A stretch of DNA of 64,000 bases from an uncultured cyanobacterium (GCA_963793425.1 CAWCAG010000005.1:1024001-1088000), one strand, 5' to 3'; positions 1 through 64,000 are shown, numbered from the stretch's first letter. The notes: a model not told the origin generated them from the sequence alone. Numbers and translations: made by a program.

Positions 1-59
1 CTTTTTAGGTATGATGAGAAAGTTGTAACCTTGCTTCTCAACTAAAAGGAAAAACTTTT

Positions 60-176
60 ATGATAACCCTAAAAATTGTTGTTTATGTCGTTGTCGCCTT
101 CTTCGTTGGCCTCTTTATCTTTGGATTCTTGTCTAGTGATCCGGCCCGGAACCCAGGTCGGCGCGACTTAGAATAG
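60..176 (+). CDS. psbI: Photosystem II reaction centre protein I
   Basis: Translated manually (below the ORF-track cutoff): [38 protein letters not shown], 38 aa with the PsbI FGFLSxDPxRNP motif; AAGGA RBS upstream. Confidence 0.97.
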
Positions 177-394
177 GAGAAAAGGGAACTTGGTGGCGAC
201 TTGGGCTAGTCATAGCACAGGATAGCAAAAGACCAGCGAATGATGAATAATAGTTTTTCGGCTCCTTTTGCCTATTTCTTAAATTTGATTGTAAGAAACA
301 ACTCTTACTTACTCTAAAGAGAAGGCTACGCCAATGGCTTTTCCCTGTGCTGTTTTAATCCGGAGCAAGCTATTCAAGTCTTGTTTAACTATAT

Positions 395-2797
395 ATGTCC
401 ATACCCGTTCCGCCACCAGAAACGCCTGTTCTTACTCAAGCTAGATCAGCAGAAATTGTTAATCAAACTGCTGAGGCGATCGCCATCGGGGCCACTAATT
501 CTCAAAAGTCACCCTTAGCCATACCAGAAAGGTTTGCCCCAGAATTTTACTCTGCTAAAGCTAATGCACCCTTTCCCAGCCGCGAGTTATACTCTCAAGA
601 TTTTTCTCCCCTCATCAAAAGAACCGCTGCTGATTTGGGCAAACCAATCACCATCGGCTATTTAGCTTCAGCTCAGCCTAATATTTCCCAAAGCAACAAA
701 AGTTCTCACCAAGTTACGACCAAAAACGAATTTACACCAACTTCTACGGTAATTTCTGGGTTAACAGAAGATGCTGAACGGACTATTTTATTGACCCAAG
801 AACGAAATGGTGAAAGCCGGGAATTTGAATTAACTATTCCTGTAGATGAAGATGAACAAGAAGAAGATGAACCAACCATACCTGGGAATGAAGAGGAAAC
901 CACAACACCTGCCACACCTACTGCCATCCCCATTGAACCAGCAGATGTAGTTGAAATCACCTCAGACCGCCAAGAATACGACGAAGCAAGAAATATTGTT
1001 ACCGCCGAAGGTAATGTAGAAATACGCTTTTCTAGGGCTGTATTAACTGCTGACCGAGTACAAGTAAATTTAGATAATCAAATAACTGTTGCAGAAGGTA
1101 ATGTCGCCCTGAGAAGAGGAGATCAAACCATCAGAGGGTCAAGGTTTGAATATTACTTTGTGCAAGATAGCGGTATTGTTTTGAATGCTAGTGGAGAAAT
1201 CTACCAACCTACTACAGGCAGAGACTTTAACCCGACTTTAGCTAACGACCCTCTCGCCGCAACTATACCAGACCGCCCCTTAAGCGATCGCGTCACCGCA
1301 GGGCAACCATTGCAACGAATTTCTACTGATGAAGGTTATCGTTTTGTGGTGGGAGGGAGTCCTGAAATTGGTACATCTAGGGCTACTTCAGGGACGGGAG
1401 GAACTATCAACCGTTTGCGTTTCCAAGCAGATAGAGTTGATTTTTATCCTGAAGGTTGGGATGCTACTAATATTCGCATCACCAACGATCCTTTTTCCCC
1501 TCCGGAATTAGAAATTCAAGCCGACACCGCTAGATCAAGAAAGCTAGGGCCATTACTAGATGAAGTTGTAACTAGCAACTCCCGCGTTGTTTTCGATCAA
1601 GGTTTCTCTCTCCCCCTATTTCGTAACCGCTTTCTGTTAGATCGCCGCCCCCGCCAACCAACCTTATTTAATGTTGGTTTAGATGGTAACGAAAGGGGAG
1701 GTGTATTTATTGAACGTAGCTTTGATATCATCAACAGCCCCCAGGTATTTTGGAGTGTTACACCCCAGTACTTCCTCCAAAGAGCAATTTTTGACGAAAA
1801 TCCTGGCGCTCCTTCCGCTTTCGGTGTTAAATCTAACCTTGATGTTATCTTTAGTCCTCGTACTACTTTAAGAGCTTCCGTAGCCGTTACTAGCTTTGAT
1901 CTTGATGAGATTGGCGAAGAAACTCGCGCTAGTGTTAGGGGACAGCAAATTATTGGTCGTACTAATCTTCCTCACCATACTTTAGGTTTAGAATATAGTT
2001 ATCGTGATCGCCTCTTTAACGGTTCTTTAGGCTTTCAGGATGTTCGTAGTACCTTGGGGGCTGTGATCACCTCTCCTGTTATTCCCATCGGCAATACAGG
2101 AGTTAACCTCACCTATCAAGGAGCAATTCAAAATATCAATGCGGATACTGACCGCCTAGATTTACTTGCCCCCATCAGGGATAATAATCGTGTTAATCTT
2201 ACTCGCTATCAAGCGGCCGCTTCTTTAGGCAAAGGCTTCTCTTTATGGCGAGGAGAGGCTTTACCTCCTACTCCCACCGAAGGTTTGCGTTATAGTCCCG
2301 TCCCTATTCAACCTTACCTAGCTTTATACACTGGTATCACTGGGGTTAGCAGCCTTTATAGTAGCGGGGACACTCAGCAATCTCTTGGCGGTAGTATTGG
2401 TCTACGAGGACAATTCGGCCATTTCTCCAAAAAATTCCTCGATTATACCGCCTTTAATCTTACCTTCAGCGGCGCAATTGTGGGAGATCAGTCTCCTTTC
2501 CGGTTTGACCGTTTTGTTGACCGCCAAACTGTTTCTTTCGGCATTACTCAGCAACTTTATGGCCCTTTCCGTTTTGGTTTCCAGACTTCCTATAACCTTG
2601 ATACCAGCCAAGAAATTAATACCACTTATTCTTTGGAATATAGCCGTCGTACTTACAATATTTTGTTGCAATATAACCCCGTTCAAGAGTTTGGTTCCCT
2701 TAGCTTTAGGATAAGTGACTTTAACTGGACTGGTTCCCCTGACCCCTTTGATGCAGATACAATTAACCCTGTGGTTCAAGGGGTAAGGCGAGAGTAA
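395..2797 (+). CDS. DUF3769-containing LptD/OstA-like outer-membrane LPS assembly protein
   Basis: OstA-like segment (VEITSDRQEYD..VTAEGNVEIRF..LTADRVQVNL), long beta-strand C-terminus ending FRISDFNW; position after psbI is typical. Confidence 0.8.
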   Translation: MSIPVPPPETPVLTQARSAEIVNQTAEAIAIGATNSQKSPLAIPERFAPEFYSAKANAPFPSRELYSQDFSPLIKRTAADLGKPITIGYLASAQPNISQSNKSSHQVTTKNEFTPTSTVISGLTEDAERTILLTQERNGESREFELTIPVDEDEQEEDEPTIPGNEEETTTPATPTAIPIEPADVVEITSDRQEYDEARNIVTAEGNVEIRFSRAVLTADRVQVNLDNQITVAEGNVALRRGDQTIRGSRFEYYFVQDSGIVLNASGEIYQPTTGRDFNPTLANDPLAATIPDRPLSDRVTAGQPLQRISTDEGYRFVVGGSPEIGTSRATSGTGGTINRLRFQADRVDFYPEGWDATNIRITNDPFSPPELEIQADTARSRKLGPLLDEVVTSNSRVVFDQGFSLPLFRNRFLLDRRPRQPTLFNVGLDGNERGGVFIERSFDIINSPQVFWSVTPQYFLQRAIFDENPGAPSAFGVKSNLDVIFSPRTTLRASVAVTSFDLDEIGEETRASVRGQQIIGRTNLPHHTLGLEYSYRDRLFNGSLGFQDVRSTLGAVITSPVIPIGNTGVNLTYQGAIQNINADTDRLDLLAPIRDNNRVNLTRYQAAASLGKGFSLWRGEALPPTPTEGLRYSPVPIQPYLALYTGITGVSSLYSSGDTQQSLGGSIGLRGQFGHFSKKFLDYTAFNLTFSGAIVGDQSPFRFDRFVDRQTVSFGITQQLYGPFRFGFQTSYNLDTSQEINTTYSLEYSRRTYNILLQYNPVQEFGSLSFRISDFNWTGSPDPFDADTINPVVQGVRRE

Positions 2798-2861
2798 TGG
2801 GGAAGCTGAAGCTATTACCTTAGCTGTTGAAGTCAATCTAAAGTCAGTGGCGATCGCAATC

Positions 2862-3260
2862 CTAATAATTCTTAGTTGCTTTGTCCAGCAATAGATTTAC
2901 ATGGGATGTATTCAAAGCCCTCGGAAGTCCGATAAGATAGCCCAGTCCTATCAGTAAATCAACAATCCCGATAACCCCTAGCATAATGCCAAGACCACCC
3001 CAGAATCCAAAGTAAGCCAATAAGAGAAAGGCAAAAACTCGTAAAATACCTTCCCAATAAACTAAAGTCCCCCGAACATTAAGGTTTCTCGAACAAAGAA
3101 TCAGGAGGACTCCCAAATAAATAACCAGAACTGCGGGAAGCCAGAGCCAGAAAAGAGAATTAGTCCCTTGTATACCTGAAAGACTGGGAATGCTAGGAAT
3201 CAGAAAACCTACTCCAAGGAGTATGTTGTAAATACCTGTCCAGAAAACAAATTTTTGCAT
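2862..3260 (-). CDS. Hypothetical 4-TM membrane protein
   Basis: 132-aa ORF with four hydrophobic segments; AAGAAA upstream of ATG. Confidence 0.7.
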   Translation of the reverse strand: MQKFVFWTGIYNILLGVGFLIPSIPSLSGIQGTNSLFWLWLPAVLVIYLGVLLILCSRNLNVRGTLVYWEGILRVFAFLLLAYFGFWGGLGIMLGVIGIVDLLIGLGYLIGLPRALNTSHVNLLLDKATKNY

Positions 3261-3343
3261 TGCATTTTCTTAAGGAAATATGTACAGCACGATTTAATTA
3301 AGATTAAGTTGTACAGCATCAATACTGCAATTATTTAAGAACT

Positions 3344-3589
3344 ATGAGTTTAGTTATTCCAGATGAATTTCTACAAACGGCCCGTATTTCTGAGGCTGAC
3401 CTTAAGTTAGAAATTGCTATTCTACTGTTTCAGCAAGAGAAAATAACTTTAGGTACTGCTAGCCAATTTGCCCAAATGAATCAATTAGAATTTCAGCGCA
3501 TTTTGGGGAGTAAGAAAATTTCCAATCATTATGGTGTCGAAGAATTTCGCCAAGATTTGAAAACATTAGAAGCTAACGACTGGCGATGA
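3344..3589 (+). CDS. UPF0175 family protein (putative antitoxin)
   Basis: LKLEIAILLFQQEKITLGTASQFAQMNQLEFQRILG..HYGVEEF..DL pattern of UPF0175. Confidence 0.88.
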   Translation: MSLVIPDEFLQTARISEADLKLEIAILLFQQEKITLGTASQFAQMNQLEFQRILGSKKISNHYGVEEFRQDLKTLEANDWR

Positions 3590-3621
3590 TTATTGTTAGT
3601 AATACTATCCCGGTTTGGTAG
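3586..3621 (+). pseudogene. 5' stub of a DUF3368/PIN-type toxin (MIIVSNT...) cut by a repeat element
   Basis: ATGA overlap with the UPF0175 stop; MIIVSNT matches the DUF3368 N-terminus; the frame runs into the element at 3602 and stops. Confidence 0.65.
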
Positions 3622-3744
3622 CACAGGTTATCTGTGAGGGCAGGCAACAGGCAAAAGGCAAGAGGCAAAAGGGTTTGAGACATTTTATTTTCTCGAAAGG
3701 TCAAGCTTTTATTGCAATTCTTGACATTCTTTAACTAAGGGTAT
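3602..3744. mobile_element. MITE-like dispersed element, copy A
   Basis: Starts ATACTA..CGGTT; shares TAGCACAGGTTATnnGTGAGGGyAGG with 10673-10790; internal heptamer repeats; ends GGTAT. Confidence 0.55.
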
Positions 3745-3746
3745 GC

Positions 3747-4259
3747 CTAATTCCTAAGTTCCTCTCCTAACGAACTTAAAAATTTCCCCGCAAAACCCAC
3801 AAAATCCCTTGTTGTGGTTGCATCGTCAAAATTAACTGGGTTTAAATAATGCCACTTTCCCTCTTTCAGCAAATCCCGCGTTAACTTTTCCCCTAAAGCT
3901 GTTTTTCCCTGCCCCGTTAATCCAGTGATGACCAATAAACGAATTTCATCTTGCAGCTTGAGTTTTAATTCCTTTAAAGTTTCTTCCCTGCCCACCCAAG
4001 TATCAAGAGGTTTAGGTAGTTCAGTTTGGTTATTAGTCGTTTCTTGAGCAGATATTTCCTGCCAATCTAAACCCAGCTTTTTAGAAATGTCTACAAAATA
4101 GCCAAAATCTACAGCCCTACCGTTAAGAAAGCTTTGTACCGTAGATTGTGAAACATCTATTTCAATAGCAAATTGTTTCTGACTGGGATAACCATTACGT
4201 TTAACAGCATCTTTAACTTGTTGAATATTATCAGGGGAAACCTTGAGAGAACGTCCCAT
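3747..4259 (-). pseudogene. Xre-like HTH fused to a truncated NB-ARC/STAND-like P-loop NTPase
   Basis: MGRSLKV..SQKQFAIEIDVSQSTVQSFLNG HTH; WVGREETL..LLVITGLTGQGKTAL Walker A; ORF ends before any Walker B. Confidence 0.75.
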
Positions 4260-4462
4260 TATTTAGCTTCTAATATGAAATACAAAAGAATCTGCTACCA
4301 ATAAATGAAATTAAGCTATTTGCTCTTAGCCATGAGGAAATAACCTTTGCTTAAACGATCCCATATCTAGATGCGCCCTACCACCAAGTTTATTTCCGAC
4401 GATAGGGCAACCCTTGAATAAATCAGCCAAGTATAAACAAGGTAGAGCGAAGCGGTTAGGAA

Positions 4463-4519
4463 GGGGTGTGGGGAAACACTTGTTTCCCTGCTGGGGGGTT
4501 TGGGGGGCTAGCCCACCAA
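4463..4519. repeat. G-rich double hairpin (REP-like)
   Basis: GGGAAACA/TGTTTCCC (4471-4488) and TTGGGGGGC/GCCCACCAA (4500-4519). Confidence 0.55.
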
Positions 4520-4580
4520 TAGAACTATACTTCCAACAGATTAACCTGAAAAAACTTATCTGTAGCATCGTTATTCCTAT

Positions 4581-4661
4581 CAGTTAACAGGTGGGCAAAA
4601 CTTGATGTTACTGGTAACAACCAAAGATTATGGTTTATTGCCCACCCTACTATGATAACTG
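4581..4661. repeat. GTAG-family REP-like inverted repeat
   Basis: GGTGGGCAA (4590) ... TTGCCCACCCTAC (4638-4650), flanked by CAGTTA/TAACTG. Confidence 0.65.
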
Positions 4662-4683
4662 TCAAATAAGGGTTACAGCCTTT

Positions 4684-4760
4684 CTCAACACGAACTCAAT
4701 ACAAACTCAACACACCTCAACACAAAATCAACATCCCTTTAAGCACAGAACTCAACACAG
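4684..4760 (+). promoter_or_regulatory. Phased 10-11 bp direct repeats (CTCAAyAC), putative operator array
   Basis: CTCAACACGAA CTCAATACAAA CTCAACACAC CTCAACACAAA ATCAACA, plus CTCAACACAG at 4751. Confidence 0.5.
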
Positions 4761-4800
4761 CAGGAATTTAGATGGGAATTGTAGATTTCAAAAAGCAAAA

Positions 4801-4944
4801 ATGAAAAATATCGAAGAATTAAAAACCCTTCTAGAATTACTAGTCATCTTCCTCACCTTCGCCGAATCACCTTTTACATTTGCGATCGCACTAATAGTCG
4901 TAGGCATTTACTTGATTATTCATAGCCTCCAACCCCTCAACTAA
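4801..4944 (+). CDS. Small hydrophobic (1-2 TM) protein, 47 aa
   Basis: MKNIEELKTLLELLVIFLTFAESPFTFAIALIVVGIYLIIHSLQPLN; internal ATG of track ORF 4630..4944, whose 5' part runs over repeats. Confidence 0.55.
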   Translation: MKNIEELKTLLELLVIFLTFAESPFTFAIALIVVGIYLIIHSLQPLN

Positions 4945-4998
4945 GAAAATATTGAATGTATTCTTAAAGCTAATAGCTAAAAGCTAACAGCTAACAGC

Positions 4999-6462
4999 TT
5001 AAAAAACATTAGGAACCCAATTACCATGCAAACCGTAAGGAATATGCTGTTTAAGATTAAGCTTGGCAACAAGATCAAGGTTACTAGCATCAAGAATAAT
5101 TAACTCAGAACGATGGCGATCGCCGTTATAAACTAGAGTCAGAATCCAACCCTCATCTTCTTGATAACTTTGGGGGTGAGGTACAAAAACAGGTTCGCTA
5201 ACAAAGCCGCTGGGGGCCGCACTCCAAAACTTTTCTGTTCCGGTGGTTAAATCTAGTTTGAGGATACCTTGTAAAGGTGCGTTGCCCTCTTTTTGTTCAG
5301 CAACACCTATAAATAAATAACGGTAGGAATGTCCGACATAATCAGGATGAACTTCAGGAAATTCGCAACAACGACTCAACAATAACTGACTATCAGTTAT
5401 TTTCTGTTCTAAATCTAAAGTAAAGCGCCACAGTTGTCCTGGTGCTAAGGTAGCAAAATCTACATCGCGATAATCCGCATCATTTTGTACCTGGGGAATA
5501 GAGTCATAGCAAATGGAGTCGAGATAAATTTTGCCGTTTTCCTCAAAAGCATTGGCATGATGAAAAACAAATCCTGCTTGGGTTTCCAGGACTTTTATCT
5601 TTTCCCCTGCTTTAGTATCACGAGGAATAACTATGATGCGAGTAGGGCTGTTGGCTTGAAAGTTAACACATTCTCCTGCCCCTTTAAACCCTAATAAAAA
5701 AGGTAGGGGATTGAAAGTAACAGGATTTTGGAAAAAGAGACAATAATTAGGGGTGATCGCAAAGTCATGAATGAAGGCAAATCCTGGTACGCTATGGTCG
5801 TGGCGACGTAGCAATTTCCCCGCAGAATCTAATTCATAAACGGTAATAGTTGTAGAAAGCCCAGGTTTGATAGCAAAATTAACTAAACAAGGCTCTCCAT
5901 TGTTAAACTGACAACTAGGATCAATCCAAGGATGAGCTGCAAAAGCATCTCCTGGTTGTAGAATGCCATCAAGATCATCTAAGCCCAAAGTATCTAAATT
6001 ACGAGGATCTAAGCGATAGGGTTGGGCTGCTTCCCAAAGGGCGAGGAGTTTCCCTCCCCAGTAAATAACGTTGGTATTGGCAATATTTTTGAGGCGAAAA
6101 TCAAAGGCATTGTTCCACCACCCACCGGGCTTTTGAGTACCGAAAACACCACGATAAAGAATTTTACCAGCTTCTTGTTCTTCGACAAAAGCTTCTGTAC
6201 GGACAAAACGGTTGCGGAAGTGTGCGCTTCCTTCCTGAAATGAAATAGCACAAACCATGCCATCACCGTCAAAGGGATGGCGTATGGGAGTACCGTGGAT
6301 GTCTAATAATCCTGGACCATTACGAAATAAAGTACCCTCAAGTTCGGTGGGAATTTCTCCTTCAATGTCATCAACCCAATAATCAGATTCTTGGAGTTGA
6401 GATTGATAACCTTGTTTCCATTGTTCAGGGTTATAGGATGTGGTATTTGCAGCTAGTTTCAT
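4999..6462 (-). CDS. Carotenoid oxygenase (apocarotenoid-15,15'-oxygenase-like)
   Basis: GTLFRNGPG, HPFDGDGM, FAAHP, FIHDFAIT, FHHANAFE, EFP, SEPVFVP and GLHG motifs of the RPE65/CCD family. Confidence 0.93.
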   Translation of the reverse strand: MKLAANTTSYNPEQWKQGYQSQLQESDYWVDDIEGEIPTELEGTLFRNGPGLLDIHGTPIRHPFDGDGMVCAISFQEGSAHFRNRFVRTEAFVEEQEAGKILYRGVFGTQKPGGWWNNAFDFRLKNIANTNVIYWGGKLLALWEAAQPYRLDPRNLDTLGLDDLDGILQPGDAFAAHPWIDPSCQFNNGEPCLVNFAIKPGLSTTITVYELDSAGKLLRRHDHSVPGFAFIHDFAITPNYCLFFQNPVTFNPLPFLLGFKGAGECVNFQANSPTRIIVIPRDTKAGEKIKVLETQAGFVFHHANAFEENGKIYLDSICYDSIPQVQNDADYRDVDFATLAPGQLWRFTLDLEQKITDSQLLLSRCCEFPEVHPDYVGHSYRYLFIGVAEQKEGNAPLQGILKLDLTTGTEKFWSAAPSGFVSEPVFVPHPQSYQEDEGWILTLVYNGDRHRSELIILDASNLDLVAKLNLKQHIPYGLHGNWVPNVF

Positions 6463-6503
6463 TGGCTATTAATAGTTTTTAAAAAGTGGTAGTAAGTTTT
6501 AAA

Positions 6504-7901
6504 TTAAATCGTTGGCACTAAAGGCTTTTCCAGATCTCCTTTAGTCTCATGTTCCTCTAACCCTTGCCTAACCAGGTTTTCTTTCTCCTCTTCAATTTTG
6601 GGATCACCTGATGGTAACCAGCCTAGAAATGGCAAAGGTAATAAGCTAGATAGGTTAACGATGACAACCAAAAGCCAAAGATTACTAAAATCCGTTTGCG
6701 TCACCCCCAAAAACTTTGTTAACAAAGCCCCCAACTCATGGGAAAGTAGCCCTGCGAGGTTAAAAACCGACATGAGGAGGGCAAATAAAGTTGCTTCCAC
6801 TCCCGCAGGACAAAGGCGGGCAGAAAGAACTAATACTGGCATAAAAGCTATTTGTCCCATGACGGTGAGGATGAGACTATCTCCTAAACTAAACCAATGA
6901 TCGTCTATGCCCAAAGTACGGTTAGCATGGGTGACTAAGAGTAAAGTTGTCATGCCTAAAACTGCTGAGATAACGGTACTCCAGCCAAAGATGGTTCGGA
7001 AGGAGACAGTTTTGAGGAAGCGTTGATATAACCAAATACCGAGTAGAGAAGCAAAACTTGTTACTAGGCGAACTCTACCTAAAAATTCTGGTTCAAATCC
7101 TAATTCATTAGTGACGAAGAAAAATATTGCTGATTCTCCCCCAGGAGTTGCTTGCCAAATAAAAATAAACAGGGTGGGCAACCAAATATACTTTTGAGTT
7201 ATGGCCGCCCATAACTGTCTAACTTGTTGTTTAGCCCCAGCTACATTAATTTTATGACTAGTTTTTTCTTCAACAATTAACCAAGCAACACCGGAAACTA
7301 TGAGGGGGAAAGTGGCAGTGATAGAAAAAACTGTTTGGTTACTGAAATGTTGCAGTAGCAAGCCGCTTAAGTAAGCAGTGGTTAACCCTCCTAATGCTGT
7401 ACAACTCCAGCTTAGAGATTGCAAAGACCCGGACTTTTCTAAAGATTCTTCCCTCGCCCTTTCTACCACCAAAGAGTCTACAATTACATCACTAATAGCC
7501 ATAGAAAGAGATGTAAACAAAATTGCCGTGGTAGCTGCCCAAGGACTATTAACCACTGTCCCCAAAGCTAACCAAGAAACTGCCCCCAAGATACCGGAGA
7601 TAATTAAGTAAGGGCGGCGGCGATAGCCAAATAAGGGTAAGCCATCAGAAATAAAGCCAAACAAGGGTTTTGTTACCCAAGGCAAAGAGGCAATACCCAT
7701 CAACGCAGCAACTTGGGCAGGGCTGAGGGCGAGGTCATCTTTAAGGAAAAAGCTAACAGCTAAACGTGCTAAACCGAGTATGCCTTGAACGAAATAAACC
7801 GTCATGATGGCAAGTAACTCAGGATTTGGTTCGTTGCCGAACAAAATCTTTTCTTTAATTAATTCTTTGAACTGACTGAGCCTAGGAGAAGAAGCTGTCA
7901 T
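6504..7901 (-). CDS. Folate/biopterin family MFS transporter (BT1)
   Basis: VYFVQGILGL, PWVTKPLFGFISD..GYRRRPY, LCPAGVEATLFALLMS; about 12 TM. Confidence 0.92.
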   Translation of the reverse strand: MTASSPRLSQFKELIKEKILFGNEPNPELLAIMTVYFVQGILGLARLAVSFFLKDDLALSPAQVAALMGIASLPWVTKPLFGFISDGLPLFGYRRRPYLIISGILGAVSWLALGTVVNSPWAATTAILFTSLSMAISDVIVDSLVVERAREESLEKSGSLQSLSWSCTALGGLTTAYLSGLLLQHFSNQTVFSITATFPLIVSGVAWLIVEEKTSHKINVAGAKQQVRQLWAAITQKYIWLPTLFIFIWQATPGGESAIFFFVTNELGFEPEFLGRVRLVTSFASLLGIWLYQRFLKTVSFRTIFGWSTVISAVLGMTTLLLVTHANRTLGIDDHWFSLGDSLILTVMGQIAFMPVLVLSARLCPAGVEATLFALLMSVFNLAGLLSHELGALLTKFLGVTQTDFSNLWLLVVIVNLSSLLPLPFLGWLPSGDPKIEEEKENLVRQGLEEHETKGDLEKPLVPTI

Positions 7902-8236
7902 GAATATTTTTTAAGTTTTATATCCTTTTATATCTTATACAGCTAATAGAGATTTCGGTATAGCTAGAAAATCAGAAATCTAACTGTTGAGAAAGAGCTT
8001 GGGCGGCAAATCTCTACCTACAGGATGAGAGTCTTGGTTTTTTAGGGAAACTTATATGTAGTTTGGGAAGAAAGATACAAGTAGATAATCAATCTTGGGG
8101 TGAGGCTAATATAGGGTGTGACCCTACATACTGGAAGTACTTTGAATAGGGACTTTTAATTCATTCGATCTTGGGCAACGAAACAATTAAACTACCTAAT
8201 TTAATTCCTTCTCAAAAATTGTAACTTTGTGCTACT

Positions 8237-10201
8237 GTGGTCAGATTTTTCAACTCGAAGAACTCTTTATCTACTTGGCTAACTGATAAAGTCAAAAATT
8301 CTTGGGACAATTTAGCCGAGCTGAAAATAGTTACCCTTGGTATACTGTTAATCTCCGGTTCCTTATTGGGTTTGCGCTATCTTGGTTACTCTCAAGCCCT
8401 CGAACTACTGGCTTTTGATCAGTTAGTCCGTTGGCAAAAAGATTTGCCCCCCGACCAGCGTATTTTATTAGTAACAATTGCTGAGGAAGATTTACGGCAG
8501 CAAAAAGACTGGCCGATTCCTGATTTAACCTATGCTCAAGTTTTAGAGAATTTACAAGCTTGGGATGCCAAAGTAATTGGCTTAGATATTTATCGCGATT
8601 TGCCTGTAGAAAAAGGTCGCACCGAACTTATTAAGCAACTTCAAGAGCCTAATGTTTTTGCTATTCGCAGTATTGATATTTTCAAAGGAACTCCTGCCCC
8701 TCCAGAGTTACCCCCAGAAAAAGTTGGTTTCAATGATATTCCCGTAGATCCTGATGGAGTGATCAGACGTAACATCATTTTTGCGATTCCTCAAGGAGAA
8801 GAGTTTTTGACTTCTTTCGCTTTACTTCTTGCCTCAGCCTATTTAGAAGACCAAGATATTAAACAAGAAGAAAGTGAAGAGAATCCTGAATATCTGCAAT
8901 TGGGGGAAGCAACCTTCATTCCCCTTACCCCTAATTCTGGTGGTTATCAAAATGTTGATGCGGGAGGCTATCAAGTTTTGTTTGATTACCGTAATCGCCA
9001 TCAAGTTGCCACAGAAGTCTCTTTTGATGATGTTGTCTTAGGAAATATTGACCCAGATTTAGTTAAAGATAAAATCGTGATTATCGGCAGCACTGCCCCT
9101 AGCCTTAAAGATGCTATGCTTACTCCTTATAGTAGAGGTTTGCTTGCTTCTGCCCAAATGCCTGGGGTGATAATTCATGCTCAATCAGTAAGCCAAATTC
9201 TCGATGCAGCCACCGGAGAGCGCCCTTTACGCTGGTTTTGGTCAGAATGGGTAGAAGGACTCTGGATTGTTGCTTGGGTGGCATTAGGAGGCGTTGTCGG
9301 TTGGCTATTGCGTCATCCTCTTTCTTTGACTATTAGTGCTGGGGTTGGCTTAGGAATTTTGCTATCTACGGCTACTGTTGTTTTTTTTCAGGCTGGCTGG
9401 ATACCTTTAGCTTCCCCCGCCATAGGCTTTTTCTTAACTATCGGGGTAGCAGTTACTTATCAATCTTATCAAGACCATCAACAACACCAGATGGTCATGA
9501 AACTTTTGGGACAAAATACTTCTCCTGAAATTGCTAATGCTTTGTGGCAAGGTAGAGATTATCTGTTGAAATCCGGCAAACTACCAGGGAAAAAGCTAAC
9601 TGCAACGACGATGTTTGTTGATATTAAAGGTTTTAGTACCATTTCTGAGAAAATGCCTCCGGAGAATTTACTAAACTGGCTGAATGAATTGCTTGATGTT
9701 ATGACCCGTGAAGTTATTAAACGGGAAGGGGCTATCAATAAGTTTACTGGAGATGGGTTGATGGCAGTGTTTGGTGTTCCTTTGTCTCATTTCCACACTG
9801 AAGAAATCCAAACAGATGCCCAACACTGTGTTAATTGTGCCTTGGCTATTAGCGATCGCTTAGAAGAAATGAATGCTAATTGGTTGAGGCGAGGTTTACC
9901 AGTAATTCAAATTCGCATTGGTATTTTTACTGGGGCTGTAGTGGTGGGTAGTTTGGGGGGGAAAGACCGTTTAGAATATGGTGTAATTGGCGATAGTGTC
10001 AATATTGCGGCACGTTTAGAAGGTTGTGAAAAAGATCGTCAGCCTAGTAATTGTCGTATTTTAATCGCGAAGGAAACTTTAGTTCATCTTAAAGAAAAGG
10101 TGGAAGTGGAAGCATGGGGGCTTATAGCTTTGAAGGGTAAGGAACAAATGGTTGATGTTTATAGAGTGACAGGTCGTCTTTTACCAAAGAGTAGAAATTA
10201 A
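8237..10201 (+). CDS. CHASE2-domain class III adenylate/guanylate cyclase
   Basis: CHASE2 (IGLDIYRD, DPDGVIRR, PGVIIHAQ), 3 TM, cyclase motifs FVDIKGFS, KFTGDG, IGDSVNIAARLE. Confidence 0.92.
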   Translation: MVRFFNSKNSLSTWLTDKVKNSWDNLAELKIVTLGILLISGSLLGLRYLGYSQALELLAFDQLVRWQKDLPPDQRILLVTIAEEDLRQQKDWPIPDLTYAQVLENLQAWDAKVIGLDIYRDLPVEKGRTELIKQLQEPNVFAIRSIDIFKGTPAPPELPPEKVGFNDIPVDPDGVIRRNIIFAIPQGEEFLTSFALLLASAYLEDQDIKQEESEENPEYLQLGEATFIPLTPNSGGYQNVDAGGYQVLFDYRNRHQVATEVSFDDVVLGNIDPDLVKDKIVIIGSTAPSLKDAMLTPYSRGLLASAQMPGVIIHAQSVSQILDAATGERPLRWFWSEWVEGLWIVAWVALGGVVGWLLRHPLSLTISAGVGLGILLSTATVVFFQAGWIPLASPAIGFFLTIGVAVTYQSYQDHQQHQMVMKLLGQNTSPEIANALWQGRDYLLKSGKLPGKKLTATTMFVDIKGFSTISEKMPPENLLNWLNELLDVMTREVIKREGAINKFTGDGLMAVFGVPLSHFHTEEIQTDAQHCVNCALAISDRLEEMNANWLRRGLPVIQIRIGIFTGAVVVGSLGGKDRLEYGVIGDSVNIAARLEGCEKDRQPSNCRILIAKETLVHLKEKVEVEAWGLIALKGKEQMVDVYRVTGRLLPKSRN

Positions 10202-10224
10202 ATTTCGTAGAAATTATTTAAAAA

Positions 10225-10674
10225 TTAATCTTCATTTTCAGGCAAAAAGTCAGCTTTCCAAACCTCTTCTGGACTAAAAGGACATTCTAAGGGAAAAATG
10301 TTTAAATTAATTCCTGTTTCCTTTGCTGCCCTATCACGAGCTTTCTGATAACATTGCTCAAAAGCCTCTGGTAGAAATTTCTTCAAACTAGGGCTATCTT
10401 CCAACAGTTCCTCTAAACAGATGCGCTGTTCGCTTATAGTGTTGCGCCAGCTATTACTCCTTTTACCAGGTTGATACATCCACTTTAGTAAGTGCATCAA
10501 TAGTATAATCAAGCGGCTTTTCAATTCCCGCTTTTCACTCCTACCCATACTTTCTACTTCTTCAATCAAGTTAACTAAATCTACCTCTGCAAGTTTCCTC
10601 TCCTGTAACTGTTGGGCAGTTACTTCAGTCCAGAGGTAAAAGTCTTGGTTATAAAGATTTTGGCTTGTTGTCAT
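10225..10674 (-). CDS. DUF29 family protein
   Basis: LYNQDFYLW, NLIEEVESMGRSEKRELKSRL..HLLKW, SPSLK, FPLECPF. Confidence 0.92.
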   Translation of the reverse strand: MTTSQNLYNQDFYLWTEVTAQQLQERKLAEVDLVNLIEEVESMGRSEKRELKSRLIILLMHLLKWMYQPGKRSNSWRNTISEQRICLEELLEDSPSLKKFLPEAFEQCYQKARDRAAKETGINLNIFPLECPFSPEEVWKADFLPENED

Positions 10675-10790
10675 ACTAGATAGGTGTTTACTAGCACAGG
10701 TTATTGGTGAGGGTAGGGAGCAGGGAGCAAGGTTTGGAGAACTTTATCCGGTCGATTTTATAGTGGGCTTATCATAACCGGATTTGGTAT
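10673..10790. mobile_element. MITE-like dispersed element, copy B
   Basis: Imperfect TIRs ATACTAGAT... / ...AACCGGATTTGGTAT; homologous to 3602 and to 14908. Confidence 0.6.
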
Positions 10791-10819
10791 TATAACTGAT
10801 TTCCATTAAATTTATTAGA

Positions 10820-11461
10820 CTATAAAGTGCTTTTCAAAATGTAAACCAACACTGTACAAAATTCCTCATATTGCTCATTATCATCCGATTTTTCATAACC
10901 CTCAATTAACTTTTGTTTTTCTTCCTCAGTCAGGTCATCAATTACATCCAAGATACTCTCAATTGCTTGAGAGCGCATACTTTGCAATAAATCAATGTTG
11001 AGTCCAAGCTTATCAATAGTTGTGGCGGCAGCAACTTGTTTATTTAATTCTTTGCTGGGAAGCATTTGCCCGTCATCTGTGTAGATAAAAAAGTCACCAC
11101 AGTTTTTACTTAAAGGAGAAATCATGAGATTTTCATCATACCAATCTCCTTTTTTGACTCCACAATGCTGAGGTTCTTTAGGTGCTGTTTCTTTCTTACA
11201 TGAAGCCAGCATATTATTATAATTCAGAGCTAGATTAGGATATAACTTTCTAGGTTTGAGGTGTTCAATATGACTCGTATTCTTCCCTATCTGTCTACCA
11301 CAATAGCAACAGATATAACCCTGTTCCTTTAGCAAAAATTCGTGAACAAGAGGCTTTTCTTTCTTTTGCAAGTTATTCCAACTAGGTTGCCAATTCTCAT
11401 CTGCTAACTCTTTCCACTGAGCAAATTCTTCAGGTTCATTGCCTTTATTAATAAATTTCAT
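10820..11461 (-). CDS. HNH endonuclease, TIGR02646/PtuB-like (retron/Septu-associated type)
   Basis: LLKEQGYICCYCGRQI..HIEHLKP..LNYNNMLASC..HCGVKK; 4-bp overlap with the upstream ATPase. Confidence 0.88.
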   Translation of the reverse strand: MKFINKGNEPEEFAQWKELADENWQPSWNNLQKKEKPLVHEFLLKEQGYICCYCGRQIGKNTSHIEHLKPRKLYPNLALNYNNMLASCKKETAPKEPQHCGVKKGDWYDENLMISPLSKNCGDFFIYTDDGQMLPSKELNKQVAAATTIDKLGLNIDLLQSMRSQAIESILDVIDDLTEEEKQKLIEGYEKSDDNEQYEEFCTVLVYILKSTL

Positions 11462-12762
11462 TTACCAAGAATTTCTTTCCGTTTAATAGAAGCTTTTGCT
11501 TTAACTAATTCGGGTTCGGATGAACCAATTTTAATTGCAAGTTCTTGACTTAATTGCCTGGCTTCATCAAGATTTCCTTGAGCAATAACTTTAAATAATT
11601 CCGATAAACTATCCTTAATCTCTTGAGGACGTGCAGGAACTTTCATTAAGTCTTCAAGAATGCGATTACTATCTCTACCAAAAGAACTTTCTGGACGTTT
11701 AGCTACAATTCCTTCAGATGTGGATTCAAGTATATAAATATTCTCAGGTTGAATATTACTAACTACCTGTGGCGAATGGGTAGTGAAAATAAACTGACAA
11801 TTAGGAAAAGTTTGAGTCAAAGTAGAAACTATTTTGCGTTGCCATAAAGGGTGAAGATGTAACTCAATTTCATCAATCAGAACAACACCAATACCTTGCA
11901 GTGGATCAGGCAAACTAGGGTTGGCGATCGCTAATCTTCTCGCCAAGTCTCCAATCATTGCTAACAAGCATTTTTCACCGTCAGATAGTTGATTGATCGT
12001 TATTTCTTGTCCTGCTTTATTAACAGTCATACGCAAAGGAGAACGCCTTACTCGCAAGTTACTAAATTCAGGAATAAGACCAGAAATAGCTTTTCTAACT
12101 GCTTCTAGCTGTTTATCTCGATAATCAGGGTTATCTCTTCTTTCTTCATTTTCTAAGTCTTCTATTGCCCTAAACCATCTAAAGAAACTATCAAAACCAA
12201 TTTGTACACCATCAAGTGCTTTTTCATAAGCATCTATTTGTTGAAATGAATTGTCAGGAATTTCTAGAGGAGTATTGAAAACTGCACGATTAACAGGATA
12301 GTAGATAGTCAAAGGTAGATTTAATTCTGGATGAGTTTCTAACTGATTTCGTATCTCCTTAGTAATTTTTTCTAACTCGTCAAGATAAACACTAACAACT
12401 GGAGGACTCTTTTTCTTATCTATACTAACTATCCAATCTACCTCCTGGGAATTTAATAAGGTTGTTATGTTTATTTGAGCTTTATTTTTTTTCCTTTCGA
12501 TATCTTCTAGTTTTATGGGCTTGCCGTTAGCAAGTTTACTTTCTCTTACAAAGTCTCCGTTTCGTATAATCGTAGTTCTGCTCTCTGGATCGAATTGGAT
12601 CTGCTTTACAAACCAAGATAAAAGTATAGCCAGACAATCAAGTATGCTGGATTTACCAACTCCATTAATACCAATAATTACAGTTGGTTTATCAGTATTA
12701 AACTCTAAAGTTAAATCACTAATGCCGCGAAAAGAATTAATTTTAAGGGACTTAACTTTCAT
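11458..12762 (-). CDS. ABC/AAA ATPase, PtuA-like
   Basis: Walker A GINGVGKS, signature LSDGEK, Walker B/D-loop VVLIDEIELHLHP, H-loop TTHSP. Confidence 0.9.
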   Translation of the reverse strand: MKVKSLKINSFRGISDLTLEFNTDKPTVIIGINGVGKSSILDCLAILLSWFVKQIQFDPESRTTIIRNGDFVRESKLANGKPIKLEDIERKKNKAQINITTLLNSQEVDWIVSIDKKKSPPVVSVYLDELEKITKEIRNQLETHPELNLPLTIYYPVNRAVFNTPLEIPDNSFQQIDAYEKALDGVQIGFDSFFRWFRAIEDLENEERRDNPDYRDKQLEAVRKAISGLIPEFSNLRVRRSPLRMTVNKAGQEITINQLSDGEKCLLAMIGDLARRLAIANPSLPDPLQGIGVVLIDEIELHLHPLWQRKIVSTLTQTFPNCQFIFTTHSPQVVSNIQPENIYILESTSEGIVAKRPESSFGRDSNRILEDLMKVPARPQEIKDSLSELFKVIAQGNLDEARQLSQELAIKIGSSEPELVKAKASIKRKEILGK

Positions 12763-12864
12763 AACTTAAATTTCCCCCTATATTCAAAAATATTATCTTC
12801 CCTAGCTTATTAAAGTAAGCCCTAACTTTAGTAGTCATTGTTTACAATAAAATTAAAAAGTATC

Positions 12865-13345
12865 GGTTCTACCGAACATAGGATGTAAGATTAGTAGTTG
12901 AAGTGCCAAGTCAAAATGCTCCTCAGAGAGAAGTTTTCAAAGTTCCTGAATCCGTAACCTCTCCTTTTAATCAACTTCAACTTGTTGTTAATTCCTTCCA
13001 CTACTCCTTGAGTTGTACGGGAGTCAAAGTAGGCTATAATCTCTCCCATCCAACGCCTTATTGTTCCACAGCTTTTTGGGAAATACGAGTAAGCTTCTCT
13101 ATGCACTGATAATGTTTAACAGTAACTCCTTCTAATTGAAGTAAGTTTGTCATGAGGTTTAATTGAGGATTTGATGGCATTGGTATAAATTAGGTCTAAA
13201 TAGTAGTTTTGTTCTCACTACTGTTTAATCTTTGAAAGAGCTATAATGCAAGCTGGATAAACTTTATAGACATAAAACTATATATTTAAAGCCTGAGTAT
13301 CTATTTTCTTGTTTTGTGCTTTCACATTGCAAGTTCGGTAGAACC
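12865..13345 (-). mobile_element. Internally deleted ISL3-family element (481 bp)
   Basis: 13-bp perfect TIR GGTTCTACCGAAC/GTTCGGTAGAACC; 8-bp duplication AAAGTATC at 12857-12864 and 13346-13353; transposase C-terminus TQGVVEGINNKLKLIKRRGYGFRNF. Confidence 0.93.
12891..13180 (-). pseudogene. ISL3 transposase remnant (N- and C-terminal pieces joined out of frame)
   Basis: N-terminal MPSNPQLNLMTNLLQLEGVTVKHYQ from 13180 joined out of frame to the ISL3 C-terminal motif (12891-13106). Confidence 0.85.
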
Positions 13346-13377
13346 AAAGTATCTTTAACATTGAGGAGGACAAACTA

Positions 13378-13516
13378 ATGCGATTAGAAGACTATTTCAA
13401 CTTTCTTGCTCCTGATGATATTCGCATCAAAGGTCATCGCAGTTGATCCTGCCTATTCAGAACAAATTCGACGAAAACGATTCAAGTATAGAATTATTCA
13501 CCTGCCACTCACTTAA
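13378..13516 (+). pseudogene. Collapsed DUF433 / DUF5615(PIN-like) toxin-antitoxin relic
   Basis: GAGGAGG RBS, then MRLEDYFNFLAPDDIRIKGHR* (DUF433 N-terminus); in another frame VDPAYSEQIRR..YRIIHLPLT*, resembling both ends of the partner toxin. Confidence 0.6.
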
Positions 13517-13535
13517 GTTCTTTAATCTCAAGAAA

Positions 13536-14909
13536 CTAAGCACTAACAAAAGACTTGTTTGTTAACCAACTTTCTCGCTGATCAATAGCTGCTAAAGCGC
13601 GATCGCGATATGCCCCATAACGCTCTTTTTTATTACGAATACGCTTTTCTAAAGTAGGAATAATCCCAAAATTGGGGGGCATAGGTTGGAAATGTTTAGG
13701 AGATGCAGAACTAATAAATTCAAAAAGGGAACCCATCATCGTCGTTTTTGGTACAACTACAGGCTCTAATCCTAAAACTAACCTTGCTGCATTTGTTCCC
13801 GCCAGCCAACCCCCTGCTGCTGCTGCGGTATAGCCTTCTGTTCCGACCAATTGTCCGGCGGCTAGTAGGGTGGGGCGAGTTTTGAATTGGAGGCTAGGAT
13901 GCAGTAATTGGGGGGCGTTGATAAAGGTATTACGGTGCATTACACCCATACGAACAAATTCTGCCTCTTCTAAACCAGGAATAGTTCGGAAAACACGTTT
14001 CTGTTCCCCCCAACGTAAGTTAGTTTGGAAACCAACTAAGTTCCATAACTGTCCTTGTTTGTCTTCCTGACGCAACTGTACCACCGCATAAGGACGTTTA
14101 TCTTTATGTTCGCGAAAATCTCCTAAACGGGCATCAAATAAGCCTACGGGTTTGAGGGGGCCGTAGCGCATGGTATCTTCCCCTCGCTTAGCCAATTCTT
14201 CGATAGGTAGACACCCTTCAAAAAAGGTAGCACTTTCCCGCTCAAAATCCTTAACCTCTGCTTGTTGTGCCTCGCAAAGGGCTTGGCGAAACTGGAGATA
14301 CTGTTCCGGATTAAAAGGACAATTGAGATAAGCTGCTTCTCCTTTGTCGTATCGCGAAGCCAGAAAAGTAATTTCTCTGTTAATAGAATCCCCCACCACG
14401 ATAGGGCTAGCAGCATCAAAAAAGCTAAAATACTCCATGCCCGTAAATTGAAGTAAGTCTTCGGTTAAAGCTTCACTAGTTAGAGGTCCTGTGGTCAAAA
14501 CAGTAACTCCTTGAGTGGGTATATTTTTAACCTCTCCCCGGCGTAACTCAATTAAAGGATGGGAACTAAGAGTTTGGGTTAATTCACTACTAAAAACCCC
14601 CCGATCCACCGCTAAAGCTCCCCCGGCTGGTACATAATGTTCATCGGCTTTAGCAATAATAATTGAACCCAAACGCCGTAACTCTTCATGTAATAAACCG
14701 GCGGCGCGATCGCTGCTTTTTGCACCAAAGGAGTTACTACAAACTAACTCAGCAAGTTCTTTGCTATGATGAGCGGGGCTAGTTTGCACAGGACGCATTT
14801 CGTGAAGAATCACTGGCACTCCTGCTTTGGCAATTTGCCAAGCTGCTTCAGTCCCAGCTAATCCGCCCCCAATTACTTGAATTGGTTGACCATTAAAAAA
14901 TTCTTTCAT
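13536..14909 (-). CDS. trmFO: FAD/folate-dependent tRNA (m5U54) methyltransferase TrmFO (Gid)
   Basis: [49 protein letters not shown]. Confidence 0.96.
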
Positions 14910-14998
14910 ACCAAATCCGGTTACTCAAGTACCGTTATCAAATCGACCGAATAAAGTTTACGGTACTCCTGTTCCCTACTCCCTAATTAATTTGGGTA
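14908..14998. mobile_element. MITE-like dispersed element, copy C (opposite orientation; right end approximate)
   Basis: ATACCAAATCCGGTTA...AAATCGACCGAATAAAGTT...TCCCTACTCCCT matches the reverse complement of 10710-10790. Confidence 0.6.
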
Positions 14999-15102
14999 AA
15001 CTCCCCTATCATACATCGGGTGCTTTTCCCCTAGCCAAATGTAACCAAACTTCGCGACACTAAAGATAGAATCTACAAACACTTCAAGCAAAGGGGCAAT
15101 TT

Positions 15103-15492
15103 ATGGATTACCTCTACTTCTTAGCAAATGCCAGCCTGACCGTCAGAATAGCCGAGTACTTACGTCAAGCAACTCATATTTCCGTCGGTTTCATCACCGT
15201 GGTTCACCAAATTGATGGCTGGGTCATCAAAATTAAACTCAATGAACCTCTTTCACCTTACCAAGACAAAAACTTCCAAGCTTATCTTAATGAATTAGGC
15301 ATTCCCTATCACCCAGAGATTCGCCTACAAATGGTACTTTGGAGCCTAGAGACTGGACAATCTCCGGTAGAAGTTATGCGTCGCTATCAGGTAGCTGTGG
15401 TTTCCCACGGCAGACCAGATAGAACTGATATTGAAGCTTTTCGCCAGCAGTTTACCAAAGGTTTAGGCTATTGTCCAGAGACTTTAGCGTGA
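15103..15492 (+). CDS. Conserved cyanobacterial hypothetical protein
   Basis: 129-aa ORF, MDYLYFLANASLT...GLGYCPETLA; AAGGGG RBS. Confidence 0.75.
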   Translation: MDYLYFLANASLTVRIAEYLRQATHISVGFITVVHQIDGWVIKIKLNEPLSPYQDKNFQAYLNELGIPYHPEIRLQMVLWSLETGQSPVEVMRRYQVAVVSHGRPDRTDIEAFRQQFTKGLGYCPETLA

Positions 15493-15493
15493 A

Positions 15494-15949
15494 TTAACTT
15501 AAATCGCCAAAAGCATCATGAATATATTGAATTAAGGTCAATTGGTATCCCTCTAGGGATATTGGTTGGCCTAATTCCACTTCTTGTTTGCTAAAACTCT
15601 CAACTGCCGAGTTAGTAAGTTTTTTACTTCTTACCAAAGCCAAATCGAACCGACACCGAAGCTGAGTTAAATGAGGATTTTGGGAGATAAATAATTCCGC
15701 TGTTTGCCAAAGCTTAGCTTGTTTTTTAGTTGTTATGGCTAAAACACCATCTCGATCCCAGTTACCAACACTGCGGGTTTTCACTTCAATGAAGACAAGG
15801 TAATCTAGTTTTGGCGTTTGGGCAATAATATCAATCTCTCCCCAGCGACAGCGCCAGCGTTGGTGCAAAACGGCCCATTTTTGGGAAGTTAACCATTGAG
15901 CAACAATTTCTTCTCCTAATTCCCCCAACTTACTGGTATTCTTCATCAT
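15494..15949 (-). CDS. YraN (UPF0102) family protein
   Basis: LGELGE, WRCRWGEIDIIA, FIEVKTRS, CRFD. Confidence 0.92.
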   Translation of the reverse strand: MMKNTSKLGELGEEIVAQWLTSQKWAVLHQRWRCRWGEIDIIAQTPKLDYLVFIEVKTRSVGNWDRDGVLAITTKKQAKLWQTAELFISQNPHLTQLRCRFDLALVRSKKLTNSAVESFSKQEVELGQPISLEGYQLTLIQYIHDAFGDLS

Positions 15950-16075
15950 GATTTATGGGTTGGGAACTGGCAAAACAACTCTACTCAAATGCACTTTAAT
16001 TATTTTTTTATGCCCTAGGTAATTATCAAATTTTTCTCTGATACCAGTTCCCTATTAGGGACTTAACTTTTTGGC

Positions 16076-16723
16076 TTAAGCCATATTACTTTCAATCGCC
16101 CATCGTGCTAATTCAGTACGATTGTGAAGGCTGGTTTTGTTGAGCATATTGGAAACGTGACTTTCAATGGTTCGCTGACTAACATTAAGATGTTCAGCAA
16201 TTTCTCGATTAGCCATTCCCTGGGCTACTAATTGAACTACTTTAAGCTCAGTAGGAGTCAACTCCACATTATCAGGAACTTGAATTCTTTGAATATTTTC
16301 TACACCGCCAGGAGTACGGCGAATGAGACGATTGGCTGAACGGAGGGAAGACTCTACTTGAGCAACTAATTCTTCTGGTTCAAAGGGTTTCACCATATAG
16401 ACATCAGCGCCAGTATTTAGACCTTTCACCCGATCTTGACTTTGACCTTTAGCAGAAAGAAATAGTACTGGAATCCAATTGGTACGAGCATCTTTTCTAA
16501 CGTGATCTACTAGGGCATAGCCATCCATTTCTGGCATCATGACATCACAAATAATCATGTCAGGAATTTTCTGTTCTAAAATATCAAGTGCTTCTCTGCC
16601 ATTTTCAGCAGTTATGACTTGATAGCCTCGAAACTCCAAATAATCTTTGACTAGCAAGATTAAGTTGGGGTCATCGTCGATTAGTAAGAGTTTTTTGCTG
16701 TCTTTTGAACCGTTTTCTCTCAT
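16076..16723 (-). CDS. NarL/LuxR-family response regulator
   Basis: REC (LLIDDD, DVMMP, KPF) plus LuxR HTH (LTPTE..GMANREIA..TIESHVSN); ATG at 16723 preferred. Confidence 0.93.
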   Translation of the reverse strand: MRENGSKDSKKLLLIDDDPNLILLVKDYLEFRGYQVITAENGREALDILEQKIPDMIICDVMMPEMDGYALVDHVRKDARTNWIPVLFLSAKGQSQDRVKGLNTGADVYMVKPFEPEELVAQVESSLRSANRLIRRTPGGVENIQRIQVPDNVELTPTELKVVQLVAQGMANREIAEHLNVSQRTIESHVSNMLNKTSLHNRTELARWAIESNMA

Positions 16724-17010
16724 TTCGTGACACTCTGTATGCCAGGTTTGGCAGTTGTTTATTTTTGCATAATCACAAGCAAACACCCATTATAGCTGTC
16801 ATGCTTTATGGGTGATGGATTGCGGATAGGATTTTTCCTATCTAACTATAGAGTTTAAAGTAAATAGCTACATTCGCTAGGGGGTGATGCAAACTGAGCA
16901 ACAGTAGTTTGTTGGTTTTCATTATTTTGCAGTAAGGGCAAGGACTGTAATCAGGCTAATGAGGAACAGACTATTCCCTAAATCCACCTTGAGCTAGTGA
17001 TCACTATTAG

Positions 17011-17466
17011 CTAAATGTTACGTTTTTTAGCGATATTTTCAAGAGGATGGGAACAGAAGGCATATTCTTCAACAATGGCATTACCCAAGATATGCTCTTG
17101 GAGGATTCTCTCGATAGTTTTTGGGGTCGCATTACGATACCAAACTCCATCGGGATAAACTAAGAGAATTGGCCCTGCTGTACATACTCGCAAGCAATTA
17201 GCTTTAGTGCGAAAAATACAACGGTCACTTATTTCAGTAGGTTGCTCAAGTCCTAACTCTCTCAGTCTTTTTTTGAGATAATTCCAAGCTTCTAAGCTAG
17301 TTTTTTTCGGACAGCATTTAGGCTTAGTTTGGTCAGCACAGAGGAAGATATGCCGCTCAATTTTATTGAGTCCTAACTCTTCTATTTCTTGCTCTAAAGA
17401 ACTATGTTCAGAAGCAAGAGGTGAGAGTTTTTCAGACTCAGACGGCTCTGTAGATATTTCGTTCAC
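17011..17466 (-). CDS. Thioredoxin-like [2Fe-2S] ferredoxin
   Basis: HIFLC..KPKCC, TKANCLRVCTAGP..VYPDGVWY. Confidence 0.88.
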   Translation of the reverse strand: MNEISTEPSESEKLSPLASEHSSLEQEIEELGLNKIERHIFLCADQTKPKCCPKKTSLEAWNYLKKRLRELGLEQPTEISDRCIFRTKANCLRVCTAGPILLVYPDGVWYRNATPKTIERILQEHILGNAIVEEYAFCSHPLENIAKKRNI

Positions 17467-17547
17467 AATATTAGGTTACGGATTTGTTTGCTCATCAGGC
17501 TATTAGCAACTAGCAACTAGCCACTAACAACTAGCCACTAACAATTT

Positions 17548-19221
17548 CTAATCTGTGACAGCCCCCACACTGCTAGAAGAGACTAATTTTGCATATTTAG
17601 CCAAAACCCCAGTTTTGTATTTAGGTTGGGGGGGTTGCCATTCAGCACGGCGACGAGCAAGTTCTTCTTCTGGAATATTGAGTTGTAGTGACCGAGAAGG
17701 GGCATCAATAGTAATTTCTTCCCCTTCCCTAACTAAAGCGATATTACCACCCACAGCCGCTTCTGGGGCAACATGACCGACAACTAGCCCATAAGTCCCT
17801 CCAGAAAATCTACCATCGGTAATTAAACCCACAGAATCTCCTAAGCCAGCACCAATAATTGCTGAGGTGGGGGCTAGCATTTCTCGCATTCCCGGCCCAC
17901 CTTTAGGCCCTTCGTAACGCACCACAATAATATCCCCCGGTTGGATTTTTCCTGCCAAGATCGCTGCTAAACACTCTTCTTCCGATTCAAAAACCCTCGC
18001 TGGTCCAGAAATTTGGGGTTTCTTGACACCACTGATTTTAGCGACAGCCCCTTCCGTAGCTAAATTACCTTTCAAAATTGCTAAATGTCCTTGGCTATAA
18101 AGGGGGTTGTCCCACTGACGAATGACATCTTGATCTTGAGAAGGATGATCCGGTACATCAGCTAAAACTTCAGCAATAGTTTCTCCTGTGATAGTTAAAG
18201 CATCTGGGTGTAATAAATCGTGGACTAACAGCATTTTCATCACTTGGGGAATGCCCCCTGAAGTGTGTAAGTTAGTGGTGACATACTGACCGGAAGGTTT
18301 GAGATCACAAAGGACTGGGACACGGGCCCGAATAGCTTCAAAATCATCAAGGGAAAGTTCGACACCAATACTATGGGCGATCGCTAGTAAATGAAGTACA
18401 GCGTTGGTGGAACCTCCGACTGCCATAATTACTGAGATGGCGTTTTCAAAGCTTTTACGAGTCATGATTTGACTTGGTAAGATTTGCTTACGAATAGCTT
18501 CTACTAACACCAAAGCTGATTTTTCTGCACTTTCAGCCTTTTCAGCATCTTCGGCCGCCATAGTAGAAGAGTAAGGCAAGCTCAAACCCATAGCTTCTAG
18601 GGCTGAGGACATGGTATTGGCTGTAAACATCCCACCACAGGAGCCTGCACCAGGACAAGCGTGGCGTTCAATCTCTGTTAGCTCATTTTCATCAATTTTC
18701 CCGGCACTATACTGTCCTACGGCTTCAAAAGCGCTGACAACGGTTAGATCCTGGCCGTTATAATGCCCTGGTTTAATTGTGCCGCCATAAACGAAAATAG
18801 CAGGAATGTTCATACGGGCGATCGCAATAGTAGCCCCAGGCATATTTTTATCACAGCCCCCAATAGCCAAAACTCCATCCATACTTTGACCTTGACACAC
18901 AGTTTCAATGGAGTCAGCAATCACCTCACGGGAGACTAGGGAATATTTCATGCCCTCAGTTCCCATAGAAATACCATCACTGATCGTAATAGTGCCAAAC
19001 ATCAAAGGCATAGCATCGACCTTTTTTAGCCCTGCCTCTGCCCTAAGAGCTAAATCATTTAAACCAATGTTACAAGGGGTTAAGGTGCTATAACCATTAG
19101 CAACTCCCACAATGGGCTTAATAAAATCTTTGTCCCCAAAGCCCACAGCCCTCAGCATGGCACGGTTAGGAGCGCGTTGAACCCCTTTAGTTATAACTTG
19201 GCTTCTGATATTTTCTGGCAT
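17548..19221 (-). CDS. ilvD: Dihydroxy-acid dehydratase
   Basis: [44 protein letters not shown] at 19221. Confidence 0.97.
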
Positions 19222-19482
19222 TAATTTTGTCCTCTTTCTTAAGATCACTACCGCTATTTCTTTATTGTCTCAAGCAGACAGTAAGTTACCATAGTTGATT
19301 CCTTGGCGAAATTTTTCTTCACAAAAGGGCAATTACCTAGAAAAACGCCTAAAACTTAGCAAGTTAATTTTTCAACCTCTTGCTCAAAGGCCATTTTTAG
19401 ATTAGACATAATGTACTTTCAACCTATTTTCTATGCAGATTATTATGTTGCACCAGATAAGTAGAATCAAGGATAAAATAGT

Positions 19483-20319
19483 ATGGATGCTGAGGAACTC
19501 CTAAATCGCTATGCTGCCGGAGAGCGAGATTTCCAGAAAGCTGATCTCGAAGGAGCCTTCCTCGGTGGAGCAGATTTGAGTGGCGCTAATTTAAAGGAGA
19601 GTAATTTAAGTCGGGCTAATTTGATCGGTGCTTCTTTAGTAGGAACTAATTTTAGAGAAGCTAATCTCAGTAGTGCAAGCTTGCAAGCGAATTTGACTGA
19701 AGCTAATTTAATTAGCACCAACTTGCAGGATGCCAATCTTACTGCAGCGAAATTAGTGGATGCTAGCTTAAGGGCTTCCAATCTTAGGGGAGCAAATCTA
19801 ACTTCAGCAGATTTGAGTAATGCTGTTTTAAATGAAGTTGTTCTAATCGATGCCACCCTGAAAAGAGTGAAGCTGACAGGAGCTTCTGTGGCTAGAGCCA
19901 AGTTGATGAATGCCAATTTAGCCGAGGCTAATTTACAGGGAGTCAACTTAACTAACTCCTTTTTAATGGGAGCCAATTTACAAGGGGCTAATTTAGAAGA
20001 TGGTATTTTTCATAGTATTAATGCTTCTGGGATAGATGCAACGGGGGCTAACCTGAGTCGAGCGCAAATGAGCTGCGCTAATTTAGCTAAAGCTATTTTC
20101 CGTGAAGCTACCCTCAGAGAAGTTAGTCTCAGTTGGGCTTCTTTACCAAGGGTAGATTTGACAGGAGCAAAACTGACTAGGGCCAAACTCTGTTGGGCTA
20201 ATTGTCAAGGAGCTATTCTCACTAGAGCAGTACTCATAGATGCCAACTTAAATGAGACTAACTTTACTGGTGCTGTTTTGACTGGGGCAATTATGCCTGA
20301 TGGTATGACGCATCAGTAG
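19483..20319 (+). CDS. Pentapeptide repeat protein
   Basis: RYAAGERDF N-terminus, then A(D/N)LxxA repeats, ending MPDG. Confidence 0.93.
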   Translation: MDAEELLNRYAAGERDFQKADLEGAFLGGADLSGANLKESNLSRANLIGASLVGTNFREANLSSASLQANLTEANLISTNLQDANLTAAKLVDASLRASNLRGANLTSADLSNAVLNEVVLIDATLKRVKLTGASVARAKLMNANLAEANLQGVNLTNSFLMGANLQGANLEDGIFHSINASGIDATGANLSRAQMSCANLAKAIFREATLREVSLSWASLPRVDLTGAKLTRAKLCWANCQGAILTRAVLIDANLNETNFTGAVLTGAIMPDGMTHQ

Positions 20320-20322
20320 AAG

Positions 20323-20407
20323 GGGAGTTGGGGAGCTAGGGAGTTGGGGAGCTAGGGAGTTGGGGAGCTAGGGAGTTGGGGAGCTAGGGAGTTGGGGAGC
20401 TGGGGAG
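20323..20407. repeat. Tandem repeat (GGGAGTTGGGGAGCTA)x5, STRR-like
   Basis: Directly visible between convergent genes. Confidence 0.9.
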
Positions 20408-20412
20408 GTTGA

Positions 20413-21513
20413 TTAACCTAGTCCTTTGACTACTGGGTGGAAGAAAAAGGCTAGGGCAACTACGGTGTAGGTTGCCAGTAGTAGGCTGCCTTCTAACCAA
20501 TTAGATTCACCGTCAGAACTAATGGAATTAGCAATTAGTACTGATACAGCTACAGCGACTAATTCAAAGGGATTAAAATCGAGATCCATTGGTTGTCCGA
20601 TAAACCAACCAGCAATTACGAGTACCGGGGCTACAAACAGGGCAATTTGCATACTAGAGCCTACGGCTACAGAAACAGATAGATCCATTTTGTTCTTGAT
20701 AGCGACGGTAACAGCAGTGGCGTGTTCTGCGGCATTACCAATAATGGGTAACACAATTACTCCGGTAAATAGCGAGCTTAACCCTAATGTTGAGGTTGCT
20801 TCTTCTAAGGATTCTACTAATAATTCAGACTCGGCGGCGACCAAAAGAGTTACTCCTAAAAGTACCCCGATCCACAATCCAATATTAACTTCATGTTCTT
20901 CTTGCCCCTCTTCTTCTTCTAAATCTGCTACACCAACATCGTAGAGGTAGGAATGGGTTTTCATAGAAAATAATAGGGTTAAGCCATAGACTACAATTAA
21001 TACTACTGCTACTGCTATAGACAGATTTTGTAGGGTGACTTCCCCAATCCCGGTGGAGGTGTACTGCACTGCGGTAGGTAAAAGGAGGGCAATAACAGCT
21101 AGGTTCATAGTTGAAGCATTCAACCGCGCTGTGGTAGGTTCAAACTTCTGCTCTTTGTAACGTAAACCCCCTAAAAGCATAGAAAAACCCATCACTAATA
21201 ATAGGTTACTGATGATTGATCCGGTGATGGTCGCTTTGACTACCTCAATTAGTCCTGCATTGAGGGCAATAAAAGCCAAAATCAGTTCTGTGGCATTACC
21301 AAAGGTGGCATTTAGCAATCCTCCTAAATTGGGACCGACAACTACAGCAATTTCTTCTGTGGCTGTCCCCATAAAAGCCGCTAGGGGAATGATGGCAATA
21401 CCTGCGGTAATAAAAACAACGGCTGCCCCCCAATCTTGAAAGTGAGCAGCAATAGAGATAGGAATAAAAACTAATAAAAGGAAAAAAATTGTATTTTTGT
21501 TGAACATTGGCAC
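20413..21513 (-). CDS. cax: Ca2+/H+ antiporter (CAX/ChaA family)
   Basis: GLLNATFGNATE and IIGNAAEH alpha repeats; acidic loop EEEEGQEE. Confidence 0.93.
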   Translation of the reverse strand: MPMFNKNTIFFLLLVFIPISIAAHFQDWGAAVVFITAGIAIIPLAAFMGTATEEIAVVVGPNLGGLLNATFGNATELILAFIALNAGLIEVVKATITGSIISNLLLVMGFSMLLGGLRYKEQKFEPTTARLNASTMNLAVIALLLPTAVQYTSTGIGEVTLQNLSIAVAVVLIVVYGLTLLFSMKTHSYLYDVGVADLEEEEGQEEHEVNIGLWIGVLLGVTLLVAAESELLVESLEEATSTLGLSSLFTGVIVLPIIGNAAEHATAVTVAIKNKMDLSVSVAVGSSMQIALFVAPVLVIAGWFIGQPMDLDFNPFELVAVAVSVLIANSISSDGESNWLEGSLLLATYTVVALAFFFHPVVKGLG

Positions 21514-21849
21514 AACTAAATTGAGTCACCCTATTTTAGATTGTTCTTTGTAATCTTTAATAAAACTAGAATAAAAGCAAAAAGATTATTAAATTAACAT
21601 AAGGTAATCTGCCATTCAGTTGAAATTGAGTTTTAATGAAAAAACTGTGTATTTTGCTAAAGTTTTTTTGATCTCAAAGAATTTTCCTGTACGTCCTGTG
21701 CTTAAAAGTTAATTCCAGCACATTCCCTCTTCGCGACATCTTAAAGCGGCCTTGTCGCTCCCAGAATTTATTTTACGTTTCTTAAATAGTTTCAGCCCTG
21801 GGAGTGGCTGCGTATTTAGATGAGCGATTTATCCTAATTTGGTAAATTC

Positions 21850-24420
21850 ATGACTTCTTTTGCTGTTAGAAGCAATTCAGAGCAACCTTGCGAGCCTAAC
21901 CAAGCCGTTAGCGATCCCCAAAAAACTGCCACTGGGGTTTATGTCGCAGTTCACGGACATTTTTATCAACCTCCCCGCGAAAATCCTTATCTAAATACCA
22001 TTGAAAGGCAAGCCAGCGCCCATCCTTGCCATGACTGGAATGAACGCATCTATCATGAATGCTATCGTCCCAATGCTTTTGCCAGGGTTTTAAATAGCCA
22101 GGGAGAAGTTATTGAGATCGTTAACAACTTTGAGTATTTAAGCTTCAATGTTGGCCCGACTTTGATGTCGTGGTTGGAACGTTATGACCTAGAGGTTTAT
22201 CAACGTATCTTGGATGCAGACAGGAAAAGTTGTGAGCGTTTAGGTTATGGGAATGCGATCGCTCAAGCATATAATCACATTATTCTTCCTTTGGCTAATG
22301 AAAGGGATAAATATACCCAAATTCGCTGGGGCAAAGAGGATTTTCGCGCTCGTTTCCAGCGTGATCCCCAAGGTATGTGGTTAGCAGAAACCGCTGTTGA
22401 TTATCCCAGCTTGGAAGTACTTATTGATGAGGGGATTGAGTTTATTGTTTTGGCCCCTACCCAGGCTGAACGCTGTCGAGTGATTCCCACCCCAGAACAA
22501 CCTGAAACAGAATGGCATGAAGTAGGAGGAGGACAAATTGATCCCACTCGCCCTTACCGCTGCTTTATTGAAGATGGTAGACACATTGATCTTTTCTTCT
22601 ACGATGGCCCCATTTCAGGAGATATGGGTTTTAGTGAAGTTCTGAGTAGTTCCCAGCATTTGGCCGGCAGGTTAGGACAAGCAGTGCGTGGGGATCATCG
22701 CTCCTCGCAGTTAATTAGTGTAGCGACCGATGGTGAAACTTTTGGTCATCATAAAGGAGGTACAGAAAAATGTCTGGCTTACGCCTTTACCCAAGAATTT
22801 CCTAACCGAGATTGGCAGGTAACTAATTTTGCCCATTACCTCAATATTGCTCCTCCTACTTGGGAGGTGGAACTTAAGCCTGTGACTGCCTGGAGTTGCT
22901 CCCACGGCGTTGAACGTTGGCAAAATGACTGCGGTTGTGGTGGCGGTGGTGTTTGGCATCAGCAGTGGCGTAGACCCCTCAGAGAAGCCCTTAATTGGTT
23001 ACGGGATCGCTTGGTTAAGATTTATGGTGATGCGGGACGGGAAATTTTCCTTGCTCCCTGGCAAGCAAGGGATGAATATATTCAAGTTATTTTGGATCGT
23101 TCCCCAGATAAAGTTAATCATTTCTTTACTCGCCATCAACTTCGCCAACTTACTGCCACAGAACAAATAGATGCTCTGCGGTTGTTGGAGATGCAGCGCC
23201 ATTCTTTGTTGATGTTTACTAGTTGTGGTTGGTTTTTTGAAGAGATATCCCGACCAGAAGGGGTGCAAATTCTGCGCTATGCCTCCCGCGCTATAGAGCT
23301 AGCAGGAGATGTGACGGGGGTACAGTTAGAGAAGCCATTCCTCTCTCGTTTAGCCGAAGCACCGAGTAATGTCGAAGGGTTTGGTAATGGTGCTGAGGTT
23401 TACCGCCAGTTAGTCGTGTCAGCCCAAGTAGGATTTGAGCAGGTTGCAGCCCATTATGCTATTAGTTCCCTATTCACTGACTATCCTCAGCAACACAGAA
23501 TTTACTGTTACGATGCCCAGCAATTCGATTATCAGCGTCAGCAAATTGGCTCTCTTACTTTAGCTTTGGGACAAATACGCCTAACTTCTCAAATTACCTG
23601 GGAAAGCGTTCATTTAGTTTTTGCTGTCCTTCATTTAGGGGGCTGGGATTTCCATTGCTGCATTCAACCTTTTGGTGGTAGAAGAAGCTACAGTAACTTA
23701 AAAGAGGGACTATGGGAAACCTTGGAGCAAGGAAGTGCTGCTAAAACAATTTTGACTTTAAACCAGGCTTTTGGAGAAAAATGTTTTGGCTTAGATGAGT
23801 TGTTTGCTGAAGAAAGACAGCGAATTATGCAAAAGCTAACGGAGGATACGAAAAATCGTCTCGATCAGCTTTATACCCAAGTTTATCGCAATAACTATGG
23901 TATATTGATGGCCTTTCAAAGAGATGATTTACCTGTTCCCCAAGAGTTGCAAGTGGCAGCAGAAATTGCTCTTTCTCACCGTTGTTTACTAGAAGTGAGA
24001 AACTTAGAGCAGGCTGTCGATGAGCCTCAACAGTGGCAGAAACATTTAGCTAAGTTGGAGGTGATTGCCACAGAAGCTAAGCGCCTACGTTGTAAATTAC
24101 AGATTCCTGAAGGGAAAAAGACTTTGGAGCGGTTAATTCTTCGCTTACTTCGGCAGCTTTTGTATGACCGCCAGCCCACTAGCTTAAAAAATGATGTCCA
24201 AATACTAGAACTTAGTATTGATGTAGGCAAGAAGCTTGATCTTGGTTTGGATCTTAGTCGTGTTCAAGAGCTATATTTTCATTGTTTGCATGAAGAAATT
24301 GTTCCTAGCTGCTTAGAAGCAGATGACCAAGTTACCTGTCGTTGGCATCCTCGCCAACTGCCTTGGGTGTTCAATTTAGGGCAAAGGTTAGAAGTGGATA
24401 TGAGCGCTTGGTTGAAGTAA
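21850..24420 (+). CDS. GH57-family glycoside hydrolase with DUF3536
   Basis: HGHFYQPPRENP, YNHIILPL, GMWLAETAVD, ATDGETFGHH, WSCSHGVERW, MFTSCGWFF. Confidence 0.9.
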   Translation: MTSFAVRSNSEQPCEPNQAVSDPQKTATGVYVAVHGHFYQPPRENPYLNTIERQASAHPCHDWNERIYHECYRPNAFARVLNSQGEVIEIVNNFEYLSFNVGPTLMSWLERYDLEVYQRILDADRKSCERLGYGNAIAQAYNHIILPLANERDKYTQIRWGKEDFRARFQRDPQGMWLAETAVDYPSLEVLIDEGIEFIVLAPTQAERCRVIPTPEQPETEWHEVGGGQIDPTRPYRCFIEDGRHIDLFFYDGPISGDMGFSEVLSSSQHLAGRLGQAVRGDHRSSQLISVATDGETFGHHKGGTEKCLAYAFTQEFPNRDWQVTNFAHYLNIAPPTWEVELKPVTAWSCSHGVERWQNDCGCGGGGVWHQQWRRPLREALNWLRDRLVKIYGDAGREIFLAPWQARDEYIQVILDRSPDKVNHFFTRHQLRQLTATEQIDALRLLEMQRHSLLMFTSCGWFFEEISRPEGVQILRYASRAIELAGDVTGVQLEKPFLSRLAEAPSNVEGFGNGAEVYRQLVVSAQVGFEQVAAHYAISSLFTDYPQQHRIYCYDAQQFDYQRQQIGSLTLALGQIRLTSQITWESVHLVFAVLHLGGWDFHCCIQPFGGRRSYSNLKEGLWETLEQGSAAKTILTLNQAFGEKCFGLDELFAEERQRIMQKLTEDTKNRLDQLYTQVYRNNYGILMAFQRDDLPVPQELQVAAEIALSHRCLLEVRNLEQAVDEPQQWQKHLAKLEVIATEAKRLRCKLQIPEGKKTLERLILRLLRQLLYDRQPTSLKNDVQILELSIDVGKKLDLGLDLSRVQELYFHCLHEEIVPSCLEADDQVTCRWHPRQLPWVFNLGQRLEVDMSAWLK

Positions 24421-24459
24421 ATTAGGTTCACCTCCCTATCATAATTAATTTCCAGTTGG

Positions 24460-24493
24460 AAGCTGTCTTGAAAATCGATTTTCAGGACAGCTT
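24460..24493 (+). terminator. Stem-loop downstream of the GH57 gene
   Basis: AAGCTGTCTTGAAAAT-CG-ATTTTCAGGACAGCTT, 16-bp stem with one G-U pair. Confidence 0.65.
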
Positions 24494-24772
24494 ATTCGTT
24501 TCTTACTTTAAAACTAGTCTTTGGGGGGTAAAGCTATACTAATAGACCAACTTAGAGTTAAAAATGCAGGCTGAAAACTTGATAAATTTCTCTAGACAAG
24601 AGTAATCTTGCTCTTGGAAATTCTTCACTCATTTGCGTTATGATGCTAATTTTAGCAGCTAGATAATAGTTTAACTTCATAGTCATTCCACTTCAAGCTT
24701 TGCCGTCTACACCGCTTCACAATTCCATTTTTCCCGTCAGATTAACTGAGCAAAATGTAGATATATAAACAA

Positions 24773-27700
24773 ATGATTACTATTCCAGGATATAACATAA
24801 CTGAAGAAATATATTCATCTGAAAGGTCTTTTGTTTATCGTGGGCAACGTGATGAAGATGGACAGAAAGTAATTCTTAAAGTACTCAACAAAAGCAATCC
24901 TAGTATTGAAGAGATTGCTAGGTATAAGCAAGAATATAAGATTAGTAGTTCTTTTAATTCAGCAGCAATAATTAAAGCTCTGAGCTTAGAGAGTAGCGAC
25001 CAACATCTTATTATTGTATTTGAAGATTTTGGTGGTATTTCTTTAAAAAAATATTTAGAGCAACACAGGGTTGGACTAGAAGAGTTTTTTGAGCTAGGGA
25101 TTGCGATCGCCAATGCTTTAAGTTTAGTTCATAGCGCCCATATTATTCATAAAGATATTAATTTAGCCAATATAGTTTTTAATTCTCAAACTGGTGAAGT
25201 TAAGTTGATAGATTTTGGCATTTCTACTATTCTCTTCAAAGAAAATACTTTAGTTAAAAATGCTCAAATTCTTGAGGGTACATTACCCTATATGTCCCCA
25301 GAGCAAACTGGTCGTATGAATCGTTCTTTAGATTATAGAACTGATTTCTATTCTTTGGGGATTACCTTTTATAAGTTACTGACTAATCAGCTACCTTTTG
25401 AGAGTCAAGACCCTCTAGAATTAGTTCATGCTCATATTGCTAAAAAACCTTTAACTCCTCATCAAGTTAATAATAAAGTTCCCCAAGTAGTTTCTCAAAT
25501 TGTCATGAAACTTCTGGAAAAAAATGCTGAAGATCGCTATCAGAGTGCTACGGGAATTAAAGCAGATTTAGAACGATGTTTGCAGCAATTCAAATCCAGA
25601 GGCAATGTAGAAGATTTTAAGTTAGCAAGCCAAGATGTTGTTGACAAATTTCAAATTCCTCAAAAACTTTATGGTCGAGAACAAGAAGTCGGGACTTTAT
25701 TAGCTGTATTTGACCGAGTTTCCGGGAAAATAGGAGATGAAATCAGTGCTTTTCCTTCTTCAGAGATGGTTTTGGTTTCAGGATTTTCTGGGGTGGGTAA
25801 ATCAGTTTTAGTTCAAGAAATATATAAACCAATTACTCGTCAACGGGGTTATTTTCTGAGAGGTAAGTTCAAAAAATTCAAGAGTAATGTTCCCTATTCA
25901 GCAATAATCCAGGCTTTTCGAGGTTTAATTGAACAGATATTAACGGAAAGTGAAAAAAGTTTAAGTAGATGGCGCAATAAGCTACACAATGTTTTAGGAA
26001 GTAGTAGTACCGCCATTGCTAAATTTATTCCTGAAATAAACTTAATTTTGGGACAAAATCAGCCTGAGATTGACTTAAGCACTGAAGTCACAAAACAACG
26101 CTTCGACATCACTTTTCAAAAATTTATCAGAGTTTTTATTTCTCCTAGACATCCTTTAGTTTTATTCTTAGACAATTTACAGTGGGCAGATATAGCTTCA
26201 CTAAAACTTCTTAAGTCACTTATTACCAAGGAAAATGAAGGAGGTTTTTTACTGATTGGGGCTTACCGTGATAACGAAACTTACTTGAGTCATCCTTTAA
26301 TTGCAACTGTAGAAGAAATTGTTCAAGATGGAGCTAAAACCAATCATATTTCCTTAGCACCTTTAGCTTTAAATGATGTCCAACATCTAGTAGCGGACAC
26401 TCTACGATGTGACTTGTTTGTAGCAGAACCTCTAGCTCAATTAATTTACCAAAAGACTGGTGGAAACCCTTTTTTCTTAAACGAATTTTTGCAATCTCTC
26501 TACAGTAAAAATCTGATCTACTTTGACTATGAACAAAGTAAATGGTGCTGGGATTTAAAAGAAATTCAAAGATGTGATTTTACAGATAATGTTGTTGAAT
26601 TGATGGCAGATAGAATTCAAAATCTGCCTAGTGAAACTCAGTATCTGTTGAAGCTAGCTGCTTGCATTGGTAATCAATTTGATGTAGAAACTTTAGTTAC
26701 AGTATCAGGGCAATCTATCAAGAAAGTAGTTTCTTTGCTTCACACAGCCTCAGTAGAAAACTTAATTGTCCCCTTAGATAATCACTATAAATCTATTGAA
26801 CTGGATATTATTGAAGAATTAAAACAAAAAGTTTATTATAGATTTGTTCATGATAGAATTCAACAAGCTGCCTATTCTCTAATTTCCAAATCAGAAAAGC
26901 AGGAATTGCACCAGCAAATTGGGCAACTATTATTACAAAATAAATCCTGGCAGCAACAAGAAGGCAAGATTTTTGATATTGTTAATCAGCTCAATTTTAG
27001 CGTTGCTATTATTGAAAATAGTAAGCAAAAAAACGAGCTGGCTAAACTTAATTTGTTAGCTGGACGTAAAGCTAAAGCTTCTGCTAATTATAAATTTGCT
27101 CTTGATTATCTTCAAGTTGGTATTGATCTTCTAAGTCAAGACAGTTGGCAACAAGAATATAACCTGAGCTTAGCGCTTTATGAAACAGCAGCGGAGGTTG
27201 CTTATCTTAATGGTGATTTTGAAGAAAGATTGCGATTAGGAAAAATAGTTATTCAAGAAGCCAAAAATGTACTTGATAAGATTAAAATTTATGAAAGCGA
27301 CATTCAAGCTTATATAGCTCAGAACAGACCTTTAGAAGCTTTACATATTGCTATATCTATCCTTGAACAGTTAGGTATTCATTTTCCTGAACACCCTACC
27401 AAAGAAGATATTGAGAGAGGGCAAAGGGAAGTTCAAATAGCATTAGGGACAAAAGCTATTGAAGAATTAGTTGATTTACCCCTAATGGAAGCTAATGATA
27501 AGTTAGCAGCTATGGGCATTGTTTCTAGTGCTATAACGGCTAGCTATTCTGCTTTCCCTGCCATGATGCCTTTGTTCATTTTTGAGCAAGTTAAGCTTTC
27601 TTTAGAGTATGGTAATACTTCGCTTTCTGTCCCTGCTTATGCCTATTATGGCAGCATACTTTGTGGCATATTCCAAGACGTAGATAATGGTTACCGCTTT

Positions 27701-30517
27701 GGAGAACTTGCTTTAGATTTATTAGACTTTTTAGACACTAAAGAAGTTAAGGCGAAAACTTTTCACATTGTTAATAGTTTAGTTAAGCATTTTCGTGCTT
27801 CTATACGAGACACTTTACATTTTTCTTTAGATGCCTATCAAATAGGTTTAGAAACCGGAGATATAGAGTATGCTGCTCACGGTGCAAGTAGTTATACTTT
27901 ACATTACTATTTTTTAGGAGAAAATTTAGTCCAATTCCAAGCAGAAATAGTTACTTATCGCAACACAATTAGCCAGCTTAAACAACAATCAGATTGGCAA
28001 ACTATTTCTATTTTTTACCAAGTCGCACTTAACTTAACAGGAAATGCTGAAAATCCTTGCTATTTAGTAGGAGAAGCTTATGATGTAGAAGTTTGGTTTC
28101 CCTGGTACATCAAAGCTAATAGTAGAAGTTCAGTTTATTTAGTTAATTTACAAACTAGTATACTTTGTTATCTTTTTGGAGAGCTACCGAAAGCATTTGA
28201 TAACATAGAAGCTGCGGCACAGGACTTAGATGTAGCTGTCGGCTCTTTGCTCACACCAATATTTCACTTTTACGCAGCTTTAATTAAATTAGCTGTGGCT
28301 AATGCTAATGACGTAAAAGAAAAAGAGAAAATCATTGCTCAAATAGCAGAACATCAGCAAATAATCAAGTTTCTGTCGGACTGCGCTCCGGTTAACTTTT
28401 TACATAAATTTTATCTTGTTGAAGCAGAAAAACATCGTTTTCTGGGCAACTTTATTGAAGCGATGGATAGTTATGATAATGCGATCGCCTTAGCTAAAGA
28501 AACTCAGTATCTTAACGAAGAAGCCCTCGCTAATGAGTTGGCAGCGAAATTTTATTTAAGTAGAGGTAAGAAAAAAATAGCTCGCGCTTATTTATTAGAT
28601 GCTTATTCTTGTTATCTTAATTGGGGAGCAAAAGCGAAAGCAGATCAGTTAGAAAATCAATATCCTCAGCTTTTTGCTAGCAATCACAACCACCTTGGTT
28701 TCTCGGTAGAATCAACTCAATTTACCAATTCAAGTACTAGCAACAAATATGGTCGGTTTTTGGATTTAGCTACGGTAATTAAATCCTCTCAAGCTATTGC
28801 TGGAGAAATAATTTTAGATAAGCTGCTTGCTAACCTCATGGCTATATTAATAGAAAATGCCGGGGCGGAAGTTGGGGTTCTTATCTTACAAAACAAAGGT
28901 CAACTTTTTATTGAAGCTGTAGGAACAATAGATTCTCCGAAAGTGCAAAGATGGCAATCAGTTCTGATTAGAAATACAACTCAGGAAGTTCCTGTCTCGA
29001 TTATTAATTATGTTGCTCGTACCCATGAAAGTTTAGTTTTAAATGATGCTGCCTATGAAGGAAAATTCATCCATGATGCTTATATTCGGGATTATCAACC
29101 TCAATCAATTCTTTGTGTCCCTTTAATTAATCAGAGCAGATTAGTTAGTATTATTTATTTAGAAAATAATCTAACCACAGGAGCTTTTACAGCTGATCGC
29201 TTAGAACTTATTAAACTATTATCTTCCCAAGCGGCAATTTCTATTACCAATGCCAAGCTTTATTCAGAAGTAAGAGAAAGCGAAAGCCGTTTAACTCAAT
29301 TCTTAGAAGCTATGCCTGTAGGGGTGGCAGTATTTGATATTAAAGGAAATCCTTATTATAGTAATCATCGAGCTAAAGAGTTATTAGGTCAAGGGGTAGT
29401 TCCTAATGATAGTAATCTTCAGCAAAGCAATACTTATCAAATTTATACCACTGGTACTAACAAGGTATATCCTCAAGACAACTTACCTAGTAGGCGAGCT
29501 TTAAAAGGTGAAAGCATAACCGTTGATAACATTGAAGTTCGTCGTGGTAATCAAGCCATACCCTTAGAAGCCTGGGGTACGCCTATTTTTGATGAGACAG
29601 GGCAAATTGCTTATGGTATTTCCGCTTTCCAAGATATTACGGAGCGCAAGAAAGCTGAAACAGAAAGAGAAAGATTTACCGAAGAACTTTCTCAATTAAA
29701 TAAAGCTAACGAACGTTTTGTCCCTCGCCAATTTCTTCAATTATTGAATAAAAAAAGTATTGCTGATGTTAAGTTAGGGGACGCAGTACAAAGAGAGATG
29801 TCGGTTTTATTTTCTGATCTTCGTTCCTTTACTTCCCTTTCTGAGATCATGAATCCTCAAGATAACTTTAGATTCATTAATGCTTTTCTCAGCCGTATGG
29901 AACCTGTTATTGCTGATAATAACGGTTTTATTGATAAGTTTATTGGTGATGCTATTATGGCTCTATTTGATGGTCAGGCTGATGATGCTGTGAAAGCTGG
30001 TATTGCTATGCTAAAAACTATAGCTGAATACAATAAAACCCGTGGCGGTGGTAAGCGTCCTCCTATTAAAATTGGTATTGGTATTAATACAGGTTCTTTA
30101 ATGTTAGGTACTGTTGGTGGAACTAACCGTATGGAAGGAACTGTGATTAGCGATGCAGTCAATTTGGCATCTCGCGTCGAGGCTTTAACTAAAGATTATC
30201 AAGTCACTTTATTAATTACTCAGCATACTTTTGAGGCCTTAAATAATCATCATCAATATAGTATTCGCATTATAGACAAAGTAACAGTTAAAGGTAAAAC
30301 AGAAGCTGTTACTGTTTATGAAGTATTTGATGCTGAACCTCTAGAAATTAAAGCAGCAAAATTAGCTACCAAATCTGCTTTTGAAAGTGGAATTTTGTTT
30401 TACAATGCCAGCAAGTTTGATGAAGCAGCAGCCATATTTCAAGACTGCTTAACCAAAAATCCTGGGGATAAAGTTACCCAAATTTATCTTGAACGCTGTC
30501 AGGAACATTGTGATTAG
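24773..30517 (+). CDS. Multidomain Ser/Thr kinase - AAA ATPase - GAF - PAS - adenylate cyclase
   Basis: HKDIN/DFG/YMSPEQTGR kinase; GFSGVGKS Walker A; GAF (LCVPL..YLEN); PAS (DITERK); cyclase FSDLRSFT, DKFIGD, DAVNLASRVE. Confidence 0.92.
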   Translation: MITIPGYNITEEIYSSERSFVYRGQRDEDGQKVILKVLNKSNPSIEEIARYKQEYKISSSFNSAAIIKALSLESSDQHLIIVFEDFGGISLKKYLEQHRVGLEEFFELGIAIANALSLVHSAHIIHKDINLANIVFNSQTGEVKLIDFGISTILFKENTLVKNAQILEGTLPYMSPEQTGRMNRSLDYRTDFYSLGITFYKLLTNQLPFESQDPLELVHAHIAKKPLTPHQVNNKVPQVVSQIVMKLLEKNAEDRYQSATGIKADLERCLQQFKSRGNVEDFKLASQDVVDKFQIPQKLYGREQEVGTLLAVFDRVSGKIGDEISAFPSSEMVLVSGFSGVGKSVLVQEIYKPITRQRGYFLRGKFKKFKSNVPYSAIIQAFRGLIEQILTESEKSLSRWRNKLHNVLGSSSTAIAKFIPEINLILGQNQPEIDLSTEVTKQRFDITFQKFIRVFISPRHPLVLFLDNLQWADIASLKLLKSLITKENEGGFLLIGAYRDNETYLSHPLIATVEEIVQDGAKTNHISLAPLALNDVQHLVADTLRCDLFVAEPLAQLIYQKTGGNPFFLNEFLQSLYSKNLIYFDYEQSKWCWDLKEIQRCDFTDNVVELMADRIQNLPSETQYLLKLAACIGNQFDVETLVTVSGQSIKKVVSLLHTASVENLIVPLDNHYKSIELDIIEELKQKVYYRFVHDRIQQAAYSLISKSEKQELHQQIGQLLLQNKSWQQQEGKIFDIVNQLNFSVAIIENSKQKNELAKLNLLAGRKAKASANYKFALDYLQVGIDLLSQDSWQQEYNLSLALYETAAEVAYLNGDFEERLRLGKIVIQEAKNVLDKIKIYESDIQAYIAQNRPLEALHIAISILEQLGIHFPEHPTKEDIERGQREVQIALGTKAIEELVDLPLMEANDKLAAMGIVSSAITASYSAFPAMMPLFIFEQVKLSLEYGNTSLSVPAYAYYGSILCGIFQDVDNGYRFGELALDLLDFLDTKEVKAKTFHIVNSLVKHFRASIRDTLHFSLDAYQIGLETGDIEYAAHGASSYTLHYYFLGENLVQFQAEIVTYRNTISQLKQQSDWQTISIFYQVALNLTGNAENPCYLVGEAYDVEVWFPWYIKANSRSSVYLVNLQTSILCYLFGELPKAFDNIEAAAQDLDVAVGSLLTPIFHFYAALIKLAVANANDVKEKEKIIAQIAEHQQIIKFLSDCAPVNFLHKFYLVEAEKHRFLGNFIEAMDSYDNAIALAKETQYLNEEALANELAAKFYLSRGKKKIARAYLLDAYSCYLNWGAKAKADQLENQYPQLFASNHNHLGFSVESTQFTNSSTSNKYGRFLDLATVIKSSQAIAGEIILDKLLANLMAILIENAGAEVGVLILQNKGQLFIEAVGTIDSPKVQRWQSVLIRNTTQEVPVSIINYVARTHESLVLNDAAYEGKFIHDAYIRDYQPQSILCVPLINQSRLVSIIYLENNLTTGAFTADRLELIKLLSSQAAISITNAKLYSEVRESESRLTQFLEAMPVGVAVFDIKGNPYYSNHRAKELLGQGVVPNDSNLQQSNTYQIYTTGTNKVYPQDNLPSRRALKGESITVDNIEVRRGNQAIPLEAWGTPIFDETGQIAYGISAFQDITERKKAETERERFTEELSQLNKANERFVPRQFLQLLNKKSIADVKLGDAVQREMSVLFSDLRSFTSLSEIMNPQDNFRFINAFLSRMEPVIADNNGFIDKFIGDAIMALFDGQADDAVKAGIAMLKTIAEYNKTRGGGKRPPIKIGIGINTGSLMLGTVGGTNRMEGTVISDAVNLASRVEALTKDYQVTLLITQHTFEALNNHHQYSIRIIDKVTVKGKTEAVTVYEVFDAEPLEIKAAKLATKSAFESGILFYNASKFDEAAAIFQDCLTKNPGDKVTQIYLERCQEHCD

Positions 30518-30690
30518 AGGCTGGAATGAAGCTAAATATCCGGATAGAATCGCCCCTCCTAGGGAAATCTAAGCATATATTGCTAAATCTGTCTTGGCAA
30601 GCCATACTATTAGTCCGACTCTTGTGAGGGGTCTGACCCTCTGCCTGACTGCTTGGAAACTTGCCCACAGAACATCAAGGATTAATGGTA

Positions 30691-32094
30691 ATGTCAACCA
30701 GGCTGCTAGTGTTACTCAATTCTTTTAAAGCAAGGTTATCAAGGCGCGTTTCCCTTTGGGTTTTTGCTAGTATTGTGGTGATTGAAGCCATCATTCTTGT
30801 TCCTTCTTATCATAAGCGTGAACAGGATTTACTGGCGCAACAATCAGAGATTTCAGAAGCGGTAATGACCTCTATTACCGATTCCTACCAAGTAGATGGG
30901 AATAAAAAGACTTTTTTTAACTTACTCCAAAACTTCACCCAAGACTCTCTGTTTTTAGGAGTAGCTGTTTACGATAATCAAGGGCAGTTAGTTGAGGTAT
31001 TTGGTGAATCACCTCAATTAACCTACAGGGAATTACAGGAGGCTATGGTCAAAAAGCGCCGTAGTAATGATGGTAATCGCTATGATATGGTCTGGTATGC
31101 CCCCTACCAAGAACAAGAATATATTGTTATTATTCGCTACGATACTTCTTTTATTCAAAGGAATCTGTCTGCTTTCACTCTACGCATAGCAGCTTTGGTT
31201 TTGCTTATTTCTGGCTTTGTCACCCTTGTCACGATGATAGTTTTAGGAGATAGAGTAATCGCTCCGGTTGTGCAACTTCGCAATGACCTGGTAACGTTAG
31301 GAGAAATAGTCAGCCAAGAAAACTCTCAGCAAAACTTTTCTTCCCTTTCTTGCCAACGCAACGATGAATTGGGGGAAGTTATCAGCGCATTTAAGCAAAT
31401 GTATGAGCGCATCTCCCAAGAAATTGCTGAACGTAAAAAAACTGAAGCTGTTTTGCGTATTGAACAAGAAAAATCAGAAGCTTTGTTATTAAATATTTTA
31501 CCCAAACCTATCGCTGAACAATTAAAAGAGGGTAAAACTAATATTGCTGATGGCTTCGCTGATGCCACAATTCTCTTTGCTGATTTGGTGGGCTTCACAG
31601 AATTATCTACCACTATATCTCCCAGAAAACTTGTTGAATTGCTTAATGTAATTTTCTCAGAATTCGATACTCTCTGCGATCGCCACGGCTTAGAAAAAAT
31701 AAAAACTATTGGTGATGCTTATATGGTTGTAGGAGGGCTTCCCATGCCCCGTAGCGATCACGTTGAAGCCGTAGCTGATTTAGCTTTAGAAATGCAAACA
31801 ACTATAAAGCATTTAGCTAGTCAACTAGGACAGGAATTAAGAATCCGTATTGGCATTCACACAGGGGCTGTGGTAGCAGGAGTAATTGGTAAAAACAAAT
31901 TTATTTACGATCTTTGGGGCGATGCTGTCAACATAGCCAGTCGTATGGAATCTCAAGGACTTCCCGACTGTATTCAAGTTACTGCTACTATTTATGAATC
32001 TTTGCAAGAGCAATATCTTTTAAAAAAACGAGGATTTATTAAAGTTAAAGGTAAAGGGGAAATGCTTACTTATTGGCTTGTGGCTAAAAAATAG
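30691..32094 (+). CDS. Membrane HAMP-domain class III adenylate cyclase
   Basis: 2 TM, HAMP (NDELGEV), LLLNILP, FADLVGFT, KIKTIGDAYM, YDLWGDAVNIASRMES; start uncertain (30661/30685/30691). Confidence 0.9.
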   Translation: MSTRLLVLLNSFKARLSRRVSLWVFASIVVIEAIILVPSYHKREQDLLAQQSEISEAVMTSITDSYQVDGNKKTFFNLLQNFTQDSLFLGVAVYDNQGQLVEVFGESPQLTYRELQEAMVKKRRSNDGNRYDMVWYAPYQEQEYIVIIRYDTSFIQRNLSAFTLRIAALVLLISGFVTLVTMIVLGDRVIAPVVQLRNDLVTLGEIVSQENSQQNFSSLSCQRNDELGEVISAFKQMYERISQEIAERKKTEAVLRIEQEKSEALLLNILPKPIAEQLKEGKTNIADGFADATILFADLVGFTELSTTISPRKLVELLNVIFSEFDTLCDRHGLEKIKTIGDAYMVVGGLPMPRSDHVEAVADLALEMQTTIKHLASQLGQELRIRIGIHTGAVVAGVIGKNKFIYDLWGDAVNIASRMESQGLPDCIQVTATIYESLQEQYLLKKRGFIKVKGKGEMLTYWLVAKK

Positions 32095-32108
32095 CTAATA
32101 GCTAATTC

Positions 32109-32633
32109 TCAGTTTTGATTCTTTTTCCTCGAACTCTTTCTTTGGGGTTTCAATAGCAAAACCATAAATTTAGCATACCGCCTGTTTCTTTCTCCAGCTA
32201 AACTAACTAATTGTTCAGTAGACATAACAGTACCATCAGGCATTTTTGTACCCCTCAAATTAGCATCGGTTAAATCAGCATCAGTGAGATTAGCCCCCGT
32301 CAAATCTGCACCTTGAAGATCCGCTTCCCGCAAATTAGCTGCACATAAATTAGCCTGAGTTAAATCTGCCCCAGCTAAATCTGCTGCCATTAAGTTGATG
32401 CTGCTTAAATTAGTACTTCTCAAGTTAGTGTTCGTTAAATTAGCTCCTTCTAAAATTGTCCCTTGTAAATTAGCTTCCTGTAAATCAGCATTTTTTAGGT
32501 AAACCCAACTCATAGTTTCTCCGCTGAGGTTAACTTGCCGAAAATCCCTTTCTCCCGCTACATATCTTTTGATAAGTAGTTTAGAAATAACTTGGAGAGA
32601 TTGATTATTACAATTTTTTTCGATGGCCATCAT
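32109..32633 (-). CDS. Pentapeptide repeat protein
   Basis: RYVAGERDF, ADL/ANL repeats, MPDG. Confidence 0.88.
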   Translation of the reverse strand: MMAIEKNCNNQSLQVISKLLIKRYVAGERDFRQVNLSGETMSWVYLKNADLQEANLQGTILEGANLTNTNLRSTNLSSINLMAADLAGADLTQANLCAANLREADLQGADLTGANLTDADLTDANLRGTKMPDGTVMSTEQLVSLAGERNRRYAKFMVLLLKPQRKSSRKKNQN

Positions 32634-32911
32634 AGGGCATTTCTCAGACTTTAGTTATTTGTCTAGAAATCCATTATCGAATGGGGACATTTGCGATCGC
32701 GTCTGCTTAATGTCCATCTTATGTATAACTTAAATTTATCTTTGAAAAGAATATATATCCATATATTTTATATTAACGGCGGAAAAACCAAAATGCCAAG
32801 GCCGCTATTACAGAAGATTAATATTTTTTAGAGAATTTTAATAATAATCGTCTTCAACTAAGCAATTAGTTGATTACGATAGTAGGTCATCAAACAGGGA
32901 TTTTTTTGACA

Positions 32912-34309
32912 ATGCAACTTTCAAAATCAACTCCAACCAACACCCATGCTGTAGTCATAGGCGGTAGTATGGCTGGGTTATTATCTGGTCGAGTATTGGC
33001 TGACCACTTTGATAGAGTAACAATTATAGAGAAAGGTTACTTTCCGGAAAAACCAAGTTTCCGCCCAGGAGTACCCCAATCTCCCCATCTCCACTTTCTC
33101 CTCATGCAGGGTCGTATCATCCTTGACAAGCTTTTTCCTGGCTTTACCGAAGATTTAATGGCTGCTGGGGCCCAACTTTTGGATATGACAGCAGATGTTG
33201 CTTGGTTGAAACCTTTTGGCTGGGCAGTGCGCTTTCCCTCAGATTTCAATATTCTCAGCCTCAGTCGGTCTTTATTAGATTGGTATATCCATAAACGTCT
33301 GTTAGCTTTGAAGCTTGTTAACTTCCTAGAAGGAGGTTCTGTTACCGGCTTACTATCCCAAAATGATGGCATAGTAACAGGTGTATCAGTTCGCATTCGC
33401 GATCGCTCCTCACCAGAAAATAGTCGCCAAGAGGAAATCCGGGCAGATTTAGTCGTTGACGCTAGCGGTAGAAATTCTAAAACCCCCCAATGGCTAGAGT
33501 CTTTAGGCTATCAAGCCCCTAAAGAAGCTCTTGTAAATGCCCATCCCGGTTATGCTAGCTGTACTTACCAAATTCCCTCTGGATTCAAAGCCGATTGGAA
33601 AGCTGTCTATTTACAAGGCTCTCCCCCAAAACAACCCCGTGCAGCCATACTTTACCCTATTGAAGGCGATCGCTGGATAGTTAGCACCATGAGTATTGCT
33701 CCTGACTATCCCCCTGGAGATGAAGCTGGCTTTCTAGAATTTCTTAGTAAACTAGAAAGCCCCATCCTCTACGACACATTGAAAAATGCCCAGCCCCTTT
33801 CTCCTGTTGTTACTTACCGCCCCTCTGGAAACCGTCGGCGTTATTATGAACAACTTCCTAAACAACCAGAAGGATTTATTGTTACCGGAGATTCTGTTTG
33901 TACCTTCAGCCCAGTTTATGGCCAAGGTGTGACAGTCTCTGCTCTTGAAGCTATAACTTTAGGGCAATGCTTACAAAATGGTTTAGCGGGTGTAGAGCGG
34001 CGCTTTCAAAAGGAACTCGGTAAGGTGGTTACCGGCCCTTGGCTAGCTGCAACCACTCAAGATGCCCGTTATGACGGAGTAGAAGGCAAGTCCCTAACTT
34101 TCAAAGAGCATTTGCTGCAAGGTTATATGGATAGGGTGGATGAATTGGCTACCACTAATCCTGATATTTGCCTGAAATTGTTTGATGTGATCCACATGAT
34201 TAAGTCTCCCGACAGTTTGTTGGAACCCGCTTTAGCTATGCGAGTTTTGATGCAGGCTTTAGGAAACTTTCGCTTTGAGAAGGGAAGTTTGCAAGAAAAG
34301 CAGGGTTAG
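32912..34309 (+). CDS. FAD-dependent monooxygenase/oxidoreductase (epoxidase/hydroxylase-like)
   Basis: AVVIGGSMAGL, RPGVPQSPH, ADLVVDASGR, GDSVCTFSPVYGQG. Confidence 0.85.
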   Translation: MQLSKSTPTNTHAVVIGGSMAGLLSGRVLADHFDRVTIIEKGYFPEKPSFRPGVPQSPHLHFLLMQGRIILDKLFPGFTEDLMAAGAQLLDMTADVAWLKPFGWAVRFPSDFNILSLSRSLLDWYIHKRLLALKLVNFLEGGSVTGLLSQNDGIVTGVSVRIRDRSSPENSRQEEIRADLVVDASGRNSKTPQWLESLGYQAPKEALVNAHPGYASCTYQIPSGFKADWKAVYLQGSPPKQPRAAILYPIEGDRWIVSTMSIAPDYPPGDEAGFLEFLSKLESPILYDTLKNAQPLSPVVTYRPSGNRRRYYEQLPKQPEGFIVTGDSVCTFSPVYGQGVTVSALEAITLGQCLQNGLAGVERRFQKELGKVVTGPWLAATTQDARYDGVEGKSLTFKEHLLQGYMDRVDELATTNPDICLKLFDVIHMIKSPDSLLEPALAMRVLMQALGNFRFEKGSLQEKQG

Positions 34310-34332
34310 TTTTGTCGAGGATGTAAGTTTTC

Positions 34333-34395
34333 TTGACATTAATATTCAATAATTATAAACTCATTTGGCACTAGCTTATTGAGAATTTTCTCTAA
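34333..34395. promoter_or_regulatory. Fur-family-like boxes upstream of the multicopper oxidase
   Basis: TTATTGAGAATTTTCTCTAA (34376) and TTGACATTAATATTCAATAA (34333); a related TTATTGACAAT lies at 35422. Confidence 0.45.
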
Positions 34396-34400
34396 CAATT

Positions 34401-35408
34401 ATGACCGTAGATAAGAACTGGTCATCACAGCCTTTCAGTCGCCGACAAGTTTTGCAATGGAGTTTGTTGGGGGCTGGTGGGTTAGGAACAATGGCCACTG
34501 TTAGCTATCTTCGCAGTTCCAGTTCATCTTCTGTCAGAATTCCTCTTATTTCCGAAGAGTTATCTGATGCTGGTAATGGAATCAGCCCCCTCCAAATCCT
34601 CAGAGAGTTTGACTGGGGGACTTTGAAGCGAGAAAATGGCCGTACAGTTAGGGAATTCCAAGCTGTTGCTAACAATAGCACCATTTATTTGAACAGTGCT
34701 TTACCTTTTAAAAGTTGGAACATTAATGGTAGAGTGCCGGGACCAACCTTTCGGGCTAAGGCAGGAGAAAGGATACGAGTCATTTTCAATAACCAAGATG
34801 GCCATTCCCATACCATGCACTTTCATGGCATCCACCCAGCAAAATCTGATGGGGTTGAACCTGTTCGTCATGGCAAAATAGCGATTTATGAGTTTGAGGC
34901 TGAACCCTATGGTGTTCAGCTTTACCACTGCCACATAGCCCCCGTTACACGCCATATTGCTAAGGGGCTTTATGGTATGTTCATTATTGATCCCCCAGAA
35001 GGTCGTCCCCCTGCTGATGAAATGGTGATGGTGATGGGAGGATATGATATTGACAATGACGAAAAGAATGAACTTTATGCCTTCAACGGCATTCCCAACT
35101 ATTTTCGTGACCATCCTATTCCTATTTACCAAAACCAGCTTGTTCGCCTTTATGTGCTGAATATGATTGAGTTTGACCCGGCGGTAACTTTTCATATTCA
35201 TGCTAATTTCTTTCAGGTTTATCGTACAGGGCGCTCCCTCACTCCCAATGAAGAAACTGATGTGATCACTATGGGAACCGCAGAACGGCACATACTAGAG
35301 TTTAGCTACCCTTATCCAGGAAAATATATGTTTCATCCCCATCAAGATATTATTGCCGAACATGGTTGCATGGGGATGTTTGAAGTGATTAAGAGCAATA
35401 ACCAATAA
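34401..35408 (+). CDS. Tat-exported two-domain multicopper oxidase
   Basis: SRRQVL Tat motif; HTMHFHG, YHCH..H..GLYG, FHIHAN, FHPH copper ligands. Confidence 0.9.
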   Translation: MTVDKNWSSQPFSRRQVLQWSLLGAGGLGTMATVSYLRSSSSSSVRIPLISEELSDAGNGISPLQILREFDWGTLKRENGRTVREFQAVANNSTIYLNSALPFKSWNINGRVPGPTFRAKAGERIRVIFNNQDGHSHTMHFHGIHPAKSDGVEPVRHGKIAIYEFEAEPYGVQLYHCHIAPVTRHIAKGLYGMFIIDPPEGRPPADEMVMVMGGYDIDNDEKNELYAFNGIPNYFRDHPIPIYQNQLVRLYVLNMIEFDPAVTFHIHANFFQVYRTGRSLTPNEETDVITMGTAERHILEFSYPYPGKYMFHPHQDIIAEHGCMGMFEVIKSNNQ

Positions 35409-35494
35409 AAATTTTTCTAACTTATTGACAATATCTCTTATTAATTTTACTTTAATTAAAAGTCCTGTTGAAATTATTTTTAAATCTCGAACTC

Positions 35495-36346
35495 ATGAAA
35501 AAACTTAAACCCTTAGAACTGTTCTTAACTGCAAGCTTAGCTGTGAGTTTAACGGCTTGCGGTGGGGCTGATACTCCAGGAGGTGAAGATGGGGGAGTGA
35601 CGGAGGAAATAGAAGAAACCGTTGATGAAGGTGGAGAAGGTGGAGAAGGCGGGGAAGGTGGGGAAGGTGGGGAAGAAGGACACTCTGAACACTCTGCTGC
35701 CAGTAGTAACCCCGACGTTAATTACATGGTTTCTTTAGGGTTAATGAAGGGTCACATGATGGTGGCGAAAGAGTTACTAGATGCAGACAAACCTGAAGAG
35801 GCTGACCCCCATATTGGGCATCCAGTTGAGGAAATTTATGGCGATATTGCAGGAGAATTGGCAGAACGCAACGTTGAGGAATTTAAAGGAACTCTCAATG
35901 AACTCCATGACTTAGTTAAGACAACACCCCAAGCCCCTGAAGTGGGTGAAAAATACCAAGCTGCCATGGAGAAAGTTGATGCTGCGATCTCCGCAATTCC
36001 AGAAGAACAATTGAGTTCTCCTCAATTTGTCTTAGAATCTATCAACGGTATGCTAGCAGTAGCCGCAGAAGAATATGAAGCTTCCCTAGCTGATGGTAAG
36101 TTTGTTGAACTGATCGAGTATCAAGATTCTAGGGGATTTGTACTTTATAGCCAACAACTCTTAGCAACAGTAGATGAGGAACTTTCAGGGCAAGCCCCAG
36201 AAGCACTCCAAACAATCCAAGTATCCCTCAGCGAGTTAACCAAGGCTTGGCCTTCTGTAGATGCCCCAGAAGGCCCTGTGTTAACTCCGGAGAAAGTTTT
36301 TGAATTGGTAGAAGAAATTAAAGCAGCATCTGACGGTGTGAGTTAA
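35495..36346 (+). CDS. Lipoprotein with GGE repeat and His/Glu metal-binding helical domain
   Basis: Lipobox LTAC; (EGG)x5; GHMMVAKELL..PHIGHPVEEIY; EYQDSRGF. Confidence 0.75.
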   Translation: MKKLKPLELFLTASLAVSLTACGGADTPGGEDGGVTEEIEETVDEGGEGGEGGEGGEGGEEGHSEHSAASSNPDVNYMVSLGLMKGHMMVAKELLDADKPEEADPHIGHPVEEIYGDIAGELAERNVEEFKGTLNELHDLVKTTPQAPEVGEKYQAAMEKVDAAISAIPEEQLSSPQFVLESINGMLAVAAEEYEASLADGKFVELIEYQDSRGFVLYSQQLLATVDEELSGQAPEALQTIQVSLSELTKAWPSVDAPEGPVLTPEKVFELVEEIKAASDGVS

Positions 36347-36377
36347 TCGGCAACAATAATCTACCATCCTCTATGAT

Positions 36378-37115
36378 TTAAAGTTCTTGCTGGGTAGGAC
36401 GAATAATTATCTCGTTAACATCAACATCCCCAGGTTGTTCGAGGGCATAAGTAATTGCCCGTGCAATTCCATCAGCATCTATAGCTACGGAATAAAGTTC
36501 ATTAACATTTTTAGCTGTTTCTTGATCAGAAATTGTGTTGGTTAATTCCGTGTCTACTGCCCCAGGAGAGATATTGGTGGAGCGAATTTCCCCATTAGAT
36601 TCCAATCTGATTCCTTCAGAAATTGCTTTAACAGCGAATTTGGTCGCACAATAAACCGTCCCCCCCGGAAAGACTTTATGTCCTGCCACTGAGGAGATGT
36701 TAACGATATGACCAGATTTTTGCTGTCGCATCACTGGCAATACTGCGGCAATCCCGTACAACACCCCTTTGATGTTGACATCGACCATTTTCTCCCATTC
36801 ATCCACCTTAATTTCATCTAAAGGTGATAAGGGCATTAAACCAGCATTATTCACTAAAACATCTATACGGCTATAAGCTTCCTGGGTTGCTTTAGCTAAG
36901 GCTTCTACAGCAGAGCGATCAGTAACATCTGTTAACTGATATTTAGCTGTACCCCCGTCTTTTTCGATGGTAGAAACTAATTCTTTGAGGCGATCTTCCC
37001 GTCTAGCCGCAAGCATTAACTTAGCGCCGTTTTTAGCTAATCTACGGGCAGTAGCTTCACCAAGTCCGCTACTTGCTCCTGTAATAATCACAACTTTATT
37101 TTCAATTTCAGACAT
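36378..37115 (-). CDS. SDR family oxidoreductase
   Basis: TGASSGLG, NNAG, YCATK. Confidence 0.93.
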   Translation of the reverse strand: MSEIENKVVIITGASSGLGEATARRLAKNGAKLMLAARREDRLKELVSTIEKDGGTAKYQLTDVTDRSAVEALAKATQEAYSRIDVLVNNAGLMPLSPLDEIKVDEWEKMVDVNIKGVLYGIAAVLPVMRQQKSGHIVNISSVAGHKVFPGGTVYCATKFAVKAISEGIRLESNGEIRSTNISPGAVDTELTNTISDQETAKNVNELYSVAIDADGIARAITYALEQPGDVDVNEIIIRPTQQEL

Positions 37116-37125
37116 AGTTAATCTT

Positions 37126-37593
37126 TTAAGCGTTAGCTACTAACTGGCGTATTTCATCATTAACCAAAGGATAAAGCAAATCGTATACTTTGTGGTGAGT
37201 ATTCCTGGCTGCAAGCAACAAAGGTGTTTCTCCGGCGCTCCAAGCATTAGCATTAGCACCAAATTCTAGTAAGATTTGTACAACTTCCTCATAACCCTGG
37301 TTAGAAGCCGACATCAAAGCTGTCCAACAATCTTCTTCATAAGCATCAACTTCTGCCCCAGTTTCCAGCAACAAGCGAACAATTTCTTGATGTCCTCCGT
37401 TAGCCGCTTCGTGTAGAGGCAGACAGTTAAAACCATTGTTCACCTTAGCCCCAGCAGCAATTAATTCCTGCACTATTTCTACTAACCCTTGTCTGGCTGC
37501 AACAACTAAAGCTGGTTTCTCATACCAAATGGAAGGATTAACCTTTGCCCCCAACTTAAGCAGGGTTTGCACGGCTTGCAGGTTTTCACTCAT
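37126..37593 (-). CDS. Ankyrin repeat protein, probably 5'-truncated
   Basis: PLHEAANGGH..LL, TALMSAS, TPLLLAA repeats; the first repeat (TPLIAGVMSENL) begins in frame upstream of the ATG. Confidence 0.75.
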   Translation of the reverse strand: MSENLQAVQTLLKLGAKVNPSIWYEKPALVVAARQGLVEIVQELIAAGAKVNNGFNCLPLHEAANGGHQEIVRLLLETGAEVDAYEEDCWTALMSASNQGYEEVVQILLEFGANANAWSAGETPLLLAARNTHHKVYDLLYPLVNDEIRQLVANA

Positions 37594-37868
37594 AACCCCA
37601 GCGATGAGGGGTGTGACAGTTTCTGATGTTTCAGTAAAATATTCTTCACTTTGTTTTGATTAAGCCATTGGAACAAAATAAAGAATAAGCGAATTAGTGC
37701 GATCGCAATTGCAGCTTCTGGATTTAGCCAGCTTATCAGGGTAATTGTCGTGATGGCGATCGCTTTTAAAATCGAGGGATGAATTTTAGGTTTCTTGGCT
37801 GGTTGAGGTTGTTTGACAGCAGGAATAACGATTATAATTTTGGTTTCGGGTTGTTTTGTAGGTTTCAT
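37590..37868 (-). CDS. Small protein with a Pro/Lys-rich N-terminus and hydrophobic hairpin
   Basis: MKPTKQPETK...ILKAIAITTITLISWLNPEAAIAIALIRLFFILFQW; ATG at 37868. Confidence 0.6.
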   Translation of the reverse strand: MKPTKQPETKIIIVIPAVKQPQPAKKPKIHPSILKAIAITTITLISWLNPEAAIAIALIRLFFILFQWLNQNKVKNILLKHQKLSHPSSLGL

Positions 37869-37931
37869 GAGTTTGTTGGATTTGTGTTTCAACAATTACA
37901 ACGCTACAAGCTTTAAAATTGAGGCGAAAGA

Positions 37932-38057
37932 GCGAGTAAATGCGAGTAGTTTGTTAGGGCGGGTTTATTTGGTTTAATGTTGATCTCACGATTGGACTTC
38001 AAACCCGCCCCTACTGTTGCAACATTTTAGGACTGTCACGCCACTACAAATACTCGC
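37932..38057. promoter_or_regulatory. GCGAGTA repeats flanking a GTAG-family REP hairpin
   Basis: GCGAGTA at 37932 and 37942, inverted TACTCGC at 38051; GGGCGGGTTT/AAACCCGCCC(CTAC) 10-bp stem at 37957-38014. Confidence 0.55.
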
Positions 38058-38108
38058 GCACTTATACGCATTGTTTCGTTAAATTAGAGGAAGTTTTACT
38101 GGCTAGCT

Positions 38109-38774
38109 ATGAGTGGAAACAAAAGACGAGGCGGTTATCTGGCGACGGCGGAAGGGGTAAAGAAACTCAAAGAAGCAAAGCGAATCAAAAAGTACACTTA
38201 TGAGCAAATTGCAGAAGAAGCCAAGGAAACAGAGGATAAAGTTAAACGTTTGTTTAATCCTCAATGGGGCAATGGTAAATATAAAGTTGGGGAAGAAGCT
38301 GTTCAAGCTATCTGCAATGTATTGAATTTAAAGCCAGAAGAAATTGTTAGTGATTGGTATCCCTTAGAGATTACTTCAGATGAATCGCAGGTAATTACAA
38401 TAAATCAAAAAAAAACCTATTGGCGTAGTGGGGTGGTTTTGGCAAATGAAGGTAATTTGGCTTTGGTTAAAGCAGACAAGGAAGATAAAATTATTAAAAT
38501 TCGTGTTAGTGGCAAAACCAATACAAGACGCAATCTTTTAACAGCAATTCGTTCCCAGTTTGACTATATTCATGAAACTATTCCTGGTATCGTACCAGTG
38601 GAAAAAGTTCCGTTGATAGAACATCCAGAAATCATTTTGGACTATCAAGAATTATTAGGTTTAGAGGCAATGGGAGAAACAGATTATCCTATCGGTAAAC
38701 TCAGAAAGCGTATACCGTTGAAGCAATTGCTTGATGGTATCGAATCTCTAGGGAATCGCCCTCAAACTTTATAA
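38109..38774 (+). CDS. Xre-like HTH fused to the C-terminal COR-like domain of Roco proteins
   Basis: [75 protein letters not shown]-like tail. Confidence 0.7.
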
Positions 38775-39932
38775 CAGCCCCACAAAATGCAAAGGCCCTT
38801 GCCCACTTAGTATTTCCAAAACTAAAGCAATGAAACCAACCATTGCTAAACGCCCATTCCAAACCTCTGCTGCTGTTGTCATACCCCATTCCCACTTTTC
38901 GGGGGGATACATCTTCACCTTCTTCTTCATGCGGCTAATTTCGCCGAAGGTGCGAGGAGGAGAATTAACGGCATCTTCTACTAAAGCAGCCAAAGATTCA
39001 ATAAACACAGGATGGGTATCTAGGGCAGGTACACGATAAAAATTCTCTACCCCCGCTTCTTGGGCGATTTCCCGATACTCAATATCAATTTCTTGGAGAG
39101 TTTCAATATGTTCAGAAACAAAGCTGATGGGAACAACTAATAAATTTTTGATGCCCTTTGCCCCTAACTCTTTTAAAGCTTCTTCTGTATAAGGTTGCAG
39201 CCACTCCACCGGACCAACCCTACTTTGATAAGCTAAGGTATGATCATTGGGTCGGTCGAGGGTTTTCATGATTAAGCGAGTGCAATCTTCAATTTCCTTT
39301 TGATAAGGATCACCAGCTTCTTCAACATAACTTACCGGGACACCATGGGCGCTGAAAAAGATATGTCCCTGAGCCGGATTGCTAACTTTGTCTAACTCCT
39401 GAGTAATTAAATCAGCCATGGCTCTTAAATAGTCAGGATGCTGATACCATGAAGGAATAACTGTATATTCCATTTTCCTTAGTTCATGGTCATTTTCCCA
39501 CATCTGCTCTAATAGCCGGAAAGAAGAGCCACTGGTACTAATAGAAAATTGAGGATAAAGAGGTAAGATTACTAACTTTTGAATACGCTCTTTTTTAATC
39601 CGGGCGATCGCTTCTTCTGTGAAAGGATGCCAATAACGCATACCAATGAAAACTGTAGCATTATGCCCTTGATTTTGTAACCTTTCTTCAAGAGCTTCTG
39701 CTTGCTCTTCTGTAATCCTTCTTAAAGGAGAGCCTCCGCCAATTTGCTTATAATTTTCCTCAGATGTGGGTGTGCGTCTAGTGGAAATAAACCAAGCTAA
39801 AGGCTTTTGTAACCAAGGAAAAGGTATACGAATAATTTCAGGGTCGGAAAATAAATTATATAAAAAGGGACGAACATCGTTTAATTCGTCGGGGCCGCCC
39901 AAATTAAGTAATAATACTCCTAAACGACTCAT
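38769..39932 (-). CDS. hemH: Ferrochelatase with C-terminal CAB/HLIP domain
   Basis: [41 protein letters not shown]. Confidence 0.97.
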
Positions 39933-40043
39933 AATAATAACAATCTTCTAAAAACTTCAAATTCTTTACTAAGTTTAACAATATATCTTTCTTTAAGCTG
40001 AAATCAGCGATCGAAGATACACAACTTAACTGGGGGGGCAAAT

Positions 40044-40775
40044 TTGGCAACTTTTTTACGGCCGTTGAGCTATAAATACCAGGGTCTTTACGATACGATA
40101 TCTCGTTTAGGGGCTTTAAGTGTCGGCGGAGAAAGACGCTTTCGTAACTTAGCTTTACAAGGGCTAAACATAAATCAAGATACTGTGGTACTAGATATGT
40201 GTTGCGGTTCTGGACAAACAACTCAGTTTTTGGTAAAAGATTCTCAACAAGTAACAGGTTTAGATATTTCCCCTTTATCCTTAAAAAGGGCCGCACAAAA
40301 CGTACCTCAAGCCAAGTATGTAGAAGCCAATGCCGAAGATATGCCCTTTCCAGACAATCATTTCGATTTGGTGCATACGAGTGTAGCACTCCATGAGATG
40401 ACTTGGGGAGAACTGCAAGAAATTATTACTGAAGTTTATCGAGTTATTAAGCCAGGGGGCATATTTGCCTTCATCGATTTACACAAACCAACTAACCCGT
40501 TATTTTGGCCCGGTTTAGCTATATTTATGTGGCTATTTGAAACTCATACTGCTTGGAAATTAATCGAAACAGACTTAATTGCTGAGTTAGAAAAAGTTGG
40601 TTTCATAGAAACCAAAAAGACTCTCCATGCCGGAGGAAGCCTTCAAGTTATTCAGGGGATTAAAAACCAACCTACATTCCTAATCAATACCCTTACTTAT
40701 CCAAACGTAAACAACTCCCTTGACAGTTTCTTTACCAGACCTAATAATTTTGACAAACACACACAGCATCTGTAG
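40044..40775 (+). CDS. Class I SAM-dependent methyltransferase (UbiE-like)
   Basis: VLDMCCGSG, FDLVHTSVALHEM, RVIKPGG. Confidence 0.88.
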   Translation: MATFLRPLSYKYQGLYDTISRLGALSVGGERRFRNLALQGLNINQDTVVLDMCCGSGQTTQFLVKDSQQVTGLDISPLSLKRAAQNVPQAKYVEANAEDMPFPDNHFDLVHTSVALHEMTWGELQEIITEVYRVIKPGGIFAFIDLHKPTNPLFWPGLAIFMWLFETHTAWKLIETDLIAELEKVGFIETKKTLHAGGSLQVIQGIKNQPTFLINTLTYPNVNNSLDSFFTRPNNFDKHTQHL

Positions 40776-40872
40776 GAACACGCGCCGACGAACGAAAGAA
40801 AACAAGTCTAAAATTCATTTATATTTACAGTTAGTTTTGTATTGATTTTAGGCGTACCATTTGATTTTATTG

Positions 40873-41547
40873 ATGAACCAACCAGTTGCCATAACCCTTA
40901 GTTCACTATTTTCCTTTTGGGATAAACTAGATAATGAAATCCAAATAGACGTACTTGCTAAAGGTCAATATATAAGCTTGTCAGCAGGTAACTTCGTCTG
41001 TTTAGAAGGTGAGATGTGTAATCATTTGCCATTAGTAATTTCTGGAAGTGTGCGGATTTACAAAACAGGAGAAAGTGGCAGAGAAGTTACCCTTTATCAT
41101 TTAGAGCAAGGTGATAGCTGTATTCTGACGGCTTCAAGTATTATCAGTCAAAAAGTATTTCCTGCATTTGCCGTTACTGAAACTGAAGTTGAGGCTTTTG
41201 TTATTCCTGCAAATAGCTTAAGAGAATGGGTAATACACGAACCAATTTGGCAAGAATATATCTTTGGACTACTTGCTCAACGGTTAGCTAATGTAATTGA
41301 AATAGTTGAAGAGGTTGCTTTTCGGCGCATGGATAGTCGAATTGCCTCATATCTTTTGAATAATGGCGATAGTAATATCAGAACTTTACGGATAACCCAT
41401 GAAGCGATCGCCCAAGAATTGGGTAGTTCTAGAGAGGTGGTTAGTCGTATTCTCAAAAGTTTTGAGAAACAAGGATTATTATCTTTGTCACGGGGAAAAA
41501 TAGAACTCAAAAGCTGGTCAAACATCGCAAAAATTGCCCAGGAATGA
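40873..41547 (+). CDS. Crp/Fnr family transcriptional regulator
   Basis: cNMP-like domain (SGREVTLY..GDSCIL) and HTH ITHEAIAQELGSSREVVSRILK. Confidence 0.92.
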   Translation: MNQPVAITLSSLFSFWDKLDNEIQIDVLAKGQYISLSAGNFVCLEGEMCNHLPLVISGSVRIYKTGESGREVTLYHLEQGDSCILTASSIISQKVFPAFAVTETEVEAFVIPANSLREWVIHEPIWQEYIFGLLAQRLANVIEIVEEVAFRRMDSRIASYLLNNGDSNIRTLRITHEAIAQELGSSREVVSRILKSFEKQGLLSLSRGKIELKSWSNIAKIAQE

Positions 41548-41571
41548 AATTTTTGGTTATAGACTTTGTTG

Positions 41572-41586
41572 TGTGACTTTATCACA
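41572..41586. promoter_or_regulatory. Putative Crp/Fnr-family operator TGTGAC-N3-ATCACA
   Basis: Near-palindrome about 60 bp upstream of the DUF2892 gene, right after the regulator gene. Confidence 0.55.
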
Positions 41587-41647
41587 GAATAGCTGGAAGT
41601 AAATTGATTACTATTTTCATAGATGATTACTTTTTTAAGAGGTTGTT

Positions 41648-41869
41648 ATGAAAAAGAACTTAGGTAGGTTAGATCGGGTTACTCGCGTCGCAATTGTAGG
41701 TGGTTTACTTTTTCTCGGTTTAGGAGTTTACGGAGGTTCGTCACTAGGAATTGGAATAGCCCTTGTCTCAATTATCCCTTTAATGACTTCATTGTTGGCT
41801 AGTTGCCCTGTGTATAGCTTGCTAGGAATTAGTACTTGTGAAGCTAATCCTCAAATCCACTCTAAATAA
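41648..41869 (+). CDS. DUF2892 (YgaP-like TM) protein
   Basis: MKKNLGRLDRVTR..2 TM..CPVYSLLGISTC. Confidence 0.88.
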   Translation: MKKNLGRLDRVTRVAIVGGLLFLGLGVYGGSSLGIGIALVSIIPLMTSLLASCPVYSLLGISTCEANPQIHSK

Positions 41870-41902
41870 TCCTGATCTGAATTAAAAAAGGTAAAAATCG
41901 CT

Positions 41903-42436
41903 ATGGAAGAGAGTCTCCCTTTAGAATATCCTTCAATGTCTCGCCGACAATTACTTAACTTTCTCACTGGAGCAGTTGTGGCGACGACAGCCAGTGCCGC
42001 AGTTTATCCTGCTGCAAAATTCTTTGTTCCCACAGTAGAAGATAATGGTGACGGTTCAATTATTGCTAAAGATCGTCTGGGACATCCCATTCCTGCCAGT
42101 CAGATTTTAGCAGAACCCACGGGAACTCGCGCTTTAGTAGCAGGATTAGCTGGAGAACCAACTTATTTGACAGTCTTAGAAAAAGGTAAGCTAGATACAG
42201 TTGGAATTGTTGATAATTGTACCCATCTCGGTTGTACTTTTCCTTGGAATCCCAACGAAAATCAATTTCAATGTCCCTGTCATGGTTCTCGTTATGCTGC
42301 TGATGGCTCTGTAGTCAAAGGCCCTGCGCCTCTTCCCTTAAAGCTAGTACAAGTCAAAGTAGAAGAAGATAATATCTGGATCTCACCTTGGACAAAAAAC
42401 GATCCCCGTACAGGAAAAAAACCCTGGTGGGTTTAG
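41903..42436 (+). CDS. petC: Cytochrome b6f Rieske Fe-S subunit (accessory paralog)
   Basis: SRRQLLNFL Tat anchor, CTHLGC, CPCHGS, GPAPLPL, DPRTG..PWW. Confidence 0.9.
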   Translation: MEESLPLEYPSMSRRQLLNFLTGAVVATTASAAVYPAAKFFVPTVEDNGDGSIIAKDRLGHPIPASQILAEPTGTRALVAGLAGEPTYLTVLEKGKLDTVGIVDNCTHLGCTFPWNPNENQFQCPCHGSRYAADGSVVKGPAPLPLKLVQVKVEEDNIWISPWTKNDPRTGKKPWWV

Positions 42437-42591
42437 AGCGGCGGTGGACAATTTTAATAAGTTAGCTTACAAGTAAAAACAAAGAGTTTGCCATCGCGAT
42501 CTTCTAAGCAGGCGCAACGAGAAACCACGCTAGTGATTTTTTGTCAACATAAGTATTAATCAACTTCAACTTCAATCTAGATCGAATAATT

Positions 42592-43044
42592 ATGGAAAAT
42601 GTCAACAAGATTAACAAAAACTTAGCCATAGCTACAGAACAATTATCAGCCCAACAATTGCAGCAAGCAGCACGAGAAGGTTATAAATCGGTACTAAATT
42701 TGCGATCGCCCCAAGAAGAGGGATTTTTAGAAGACGAAGAAGAACAAGCAAAAGCTGCGGGACTAGATTACGTTAATATTCCCGTCAAACCCGATAGTAT
42801 AAGCGAAGAACTGGCAGATCTAGTCCTTCAGCAAATCGATCAACTTCCCAAACCTCTATTGGCACACTGTAAAAGCGGATTACGTTCGGCAGCATTTTCT
42901 CTAATGTATATTGCAACCAAAGAGGGAATATCGCCAGACGAAGCGATGGACAAAGGTAAACAGATGGGATTCGATTGCAGTCAGTCTCCCGAAATGAAAG
43001 AGTTTTTCCAGCAATACGTCAGCCAACATCAACCAGCTAAATAA
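42592..43044 (+). CDS. BLH/DUF442 PTP-fold protein (putative sulfurtransferase/phosphatase)
   Basis: GYKSVLNLR..EE, GLDYVNIPV, AHCKSGLRS active-site loop. Confidence 0.82.
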   Translation: MENVNKINKNLAIATEQLSAQQLQQAAREGYKSVLNLRSPQEEGFLEDEEEQAKAAGLDYVNIPVKPDSISEELADLVLQQIDQLPKPLLAHCKSGLRSAAFSLMYIATKEGISPDEAMDKGKQMGFDCSQSPEMKEFFQQYVSQHQPAK

Positions 43045-43114
43045 ATATTACAAAAACCGAGAACTGCGTATCTAACGAACTGCTACTGATGGCAAAAATG
43101 TGGTGATGGATTAT

Positions 43115-45088
43115 CTAAAACCGATGCCCAATACCAAAACCAACTTCAGTTTCTCCTTGATCATTGAAGCCCAAATCAGCCCGTAAAATACCTAAAGGAG
43201 AATTTACCCTCACTCCTGTACCATAACCAAAACCGCTACCAGGTTTATTGCGTGCAACCCCTGGTTCTCCTGGTACTGTATCACTAGAACCAAGATCAGA
43301 AGCAAAATCAGCAAATAAAACCCCGCCAATAGGAAGATTGAAAGCGGAAAGGAGAGGGAAGCGATATTCCGCTGAAGCCAGGACATAACTACGGCTGCTA
43401 GCCACTTCACCATAACCATAACCCCGTACAGAATTCAAGCCCCCTAAGTTGAAAGCTTCGTAAGGAGGTAAATCTCCCACCACAGTTCCCCCCTTAAGAT
43501 TAAAAGCAAGTACCTCTGGGGTTTCTTTCCCTAACAAACTTACGGGGGTGTAATGACTGTAGTTAGCTTGTAAGCGGTTCATAAGAATATTACCCAAACC
43601 CACTGGAATAGATTGTTCTGTCCCTAAGCTAAGATAGGAGCCAGAAGTAGGATTGATGGGGTTATCTCTTTGATCTTTACTAAGATTAGCTGAAATGCTT
43701 ACGAGATCGTCAATGCCTGTATCGCTAAAGGAAAGGGAATTGCCCTGACTATCAAAAGGCGTAACATTACCTTCCTCGTCTCGGATACTAGTACGAGTGT
43801 AATTAACACCAACAGAAGTATTCCAATCTTCAACATCACGGTTAAAACTTACCCCACCGCCAAAACGACCTTCCCTAACCTCATCTCCATTAGCAAGGGT
43901 AATATCATCATCGAAGGTATTAGAGACGCTACGACGGCGAGAAGCATTGACTTGATAGCCTAATTTATCGGGATTATCAGCCCGGTAAGGGCTACCATAT
44001 TTAGTATCAAATTGGAAAGTGCGGCTGCCAAGTTGCAAATCTAAACCCAACTTATTACCTATTCCCCCGACATTCTGATCATTATAATTAACTGTGCCAT
44101 AAACTCCGGTTCTATTGCTATAACCTCCCCCCACATTAATACGGCGAGATTGTAATTCTGTTAGTTCATAAATCACATCTAAGTTATTCGCATCACCATT
44201 GAGGGCTACGTCCACTTTTTGGAACAATCCCAATTGATAAAGCTTACCGACATCTGCTTGGACTTGTTCAATCTGGAATATTTCCCCCGTTTGCAAGCCC
44301 AACTCCGACTCTACTAAGGATTGTTTGGTTCGCCCTTCAGTAACTTCTCCTGTTTCATCCAAGAAGCGAACCTCAATATTACTAACTTTCCCCTCAGCAA
44401 CAGTTAAATTCAAAACCCCATCAGAATTCGGTTGTACCGCCAAAACCTGTGCCAATACATAACCGTTATCTTTATACCATTGATTAAGTTCTGCCACACC
44501 TTGCTGCAAACCAACTAGACTAACGGGTTTACCTAACTGAGGTTGAAAAATTCCCCTCGCAACTTCTGGGGTTAAAACCTCAGCCCCAGAAAGCTGAAGC
44601 GATTCTACAATAGTTGGCTCAACTTGATATACTACATTTATTCCATCGGGGCTAGTATTGGTGTCAACCCTAGCATTTGCAAATAACCCTGTGTTAACAA
44701 TCTCAGCTAAATCTTTCTGTAGTTGATTCTCGCTGGTGTCACCTCCAGTTTTGGTGGTAACAGTGTTGAGAACAATTTGTTGCAATTCCTCACTAACTCC
44801 TTTTACCTCAATACCTGTGACAGTAACTGCCAAATCTGGAGTAAGAGAGGTTCTTTCAGAAAGAGTTTTGGCAAACTCAGGTGCGGCTAAAGTTTCTGGA
44901 GAAGTAACTTGAGTGGAGACAAGATAATCATCTTGTTGTTCTTCCTCTAAAGGAGTAACTTGGGCGGAGATAATGATATTATCTTGCTGTTCTTCTGGGG
45001 CTGTATTAGCCTGGGCAACGGCTTCATAAGCCAACTCTCCAGTTCCTAAAGCAGCTAAAGTATAAATTGTAATAGTTGAAAAACGCAT
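43115..45088 (-). CDS. Omp85/BamA-TamA family outer-membrane protein
   Basis: POTRA repeats (GRTK..ELGL), LGGLNSVRGY, C-terminal GIGHRF. Confidence 0.9.
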   Translation of the reverse strand: MRFSTITIYTLAALGTGELAYEAVAQANTAPEEQQDNIIISAQVTPLEEEQQDDYLVSTQVTSPETLAAPEFAKTLSERTSLTPDLAVTVTGIEVKGVSEELQQIVLNTVTTKTGGDTSENQLQKDLAEIVNTGLFANARVDTNTSPDGINVVYQVEPTIVESLQLSGAEVLTPEVARGIFQPQLGKPVSLVGLQQGVAELNQWYKDNGYVLAQVLAVQPNSDGVLNLTVAEGKVSNIEVRFLDETGEVTEGRTKQSLVESELGLQTGEIFQIEQVQADVGKLYQLGLFQKVDVALNGDANNLDVIYELTELQSRRINVGGGYSNRTGVYGTVNYNDQNVGGIGNKLGLDLQLGSRTFQFDTKYGSPYRADNPDKLGYQVNASRRRSVSNTFDDDITLANGDEVREGRFGGGVSFNRDVEDWNTSVGVNYTRTSIRDEEGNVTPFDSQGNSLSFSDTGIDDLVSISANLSKDQRDNPINPTSGSYLSLGTEQSIPVGLGNILMNRLQANYSHYTPVSLLGKETPEVLAFNLKGGTVVGDLPPYEAFNLGGLNSVRGYGYGEVASSRSYVLASAEYRFPLLSAFNLPIGGVLFADFASDLGSSDTVPGEPGVARNKPGSGFGYGTGVRVNSPLGILRADLGFNDQGETEVGFGIGHRF

Positions 45089-45250
45089 AGTAATAGCCTG
45101 GGGGCAAGATCAGTTTCTTTATATTTGAGTTGACCGAGATAAATAACTCTAGTTCCTATCAATGTGGCGGCTACAAATCTGGCACAGGTTCTTTGCTAGT
45201 TGCTAGTTGCTAATGGCTAATGGCTAATTACTTGTCTTGCCGAGCGTAGC

Positions 45251-45273
45251 CTTCGGCAACGGCTTCGCCCAAC
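45251..45273. repeat. Short dispersed repeat CGGCAACGGC..GCC.AAC
   Basis: CTTCGGCAACGGCTTCGCCCAAC; similar to CTAACGGCAACGGCAAAGCCGAAC at 58442-58465. Confidence 0.45.
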
Positions 45274-45340
45274 CCTTGCGCCTTACGTCGACGCGGGGTA
45301 TCGGCGCTATTACTTATTACTTAATCCCTTAAAAAATATC

Positions 45341-46216
45341 ATGAAAAGGCGAAAATTTTTCTGGTACTCCCTATTATTTCTTACTAGTTGTTCGGCAACA
45401 GTTGAGAGTCCTAAAATCTCTGAGGAAGTAACTAATCAAGGAAGTAAGGAGGATACGTTACGATTTACGGTTACTTATATTCATCAACCAGAAGAGTTGG
45501 AAGAAAAATATGGAGAATTTGCTAACACTTTAACCAAAATAATTGATCTGCCTGTAGAACTTGTTTTAGTAGGAAATCATACAGAAGCAGCATCAGCATT
45601 GCAATTAGCTGAATTGGACTTGGTTTTAGCGGGGGCTTCTGAGTATGTGATTATTGCTTCCCATACCAATGCTATTCCTGTTGTCGCCATTACTGGGTCT
45701 AATAATCGTTCAGTTATAGCGGTAGATGTTAATAGTCAAATTACATCCATAGCACAGTTGAAGAGCAAAAAAATTGCTATGTCTTCTGTCGGTTCCACCA
45801 GTGGTCATCTCGGACCTTTAGAATTACTCTTAGAAGCAGGAATTGACCCAACGAAAGATTTAGAAATACTTTGGTTAGGCAGTGAAGGTAGCAGGGAGGC
45901 AATACAGGAAGGAACAGTTGATGCTTGGGCTGGTTCAACCTTAGATTATGAAAAACTACCACAGAAGTTCAAACTATTGGCCCAAGGAGAACTTTTACCT
46001 GATGATGTTTTCATTGCTAGTAGTCAGCTAGACCCCAAATTAGTCAAGGTTTTGCGGCAACGTATGCTTGAAAATCAGCAAGAGTTAATTGCGGCGATCG
46101 CCAAAACCAAAAATAATCAAGAATACATAAGTTCAGAACTTACCACAGTTAGAGATAGTGATTACGACTCCATTCGCAAAGTTTATAAAGCAATCGGAGA
46201 AGACAAATTTCTTTAG
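45341..46216 (+). CDS. PhnD-like phosphate/phosphonate-binding lipoprotein
   Basis: MKRRKF..LTSC lipobox, STSGHLGP motif, DSDYDSIR. Confidence 0.85.
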   Translation: MKRRKFFWYSLLFLTSCSATVESPKISEEVTNQGSKEDTLRFTVTYIHQPEELEEKYGEFANTLTKIIDLPVELVLVGNHTEAASALQLAELDLVLAGASEYVIIASHTNAIPVVAITGSNNRSVIAVDVNSQITSIAQLKSKKIAMSSVGSTSGHLGPLELLLEAGIDPTKDLEILWLGSEGSREAIQEGTVDAWAGSTLDYEKLPQKFKLLAQGELLPDDVFIASSQLDPKLVKVLRQRMLENQQELIAAIAKTKNNQEYISSELTTVRDSDYDSIRKVYKAIGEDKFL

Positions 46217-46358
46217 AATTTCTTCTATGAATAAAGTTATCCCATTTTCTCCCAATAGTTTGAGATTTAGTCAAGCAGTTATCAGTTGATAAATTATCAA
46301 TGTTTAATAATAAATAGTATTAGGTCTAGAGTTTGTGTCAGGAGTGTTTCTGTAACCA

Positions 46359-48161
46359 ATGAATCAACTGTTCAAGCAAAATCTCTCTGTTTGGATCAGA
46401 AAATTGCTTCGCCGTCTGAGCATAGCTGAAAAAATTAGCTATGGCTATACCCTCGCGATTGGCATCGGGGTTTTCGGCACAACAGTAGGACTTATTTTAG
46501 GAGAATATTATGAAAGACAAGCTTTGAACACCCTAACTGTGGCAGACAAACAACAAAGTTTGTTATTAGAGTTAGAAAATAGCCTCTTGCAAATGCGTAA
46601 CCACCCCCAAAAATTATTGCCAACTTTGGGTAAAGCAATTAGTTTCGATTTTGAACGTTCTACATTTGTTGGCCACGTTGAAAGAGTTAAAAAGAATATA
46701 TCTGATTTAGTTATATTTGTTAATGAATATCCCCAGCATTCAGCTATTGACTCCAGAGAATTTGAGCAGTTTTTAATTAATTATGAAACCGCCGTTACTT
46801 CTTATACACAATCAATTAATAGTTTATATGAACAAATTGCTCCTCCAGACCTCAAACCAGAAGAAATACAAGGGGCAAGACAAGATTTACTAACTTTTTT
46901 AAGTGAAGATGTTGTCAGCCCAGCAGATAGCGAATTTACGAGTTTATCAGAACAGTTAGTCGCCATTAAGGAAGCAGCAAAAACTCAAGCAGAGGAAGCT
47001 GAGAAAAAGTTAAGAGCTGCTTTGGATTTGCGGATACAGATTATTACTTTTAGTATGTTAGTTAGTGCAGCGATCGCACTTTTATTAGCAGTTCATACCA
47101 GTCGCCATATTGCCAAACCTTTAAAAGCTGTAACTCATTTAGCTCAAAGAGTCACTAAGGAATCTAATTTTAATTTAAGAGCGTCTGTAGTCACAGAAGA
47201 TGAAGTAGGTTCTTTGGCTATTTCTCTTAATCAGTTAATTAAAAGAGTCGGTCAATATACTCAAGAATTAGAAATAAATCGCCAAAGTTTGGAAGAAAGG
47301 GTTCAGGAACGTACCCAAGAATTAACAAAAGCTCTGGGAGAATTAAGAGAAACTCAGTCTCAATTAATTCAAACTGAAAAGATGTCTAGTTTAGGACAAA
47401 TGGTAGGAGGAATTGCTCACGAAATAAATAATCCTGTTAATTTTATTTATGGTAACATTCAGTATACTGAAGAATATACTGAAAGTTTATTAAAATTAGT
47501 TCAGCTTTATCATCAAAAGTATCCTAAACCCGATTCTGAAATTGGTGATTATGTTGAAGAAATTGATTTAGACTTCTTAGCTGAAGATTTACCAAAACTG
47601 ATTGCTTCGATGACTATGGGAGCAGAAAGAATTAGGAAAATTGTTCTTTCTCTCAAGAACTTTTCTCGTCTTGATGAAGCAGAGATGAAAAAGGTTGATA
47701 TCCACGAAGGTATTGATAATACCCTATTAATTTTAAACAGTCGCTTGAAGAAAAATATTCAAGTAGTACAAGACTATGGTGACTTTCCTTTGATTGAATG
47801 TTATCCCGCGCAACTTAATCAGGTTTTTATGAACATTATTGCTAATGCTATTGATGCTCTAGAAGAGCATAATGAAAATGCTAATGGATGTAAAATAAAT
47901 CCGGTGATCACTATTTGTAGCTGCCAAATTGATGTTAATTTAATTAAAATAAGAATTGGTGACAATGGCCCAGGAATTGCTAATCATATTAAGGATAAAT
48001 TATTTGATCCTTTCTTTACCACCAAGCATGTGGGGAAAGGAACTGGTTTAGGTTTATCAATCTGTTATCAAATTGTGGAAAAGCATAAGGGAAAAATTGA
48101 AGTTGATTCCCAAATGGGTAAAGGAACAGAGTTTACTATTACTTTACCTATTGAACGGTGA
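46359..48161 (+). CDS. HAMP-domain sensor histidine kinase
   Basis: 2 TM, HAMP, H-box GIAHEINNP, NAIDA, DNGPG, PFFTTK, GTGLGL. Confidence 0.93.
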   Translation: MNQLFKQNLSVWIRKLLRRLSIAEKISYGYTLAIGIGVFGTTVGLILGEYYERQALNTLTVADKQQSLLLELENSLLQMRNHPQKLLPTLGKAISFDFERSTFVGHVERVKKNISDLVIFVNEYPQHSAIDSREFEQFLINYETAVTSYTQSINSLYEQIAPPDLKPEEIQGARQDLLTFLSEDVVSPADSEFTSLSEQLVAIKEAAKTQAEEAEKKLRAALDLRIQIITFSMLVSAAIALLLAVHTSRHIAKPLKAVTHLAQRVTKESNFNLRASVVTEDEVGSLAISLNQLIKRVGQYTQELEINRQSLEERVQERTQELTKALGELRETQSQLIQTEKMSSLGQMVGGIAHEINNPVNFIYGNIQYTEEYTESLLKLVQLYHQKYPKPDSEIGDYVEEIDLDFLAEDLPKLIASMTMGAERIRKIVLSLKNFSRLDEAEMKKVDIHEGIDNTLLILNSRLKKNIQVVQDYGDFPLIECYPAQLNQVFMNIIANAIDALEEHNENANGCKINPVITICSCQIDVNLIKIRIGDNGPGIANHIKDKLFDPFFTTKHVGKGTGLGLSICYQIVEKHKGKIEVDSQMGKGTEFTITLPIER

Positions 48162-48190
48162 TTTCATTAAACATTTAAAATTTATCATTT

Positions 48191-48601
48191 ATGTCAAGAA
48201 ATAATTTAGACATTCTTCAACAATTACGTGTAGCGAGTGCTGATCTTCTTTGGATGAGTGAATCTGATTATCCTTTTGAAGTATTTACTTACTCTCAAAA
48301 AGATGTACCAGAAATGAATGAGATAGTTGTTTTGGAAAAGATGGCTAAACAGACCAATACTCCTATTAAAACCGTGGAATTTGAACAGTTTTTTCAGCTA
48401 GCAACTACAGAGAAAGAGTGGCATAATGCTTCAGAAAAAGAAACTGTGAAACAGTATCAAAATTTAGTTTCTACTCTCCAAGAGAATCTTGAAAATCTCC
48501 AAGTTTATCTTATCGGTGAAACTGAAATTGATGTTTATATTTTAGGGAAACTTCCTTCAGGAGATTGGGCGGTTTTATCAACAAAGATGGTGCAAACGTA
48601 A
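48191..48601 (+). CDS. Nuclease A inhibitor (NuiA) family protein
   Basis: LLWMSESDYPFEV, EIDVYILG, STKMVQT. Confidence 0.85.
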   Translation: MSRNNLDILQQLRVASADLLWMSESDYPFEVFTYSQKDVPEMNEIVVLEKMAKQTNTPIKTVEFEQFFQLATTEKEWHNASEKETVKQYQNLVSTLQENLENLQVYLIGETEIDVYILGKLPSGDWAVLSTKMVQT

Positions 48602-48677
48602 ATAATTGCTAGTAGCTAATAGCTAATTCTCTTAAAACCCTTGATCCGTCAATTTTTAATTAACAAACCACTAGATA

Positions 48678-49454
48678 TTATTGATAAAAATCCCTGTCTT
48701 GAATAGCTAAAAGCTTGGAACGTAGTATACGAAGTCTATAATACCACTTGCGTTTTAACTGAGCGGATTGAGGCTCAACTATCTCTTTATGTATATCTTG
48801 ATGTACCAAAGCTGAATTTAGCCTTGTCCAATGTTCATTTTTTTCTACTTCCCAGCCTACATAAGCTGCTGCTAAGCCGAGTATCGCCCCTTCCCCTGCA
48901 CCTAACTTATGAATATCCCAGTAATGGGCTAGCTTTCTCCAGCAAGCCAAAAACTTTTGTTCTTTGCCAGAATCTCGTCTGATCACAAATAAACTTTCTC
49001 CAATCCATCTAATACTATCTAGTTCTAAATCTAGGCGATCGCAGATTTTTTCTAGATGAATAAGAGTCTTAGGATTATATTTTCTTGTATGTTCTACAAG
49101 AGATTCACTCCTACCAGTAATACCGAGTTGCCAATTCTCATTAACTAGAGTTTCAACAGGTTGTAAGAAAGTGATATCAACATCCACTTGAACAACTACA
49201 GAAAATCTTTGTAGTGCTGCATCAATAGCGAATAGTTTGTCATTATAGGGACGGTAGCCAAAGTAATGACGGTGGGGAATAGCAATTACATTATCAAACT
49301 CTTTGAAATAACTTACATTGTCAGTGGCAACAACTAACTTTATACCTGGTGCAAATTCAGTTAAATTTTTTGCTAATTTCCCTGCACAATTCCAATAAGG
49401 TGGACTTAAAGCCAGGGCAGAAAAACAACAGTCATTCTTTGTGTTTAGTGACAT
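48678..49454 (-). CDS. Hypothetical protein, possible GT-A-fold glycosyltransferase
   Basis: 258-aa ORF; VVATDN, YNDKLFAI, VQVDVDI (DxD-like), GEG motif. Confidence 0.6.
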   Translation of the reverse strand: MSLNTKNDCCFSALALSPPYWNCAGKLAKNLTEFAPGIKLVVATDNVSYFKEFDNVIAIPHRHYFGYRPYNDKLFAIDAALQRFSVVVQVDVDITFLQPVETLVNENWQLGITGRSESLVEHTRKYNPKTLIHLEKICDRLDLELDSIRWIGESLFVIRRDSGKEQKFLACWRKLAHYWDIHKLGAGEGAILGLAAAYVGWEVEKNEHWTRLNSALVHQDIHKEIVEPQSAQLKRKWYYRLRILRSKLLAIQDRDFYQ

Positions 49455-49456
49455 AA

Positions 49457-49562
49457 ATCAGTTATCAGTGAACAGTTATCAGTTATCAGTTATCAGTTAT
49501 CAGTAAATGTAGTTGATAGCTAAGACCATAAATAGTAACTAGCAACTAGCAATTAGCAACTA
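49457..49562. repeat. STRR-like heptamer runs (TCAGTTA)n and (TAGCAAC)n
   Basis: Directly visible; similar runs at about 4968, 17503, 45195, 54304 and 61747. Confidence 0.8.
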
Positions 49563-49570
49563 ACCTTAAT

Positions 49571-51085
49571 TTACCCTTCAACCAACTTCAAAACTTCACC
49601 AATAGCAACTTGTTCTTGCTTGTTAGCAGCCAAATCCCTCAACATCACTTTAGCTGCCTTCTCTTCTTGTGAGCCTAAAATTACAGCAAAAGGAATACCT
49701 TGTTTAACAGCATATTGCAAGTTACTAGAAACATTCTTACTTCGTACATCTAGTTCTACTTTTAACCCGCCGTGGCGCAACTTTTCTGCTACTTGGATAC
49801 CGTAACTATATTCTTGGGGAGTCACAGGAATAACTAAAACATCTACAGTTTCTGTGACCTTAGTTGGTAACAAATTTTCCTCTTCTAAAGCTAGTCTTAA
49901 TCTTTCCATACCGAAAGAAAATCCTGTAGCGGGGATATTCTTTTTACCACTTAGGGTAGCAACTAATTCATCATATCTACCACCACCACACAATTGCTGT
50001 CCTTTTCCTGAATCACCGTGATGAATCTCGAAAATTGTCCCAGTGTAGTATTGCAAACCGCGACTCATACCAAAATCCAAGCTAATACTTTCTTGGTTAA
50101 TATCGTAGGATTCTAGGTTTTTAAGAATATCACGCAATTCACCCAAAGCCGAACTATCAACTTCATATGCCTTCAAAACTTTTTCTGCTTGGGGTAAAGC
50201 AGCTTCTGGCTTCCCTTTAATTTGCCCCAATTCTGCCATAAAACCCAAGGCTTTGTTTATAGCTGGGTTTTGATCTTGGTGCTTAATTTTATCTAATAAG
50301 CGTTCAGCAATTTCTTCTGAGGGGCGAGTATCATCTAAATTAATATTCATACTCTCCACCAATTCTAAAATCGCTAACCGCGCTTCTGAGTTGGAGCTAT
50401 GTTGGAAAAGTTGAGTTAATTTATTGGTACTAGGAATATCTTCTACAGCAGCGCCAAAGTAAGGATAAATCTCTTGTAAACTCTTTTCTATGTACTCCCG
50501 ACCTTCTCTGCGTAACACCTCCATATTCGCCAGCAAAAAGCTGCTGAGGCGATTTTCTAAATTTAAACTTCCCAGAAACTTACTTAAAACGTTAATGTGA
50601 CCAATAACCAGGCGATAATTACTTAAACCTAACTTCCCTAAAGCCTTACAAGCAGTTGCGATCGCCTCAGCATCAGCCATAGCCCCCCCCGCCCCAAGCA
50701 TCTCTACTCCCATTTGGGTAAACTGGCGGTATTTACCCCTTTGAGGTTTTTCATAACGAAATACTGGCCCTTGATAATAAAGGCGTAGGGGCAAAGGCTG
50801 CCCTTGTAAATTATCTATATACGCCCTGACAATAGAAGCAGTAAACTCCGGACGCAAGCAAAGGCGACGGTTATAAAAGGTAAAATCGTACATCCGAGAG
50901 ATTAATTCTTCTCCAGATTTACGCAAATAAAGTTCTGTATATTCGAGAATGGGAACATCAATGGGACGATAGCCAAAAGATTGGAAACAGCTACTGAGTT
51001 GTGCCGCAATTTGCTGTTCTACAGTACAAATATCAGGCAAGATGTCATTGACACCCCGGACTCTTTCGATTTTAGTAGTTCGCAT
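49571..51085 (-). CDS. hisS: Histidine--tRNA ligase-like protein (HisS/HisZ family)
   Basis: RGVNDILP, LRPEFTASIVR, FRYEKPQRGKYRQFTQ, RGLQYYTG, GGGRYD, GFSFGMERL, C-terminal anticodon-binding domain. Confidence 0.8.
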   Translation of the reverse strand: MRTTKIERVRGVNDILPDICTVEQQIAAQLSSCFQSFGYRPIDVPILEYTELYLRKSGEELISRMYDFTFYNRRLCLRPEFTASIVRAYIDNLQGQPLPLRLYYQGPVFRYEKPQRGKYRQFTQMGVEMLGAGGAMADAEAIATACKALGKLGLSNYRLVIGHINVLSKFLGSLNLENRLSSFLLANMEVLRREGREYIEKSLQEIYPYFGAAVEDIPSTNKLTQLFQHSSNSEARLAILELVESMNINLDDTRPSEEIAERLLDKIKHQDQNPAINKALGFMAELGQIKGKPEAALPQAEKVLKAYEVDSSALGELRDILKNLESYDINQESISLDFGMSRGLQYYTGTIFEIHHGDSGKGQQLCGGGRYDELVATLSGKKNIPATGFSFGMERLRLALEEENLLPTKVTETVDVLVIPVTPQEYSYGIQVAEKLRHGGLKVELDVRSKNVSSNLQYAVKQGIPFAVILGSQEEKAAKVMLRDLAANKQEQVAIGEVLKLVEG

Positions 51086-51131
51086 AGTTTAATTGATTAG
51101 AATATTGCAAGACTTAGGTTTGGCTAGAGTG

Positions 51132-52004
51132 ATGAGATTTATAAACCCTAAAACTGACTACGCCTTTAAGAAAATCTTTGGTTCAGAACAAAGCAAAAAT
51201 ATTCTTATTAGTTTTCTCAATGCCTTGATTTATGAAGGCAATTCTACCATTGAAGACTTAGAAATCATCAATCCTAACTTACCCCCAAGACTAGAAGGCT
51301 TAAAAGATACTTACCTCGATGTCAAAGCGAAACTGAATGATGGCACAATAATTATTATTGAAATGCAAGTTTTAAATGTGCAGTCTTTTGGTAAAAGAGT
51401 CTTGTTCAATGCGGCAAAGACTTACGCCTTTCAACTGCAAAGGGGAGAAGGCTACCGAATGCTGAAACCAGTTATTGCCTTAACCCTGACAGATTTTGAA
51501 ATGTTCCCCCAACGTGATCATTTTACCTCTCGCTTTGTTTATCGAGAAGTGTCCGATGGTTCTCTTTATCGTGAAAACGATATCGAACTGTTGTTTGTGG
51601 AATTGCCAAAATTCACCAAAGAGGAAGCACAACTCGAAACTATTACGGATAAATGGATTTACTTCATTAAGTCTGCGCGATCACTAACTGGTATACCAGA
51701 AAATATGGATGATACTCCTGAACTCCACCAAGCCTTTGAAATCGCCAACCAAGCCAACTTAACCCCTGATGAACTTGATGATTTTGAACGCCGAGAAATG
51801 TTTATTTATGATCAACAAGGGGCCGTTAACCTTGGTAGGGAAGAAGGCATTGAACAGGGCATTGAACAGGGCATTGAACGGGGTAAGGAACAAGAAAAAC
51901 TTGCCATCGCCCGGAAATTACTTAATCAATTGAATGATGAAGTAATCGCACAAACAACAGGATTAAGTATTGAAGCAATTCAAGATTTACGCAAGGAGCA
52001 ATAA
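51132..52004 (+). CDS. Rpn/PD-(D/E)XK nuclease family putative transposase
   Basis: FINPKTDYAFKKIFG, LDVKA..IIEMQ, FVELPKF, (GIEQ)n tail, IAQTTGLS. Confidence 0.9.
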   Translation: MRFINPKTDYAFKKIFGSEQSKNILISFLNALIYEGNSTIEDLEIINPNLPPRLEGLKDTYLDVKAKLNDGTIIIIEMQVLNVQSFGKRVLFNAAKTYAFQLQRGEGYRMLKPVIALTLTDFEMFPQRDHFTSRFVYREVSDGSLYRENDIELLFVELPKFTKEEAQLETITDKWIYFIKSARSLTGIPENMDDTPELHQAFEIANQANLTPDELDDFERREMFIYDQQGAVNLGREEGIEQGIEQGIERGKEQEKLAIARKLLNQLNDEVIAQTTGLSIEAIQDLRKEQ

Positions 52005-52116
52005 GCACAAGATAGAATAAATTCAGAATACTGAATATATATTTGTGTAAATTGGTTAGGCTAGAGTGCAAACTTAGCTAACAATTGGGAAGCAACAGCA
52101 GGAGAAGAAAGCGCCC

Positions 52117-54306
52117 ATGGGCAGAGTAGTCGGCATAGATTTGGGAACAACCAACTCCGTAGTAGCAGTTATGGAAGGTGGCAAGCCAATCGTGATTCCA
52201 AATTCAGAAGGAACACGCACCACTCCTTCTGTGGTTGGTTTTAATAAAGATGGCGAGTTGGTAGTAGGTCAAATGGCCCGTAGGCAGGCTGTTCTTAATC
52301 CTCAGAATACTTTTTATGGGGGCAAACGTCTCATCGGGCGCAAGTATTCAGAATTGACCCCGGAATCGAAGCAGGTTCCTTATACCATTCGTCGGGATGA
52401 AAATGGTAATCCGAAAATTAGGTGTCCTCGCTTGCGCCAAGAATTTTCCCCAGAAGAAATTGCAGCGAAGATTTTGCGGAAGCTAGCCGAAGAAGCTAGT
52501 CGTTATTTGGGGGAAGAAGTTACCGGGGCAGTGATTACGGTTCCTGCTTATTTTAATGATTCCCAAAGGCAAGCAACTAGGGATGCAGGCAAGATTGCTG
52601 GGTTGGAGGTTTTAAGGATTTTTAATGAACCTACTGCTGCTTCTTTGGCCTACGGTTTAGAACAGAAAAGTAATCGTACCATCCTCGTATTTGATGTGGG
52701 AGGAGGAACTTTTGATGTTTCTGTCCTTGAAGTGGGAGATGGAGTATTTGAAGTTCGTTCTACTAGCGGGGATACTCAGTTGGGGGGCAATGATTTTGAT
52801 CGTAAAATTGTTGATTGGTTAGCCGAACAGTTCTTAGAAACAGAAAAAGTGGATTTAAGGCGCGATCGCCAATCCTTGCAAAGATTAATGGAAGCGGCGG
52901 AAAAAGCGAAAATCGAACTTTCTGGAGTATCGGTTACAGAAATTAATTTACCCTTTATCACTGCTACAGAAGAAGGGCCAAAACATATTGAAACTCAGTT
53001 AACTCGTAATCAGTTTGAGGAATTATGTGGGGATTTGGTAAGTCGCTTACGCCGTCCCTTAAAACGGGCTGTGGTGGATGCTGGTTTGACCCCCAGGCAA
53101 ATTGATGACGTGGTACTGGTGGGGGGTTCTACTCGTATTCCGATGGTACAGGAGTTGGTGGAGAGTTTGATTAACCGCGAACCCAACCAAAATGTTAACC
53201 CCGATGAAGTTGTGGCGGTGGGGGCAGCGATTCAAGCGGGGATTGTAGGGGGAGAAATTAAGGATGTTCTCCTTTTGGATGTTACCCCCCTCTCCTTGGG
53301 TTTAGAAACCATTGGTGGAGTGACCAAAAAACTGATCCCTCGCAACACTACTATTCCCGTTCGCCGTTCCGACATCTTTTCTACCGGAGAAAATAACCAA
53401 ACAATGGTAGAAGTTCATGTCCTCCAAGGAGAAAGGGAAATGGCTGCTGATAACAAATCTTTGGGACGTTTCAAACTTACAGGTATTCCTCCTGCCCCTA
53501 GGGGAATCCCCCAAGTTCAAGTCGCTTTTGATATTGATGCTAACGGTATTCTCCAAGTCTCTACTATGGATAAAACCACCGGCAGAGAGCAAACTGTCAC
53601 CGTTCAAGGGTCTTCTACCCTCAGCGAAACAGAAATCAACAAAATGATCCAGGAAGCAGAAGAGTTTTCTCAATTAGATAGGGAACGCCGAGAAAGAATC
53701 GAAAAACGCAATCGCGCCCAAGCTTTGATCGATCAATCCCAAAGACGACTCCGGGAAGTAACCCTAGATTTTGGTAGCCAATTTGCTAGTTATTATCGTC
53801 GTCGCATCGAAGTTTTAATCGCAGAAATGCGTAATAGCTTAGAAAAAAATGACGAAAGGGGTATAGATCGCTCTCAATCTGATTTACAAGATACATTATA
53901 TGAATTAAACAGAGAAATCAGGATGCAATATGAAGACGAAGAAGATGACTTCTTCGGTTCGATTAAACGCACCTTCACCGGGGAAAAAGATCCTGATTAC
54001 GAAGCCCCCTACAATCCTAGAACTTCACCGGGATATGGCGGCGGAAGTAGTTACGATGACTACGAAGAACGTCCTCAACCCCGTTACAAAGATCCTTATA
54101 AGGAACGTCCTCAACCTCGTTACAAAGATTCCTACGACGATGGATACGATAACCGTAGCGATTACGCTCCGCCTACCACCAGAGGTGATCGCCGATACCG
54201 CCGCCCCAAGGACGAAGAATACCAACCTGAACGCAACAGTAAAAATCGCCCCCGACGTTATGAGTATGAAAATGATTGGGATGAAGAAGATGATGATTGG
54301 TTCTAA
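52117..54306 (+). CDS. dnaK: Hsp70 chaperone DnaK (DnaK3-like, long Tyr/Asp-rich tail)
   Basis: [30 protein letters not shown]; tail ending WDEEDDDWF. Confidence 0.96.
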
Positions 54307-54442
54307 TCATTGATCATTAATCATTAATCATTGCTCAATGCAGAGGCGACCCTTTTTCTTATTATTGGCAAGCTAGAGTTTGAATTGAGCCTTTGCCCGT
54401 TGGTTTAGCCTACTATTCTCTGTTCCCTGTTCCCTGTTCCTT

Positions 54443-55438
54443 ATGCAAAACTTCCGCAACTACTACGAAATTCTGGGTATTAGTAAAGATGTCTCAGCAG
54501 AAGAGATTAAACGGGCTTATCGAAAACTAGCCCGGAAGTACCACCCTGATTTAAATCCGGGGGACAAGGTTGCTGAGGAGAAGTTTAAGAATCTTGGGGA
54601 AGCTTACGAAGTTCTCTCTGATGAGGCTAAGCGGTCAGAGTACGACCAGTTTACTCGTTATTGGCAACAGAAAGGCTTTCGTAAAGGGAAGGTGGCTGGT
54701 GGGGTTCGTAATAGCAGTCGTGGTGTAGATTACAGTCAGTATGGCGATTTTAATAGCTTTGTTGACCAGTTGATGGGTAGGCGAAGAGAAACAGGGGTAG
54801 GAGTTAAAAATAGACCGCCTAGTACTAGAATTACTACCAAAGATGCCTACCGTCCCGGAACGACTAAAAGTGCTTATACAGTGGGGGGAAGCGATAATGA
54901 TCGTCCTCCTGTTGCTAAGAAAAGCCGCCGTAATGTCGAAGCTAGGTTAACTCTACCCTTAGAAAAAGCTTACCAGGGCGGGAAAGAACGCATTCGTTTA
55001 GAAGATGGGCGTTCTTTGGAAGTGGAAATGCCTAAAGGGATGGTTGATGAACAAAAAATTCGCTTGCGGGGACAGGGGATTAATGGTGGGGATCTTTATT
55101 TGAAAATCACTGTTAAACCTCATGCCTTTTTTGTTTTACAAGGGAAAAATATTTTTTGCCAAGTTCCCTTAACTCCCACAGAAGCAGTTTTAGGGGGGGC
55201 GGTGGAAGTTCCTACCCTTGATGGTTTGGTGAAGATGAATGTTCCTCAAGGAGTGAAATCAGGTCAAAGATTGCGGCTGGCTAATAAAGGATATCCCGAT
55301 GGAAAAGGGAAACGAGGTGATCAATTGGTGGAGATAGAGGTGATTATCCCCAAAGAAATTAGCCCCGCTGAAAAAGAACTATACGAAAAGTTGCGAGAGG
55401 TAGAAACATTTAAACCCCGGCAAGATTTATTAAAGTAA
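54443..55438 (+). CDS. dnaJ: DnaJ-class co-chaperone (type II, no zinc finger)
   Basis: J-domain HPD, C-terminal DnaJ_C domains; directly follows dnaK. Confidence 0.9.
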
Positions 55439-55526
55439 AATTACTTTCCTCTACTCCCTTCTCCCTTCTACCTACTCCCCACCTTCACGAATAACCTGTG
55501 CTGCTAAAAAGGATCTAGTATAAATT

Positions 55527-58445
55527 ATGACACTTACACAGGTTTGGGGTTTATTACTTATCCTCATAGTTTGTCCCCTTTTGGGAGGATTACCCCTGAT
55601 TGCTTGGCTAACTTTTGCTTTAACAGGGAAAAATCTCCGGCAACTGGGTACAGGGAATGTTTCTGTTTCTGCTGCTTTTTATCATGGTGGCAAAGTTGTT
55701 GGTATTTTAGGCGTTTTATCAGAAGCTTTTAAAGGTATTGCTGCTGTCTTGTTAGCCCGTTACTTTTTCCCTACTGAAACTGTTTGGGAATTAGTGGCCT
55801 TAATTGCCTTAATCATGGGACGTTTCTGGATGGGGAAAGGGGCCGGAACTACCAATGTTGTTTGGGGTATGGTAGTTCATGATCCGATTACCGCAGCCCT
55901 AGTTTTCTTTTTAGGGGGTATTAGTTTTACCATTCTGCGGCAACGGGAATCTGGCCGCATCAGTGTTTTAATTTTACTACCTTTAGTTTTAGGTTTACGT
56001 CATAGTCATGAACCAGAAAGAATTTGGGGGGCGATCGCCCTTTCTGGTTTAATCTTCTGGATATATCAACAAATTCCTGATGATTTAGATTTGCCGGCTA
56101 CTGAAGGAAAGGTGGAGTCACAGAAGATGTTTCGTTTTTTTAGGGGCGATCGCGCTATTATCTCTCTCAATCAAAAACTTGACCCCGCTAAGGTGGGGGA
56201 AAAAGCTGCTAATTTGTCTCAATTGAAAAGTTGGGGTTATAACGTTCCCCCAGGTTGGGTTTTACTTCCAGGAGATGATTCTCAACCCTTAGTGAGTTTT
56301 TTGCAACCTTCAGAGGGTAATCCTTTGGTAGTTCGTTCTTCTGCCCTTGGTGAAGATTCTGTAGCTGCTTCAGCCGCCGGGCAATATTTATCGGTTTTAA
56401 ATGTGACTGATAAAAGGGCTTTGTCAACAGCTATTCTTAACTGTCTTGCTTCTTATAATATTCCTGCTGCTATTAAGTATCGTGATGATCGCAGTCAAGA
56501 AGATACTTCTATGGCAGTGTTGGTACAAAAACAGATCCAAGGTGTCTTTTCTGGGGTTGCTTTTAGTCGTGATCCAGTAGATCAGCTTAGTCAAGCTGTG
56601 GTGATTGAAGCTTTACCAGGAGATGCAGTCCAAGTGGTTTCCGGGCAGGTAACTCCGCAGCAATATCGAGTTTATCCTCAGAAATTGAATTCCCAGGATA
56701 AAACTAATCAACTAAGGGATTCGGTGATTGAAGGTACAGGAGATGTTCCCCCCAACATACTCCAAAAGGTTGCCAAGGTAGCTAGGGAATTAGAAAAGCG
56801 TTATCACGGTATTCCCCAAGATATTGAGTGGACTTATGATGGCAAAAAACTTTGGTTACTGCAAACACGACCGATAACTACTCTTTATCCGATTTGGACA
56901 CGCAAAATTGCGGCTGAAGTGATACCAGGGGTTATTCGTCCCCTTACTTGGTCAATTAATCGCCCCCTTACCTGTGGAGTTTGGGGAGATATTTTTACTC
57001 TGGTTTTGGGGGATGGGGCTAAAGGTTTAGATTTTAAACGTACAGCAACTCTCCATTACCAAAGGGCTTATTTCAATGCCACTCTCTTAGGAGAAATTTT
57101 CCGCCGCATGGGTTTGCCTCCAGAAAGTTTGGCATTCTTAACTAGAGGAGAAAAGTTTAGTAAACCGCCTTTGAGTTCAACTTTACGCAACTTACCTGGT
57201 TTGCTGCGGTTACTGAAGCGAGAGTTAAGTTTAGAAAAAGACTTTGACCGAGATTATCAACTTGAGTTTGCCCGAATTCTGGTTAAAGTTAACGCTCAAG
57301 ATCCTGATCAGTTGTCTCCTACCCAACTTCTAGAAAGAGTAGATACAATCCTTTTAGCCCTGAAACAAGCAACTTATTACAGCATTTTAGCTCCTTTAAG
57401 TTTAGCCATCAGACAAGGATTGTTCAAGGTCGATCCAGGGCAATTGGATAATAGCAGTACCCCAGAAGTAGAGGCGGTTAATAGTTTGGCAACTTTAGCT
57501 GCTAACACTCGTAATTTGCTGCCCATGAAACGCTTAGCTTCTGATAGTTGCCCTGCCCTATTTGCCCAGATTGCTGAAATGACTGATGGAACTAGCATTT
57601 TAGAACAGTTCGATCAATGGTTGGAACGCTACGGTTATCTGAGTGAAGCAGCAACGGATATTGCGATTCCCCGTTGGCAAGAAGATCCTCGACCTGTTAG
57701 AGAGTTATTTGCTAGATTTTTATTGAGTGGTGATGAGGGAAGAGAATCTCAGCCTTCCGGGTCAAAGAACTGGCGAGTTAAATTAGTACAAAGAAGACTT
57801 GATCTTAAAAGTTTAGTCACAGAGATTTATAGCCAATTATTAGCCCATTTACGTTTTTGTTTTGTGGCTATAGAAAAACAGTGGTTAACAACAGAATTGC
57901 TGGCAGTTAAAGGAGATATCTTTTTTCTCAAAATTGGCGAAATTCGTCGTTTAATTACGGAAGAAAACTCTGAATTGAGGGGGCGAATTCCTCAGTTAAT
58001 TGCCCAGAGGCGATCCCAATTTAAAGCAGACAAGAAGCTAGCAACTGTTCCTTACCTCGTCTACGGCAACACTCCAGCATCTTCATTTATTCCTCCTACC
58101 TCCACCTCTCCTGGTCAAAGATTGCAAGGCATCGGCGCAAGTCCAGGTAGATTTGTAGGAAGAGTCAGAGTGGCGCGAAATTTGCAAAATATAGGTGAGG
58201 TTGATAAAGAAACTGTTTTAGTAGTTCCTTACACAGACTCTGGTTGGTCACTTTTGCTTTCTCAAGCAGGAGGTTTAATTGCAGAAGTAGGAGGTCGTCT
58301 TTCCCACGGGGCTATTGTCGCCCGTGAGTATGGCATTCCTGCGGTGATGGATATTCATGATGCTACCCAAATATTCCAAGATGGCCAGCAGGTGTTGATT
58401 GATGGACAATCAGGAATAGTGGAGACAATGAACAATGATGCCTAA
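55527..58445 (+). CDS. PlsY-like acyltransferase domain fused to a PEP-synthase/RPH-like ATP-grasp and phospho-His swivel domain
   Basis: N-terminal TM PlsY-like region (GTGNVS, EAFKG, GKGAG); GEKAANL, VRSSALGEDS..AAGQY, DIEW..LQTRPIT; LSHGAIVAREYGIPAV. Confidence 0.85.
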   Translation: MTLTQVWGLLLILIVCPLLGGLPLIAWLTFALTGKNLRQLGTGNVSVSAAFYHGGKVVGILGVLSEAFKGIAAVLLARYFFPTETVWELVALIALIMGRFWMGKGAGTTNVVWGMVVHDPITAALVFFLGGISFTILRQRESGRISVLILLPLVLGLRHSHEPERIWGAIALSGLIFWIYQQIPDDLDLPATEGKVESQKMFRFFRGDRAIISLNQKLDPAKVGEKAANLSQLKSWGYNVPPGWVLLPGDDSQPLVSFLQPSEGNPLVVRSSALGEDSVAASAAGQYLSVLNVTDKRALSTAILNCLASYNIPAAIKYRDDRSQEDTSMAVLVQKQIQGVFSGVAFSRDPVDQLSQAVVIEALPGDAVQVVSGQVTPQQYRVYPQKLNSQDKTNQLRDSVIEGTGDVPPNILQKVAKVARELEKRYHGIPQDIEWTYDGKKLWLLQTRPITTLYPIWTRKIAAEVIPGVIRPLTWSINRPLTCGVWGDIFTLVLGDGAKGLDFKRTATLHYQRAYFNATLLGEIFRRMGLPPESLAFLTRGEKFSKPPLSSTLRNLPGLLRLLKRELSLEKDFDRDYQLEFARILVKVNAQDPDQLSPTQLLERVDTILLALKQATYYSILAPLSLAIRQGLFKVDPGQLDNSSTPEVEAVNSLATLAANTRNLLPMKRLASDSCPALFAQIAEMTDGTSILEQFDQWLERYGYLSEAATDIAIPRWQEDPRPVRELFARFLLSGDEGRESQPSGSKNWRVKLVQRRLDLKSLVTEIYSQLLAHLRFCFVAIEKQWLTTELLAVKGDIFFLKIGEIRRLITEENSELRGRIPQLIAQRRSQFKADKKLATVPYLVYGNTPASSFIPPTSTSPGQRLQGIGASPGRFVGRVRVARNLQNIGEVDKETVLVVPYTDSGWSLLLSQAGGLIAEVGGRLSHGAIVAREYGIPAVMDIHDATQIFQDGQQVLIDGQSGIVETMNNDA

Positions 58446-58848
58446 CGGCAACGGCAAAGCCGAACAGTTATCAGTGAACAGCGTCGGGTCAAAAGTAATA
58501 AGTAATAAATTTGACTATCAACGATGAACCTATCCCACTAACAGTTATATAAACATCTCCATAGGCTTTTTTGTTCAGGACTTACACACTCAGCGCCTGT
58601 AACCCTCTCCTCCCTACTCCCTTCTTTTAAGATTTTTAATTTTCAGATACAAAAAGCAACAAAACTTTAATCAATTTCTCGATTACTGCATAAGAATTGC
58701 ACAAAGACCTTGGTTGAATGGTTCTAGTCCGAAAGCTACTGAATTACTGACCACAAATTAATTGTTTCTGATTGTTGAGTTTATTAGAAACCAATTTTAT
58801 AAAGTTAGGTTTTTCAGTGTTTCTCAGAAAAATTTAGGAGAAGATTTA

Positions 58849-59367
58849 ATGTTAGACGCATTTACAAAAGTTGTTTCTCAGGCAGATGCCAGAGGCGAAT
58901 ACTTATCCGGCGATCAGTTAGATGCTCTTAGCCAAATGGTTAGCGAGAGCAACAAGCGCATGGATACTGTTAACCGCATCACCAGTAACTCTTCGGCTAT
59001 CGTTACCGATGCAGCTCGTGCTTTATTTGCTGAGCAGCCTCAGCTAATTGCTCCTGGTGGAAATGCTTACACCAGTCGTCGTATGGCAGCTTGCTTACGT
59101 GACATGGAAATTATCCTTCGTTATGTAACCTACGCCATCTTCTCTGGTGACGCTAGTGTTTTAGAAGACCGTTGCTTAAATGGTTTACGTGAAACCTACC
59201 AAGCTTTAGGAACTCCTGGAAGTTCTGTAGCAGTAGGCGTTAACAAAATGAAGGATGCTGCTGTTGCGATCGCTAACGACAAAAACGGCGTGACATCTGG
59301 TGATTGTAGTTCTTTAATGTCTGAAGTAGGCAGCTACTTTGACCGTGCAGCTTCTGCTGTTAGCTAA
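58849..59367 (+). CDS. cpcB: Phycocyanin beta subunit
   Basis: [36 protein letters not shown] before ATG at 58849. Confidence 0.98.
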
Positions 59368-59430
59368 CTTCTTATCTAGATACAGCTCATTAAAATTATC
59401 AACTTTTTTGTAATACAAGGTATATAACCC

Positions 59431-59919
59431 ATGAAAACTCCCCTTACTGAAGCAGTATCCACAGCAGACGCTCAAGGTCGCTTCTTAAGCAGCAGCGAAA
59501 TTCAAGTTGCTTTTGGTCGTTTCCGCCAAGCTAGCGCTAGCTTAGAAGCTGCTAAAGGTCTAACCAGCAAAGCTGATAGCCTCGTTAGCAGTGCAGCACA
59601 AGCTGTTTACAAGAAGTTTCCTTACACCACCCAAATGGATGGTGCTAACTACGCTGCTGACCAACGTGGTAAAGATAAGTGCGCTCGTGACATCGGTTAC
59701 TACCTCCGCATGGTAACTTACTGCTTGGTTGCTGGTGGTACAGGCCCCATGGATGAGTATTTAATCGCTGGTATTGCTGAAATCAACAGCACCTTCGACC
59801 TATCTCCTAGCTGGTATGTAGAAGCTCTCAAAAGCATCAAAGCTAATCACGGTTTAAGTGGTGACCCTGCTGTCGAAGCTAACTCCTACATCGACTACGC
59901 TATTAATGCTCTTAGCTAG
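59431..59919 (+). CDS. cpcA: Phycocyanin alpha subunit
   Basis: [27 protein letters not shown]. Confidence 0.98.
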
Positions 59920-59932
59920 ATAAATTCTAGTA

Positions 59933-60007
59933 GCTCGGAATTGTAGGTGACTATTAAGCAGACAGTTACTGTTTGATGGTTTCCCATAATTCCGAGCAGT
60001 TTTTTTA
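59933..60007 (+). terminator. Stem-loop after cpcA (terminator/mRNA stabiliser)
   Basis: GCTCGGAATT ... AATTCCGAGC followed by a T-run. Confidence 0.7.
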
Positions 60008-60039
60008 ATAACAGTATTAAGCAAAATGGAGTATAGCCA

Positions 60040-60864
60040 ATGGCCATCACAACAGCCGCATCTCGTTTAGGAGTCTCTGCTTTTAGCGAGACAAATTCTG
60101 TAGAGTTACGTCCTCATTGGACTCAGGAAGATGCCCAAGTTGCCATTAGTACAGTTTATAGACAAGTACTAGGCAATGACTACATCATGGAGTCAGAGCG
60201 TCTTACTAGTGCAGAATCTTTACTTTGCAATGGCTCAATTTCTGTACGGGAATTTGTCAGAGCGGTAGCTAAATCAGAATTATATAGAAACAAATTTTTC
60301 TATAACAACTATCATCCTCGCACCATTGAACTGAACTTTAAGCATTTACTTGGTCGCGCCCCTTACGATGAAGCTGAGATTATTGAGCATCTCGATATTT
60401 ATCAAAATGAAGGATTTGATGCAGATATTGATTCCTACATCGATTCTGAGGAGTATACCTCTAACTTTGGCGATAATATCGTACCCTACTACAGAGGTTT
60501 TTCGACCCAAAATGGTCAAAAAACCACTGGGTTCACTCGTATCTTCCAACTTTATCAAGGTTATGCTAACAGCGATCGCGCCCAAAGCAACACAGGCAGC
60601 CCTCGCTTAACCTACGATCTAGCTCGTAATATCACCAGCCCAATTCGTAATTCGGCTGTAGGACAAAATCTTACTGGTGCAACCACAACAGAGCGAGGAC
60701 AAACTTACCGCCTGCGGGTTTCCCAAGGTGCGCGAGGACGTGCGCCTCAATTACGGCGTAGCATCAAAGAATATGTCGTTCCTTACGAAAGACTTTCCCC
60801 AACCTTAAAAAAACTTAATCAGCTTGGCTGTCAGGTTTTAAGCATTACCAATGCTTCAAATTAA
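60040..60864 (+). CDS. cpcC: Phycocyanin rod linker polypeptide
   Basis: [27 protein letters not shown], CpcD-like C-terminus. Confidence 0.93.
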
Positions 60865-60887
60865 CATCAATGAGGAGAAATATTTAA

Positions 60888-61742
60888 GTGGCAATTACAA
60901 ACGCAGCTTCCCGTCTTGGGGTTTCGGCTTTCAATGATAGCCAGCCGGTGGAATTACGTCCTAACCCGAATCAAGACGATGTTAAAGCTGTAATTAGAGC
61001 TGTTTATCGCCAGGTGCTTGGTAACGACTATGTTATGGCTTCTGAGCGTCTTACAGCGACGGAATCATTACTTTCCAATGGCTCAATTACAGTGCGAGAC
61101 TTCGTTAGGGCTGTAGCTAAATCAGAACTATATAAGTCAAAGTTCCTTTATAATAGTTTCCAAACTAGAGTTATTGAGTTAAATCTCAAACATCTACTTG
61201 GTCGCGCTCCTTATGATGAATCAGAGGTAGTTTATCACCTCGATCTTTATCAAGAACAGGGTTTTGAAGCAGATATCGATTCCTACATTGATTCTGTAGA
61301 ATATGACGAAAACTTTGGTGACAACATTGTTCCTTACTATCGTTTTACTACCCAACCTCGACAAAAAACTGTTGGTTTTACCCGGATGTTTCAACTCTAC
61401 CGGGGTTATGCCAATAGCGATCGCAGCCAAATTGGCGGGACAGAATCCCGTCTGGCTAAAGAATTAGCGATGAATAGTTCTTCTGCGGTAGTAGGGCCTT
61501 CTGGAGGTAATGAAGGTTGGGCTTATCAAGCTTCCAAGCAAGGTACAACCCCTAACAAAACCTTTAAAACCCCTAATGCTGAACGTATCTATCGGGTGGA
61601 AATAGCGGGGATGAATTTACCACGATATCCCAAAGTGCGTCGTATTAATAAAGCCCTTTTAGTTCCCTATGACAAGCTCTCAGAAACCCTCCAGAAAGTT
61701 AATAAAATGGGTGGTAAGGTTGCTAGTATAACTGTGGCTTAA
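60888..61742 (+). CDS. cpcC: Phycocyanin rod linker polypeptide (second copy)
   Basis: Same linker motifs; [17 protein letters not shown]. Confidence 0.93.
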
Positions 61743-61874
61743 AAGCTAGGTAATAGGTAATGGGTAATGGGAAAAGAATATTGTTACTTTGATTAAGTGT
61801 TCTTTGTTCTCTGTTGCCTGTTCCCTATTTCCTTTTTTTAAAGGGAAATTTATTTGTAGTAGGAGATAGGAAAA

Positions 61875-62141
61875 ATGTTAGGAAAATCAGTTATTGGTGG
61901 TAGAGGTGGTTCTTCGTTAAGTAATCGTACCTTTGTGTATGAAGTAACTGGATTAAGACAAAACAATCAAAACGATAGCAATAGTTATTCTTTTCGTAGT
62001 AGTAGCAGCGTCTTTATTCAGGTTCCCTATAATCGCATGAATGAAGAGATGCAGCGCATTACTCGTATGGGAGGAAAAATTGTTAATATTCGTCCGTCCG
62101 ATATGTCCGACAGTTCAAGCAAAAAAGATAGTTCTAAATAA
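61875..62141 (+). CDS. cpcD: Rod-capping linker CpcD
   Basis: FVYEVTGLRQ..VPYNRMNEEMQRITRMGGKIVNI. Confidence 0.95.
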   Translation: MLGKSVIGGRGGSSLSNRTFVYEVTGLRQNNQNDSNSYSFRSSSSVFIQVPYNRMNEEMQRITRMGGKIVNIRPSDMSDSSSKKDSSK

Positions 62142-62239
62142 TTAGTTACTTTCTTGAATGGTAAGGAGGAAAAGTCACTTCCTCCTACCCCTAAAAGTTT
62201 ATTAAAATCAAAATATTAAAATTACTAGGAAGAGAGTTA

Positions 62240-62977
62240 ATGGTTACTACAGATCAGTCCTCTCTTAGAGAAAGTCAACATATTCTCATTCGTGATTTAG
62301 CTAATTGTATTGAGGAGAGTTGGGAACGTTACTTAGAATTATCTCCCTACGAAATACCAGAGGATCTTGGTTATGTGGAAGGAAATTTAGAAGGGGAAAA
62401 GCTAGTTATTGAAAATCGCTGTTATCAAACCCCTCAGTTTCGCAAACTACATTTAGAATTAGCAAGGGTTGGCGATCGCTTAGATATTCTCCACTGTGTG
62501 ATGTTTCCGCGTCCGAATTATCCTCTACCCATCTTTGGTGCTGATTTGGTGGGAACTCAAGGTGGAATTGGGGCAGCTATTGTTGATTTATCCCCTGCTA
62601 ATCAGGATCGCGTTTTAGGGGAAAATTACGGCCAGGAGTTAGCAAATCTAGATGCAGTGGAGTTTTCCCAACCTCGTGATTTACCAGCTTGGGGAGATAT
62701 TTTTTCTCAATTTTGTTTGTTTGTACGTCCTACAGATGCTTCTGAGGAAAGGCTTTTTCTGAACCGAGTTCAGCAATTTCTTAGTCTACACTGTCAAATT
62801 GCTATTGCTACACCTCCTGTCTCTTCTGGGCTTCAGGAAGCAGAGATATTACAAGGACAGCGTTATTATTGCCAAAAGCAGCAACAGAATGATAAGACAC
62901 GGCGAGTATTAGAGAAGTCTTTAGGGGAAGCTTGGACTGAGCGTTATATGACAACAATGCTCTTTGATGTTGCTTAA
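62240..62977 (+). CDS. pcyA: Phycocyanobilin:ferredoxin oxidoreductase
   Basis: [38 protein letters not shown]. Confidence 0.95.
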
Positions 62978-63065
62978 AATGCTCTTACTCTGTGATTAAA
63001 TCAATTAACTTTTTTGGTGTTTCTTCAACTAAATTAAAGGCAGCTTCTTCAGAATTAGAATGAAG

Positions 63066-63174
63066 ATATAGCAATTCTTAGCCACATGAGGTACATAGCT
63101 TTTCCTCATTCTCCCTACTCCCTGCTCCCTCAAACCAGGAATTTAGTACCTCACAAGTAAGAGAATTGCCATAT
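63066..63174. mobile_element. 109-bp MITE-like element with 29-bp imperfect TIRs
   Basis: ATATAGCAATTCT..TGAGGTAC / GTACCTCA..AGAATTGCCATAT; internal CTCCCT(A/G) repeats. Confidence 0.65.
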
Positions 63175-63644
63175 AAGACTTACTTTCTCTCACGAAATGG
63201 CGATTTTGTCAAAGAGCGATACAATGCTTAACAAAAAAGAAGTGTTAGCAAGGCAATTGTATTAAAGCAATACAAGCTTTTTGATGCTGTTATATTTACG
63301 AACGGATAAGGGTTTGAGACGATATGCCTTAGCTTCAGACTTTTTTTTCATAAGAATGGCCAGTATAGCAGTATTTAATAACTTGTTCTCAAGCATACTA
63401 TAGAGGAAAAGCCTACGAATAGGTTGTTGAGCTAAGCTTCATATCAGTTAACAAAAGCTCAGAAAAGTTGCTTGGTTTAAATAATTGTTTGGATAACCAG
63501 AATAAATAAAAGTTTTGCTTATGAGTACTTAGAGCAAATCTAAAATCGGAAGCATCTCAGTTTTGCCAAAATAAAGAAATCAGGAAAAATAGAAGCTGAA
63601 GTTTCCTGAAAAAAGAAATAGCATCAATATGTTCATATGAGTCT

Positions 63645-64000
63645 TTAGGATTCAGCCCAATAGTCTTGTTGGTCACCGCTTTCCTCATTTTCGTTGCTAT
63701 AGGTTTTAAGTTTTTCGCGAAGCAAATTTAATTCATATTCAAATAAGCTATCTTCTTCTGGAGTTGTCAAGGAGACAAGCTCATCAACTTCAACTTCTTC
63801 TGGAGTTGAAAAAGAGACAAGCCCATTAACTTCCTCCTCTTCTGGAGTTGAAAAAGAGATAAATGCTTCAAAATCATCCTCCTTTTTAGTGGTAAACTTG
63901 AAAGCTGCTTTACTTGGAAACCTTATAACTATTTCACCCTGAATAACCTTGCCTTCATAAAGCTTTTTACGGCATTCACAGTCTATTGCTTGTCCAAATT
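63645..64000 (-). CDS. 3' part of an acidic hypothetical protein running off the window
   Basis: Open frame FGQAIDCECRKK...QDYWAES* with about three 14-aa (42-bp) repeats LVSFSTPEEVEVDE. Confidence 0.55.
   Translation of the reverse strand, partial: FGQAIDCECRKKLYEGKVIQGEIVIRFPSKAAFKFTTKKEDDFEAFISFSTPEEEEVNGLVSFSTPEEVEVDELVSLTTPEEDSLFEYELNLLREKLKTYSNENEESGDQQDYWAES

Follow-up and report, generated by a model that had tools for sequence, protein, structure and literature searches.

Two probable decayed copies of a conserved cyanobacterial two-gene module, in which predicted genes for a membrane hairpin and a DNA-binding sensor diverge from helically phased repeats

The window, a stretch of 64,000 nucleotides from an uncultured cyanobacterium, very probably contains a conserved two-gene module of cyanobacteria in two decayed copies, with an anatomy made up of deletion remnants, phased arrays and REP elements. 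The preliminary description had placed the same divergent layout at 3747-4944 and at 37590-38774, and all its elements were confirmed there; its interpretation as a whole is partly supported. In relatives, the intact module has a small gene for a protein of about 45-75 aa with two hydrophobic helices, belonging to one of two sequence families. The partner product starts with an XRE-type HTH, continues with an NTPase switch (NB-ARC, NACHT, AAA_16, AAA_35, iSTAND or Roc-COR GTPase) and usually ends with a repeat sensor of the TPR, HEAT or LRR type; the spacer is 130-300 bp long and contains 2-6 direct repeats at a 10-11 bp phase. In the window, the sensor parts of both HTH genes are gone by internal deletion, a third deletion cut an ankyrin neighbour and lengthened one of the small genes, and REP elements together with another repeat were inserted in the spacers; both small genes, small1 and small2, are still intact. 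This unit, a small membrane-hairpin gene and a divergent DNA-binding sensor gene on either side of repeats in helical phase, is seemingly undescribed: the preliminary description knew of no system with such a layout, and literature searches found no description of a small membrane ORF, phased repeats and an HTH-NTPase gene so arranged.

Deletion remnants in the window

Regarding the first instance, the HTH1 remnant (3747..4259, minus strand) encodes 170 aa with an N-terminal XRE-like HTH, a linker and the Walker A motif only (GLTGQGKT); in Pfam, it reached 22.8 bits for HTH_3, against a cut-off of 23, and its matches to AAA_16, nSTAND6 and NB-ARC covered no more than the initial ~60 positions of each profile. 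Its homologue in G027, a genome of the same genus, is 75% identical and is a full-length open frame of 897-898 aa, composed of HTH, NB-ARC/AAA_16 and seven TPR_12 matches, with a weak match to TPR_MalT. In the DNA alignment, nt 1-505 of the remnant correspond to nt 1-520 of the G027 gene and nt 506-569 to nt 2634-2697, so that 2113 nt are missing in the window; this number is not a multiple of 3, hence the frameshift and the immediate stop (junction between 3755 and 3754, stop codon 3747-3749, minus strand). Past the junction, 3704..3754 (minus strand) is the left-over, out-of-frame 3' end of the ancestral HTH-NB-ARC-TPR gene, with 94% identity to L047 11359-11409, the final codons of the 897-aa gene of G027.

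As for the second instance, the HTH2 remnant (38109..38774, plus strand) encodes 221 aa in frame, with an HTH followed by the last ~117 residues of COR-B (E = 8.5e-23, profile positions 29-145 of 145; HTH_31 and HTH_19 matched weakly). Both its N and C parts fit a single frame in G027 (798-808 aa) and in G159 (845 aa), and the full-length G027 relative is an HTH-LRR-Roc-COR (Roco) protein; compared with G027, an in-frame deletion removed 1731 nt (577 codons), with its junction zone at 38385-38402 (plus strand). The junctions of this locus were recovered without joints in Logan contigs from four DNA runs of one study, of which three may be the source of the assembly; the runs holding the locus are DNA, not RNA. 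The predicted structure of the remnant has two folded domains and a disordered linker (residues 84-106): the N-domain is modelled confidently as a five-helix HTH that matches C.AhdI, SinR, ClgR and CapH-N with target-normalised TM-scores of 0.6-0.72, and for the C part the match is the COR domain of the Chlorobium Roco protein (3dpt/3dpu, E = 3.7e-8, 35% identity). Having lost LRR, Roc and COR-A, the product is no longer a Roco protein.

By these alignments, the two fusions of the preliminary description, a P-loop start and a COR tail grafted onto HTH domains, are products of internal deletions in an HTH-NB-ARC-TPR gene and an HTH-LRR-Roc-COR gene, respectively. Its idea of one HTH/small-ORF cassette with differing NTPase/sensor modules survives for the relatives, not for the window proteins, which are not designed fusions. 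No relaxed selection was seen in the HTH remnants: the window branch has 14 synonymous and 10 non-synonymous changes and the G027 branch has 11 and 9, 60 sites being ambiguous; the deletions may be recent or the remnants still functional, and the label "decayed" does not decide between the two.

The third deletion lies beside small2 (37590..37868, minus strand), the end of which overlaps by 4 nt the start of an ankyrin-repeat ORF (37126..37593, minus strand; 155 aa, Pfam Ank). This ORF is the C-terminal remnant of a gene that encodes 511 aa in G027, and the stretch L039 3745-4846 is missing from the window; small2 measures 92 aa from its ATG, instead of the 73-75 aa that are the norm for its family, because this deletion removed the stop codon of small2 and so lengthened the protein by a tail of 19 aa. 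No ankyrin homologue adjoins small2 in 25 other loci, so the neighbour is found in the genus of the window only.

Small membrane-protein genes and their HTH partners

The protein encoded by small1 (4801..4944, plus strand; 47 aa) has two hydrophobic stretches flanking a conserved (E)SP, read here as a membrane hairpin; of the 401 genomes of the order, 44 have a member of this family. In small2, also a predicted membrane-hairpin protein, the modelled helices span residues 31-48 and 52-85, and the family alignments have an invariant Pro in an NPE turn; its 55 clusters have no Pfam family and are "hypothetical" where named. Homologues of both keep a constant length across genera, and comparison with G027 gave dN/dS values of 0.15 for small1 (13 synonymous and 9 non-synonymous changes over 40 codons) and 0.18 for small2, at dS 0.5-0.7. 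The preliminary description had let its reading hang on the conservation of these ORFs, and on this comparative evidence both are conserved small-protein families under purifying selection; homology between them is not detectable.

The divergent pairing of a small membrane ORF with an HTH gene, proposed from the two window sites, proved to be a conserved unit in both families when genomes were compared. Starting from the small ORFs, a divergent HTH1-family gene was found in 24 of 28 small1-family loci, 134-324 bp away, and a divergent HTH1- or HTH2-family gene within 1.3 kb in 14 of 25 further small2-like loci; starting from the HTH side, a small2-like ORF was divergently upstream in 14 of 22 HTH2-family loci. 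With ~1.5 kb available around each locus, the HTH gene was not seen at four small1 and 11 small2-like loci, where some of the small ORFs contain stop codons or sit at contig ends. HTH1 was found in 122 of 201 genomes and small1 in 44 of 401, so that a small1 partner exists for only part of the large HTH1 family.

The two HTHs had been described as different, which is correct to the extent that the window proteins have no BLASTP similarity to each other; their family profiles, instead, match with a probability of 97% in hhalign (E = 9.9e-11, 66 columns), and from this the domains are remote homologues. In relatives, the partners of these HTHs are NB-ARC-TPR, AAA_35, AAA_16, iSTAND, Roco, Roco-TIR and NACHT-HEAT.

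Phased repeats and inserted elements

The spacer of the first instance contains an 11-bp phased direct-repeat array at 4684..4759 (CTCAAyAC, GTrTTGAG on the other strand, with core TTGAGTT), which is a candidate operator of the HTH1 family. TRF reports it with period 11 (4.6 copies, score 65) and period 21 (score 74), while the window, rich in 7-bp repeats, yields 49 TRF rows, of which the 11-bp repeat is one; the array is partly conserved in G027, and in other genera the small1-HTH1 spacers have arrays with core YYGASTT and an 11-bp period. In the second instance, a conserved box (AGAGCGAGTA-AATGCGAGTA, 37930..37949) has two 10-bp phased units, with GCGAGTA at 37932-37938 and 37942-37948; a third unit and a CGCAYTG box, both present in G027, are absent here because of a 61-nt gap. 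The inverted copy of GCGAGTA (38051-38057) lies in a conserved promoter-proximal box, ATACTCGCGCACTTATACGCATTGTTTCGTTAAATTAGAG, upstream of HTH2 (38050..38089, plus strand). AGAGC and CGAG[CT]A are each present in 13 of the 14 spacers, with a constant spacing to the start of small2, and in Roco-type loci GTACTTATACGCAYTGTTTCGYTAAAGTAGAG-like boxes adjoin the HTH2 start, being duplicated in L066.

Self-similarity was tested at lags of 4-20 bp, with 600 ORF-free segments of this genome as controls. Of 18 small1-HTH1 spacers, 14 scored best at a lag of 11 bp and three at 10 bp; of 10 small2-HTH2 spacers, eight scored best at 10 bp, at the position of the 37930..37949 box. The best lag of the controls was 11 bp for 21 segments, 10 bp for 25 and 7 bp for 147. 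Direct repeats at about one helical turn, noticed at first in the two window spacers, are thus a family-wide feature with a phase of 10-11 bp. The words themselves are at chance frequency in the genome (CTCAACAC, 158 against 137 expected; CTCAATAC, 221 against 205; GCGAGTA, 484 against 457), and their significance comes from the position and phase conserved in other genomes. Concerning the suggested co-variation of repeats and recognition helices, the cores share YYGASTT and the flanking letters do vary between recognition-helix subtypes, a pattern confounded by relatedness.

Two REP hairpins are inserted in these spacers: a family A REP-like hairpin (GGTGGGCAA ... TTGCCCACCCTAC, 4590..4650, arms 4590-4598 and 4638-4650) and a family B hairpin (GGGCGGGTTT ... 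AAACCCGCCCCTAC, 37957..38014, arms 37957-37966 and 38001-38014). The family A end, GCCCACCCTAC, has 50 genome copies against 0.7 expected, and that of family B, a family with a conserved loop sequence, is CCCGCCCCTAC, with at least 24 against 0.5; so strong an over-representation indicates dispersed repeats that are not specific to the module. Nearly all REP 11-mers lie between genes, with 5 of 74 inside long open frames, and two inverted copies of family B bracket the RAYT-like ORF G000 C5:515687-516270. Family A occupies the same site in G027; family B sits in the variable middle of its spacer and is absent from the corresponding spacer in other genera, which has unrelated hairpins or 7-bp repeats. 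Both share with REP/RAYT (REPIN) elements a GTAG-type end beside a G+C-rich stem, 24-50 copies and a mostly intergenic location, along with the Y1-transposase type of the RAYT-like ORF and its flanking by one hairpin family in inverted orientation. Judged from this distribution, and contrary to the preliminary description, the hairpins are not part of the HTH/small-ORF module; they are selfish dispersed elements inserted only in the lineage of the window and G027.

Another dispersed/tandem repeat copy, external to the module, separates the HTH1 start from the ancestral spacer (4260..4580); its family has more than 30 genome copies, including tandem arrays on C9, C1 and C7, and no match in Rfam. 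Its G027 counterpart is downstream of the HTH1 gene, in the opposite orientation. Because of the insertions, 425 nt (4260-4684) now part the array in the window from the start codon of HTH1, and in G027 an IS630-like insertion occupies this position, so that any shared divergent control is already broken in the genus.

Proposed switch and alternative explanations

Most likely, by analogy with MalT, AfsR and GutR, the intact modules are NTPase-gated transcription switches that control the membrane-hairpin gene; we infer the connection from the HTH through the repeats to the small gene from conserved position only. The HTH-NTPase protein would be a signal-gated transcription factor that, upon sensing its signal, would bind nucleotide and oligomerise or dimerise, setting several HTH domains along the same side of the phased repeats; the small gene, and probably the HTH gene itself, would then be switched in its transcription. 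The stubs of the window would be unresponsive to the signal, and at most constitutive DNA binders. This regulatory mechanism stands at slightly better than even chances; anatomy and mechanism blended, it is the best explanation overall and a reasonably probable one.

MalT boxes and SARP repeats are likewise asymmetric, and several of them follow one another as direct repeats at intervals of about one helical turn. MalT, GutR and AfsR are STAND NTPases that serve as transcription regulators, according to the accessible text of PMC13581612 and PMC7159879, and the proteins of G027, L156 and L160 resemble them in having HTH, STAND NTPase and C-terminal repeat sensor in one polypeptide. They differ in that the HTH is N-terminal, of XRE/Cro type and of its own cyanobacterial family, whereas that of MalT is LuxR-type and that of AfsR OmpR/SARP-type; in addition, it also occurs on non-STAND or atypical modules (Roc-COR GTPase, AAA_35, iSTAND), and the conserved neighbour is a single small membrane-hairpin gene and not a catabolic or biosynthetic operon. 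LRR-Roc-COR proteins with variable effector domains are described in the accessible part of PMC8195603; full-length HTH2 relatives share LRR, Roc, COR-A and COR-B with bacterial Roco proteins (Chlorobium tepidum Roco; the "AP-GTPase" conflict systems of Kaur et al.), but have an N-terminal XRE-HTH, implying a transcription output; such an HTH on a Roco protein was not found described in the accessible text of the sources. Among the N-terminal effector/adaptor domains that Kibby et al. (bioRxiv 10.1101/2022.07.19.500537) give for bacterial NACHT proteins are HTH and transcription-regulatory ones, and HTH2 relatives include HTH-NACHT-HEAT and HTH-NACHT-NCC-H-NCAB1 forms; the accessible part of that source, whose supplementary tables may list such architectures, mentions neither a divergent small membrane-protein gene or phased repeats nor an antiphage test of HTH-NACHT forms.

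The same layout may be read differently. A small membrane protein with two helices is a typical toxin at this size, and the hairpin could be a membrane-damaging toxin in a toxin-antitoxin or abortive infection system, the HTH protein acting mainly as repressor or antitoxin and its NTPase-sensor part lifting repression upon infection or stress; this is an unlikely explanation, if the strongest of the rivals. Under it, sensor-less stubs would be retained because they silence the toxin gene, and stubs and small genes are indeed still open and under purifying selection after sensor loss, although that selection may simply predate recent deletions. Independent sensor-less forms exist (L074, 200 aa; L163, 170 aa; L151, 84 aa; L060, L063 and L069), and among PDB sequences the HTH1 profile comes closest to the antitoxins HipB and PezA, though weakly (E = 0.02-0.05). 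NACHT, iSTAND, TIR and Roc-COR are conflict-system domains in the accessible text of PMC7159879 and PMC8195603, but PADLOC matched no known defence system or family save generic TPR and HEAT repeat models.

An XRE-HTH regulator that has TPR-like repeats and, divergent from it, a small hydrophobic ORF also make up Rgg/SHP systems, whose layout the module shares; the small ORF could then encode a secreted pro-peptide, the processed form of which would be sensed by the TPR, HEAT or LRR repeats of a divergently encoded HTH receptor, as in Rgg/SHP or RRNPP pairs. The weak RNPP_C matches of the full-length relatives L156 (E = 1.4e-5) and L160 (E = 4.3e-4), and weak NCBIfam AimR matches far under the cut-off, point the same way, but peptide signalling is less probable still, as the conserved part of both small families, whose proteins measure 41-75 aa, is a two-helix hydrophobic hairpin and not a C-terminal mature peptide, the N-termini are unlike signal peptides, many partners of 360-430 aa have no repeat sensor (HTH-AAA_35, HTH-AAA_16, HTH-iSTAND), and an NTPase switch stands between HTH and repeats, unlike in RRNPP receptors. 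The host phylum differs too, the RRNPP systems of the surveyed paper coming from Firmicutes, as far as its accessible text goes. Finally, spurious small ORFs and chance likeness could be expected in a genome where REP hairpins and tandem repeats are everywhere, the repeat words are at chance frequency and 129 of 645 ordinary genes (~20%, by a crude criterion) have a divergent small hydrophobic ORF upstream. That no functional unit exists is nevertheless largely refuted, and very improbable, given the constant-length homologues in several genera, the low dN/dS, the tight linkage in searches begun from the small ORFs, and the helical phase, found at 10-11 bp in 17 of 18 small1-HTH1 spacers against ~8% of controls (10 or 11 bp) and at 10 bp in 8 of 10 small2-HTH2 spacers against ~4%.

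The divergent gene pairs and their relatives

The layout claimed in the preliminary description, a short hydrophobic ORF divergent from an Xre-like HTH gene with direct repeats and a hairpin in the spacer, was found with all its elements at 3747-4944 and at 37590-38774. In the first instance, a 170-aa ORF (3747-4259, minus strand; gene 1, with domain HTH1) diverges from small1 (4801-4944, plus strand, 47 aa); in the second, a 221-aa ORF (38109-38774, plus strand; gene 2, with domain HTH2) diverges from small2 (37590-37868, minus strand). As for the two HTH domains, they had been described as different, and BLASTP between the 170-aa and 221-aa proteins indeed found no similarity; at the level of family profiles, however, they are homologous (hhalign 97%, E = 9.9e-11, 66 columns aligned). 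By profile both belong to the XRE/Cro type, the window proteins being borderline (HTH_3 22.8 bits for the 170-aa ORF, against a cut-off of 23; HTH_31 E = 0.011) and their relatives exceeding the cut-offs (HTH_3 31.0, 28.7, and 27.7 bits; HTH_26 28.8). The predicted model of HTH2 has the five-helix HTH fold, with helices at 14-27, 31-38, 42-49, 62-71, and 76-79 with pLDDT >90, and Foldseek gave it target-normalised TM-scores of 0.6-0.72 to the XRE-type proteins C.AhdI, SinR, ClgR, and CapH-N; the model of the C-terminal part of gene 2 matched a Chlorobium Roco COR domain. Among PDB sequences, the HTH2 profile matched 8vd6 best; this entry, a designed repeat protein, was dismissed as compositional.

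Sequence comparison shows the small ORFs to be real genes, linked to the HTH genes. Both families are conserved and under purifying selection: in pairwise estimates between the window and a genome of the same genus (G027), dN/dS was 0.15 for small1 (40 codons; 13 synonymous, 9 non-synonymous) and 0.18 for small2 (73 codons); the segments of the HTH genes gave 0.14-0.19 except for one, nt 151-252, immediately downstream of the helix region that has diverged in HTH1, at 0.48. That helix region (window 4106-4176, nt 84-153 of the gene) is strongly diverged from G027, with flanks of 82-92% DNA identity, and it could reflect paralogue gene conversion or diversifying selection on DNA specificity.

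The small2 family forms 55 clusters in the protein collection, mostly of 73-75 aa, that belong to no Pfam family and are called "hypothetical" wherever named; its conserved core is made of two hydrophobic stretches flanking the invariant Pro of an NPE turn, and the predicted structure of small2 has helices at 31-48 and 52-85. Single-sequence searches with small1 recovered itself alone; small1-like ORFs were later detected upstream of HTH1-family genes, and a profile of seven sequences placed the family in 44 of 401 genomes of the order and in 24 of 142 genera. The small2 profile had matches in 28 of 401 genomes, and homology between the two profiles was not detectable (hhalign 1.2%). Small membrane proteins of a third family, about 106 aa long, are encoded divergently upstream of an HTH2-like gene (small ORF at 6036-6356 of locus L057, genome G200) and of HTH1-family genes in loci L088 (genome G119) and L109 (genome G137); modules of this type may thus have one more family of partners.

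The linkage was followed in both directions, and the co-occurrence of a divergent small membrane ORF with homologues of these HTH genes, on which the first interpretation depended, was borne out. Public genomes were searched via the HTH2 domain, with an alignment of six closer sequences as query; a small2-like ORF was divergently upstream in 14 of the resulting 22 HTH2 loci (E below 0.01), and one more had a fragment. Among the seven without small2, the upstream sequence of L068 extends for no more than 255 bp; L067 and L069 are close in their HTH2 domains (73-74% identity), whose most distant versions are those of the remaining four (L076, L078-L081). Starting from small1, a divergent HTH1-family gene was present in 24 of the 28 best loci outside the genus, at a gap of 134-324 bp, and four had no HTH1 gene within the ~1.5 kb available; starting from small2, a divergent HTH1- or HTH2-family gene lay within 1.3 kb in 14 of 25 loci not already known, several of the other 11 having broken frames or contig ends. 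Weak small2-like hairpins often adjoin HTH1-type genes, so that the pairing crosses both families. A cruder count, for which every small hydrophobic ORF lying upstream in divergent orientation qualified, gave 12 of 26 HTH1-family genes against 129 of 645 in the background; this excess is no more than suggestive, since the background was drawn from one genome and kin are not independent. Overall, HTH1 is common: 122 of 201 genomes have it, some with as many as 16 matches, and only a subset is paired with small1.

Regarding the fusion partners, Pfam identifies diverse NTPase modules on HTH1 and HTH2 in the relatives. HTH2 is joined to LRR-Roc-COR, LRR-Roc-COR-TIR, NACHT-HEAT, NACHT-NCC-H-NCAB1, or nSTAND1-WD40, and has several short forms (HTH-LRR only; HTH-COR-B); HTH1, where it stands beside small1, is joined to AAA_35 (413-431 aa), AAA_16 (356-405 aa), iSTAND (364-371 aa), or NB-ARC-TPR (849-899 aa), and also occurs as stubs of 170 and 84 aa.

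Phased repeats in the spacers

The phased repeats noticed upstream of the two HTH genes are characteristic of these spacers in relatives. The set of small1-HTH1 spacers was drawn from the 24 loci with an HTH gene, from which eight near-identical ones (L119, L120, L122, L124-L127, L128) were dropped beforehand; the 16 remaining, with the window and G027, gave 18 spacers. Among lags of 4-20 bp, the best was 11 bp in 14 of these, 10 bp in three, and 6 bp in one, and in 11 of these spacers the signal exceeded that of their shuffled versions (p ≤ 0.015). The control set, 600 segments of this genome that are free of ORFs and 130-330 nt long, had a best lag of 11 bp in 21 cases, 10 bp in 25, and 7 bp in 147. 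The 10 small2-HTH2 spacers (four near-duplicates dropped) had a best lag of 10 bp in eight, individually weak (shuffle p 0.005-0.9). The presence and phase of repeated boxes upstream are thus established, and the boxes are candidate operators.

The units of the small1-HTH1 spacers have a core YYGASTT in common, of which the CTCAAyAC of the window is the complement, and the letters flanking this core vary by recognition-helix subtype; such differences, confounded by relatedness, would fit the idea that each HTH reads its own array. In the small2-HTH2 spacers, the 10-bp signal is at one place, an AGAGC...CGAG[CT]A box, in five of eight; this box includes the GCGAGTA pair and, in 13 of 14 spacers, stands at a fixed distance from where small2 starts, and a second conserved box adjoins the HTH2 start. 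Exact k-mer enrichment in these spacers was marginal against shuffles, so the argument for them rests on the conservation of position and phase. At 2928-3319 of locus L066, there are two copies of the HTH2-proximal box, separated by 7-bp repeats (CCCACTA) in a run. In the window, the 49 rows reported by TRF include the 11-bp repeat (4684-4759) and are mostly 7-bp repeats; such 7-bp tandem repeats fill many intergenic regions across the window.

Deletion remnants and a putative transcriptional switch

The domain calls made earlier, a P-loop NTPase start in gene 1 and a COR-like tail in gene 2, are backed by Pfam; the fusion of each HTH to a swappable domain does not hold within the window, where alignment with G027 identifies both genes as internal-deletion remnants of full-length genes. 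The translation of gene 1 has the Walker A P-loop GLTGQGKT of STAND proteins and covers merely the first ~45-63 positions of the AAA_16, nSTAND6, and NB-ARC profiles; it has neither a complete NTPase core (Walker B, helical, winged-helix) nor a C-terminal sensor. Its G027 orthologue is an HTH-NB-ARC/AAA_16-TPR protein (NB-ARC positions 8-221, seven TPR_12 units), with 75% identity to the 170-aa protein inside an 898-aa frame. In the DNA alignment, window nt 1-505 correspond to reference 1-520 and the next 64 nt to the last codons of the 897-aa gene; the loss amounts to 2113 nt relative to G027, the frame is shifted, and the stop codon is two codons past the junction. A small ORF of the UPF0175 family (3344-3589, Pfam E = 8.9e-21) adjoins this remnant.

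As for gene 2, a weak HTH is followed by COR-B (E = 8.5e-23, positions 29-145 of 145), the sole remainder of the Roco order of Roc, COR-A, and COR-B. Full-length relatives are HTH-LRR-Roc-COR-A-COR-B; G027 and the loci L061, L062, L065, and L066 of other genomes have the Roc, COR-A, and LRR domains, which fall within the 1731 nt (577 codons) that gene 2 has lost in frame. Global DNA alignment pairs window nt 1-276 with reference 1-276 and nt 295-666 with reference 2026-2397; the N part (77% identity) and C part (87%) are ~1.7 kb apart in one 808-aa frame of G027, and both are within one 845-aa frame in G159, a genome from another family of the order. The region 37000-39000, or most of it, was recovered without joints in separately assembled contigs of four DNA runs of one study (three of them a possible source of the assembly; run X4 spans 37336-38555), which rules out that the junctions at locus 2 are artefacts of this one assembly. 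No RNA run was listed as containing 37100-38800. A third deletion, corresponding to 3745-4846 of the G027 locus L039, cut a 511-aa ankyrin gene to 155 aa and took the small2 stop codon, adding a tail of 19 aa. The ankyrin gene was considered as a third module member and rejected, as no homologue adjoins small2 in 25 other loci.

Short or truncated HTH-NTPase forms recur in other genomes (L060, L063, L069, L074, L151, L155, L163), as HTH-LRR only, HTH-COR-B, HTH only, or truncated AAA_35, and either these genes decay frequently or sensor-less forms have a use. Among them, L074 is a second HTH-COR-B form (200 aa) with a different N junction, whose closest full-length relative is L061 and not G027; it arose independently of the window form. 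Stubs and small genes gave no sign of relaxed selection, the test on the gene 2 remnant being of little power, and this result fits either recent deletion or retained function. With the sensors deleted and purifying selection on stubs and peptide genes, the stubs might persist in order to repress a toxic peptide constitutively, a possibility that belongs to the rather improbable joint reading given below; HTH-COR-B, as seen in the window and in L074, would then be suited from the outset to repress as a dimer. A complex prediction for two copies of the 221-aa protein scored 0.20 (mark 0.42) and was counted neither way.

Bacterial NLR/STAND and Roco proteins have been studied chiefly as sensors joined to enzymatic killing domains, and the regulators MalT, GutR, and AfsR, which combine HTH, NTPase, and sensor in one protein, use repeated boxes about one helical turn apart. 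Passages of PMC13581612 and PMC7159879 name these three as STAND regulators of transcription. The full-length relatives found here likewise have all three parts in a single protein; the two window genes have lost NTPase and sensor. The loci combine a conserved gene pair, phased arrays, interchangeable NTPase partners, and, in this genome, deletions; we take the module to be, most likely, a STAND-type transcription switch, and the window to hold two degenerate copies. Following the logic of MalT, GutR, and AfsR, the intact proteins would be NTPase-gated transcription factors, in which signal-dependent oligomerisation (STAND) or dimerisation (Roc-COR; PMC7159879 describes COR as a domain for dimerisation) would align the HTH domains on the array and so switch the gene of the small membrane protein; in this genome, the sensors have been lost, and insertions stand between the array and HTH1. 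The small protein is possibly a membrane-active effector, a silenced toxin, or a signal precursor.

A joint reading, which we hold only tentatively and consider rather improbable as a whole, is that these form a widespread and so far undescribed class of cyanobacterial NLR-like switches with transcriptional output, in which an XRE-HTH superfamily is mounted on interchangeable NTPase sensors, reads its own phased array, and controls a dedicated two-helix membrane peptide as effector, the window stubs being kept repressors. The sensors may include NB-ARC-TPR, NACHT-HEAT, AAA_35, iSTAND, and Roc-COR, and the peptide would be the real effector, acting for instance by membrane depolarisation or cell suicide upon infection or damage; the Roc-COR forms, if this is true, would be the first Roco GTPases serving as transcription factors. 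The module matters because the signals and outputs of such proteins are otherwise unknown: a large HTH-bearing NLR/STAND and Roco family with a conserved candidate operator and a single conserved candidate target makes an input-output unit for testing, two families of "hypothetical" small proteins would gain a function, and the sensor-less remnants here, with the independent short forms elsewhere, are natural mutants for the HTH alone.

Regarding known systems, passages of Kaur et al. 2020 and 2021 (PMC7159879, PMC8195603) mention conflict-type NTPases with an HTH domain in the effector or adaptor position, as do passages of Kibby et al. (bioRxiv 10.1101/2022.07.19.500537), whose supplements may list HTH-NACHT architectures. 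A full-text literature search covering titles, abstracts, and passages found no description of the divergent small membrane gene, of the phased repeats, or of an HTH-Roco regulator, in line with the preliminary description, which knew of no system with this layout. In PADLOC-DB, 10 proteins matched no known defence system, giving only generic TPR and HEAT models and weak P-loop matches, and the small proteins and window remnants had no match at all. As for RRNPP and Rgg-SHP systems, the relatives give only weak RNPP_C and AimR profile matches, and what is conserved in the small proteins is the hydrophobic hairpin.

REP hairpins and other inserted repeats

The hairpins at 4590-4650 (family A) and 37957-38014 (family B) were rightly labelled GTAG-type REPs, but they do not belong to a module: equivalent spacers in other genera have no such REPs, with unrelated hairpins or 7-bp repeats instead, and the hairpins are dispersed genome-wide. 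Even if the mechanism is wrong, the annotation changes: the hairpins become REPs, and the two window genes become remnants left by deletion. The genome holding the window has 5.28 Mb; in it, GCCCACCCTAC has 50 copies against 0.7 expected and CCCGCCCCTAC 24 against 0.5, and the repeat words CTCAACAC, CTCAATAC, and GCGAGTA occur at chance frequency, with no genome-wide excess. The hairpin copies listed have stem and loop length in common, and in family B also the loop sequence; five of 74 REP 11-mers fall in open frames of at least 150 aa, though such frames make up 81% of the genome. Both families are thus dispersed intergenic palindromes with a GTAG-type end, and family B has in addition a flanked RAYT: a RAYT-like Y1-transposase ORF (contig C5:515687-516270, ~195 aa; PF01797 match of 27.9 bits, cut-off 23, at C5:515894-516157) is flanked by inverted copies of CCCGCCCCTAC at 515634 and 516287, the classic RAYT arrangement. 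PF01797 has five more matches in the genome.

A further dispersed repeat, at window 4260-4580, belongs to a family of more than 30 genomic copies and has been inserted where the old spacer formerly adjoined the start of HTH1. In G027, an IS630-like element separates the array from HTH1, and the window has a different insertion at the same place; the element is read from two ORFs (208 and 147 aa) at 7528-8660 of the G027 locus L047, between small1 and the full-length HTH1 gene, its family being named from their translations. G027 also has a copy of the 4260-4580 family downstream of its HTH1 gene, in opposite orientation. Rfam gave no window match that reached the gathering score, and 3500-5100 had none even when E values up to 1 were allowed; a satellite, a non-coding RNA family, and a MITE are the candidates for this family. 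Its members, of ~150-310 bp, form head-to-tail arrays with periods of ~203, 311, and 152 bp, and tandem arrays of the family lie at C9:48917-50937, C1:274010-275184, and C7:405629-406852 of the genome holding the window.
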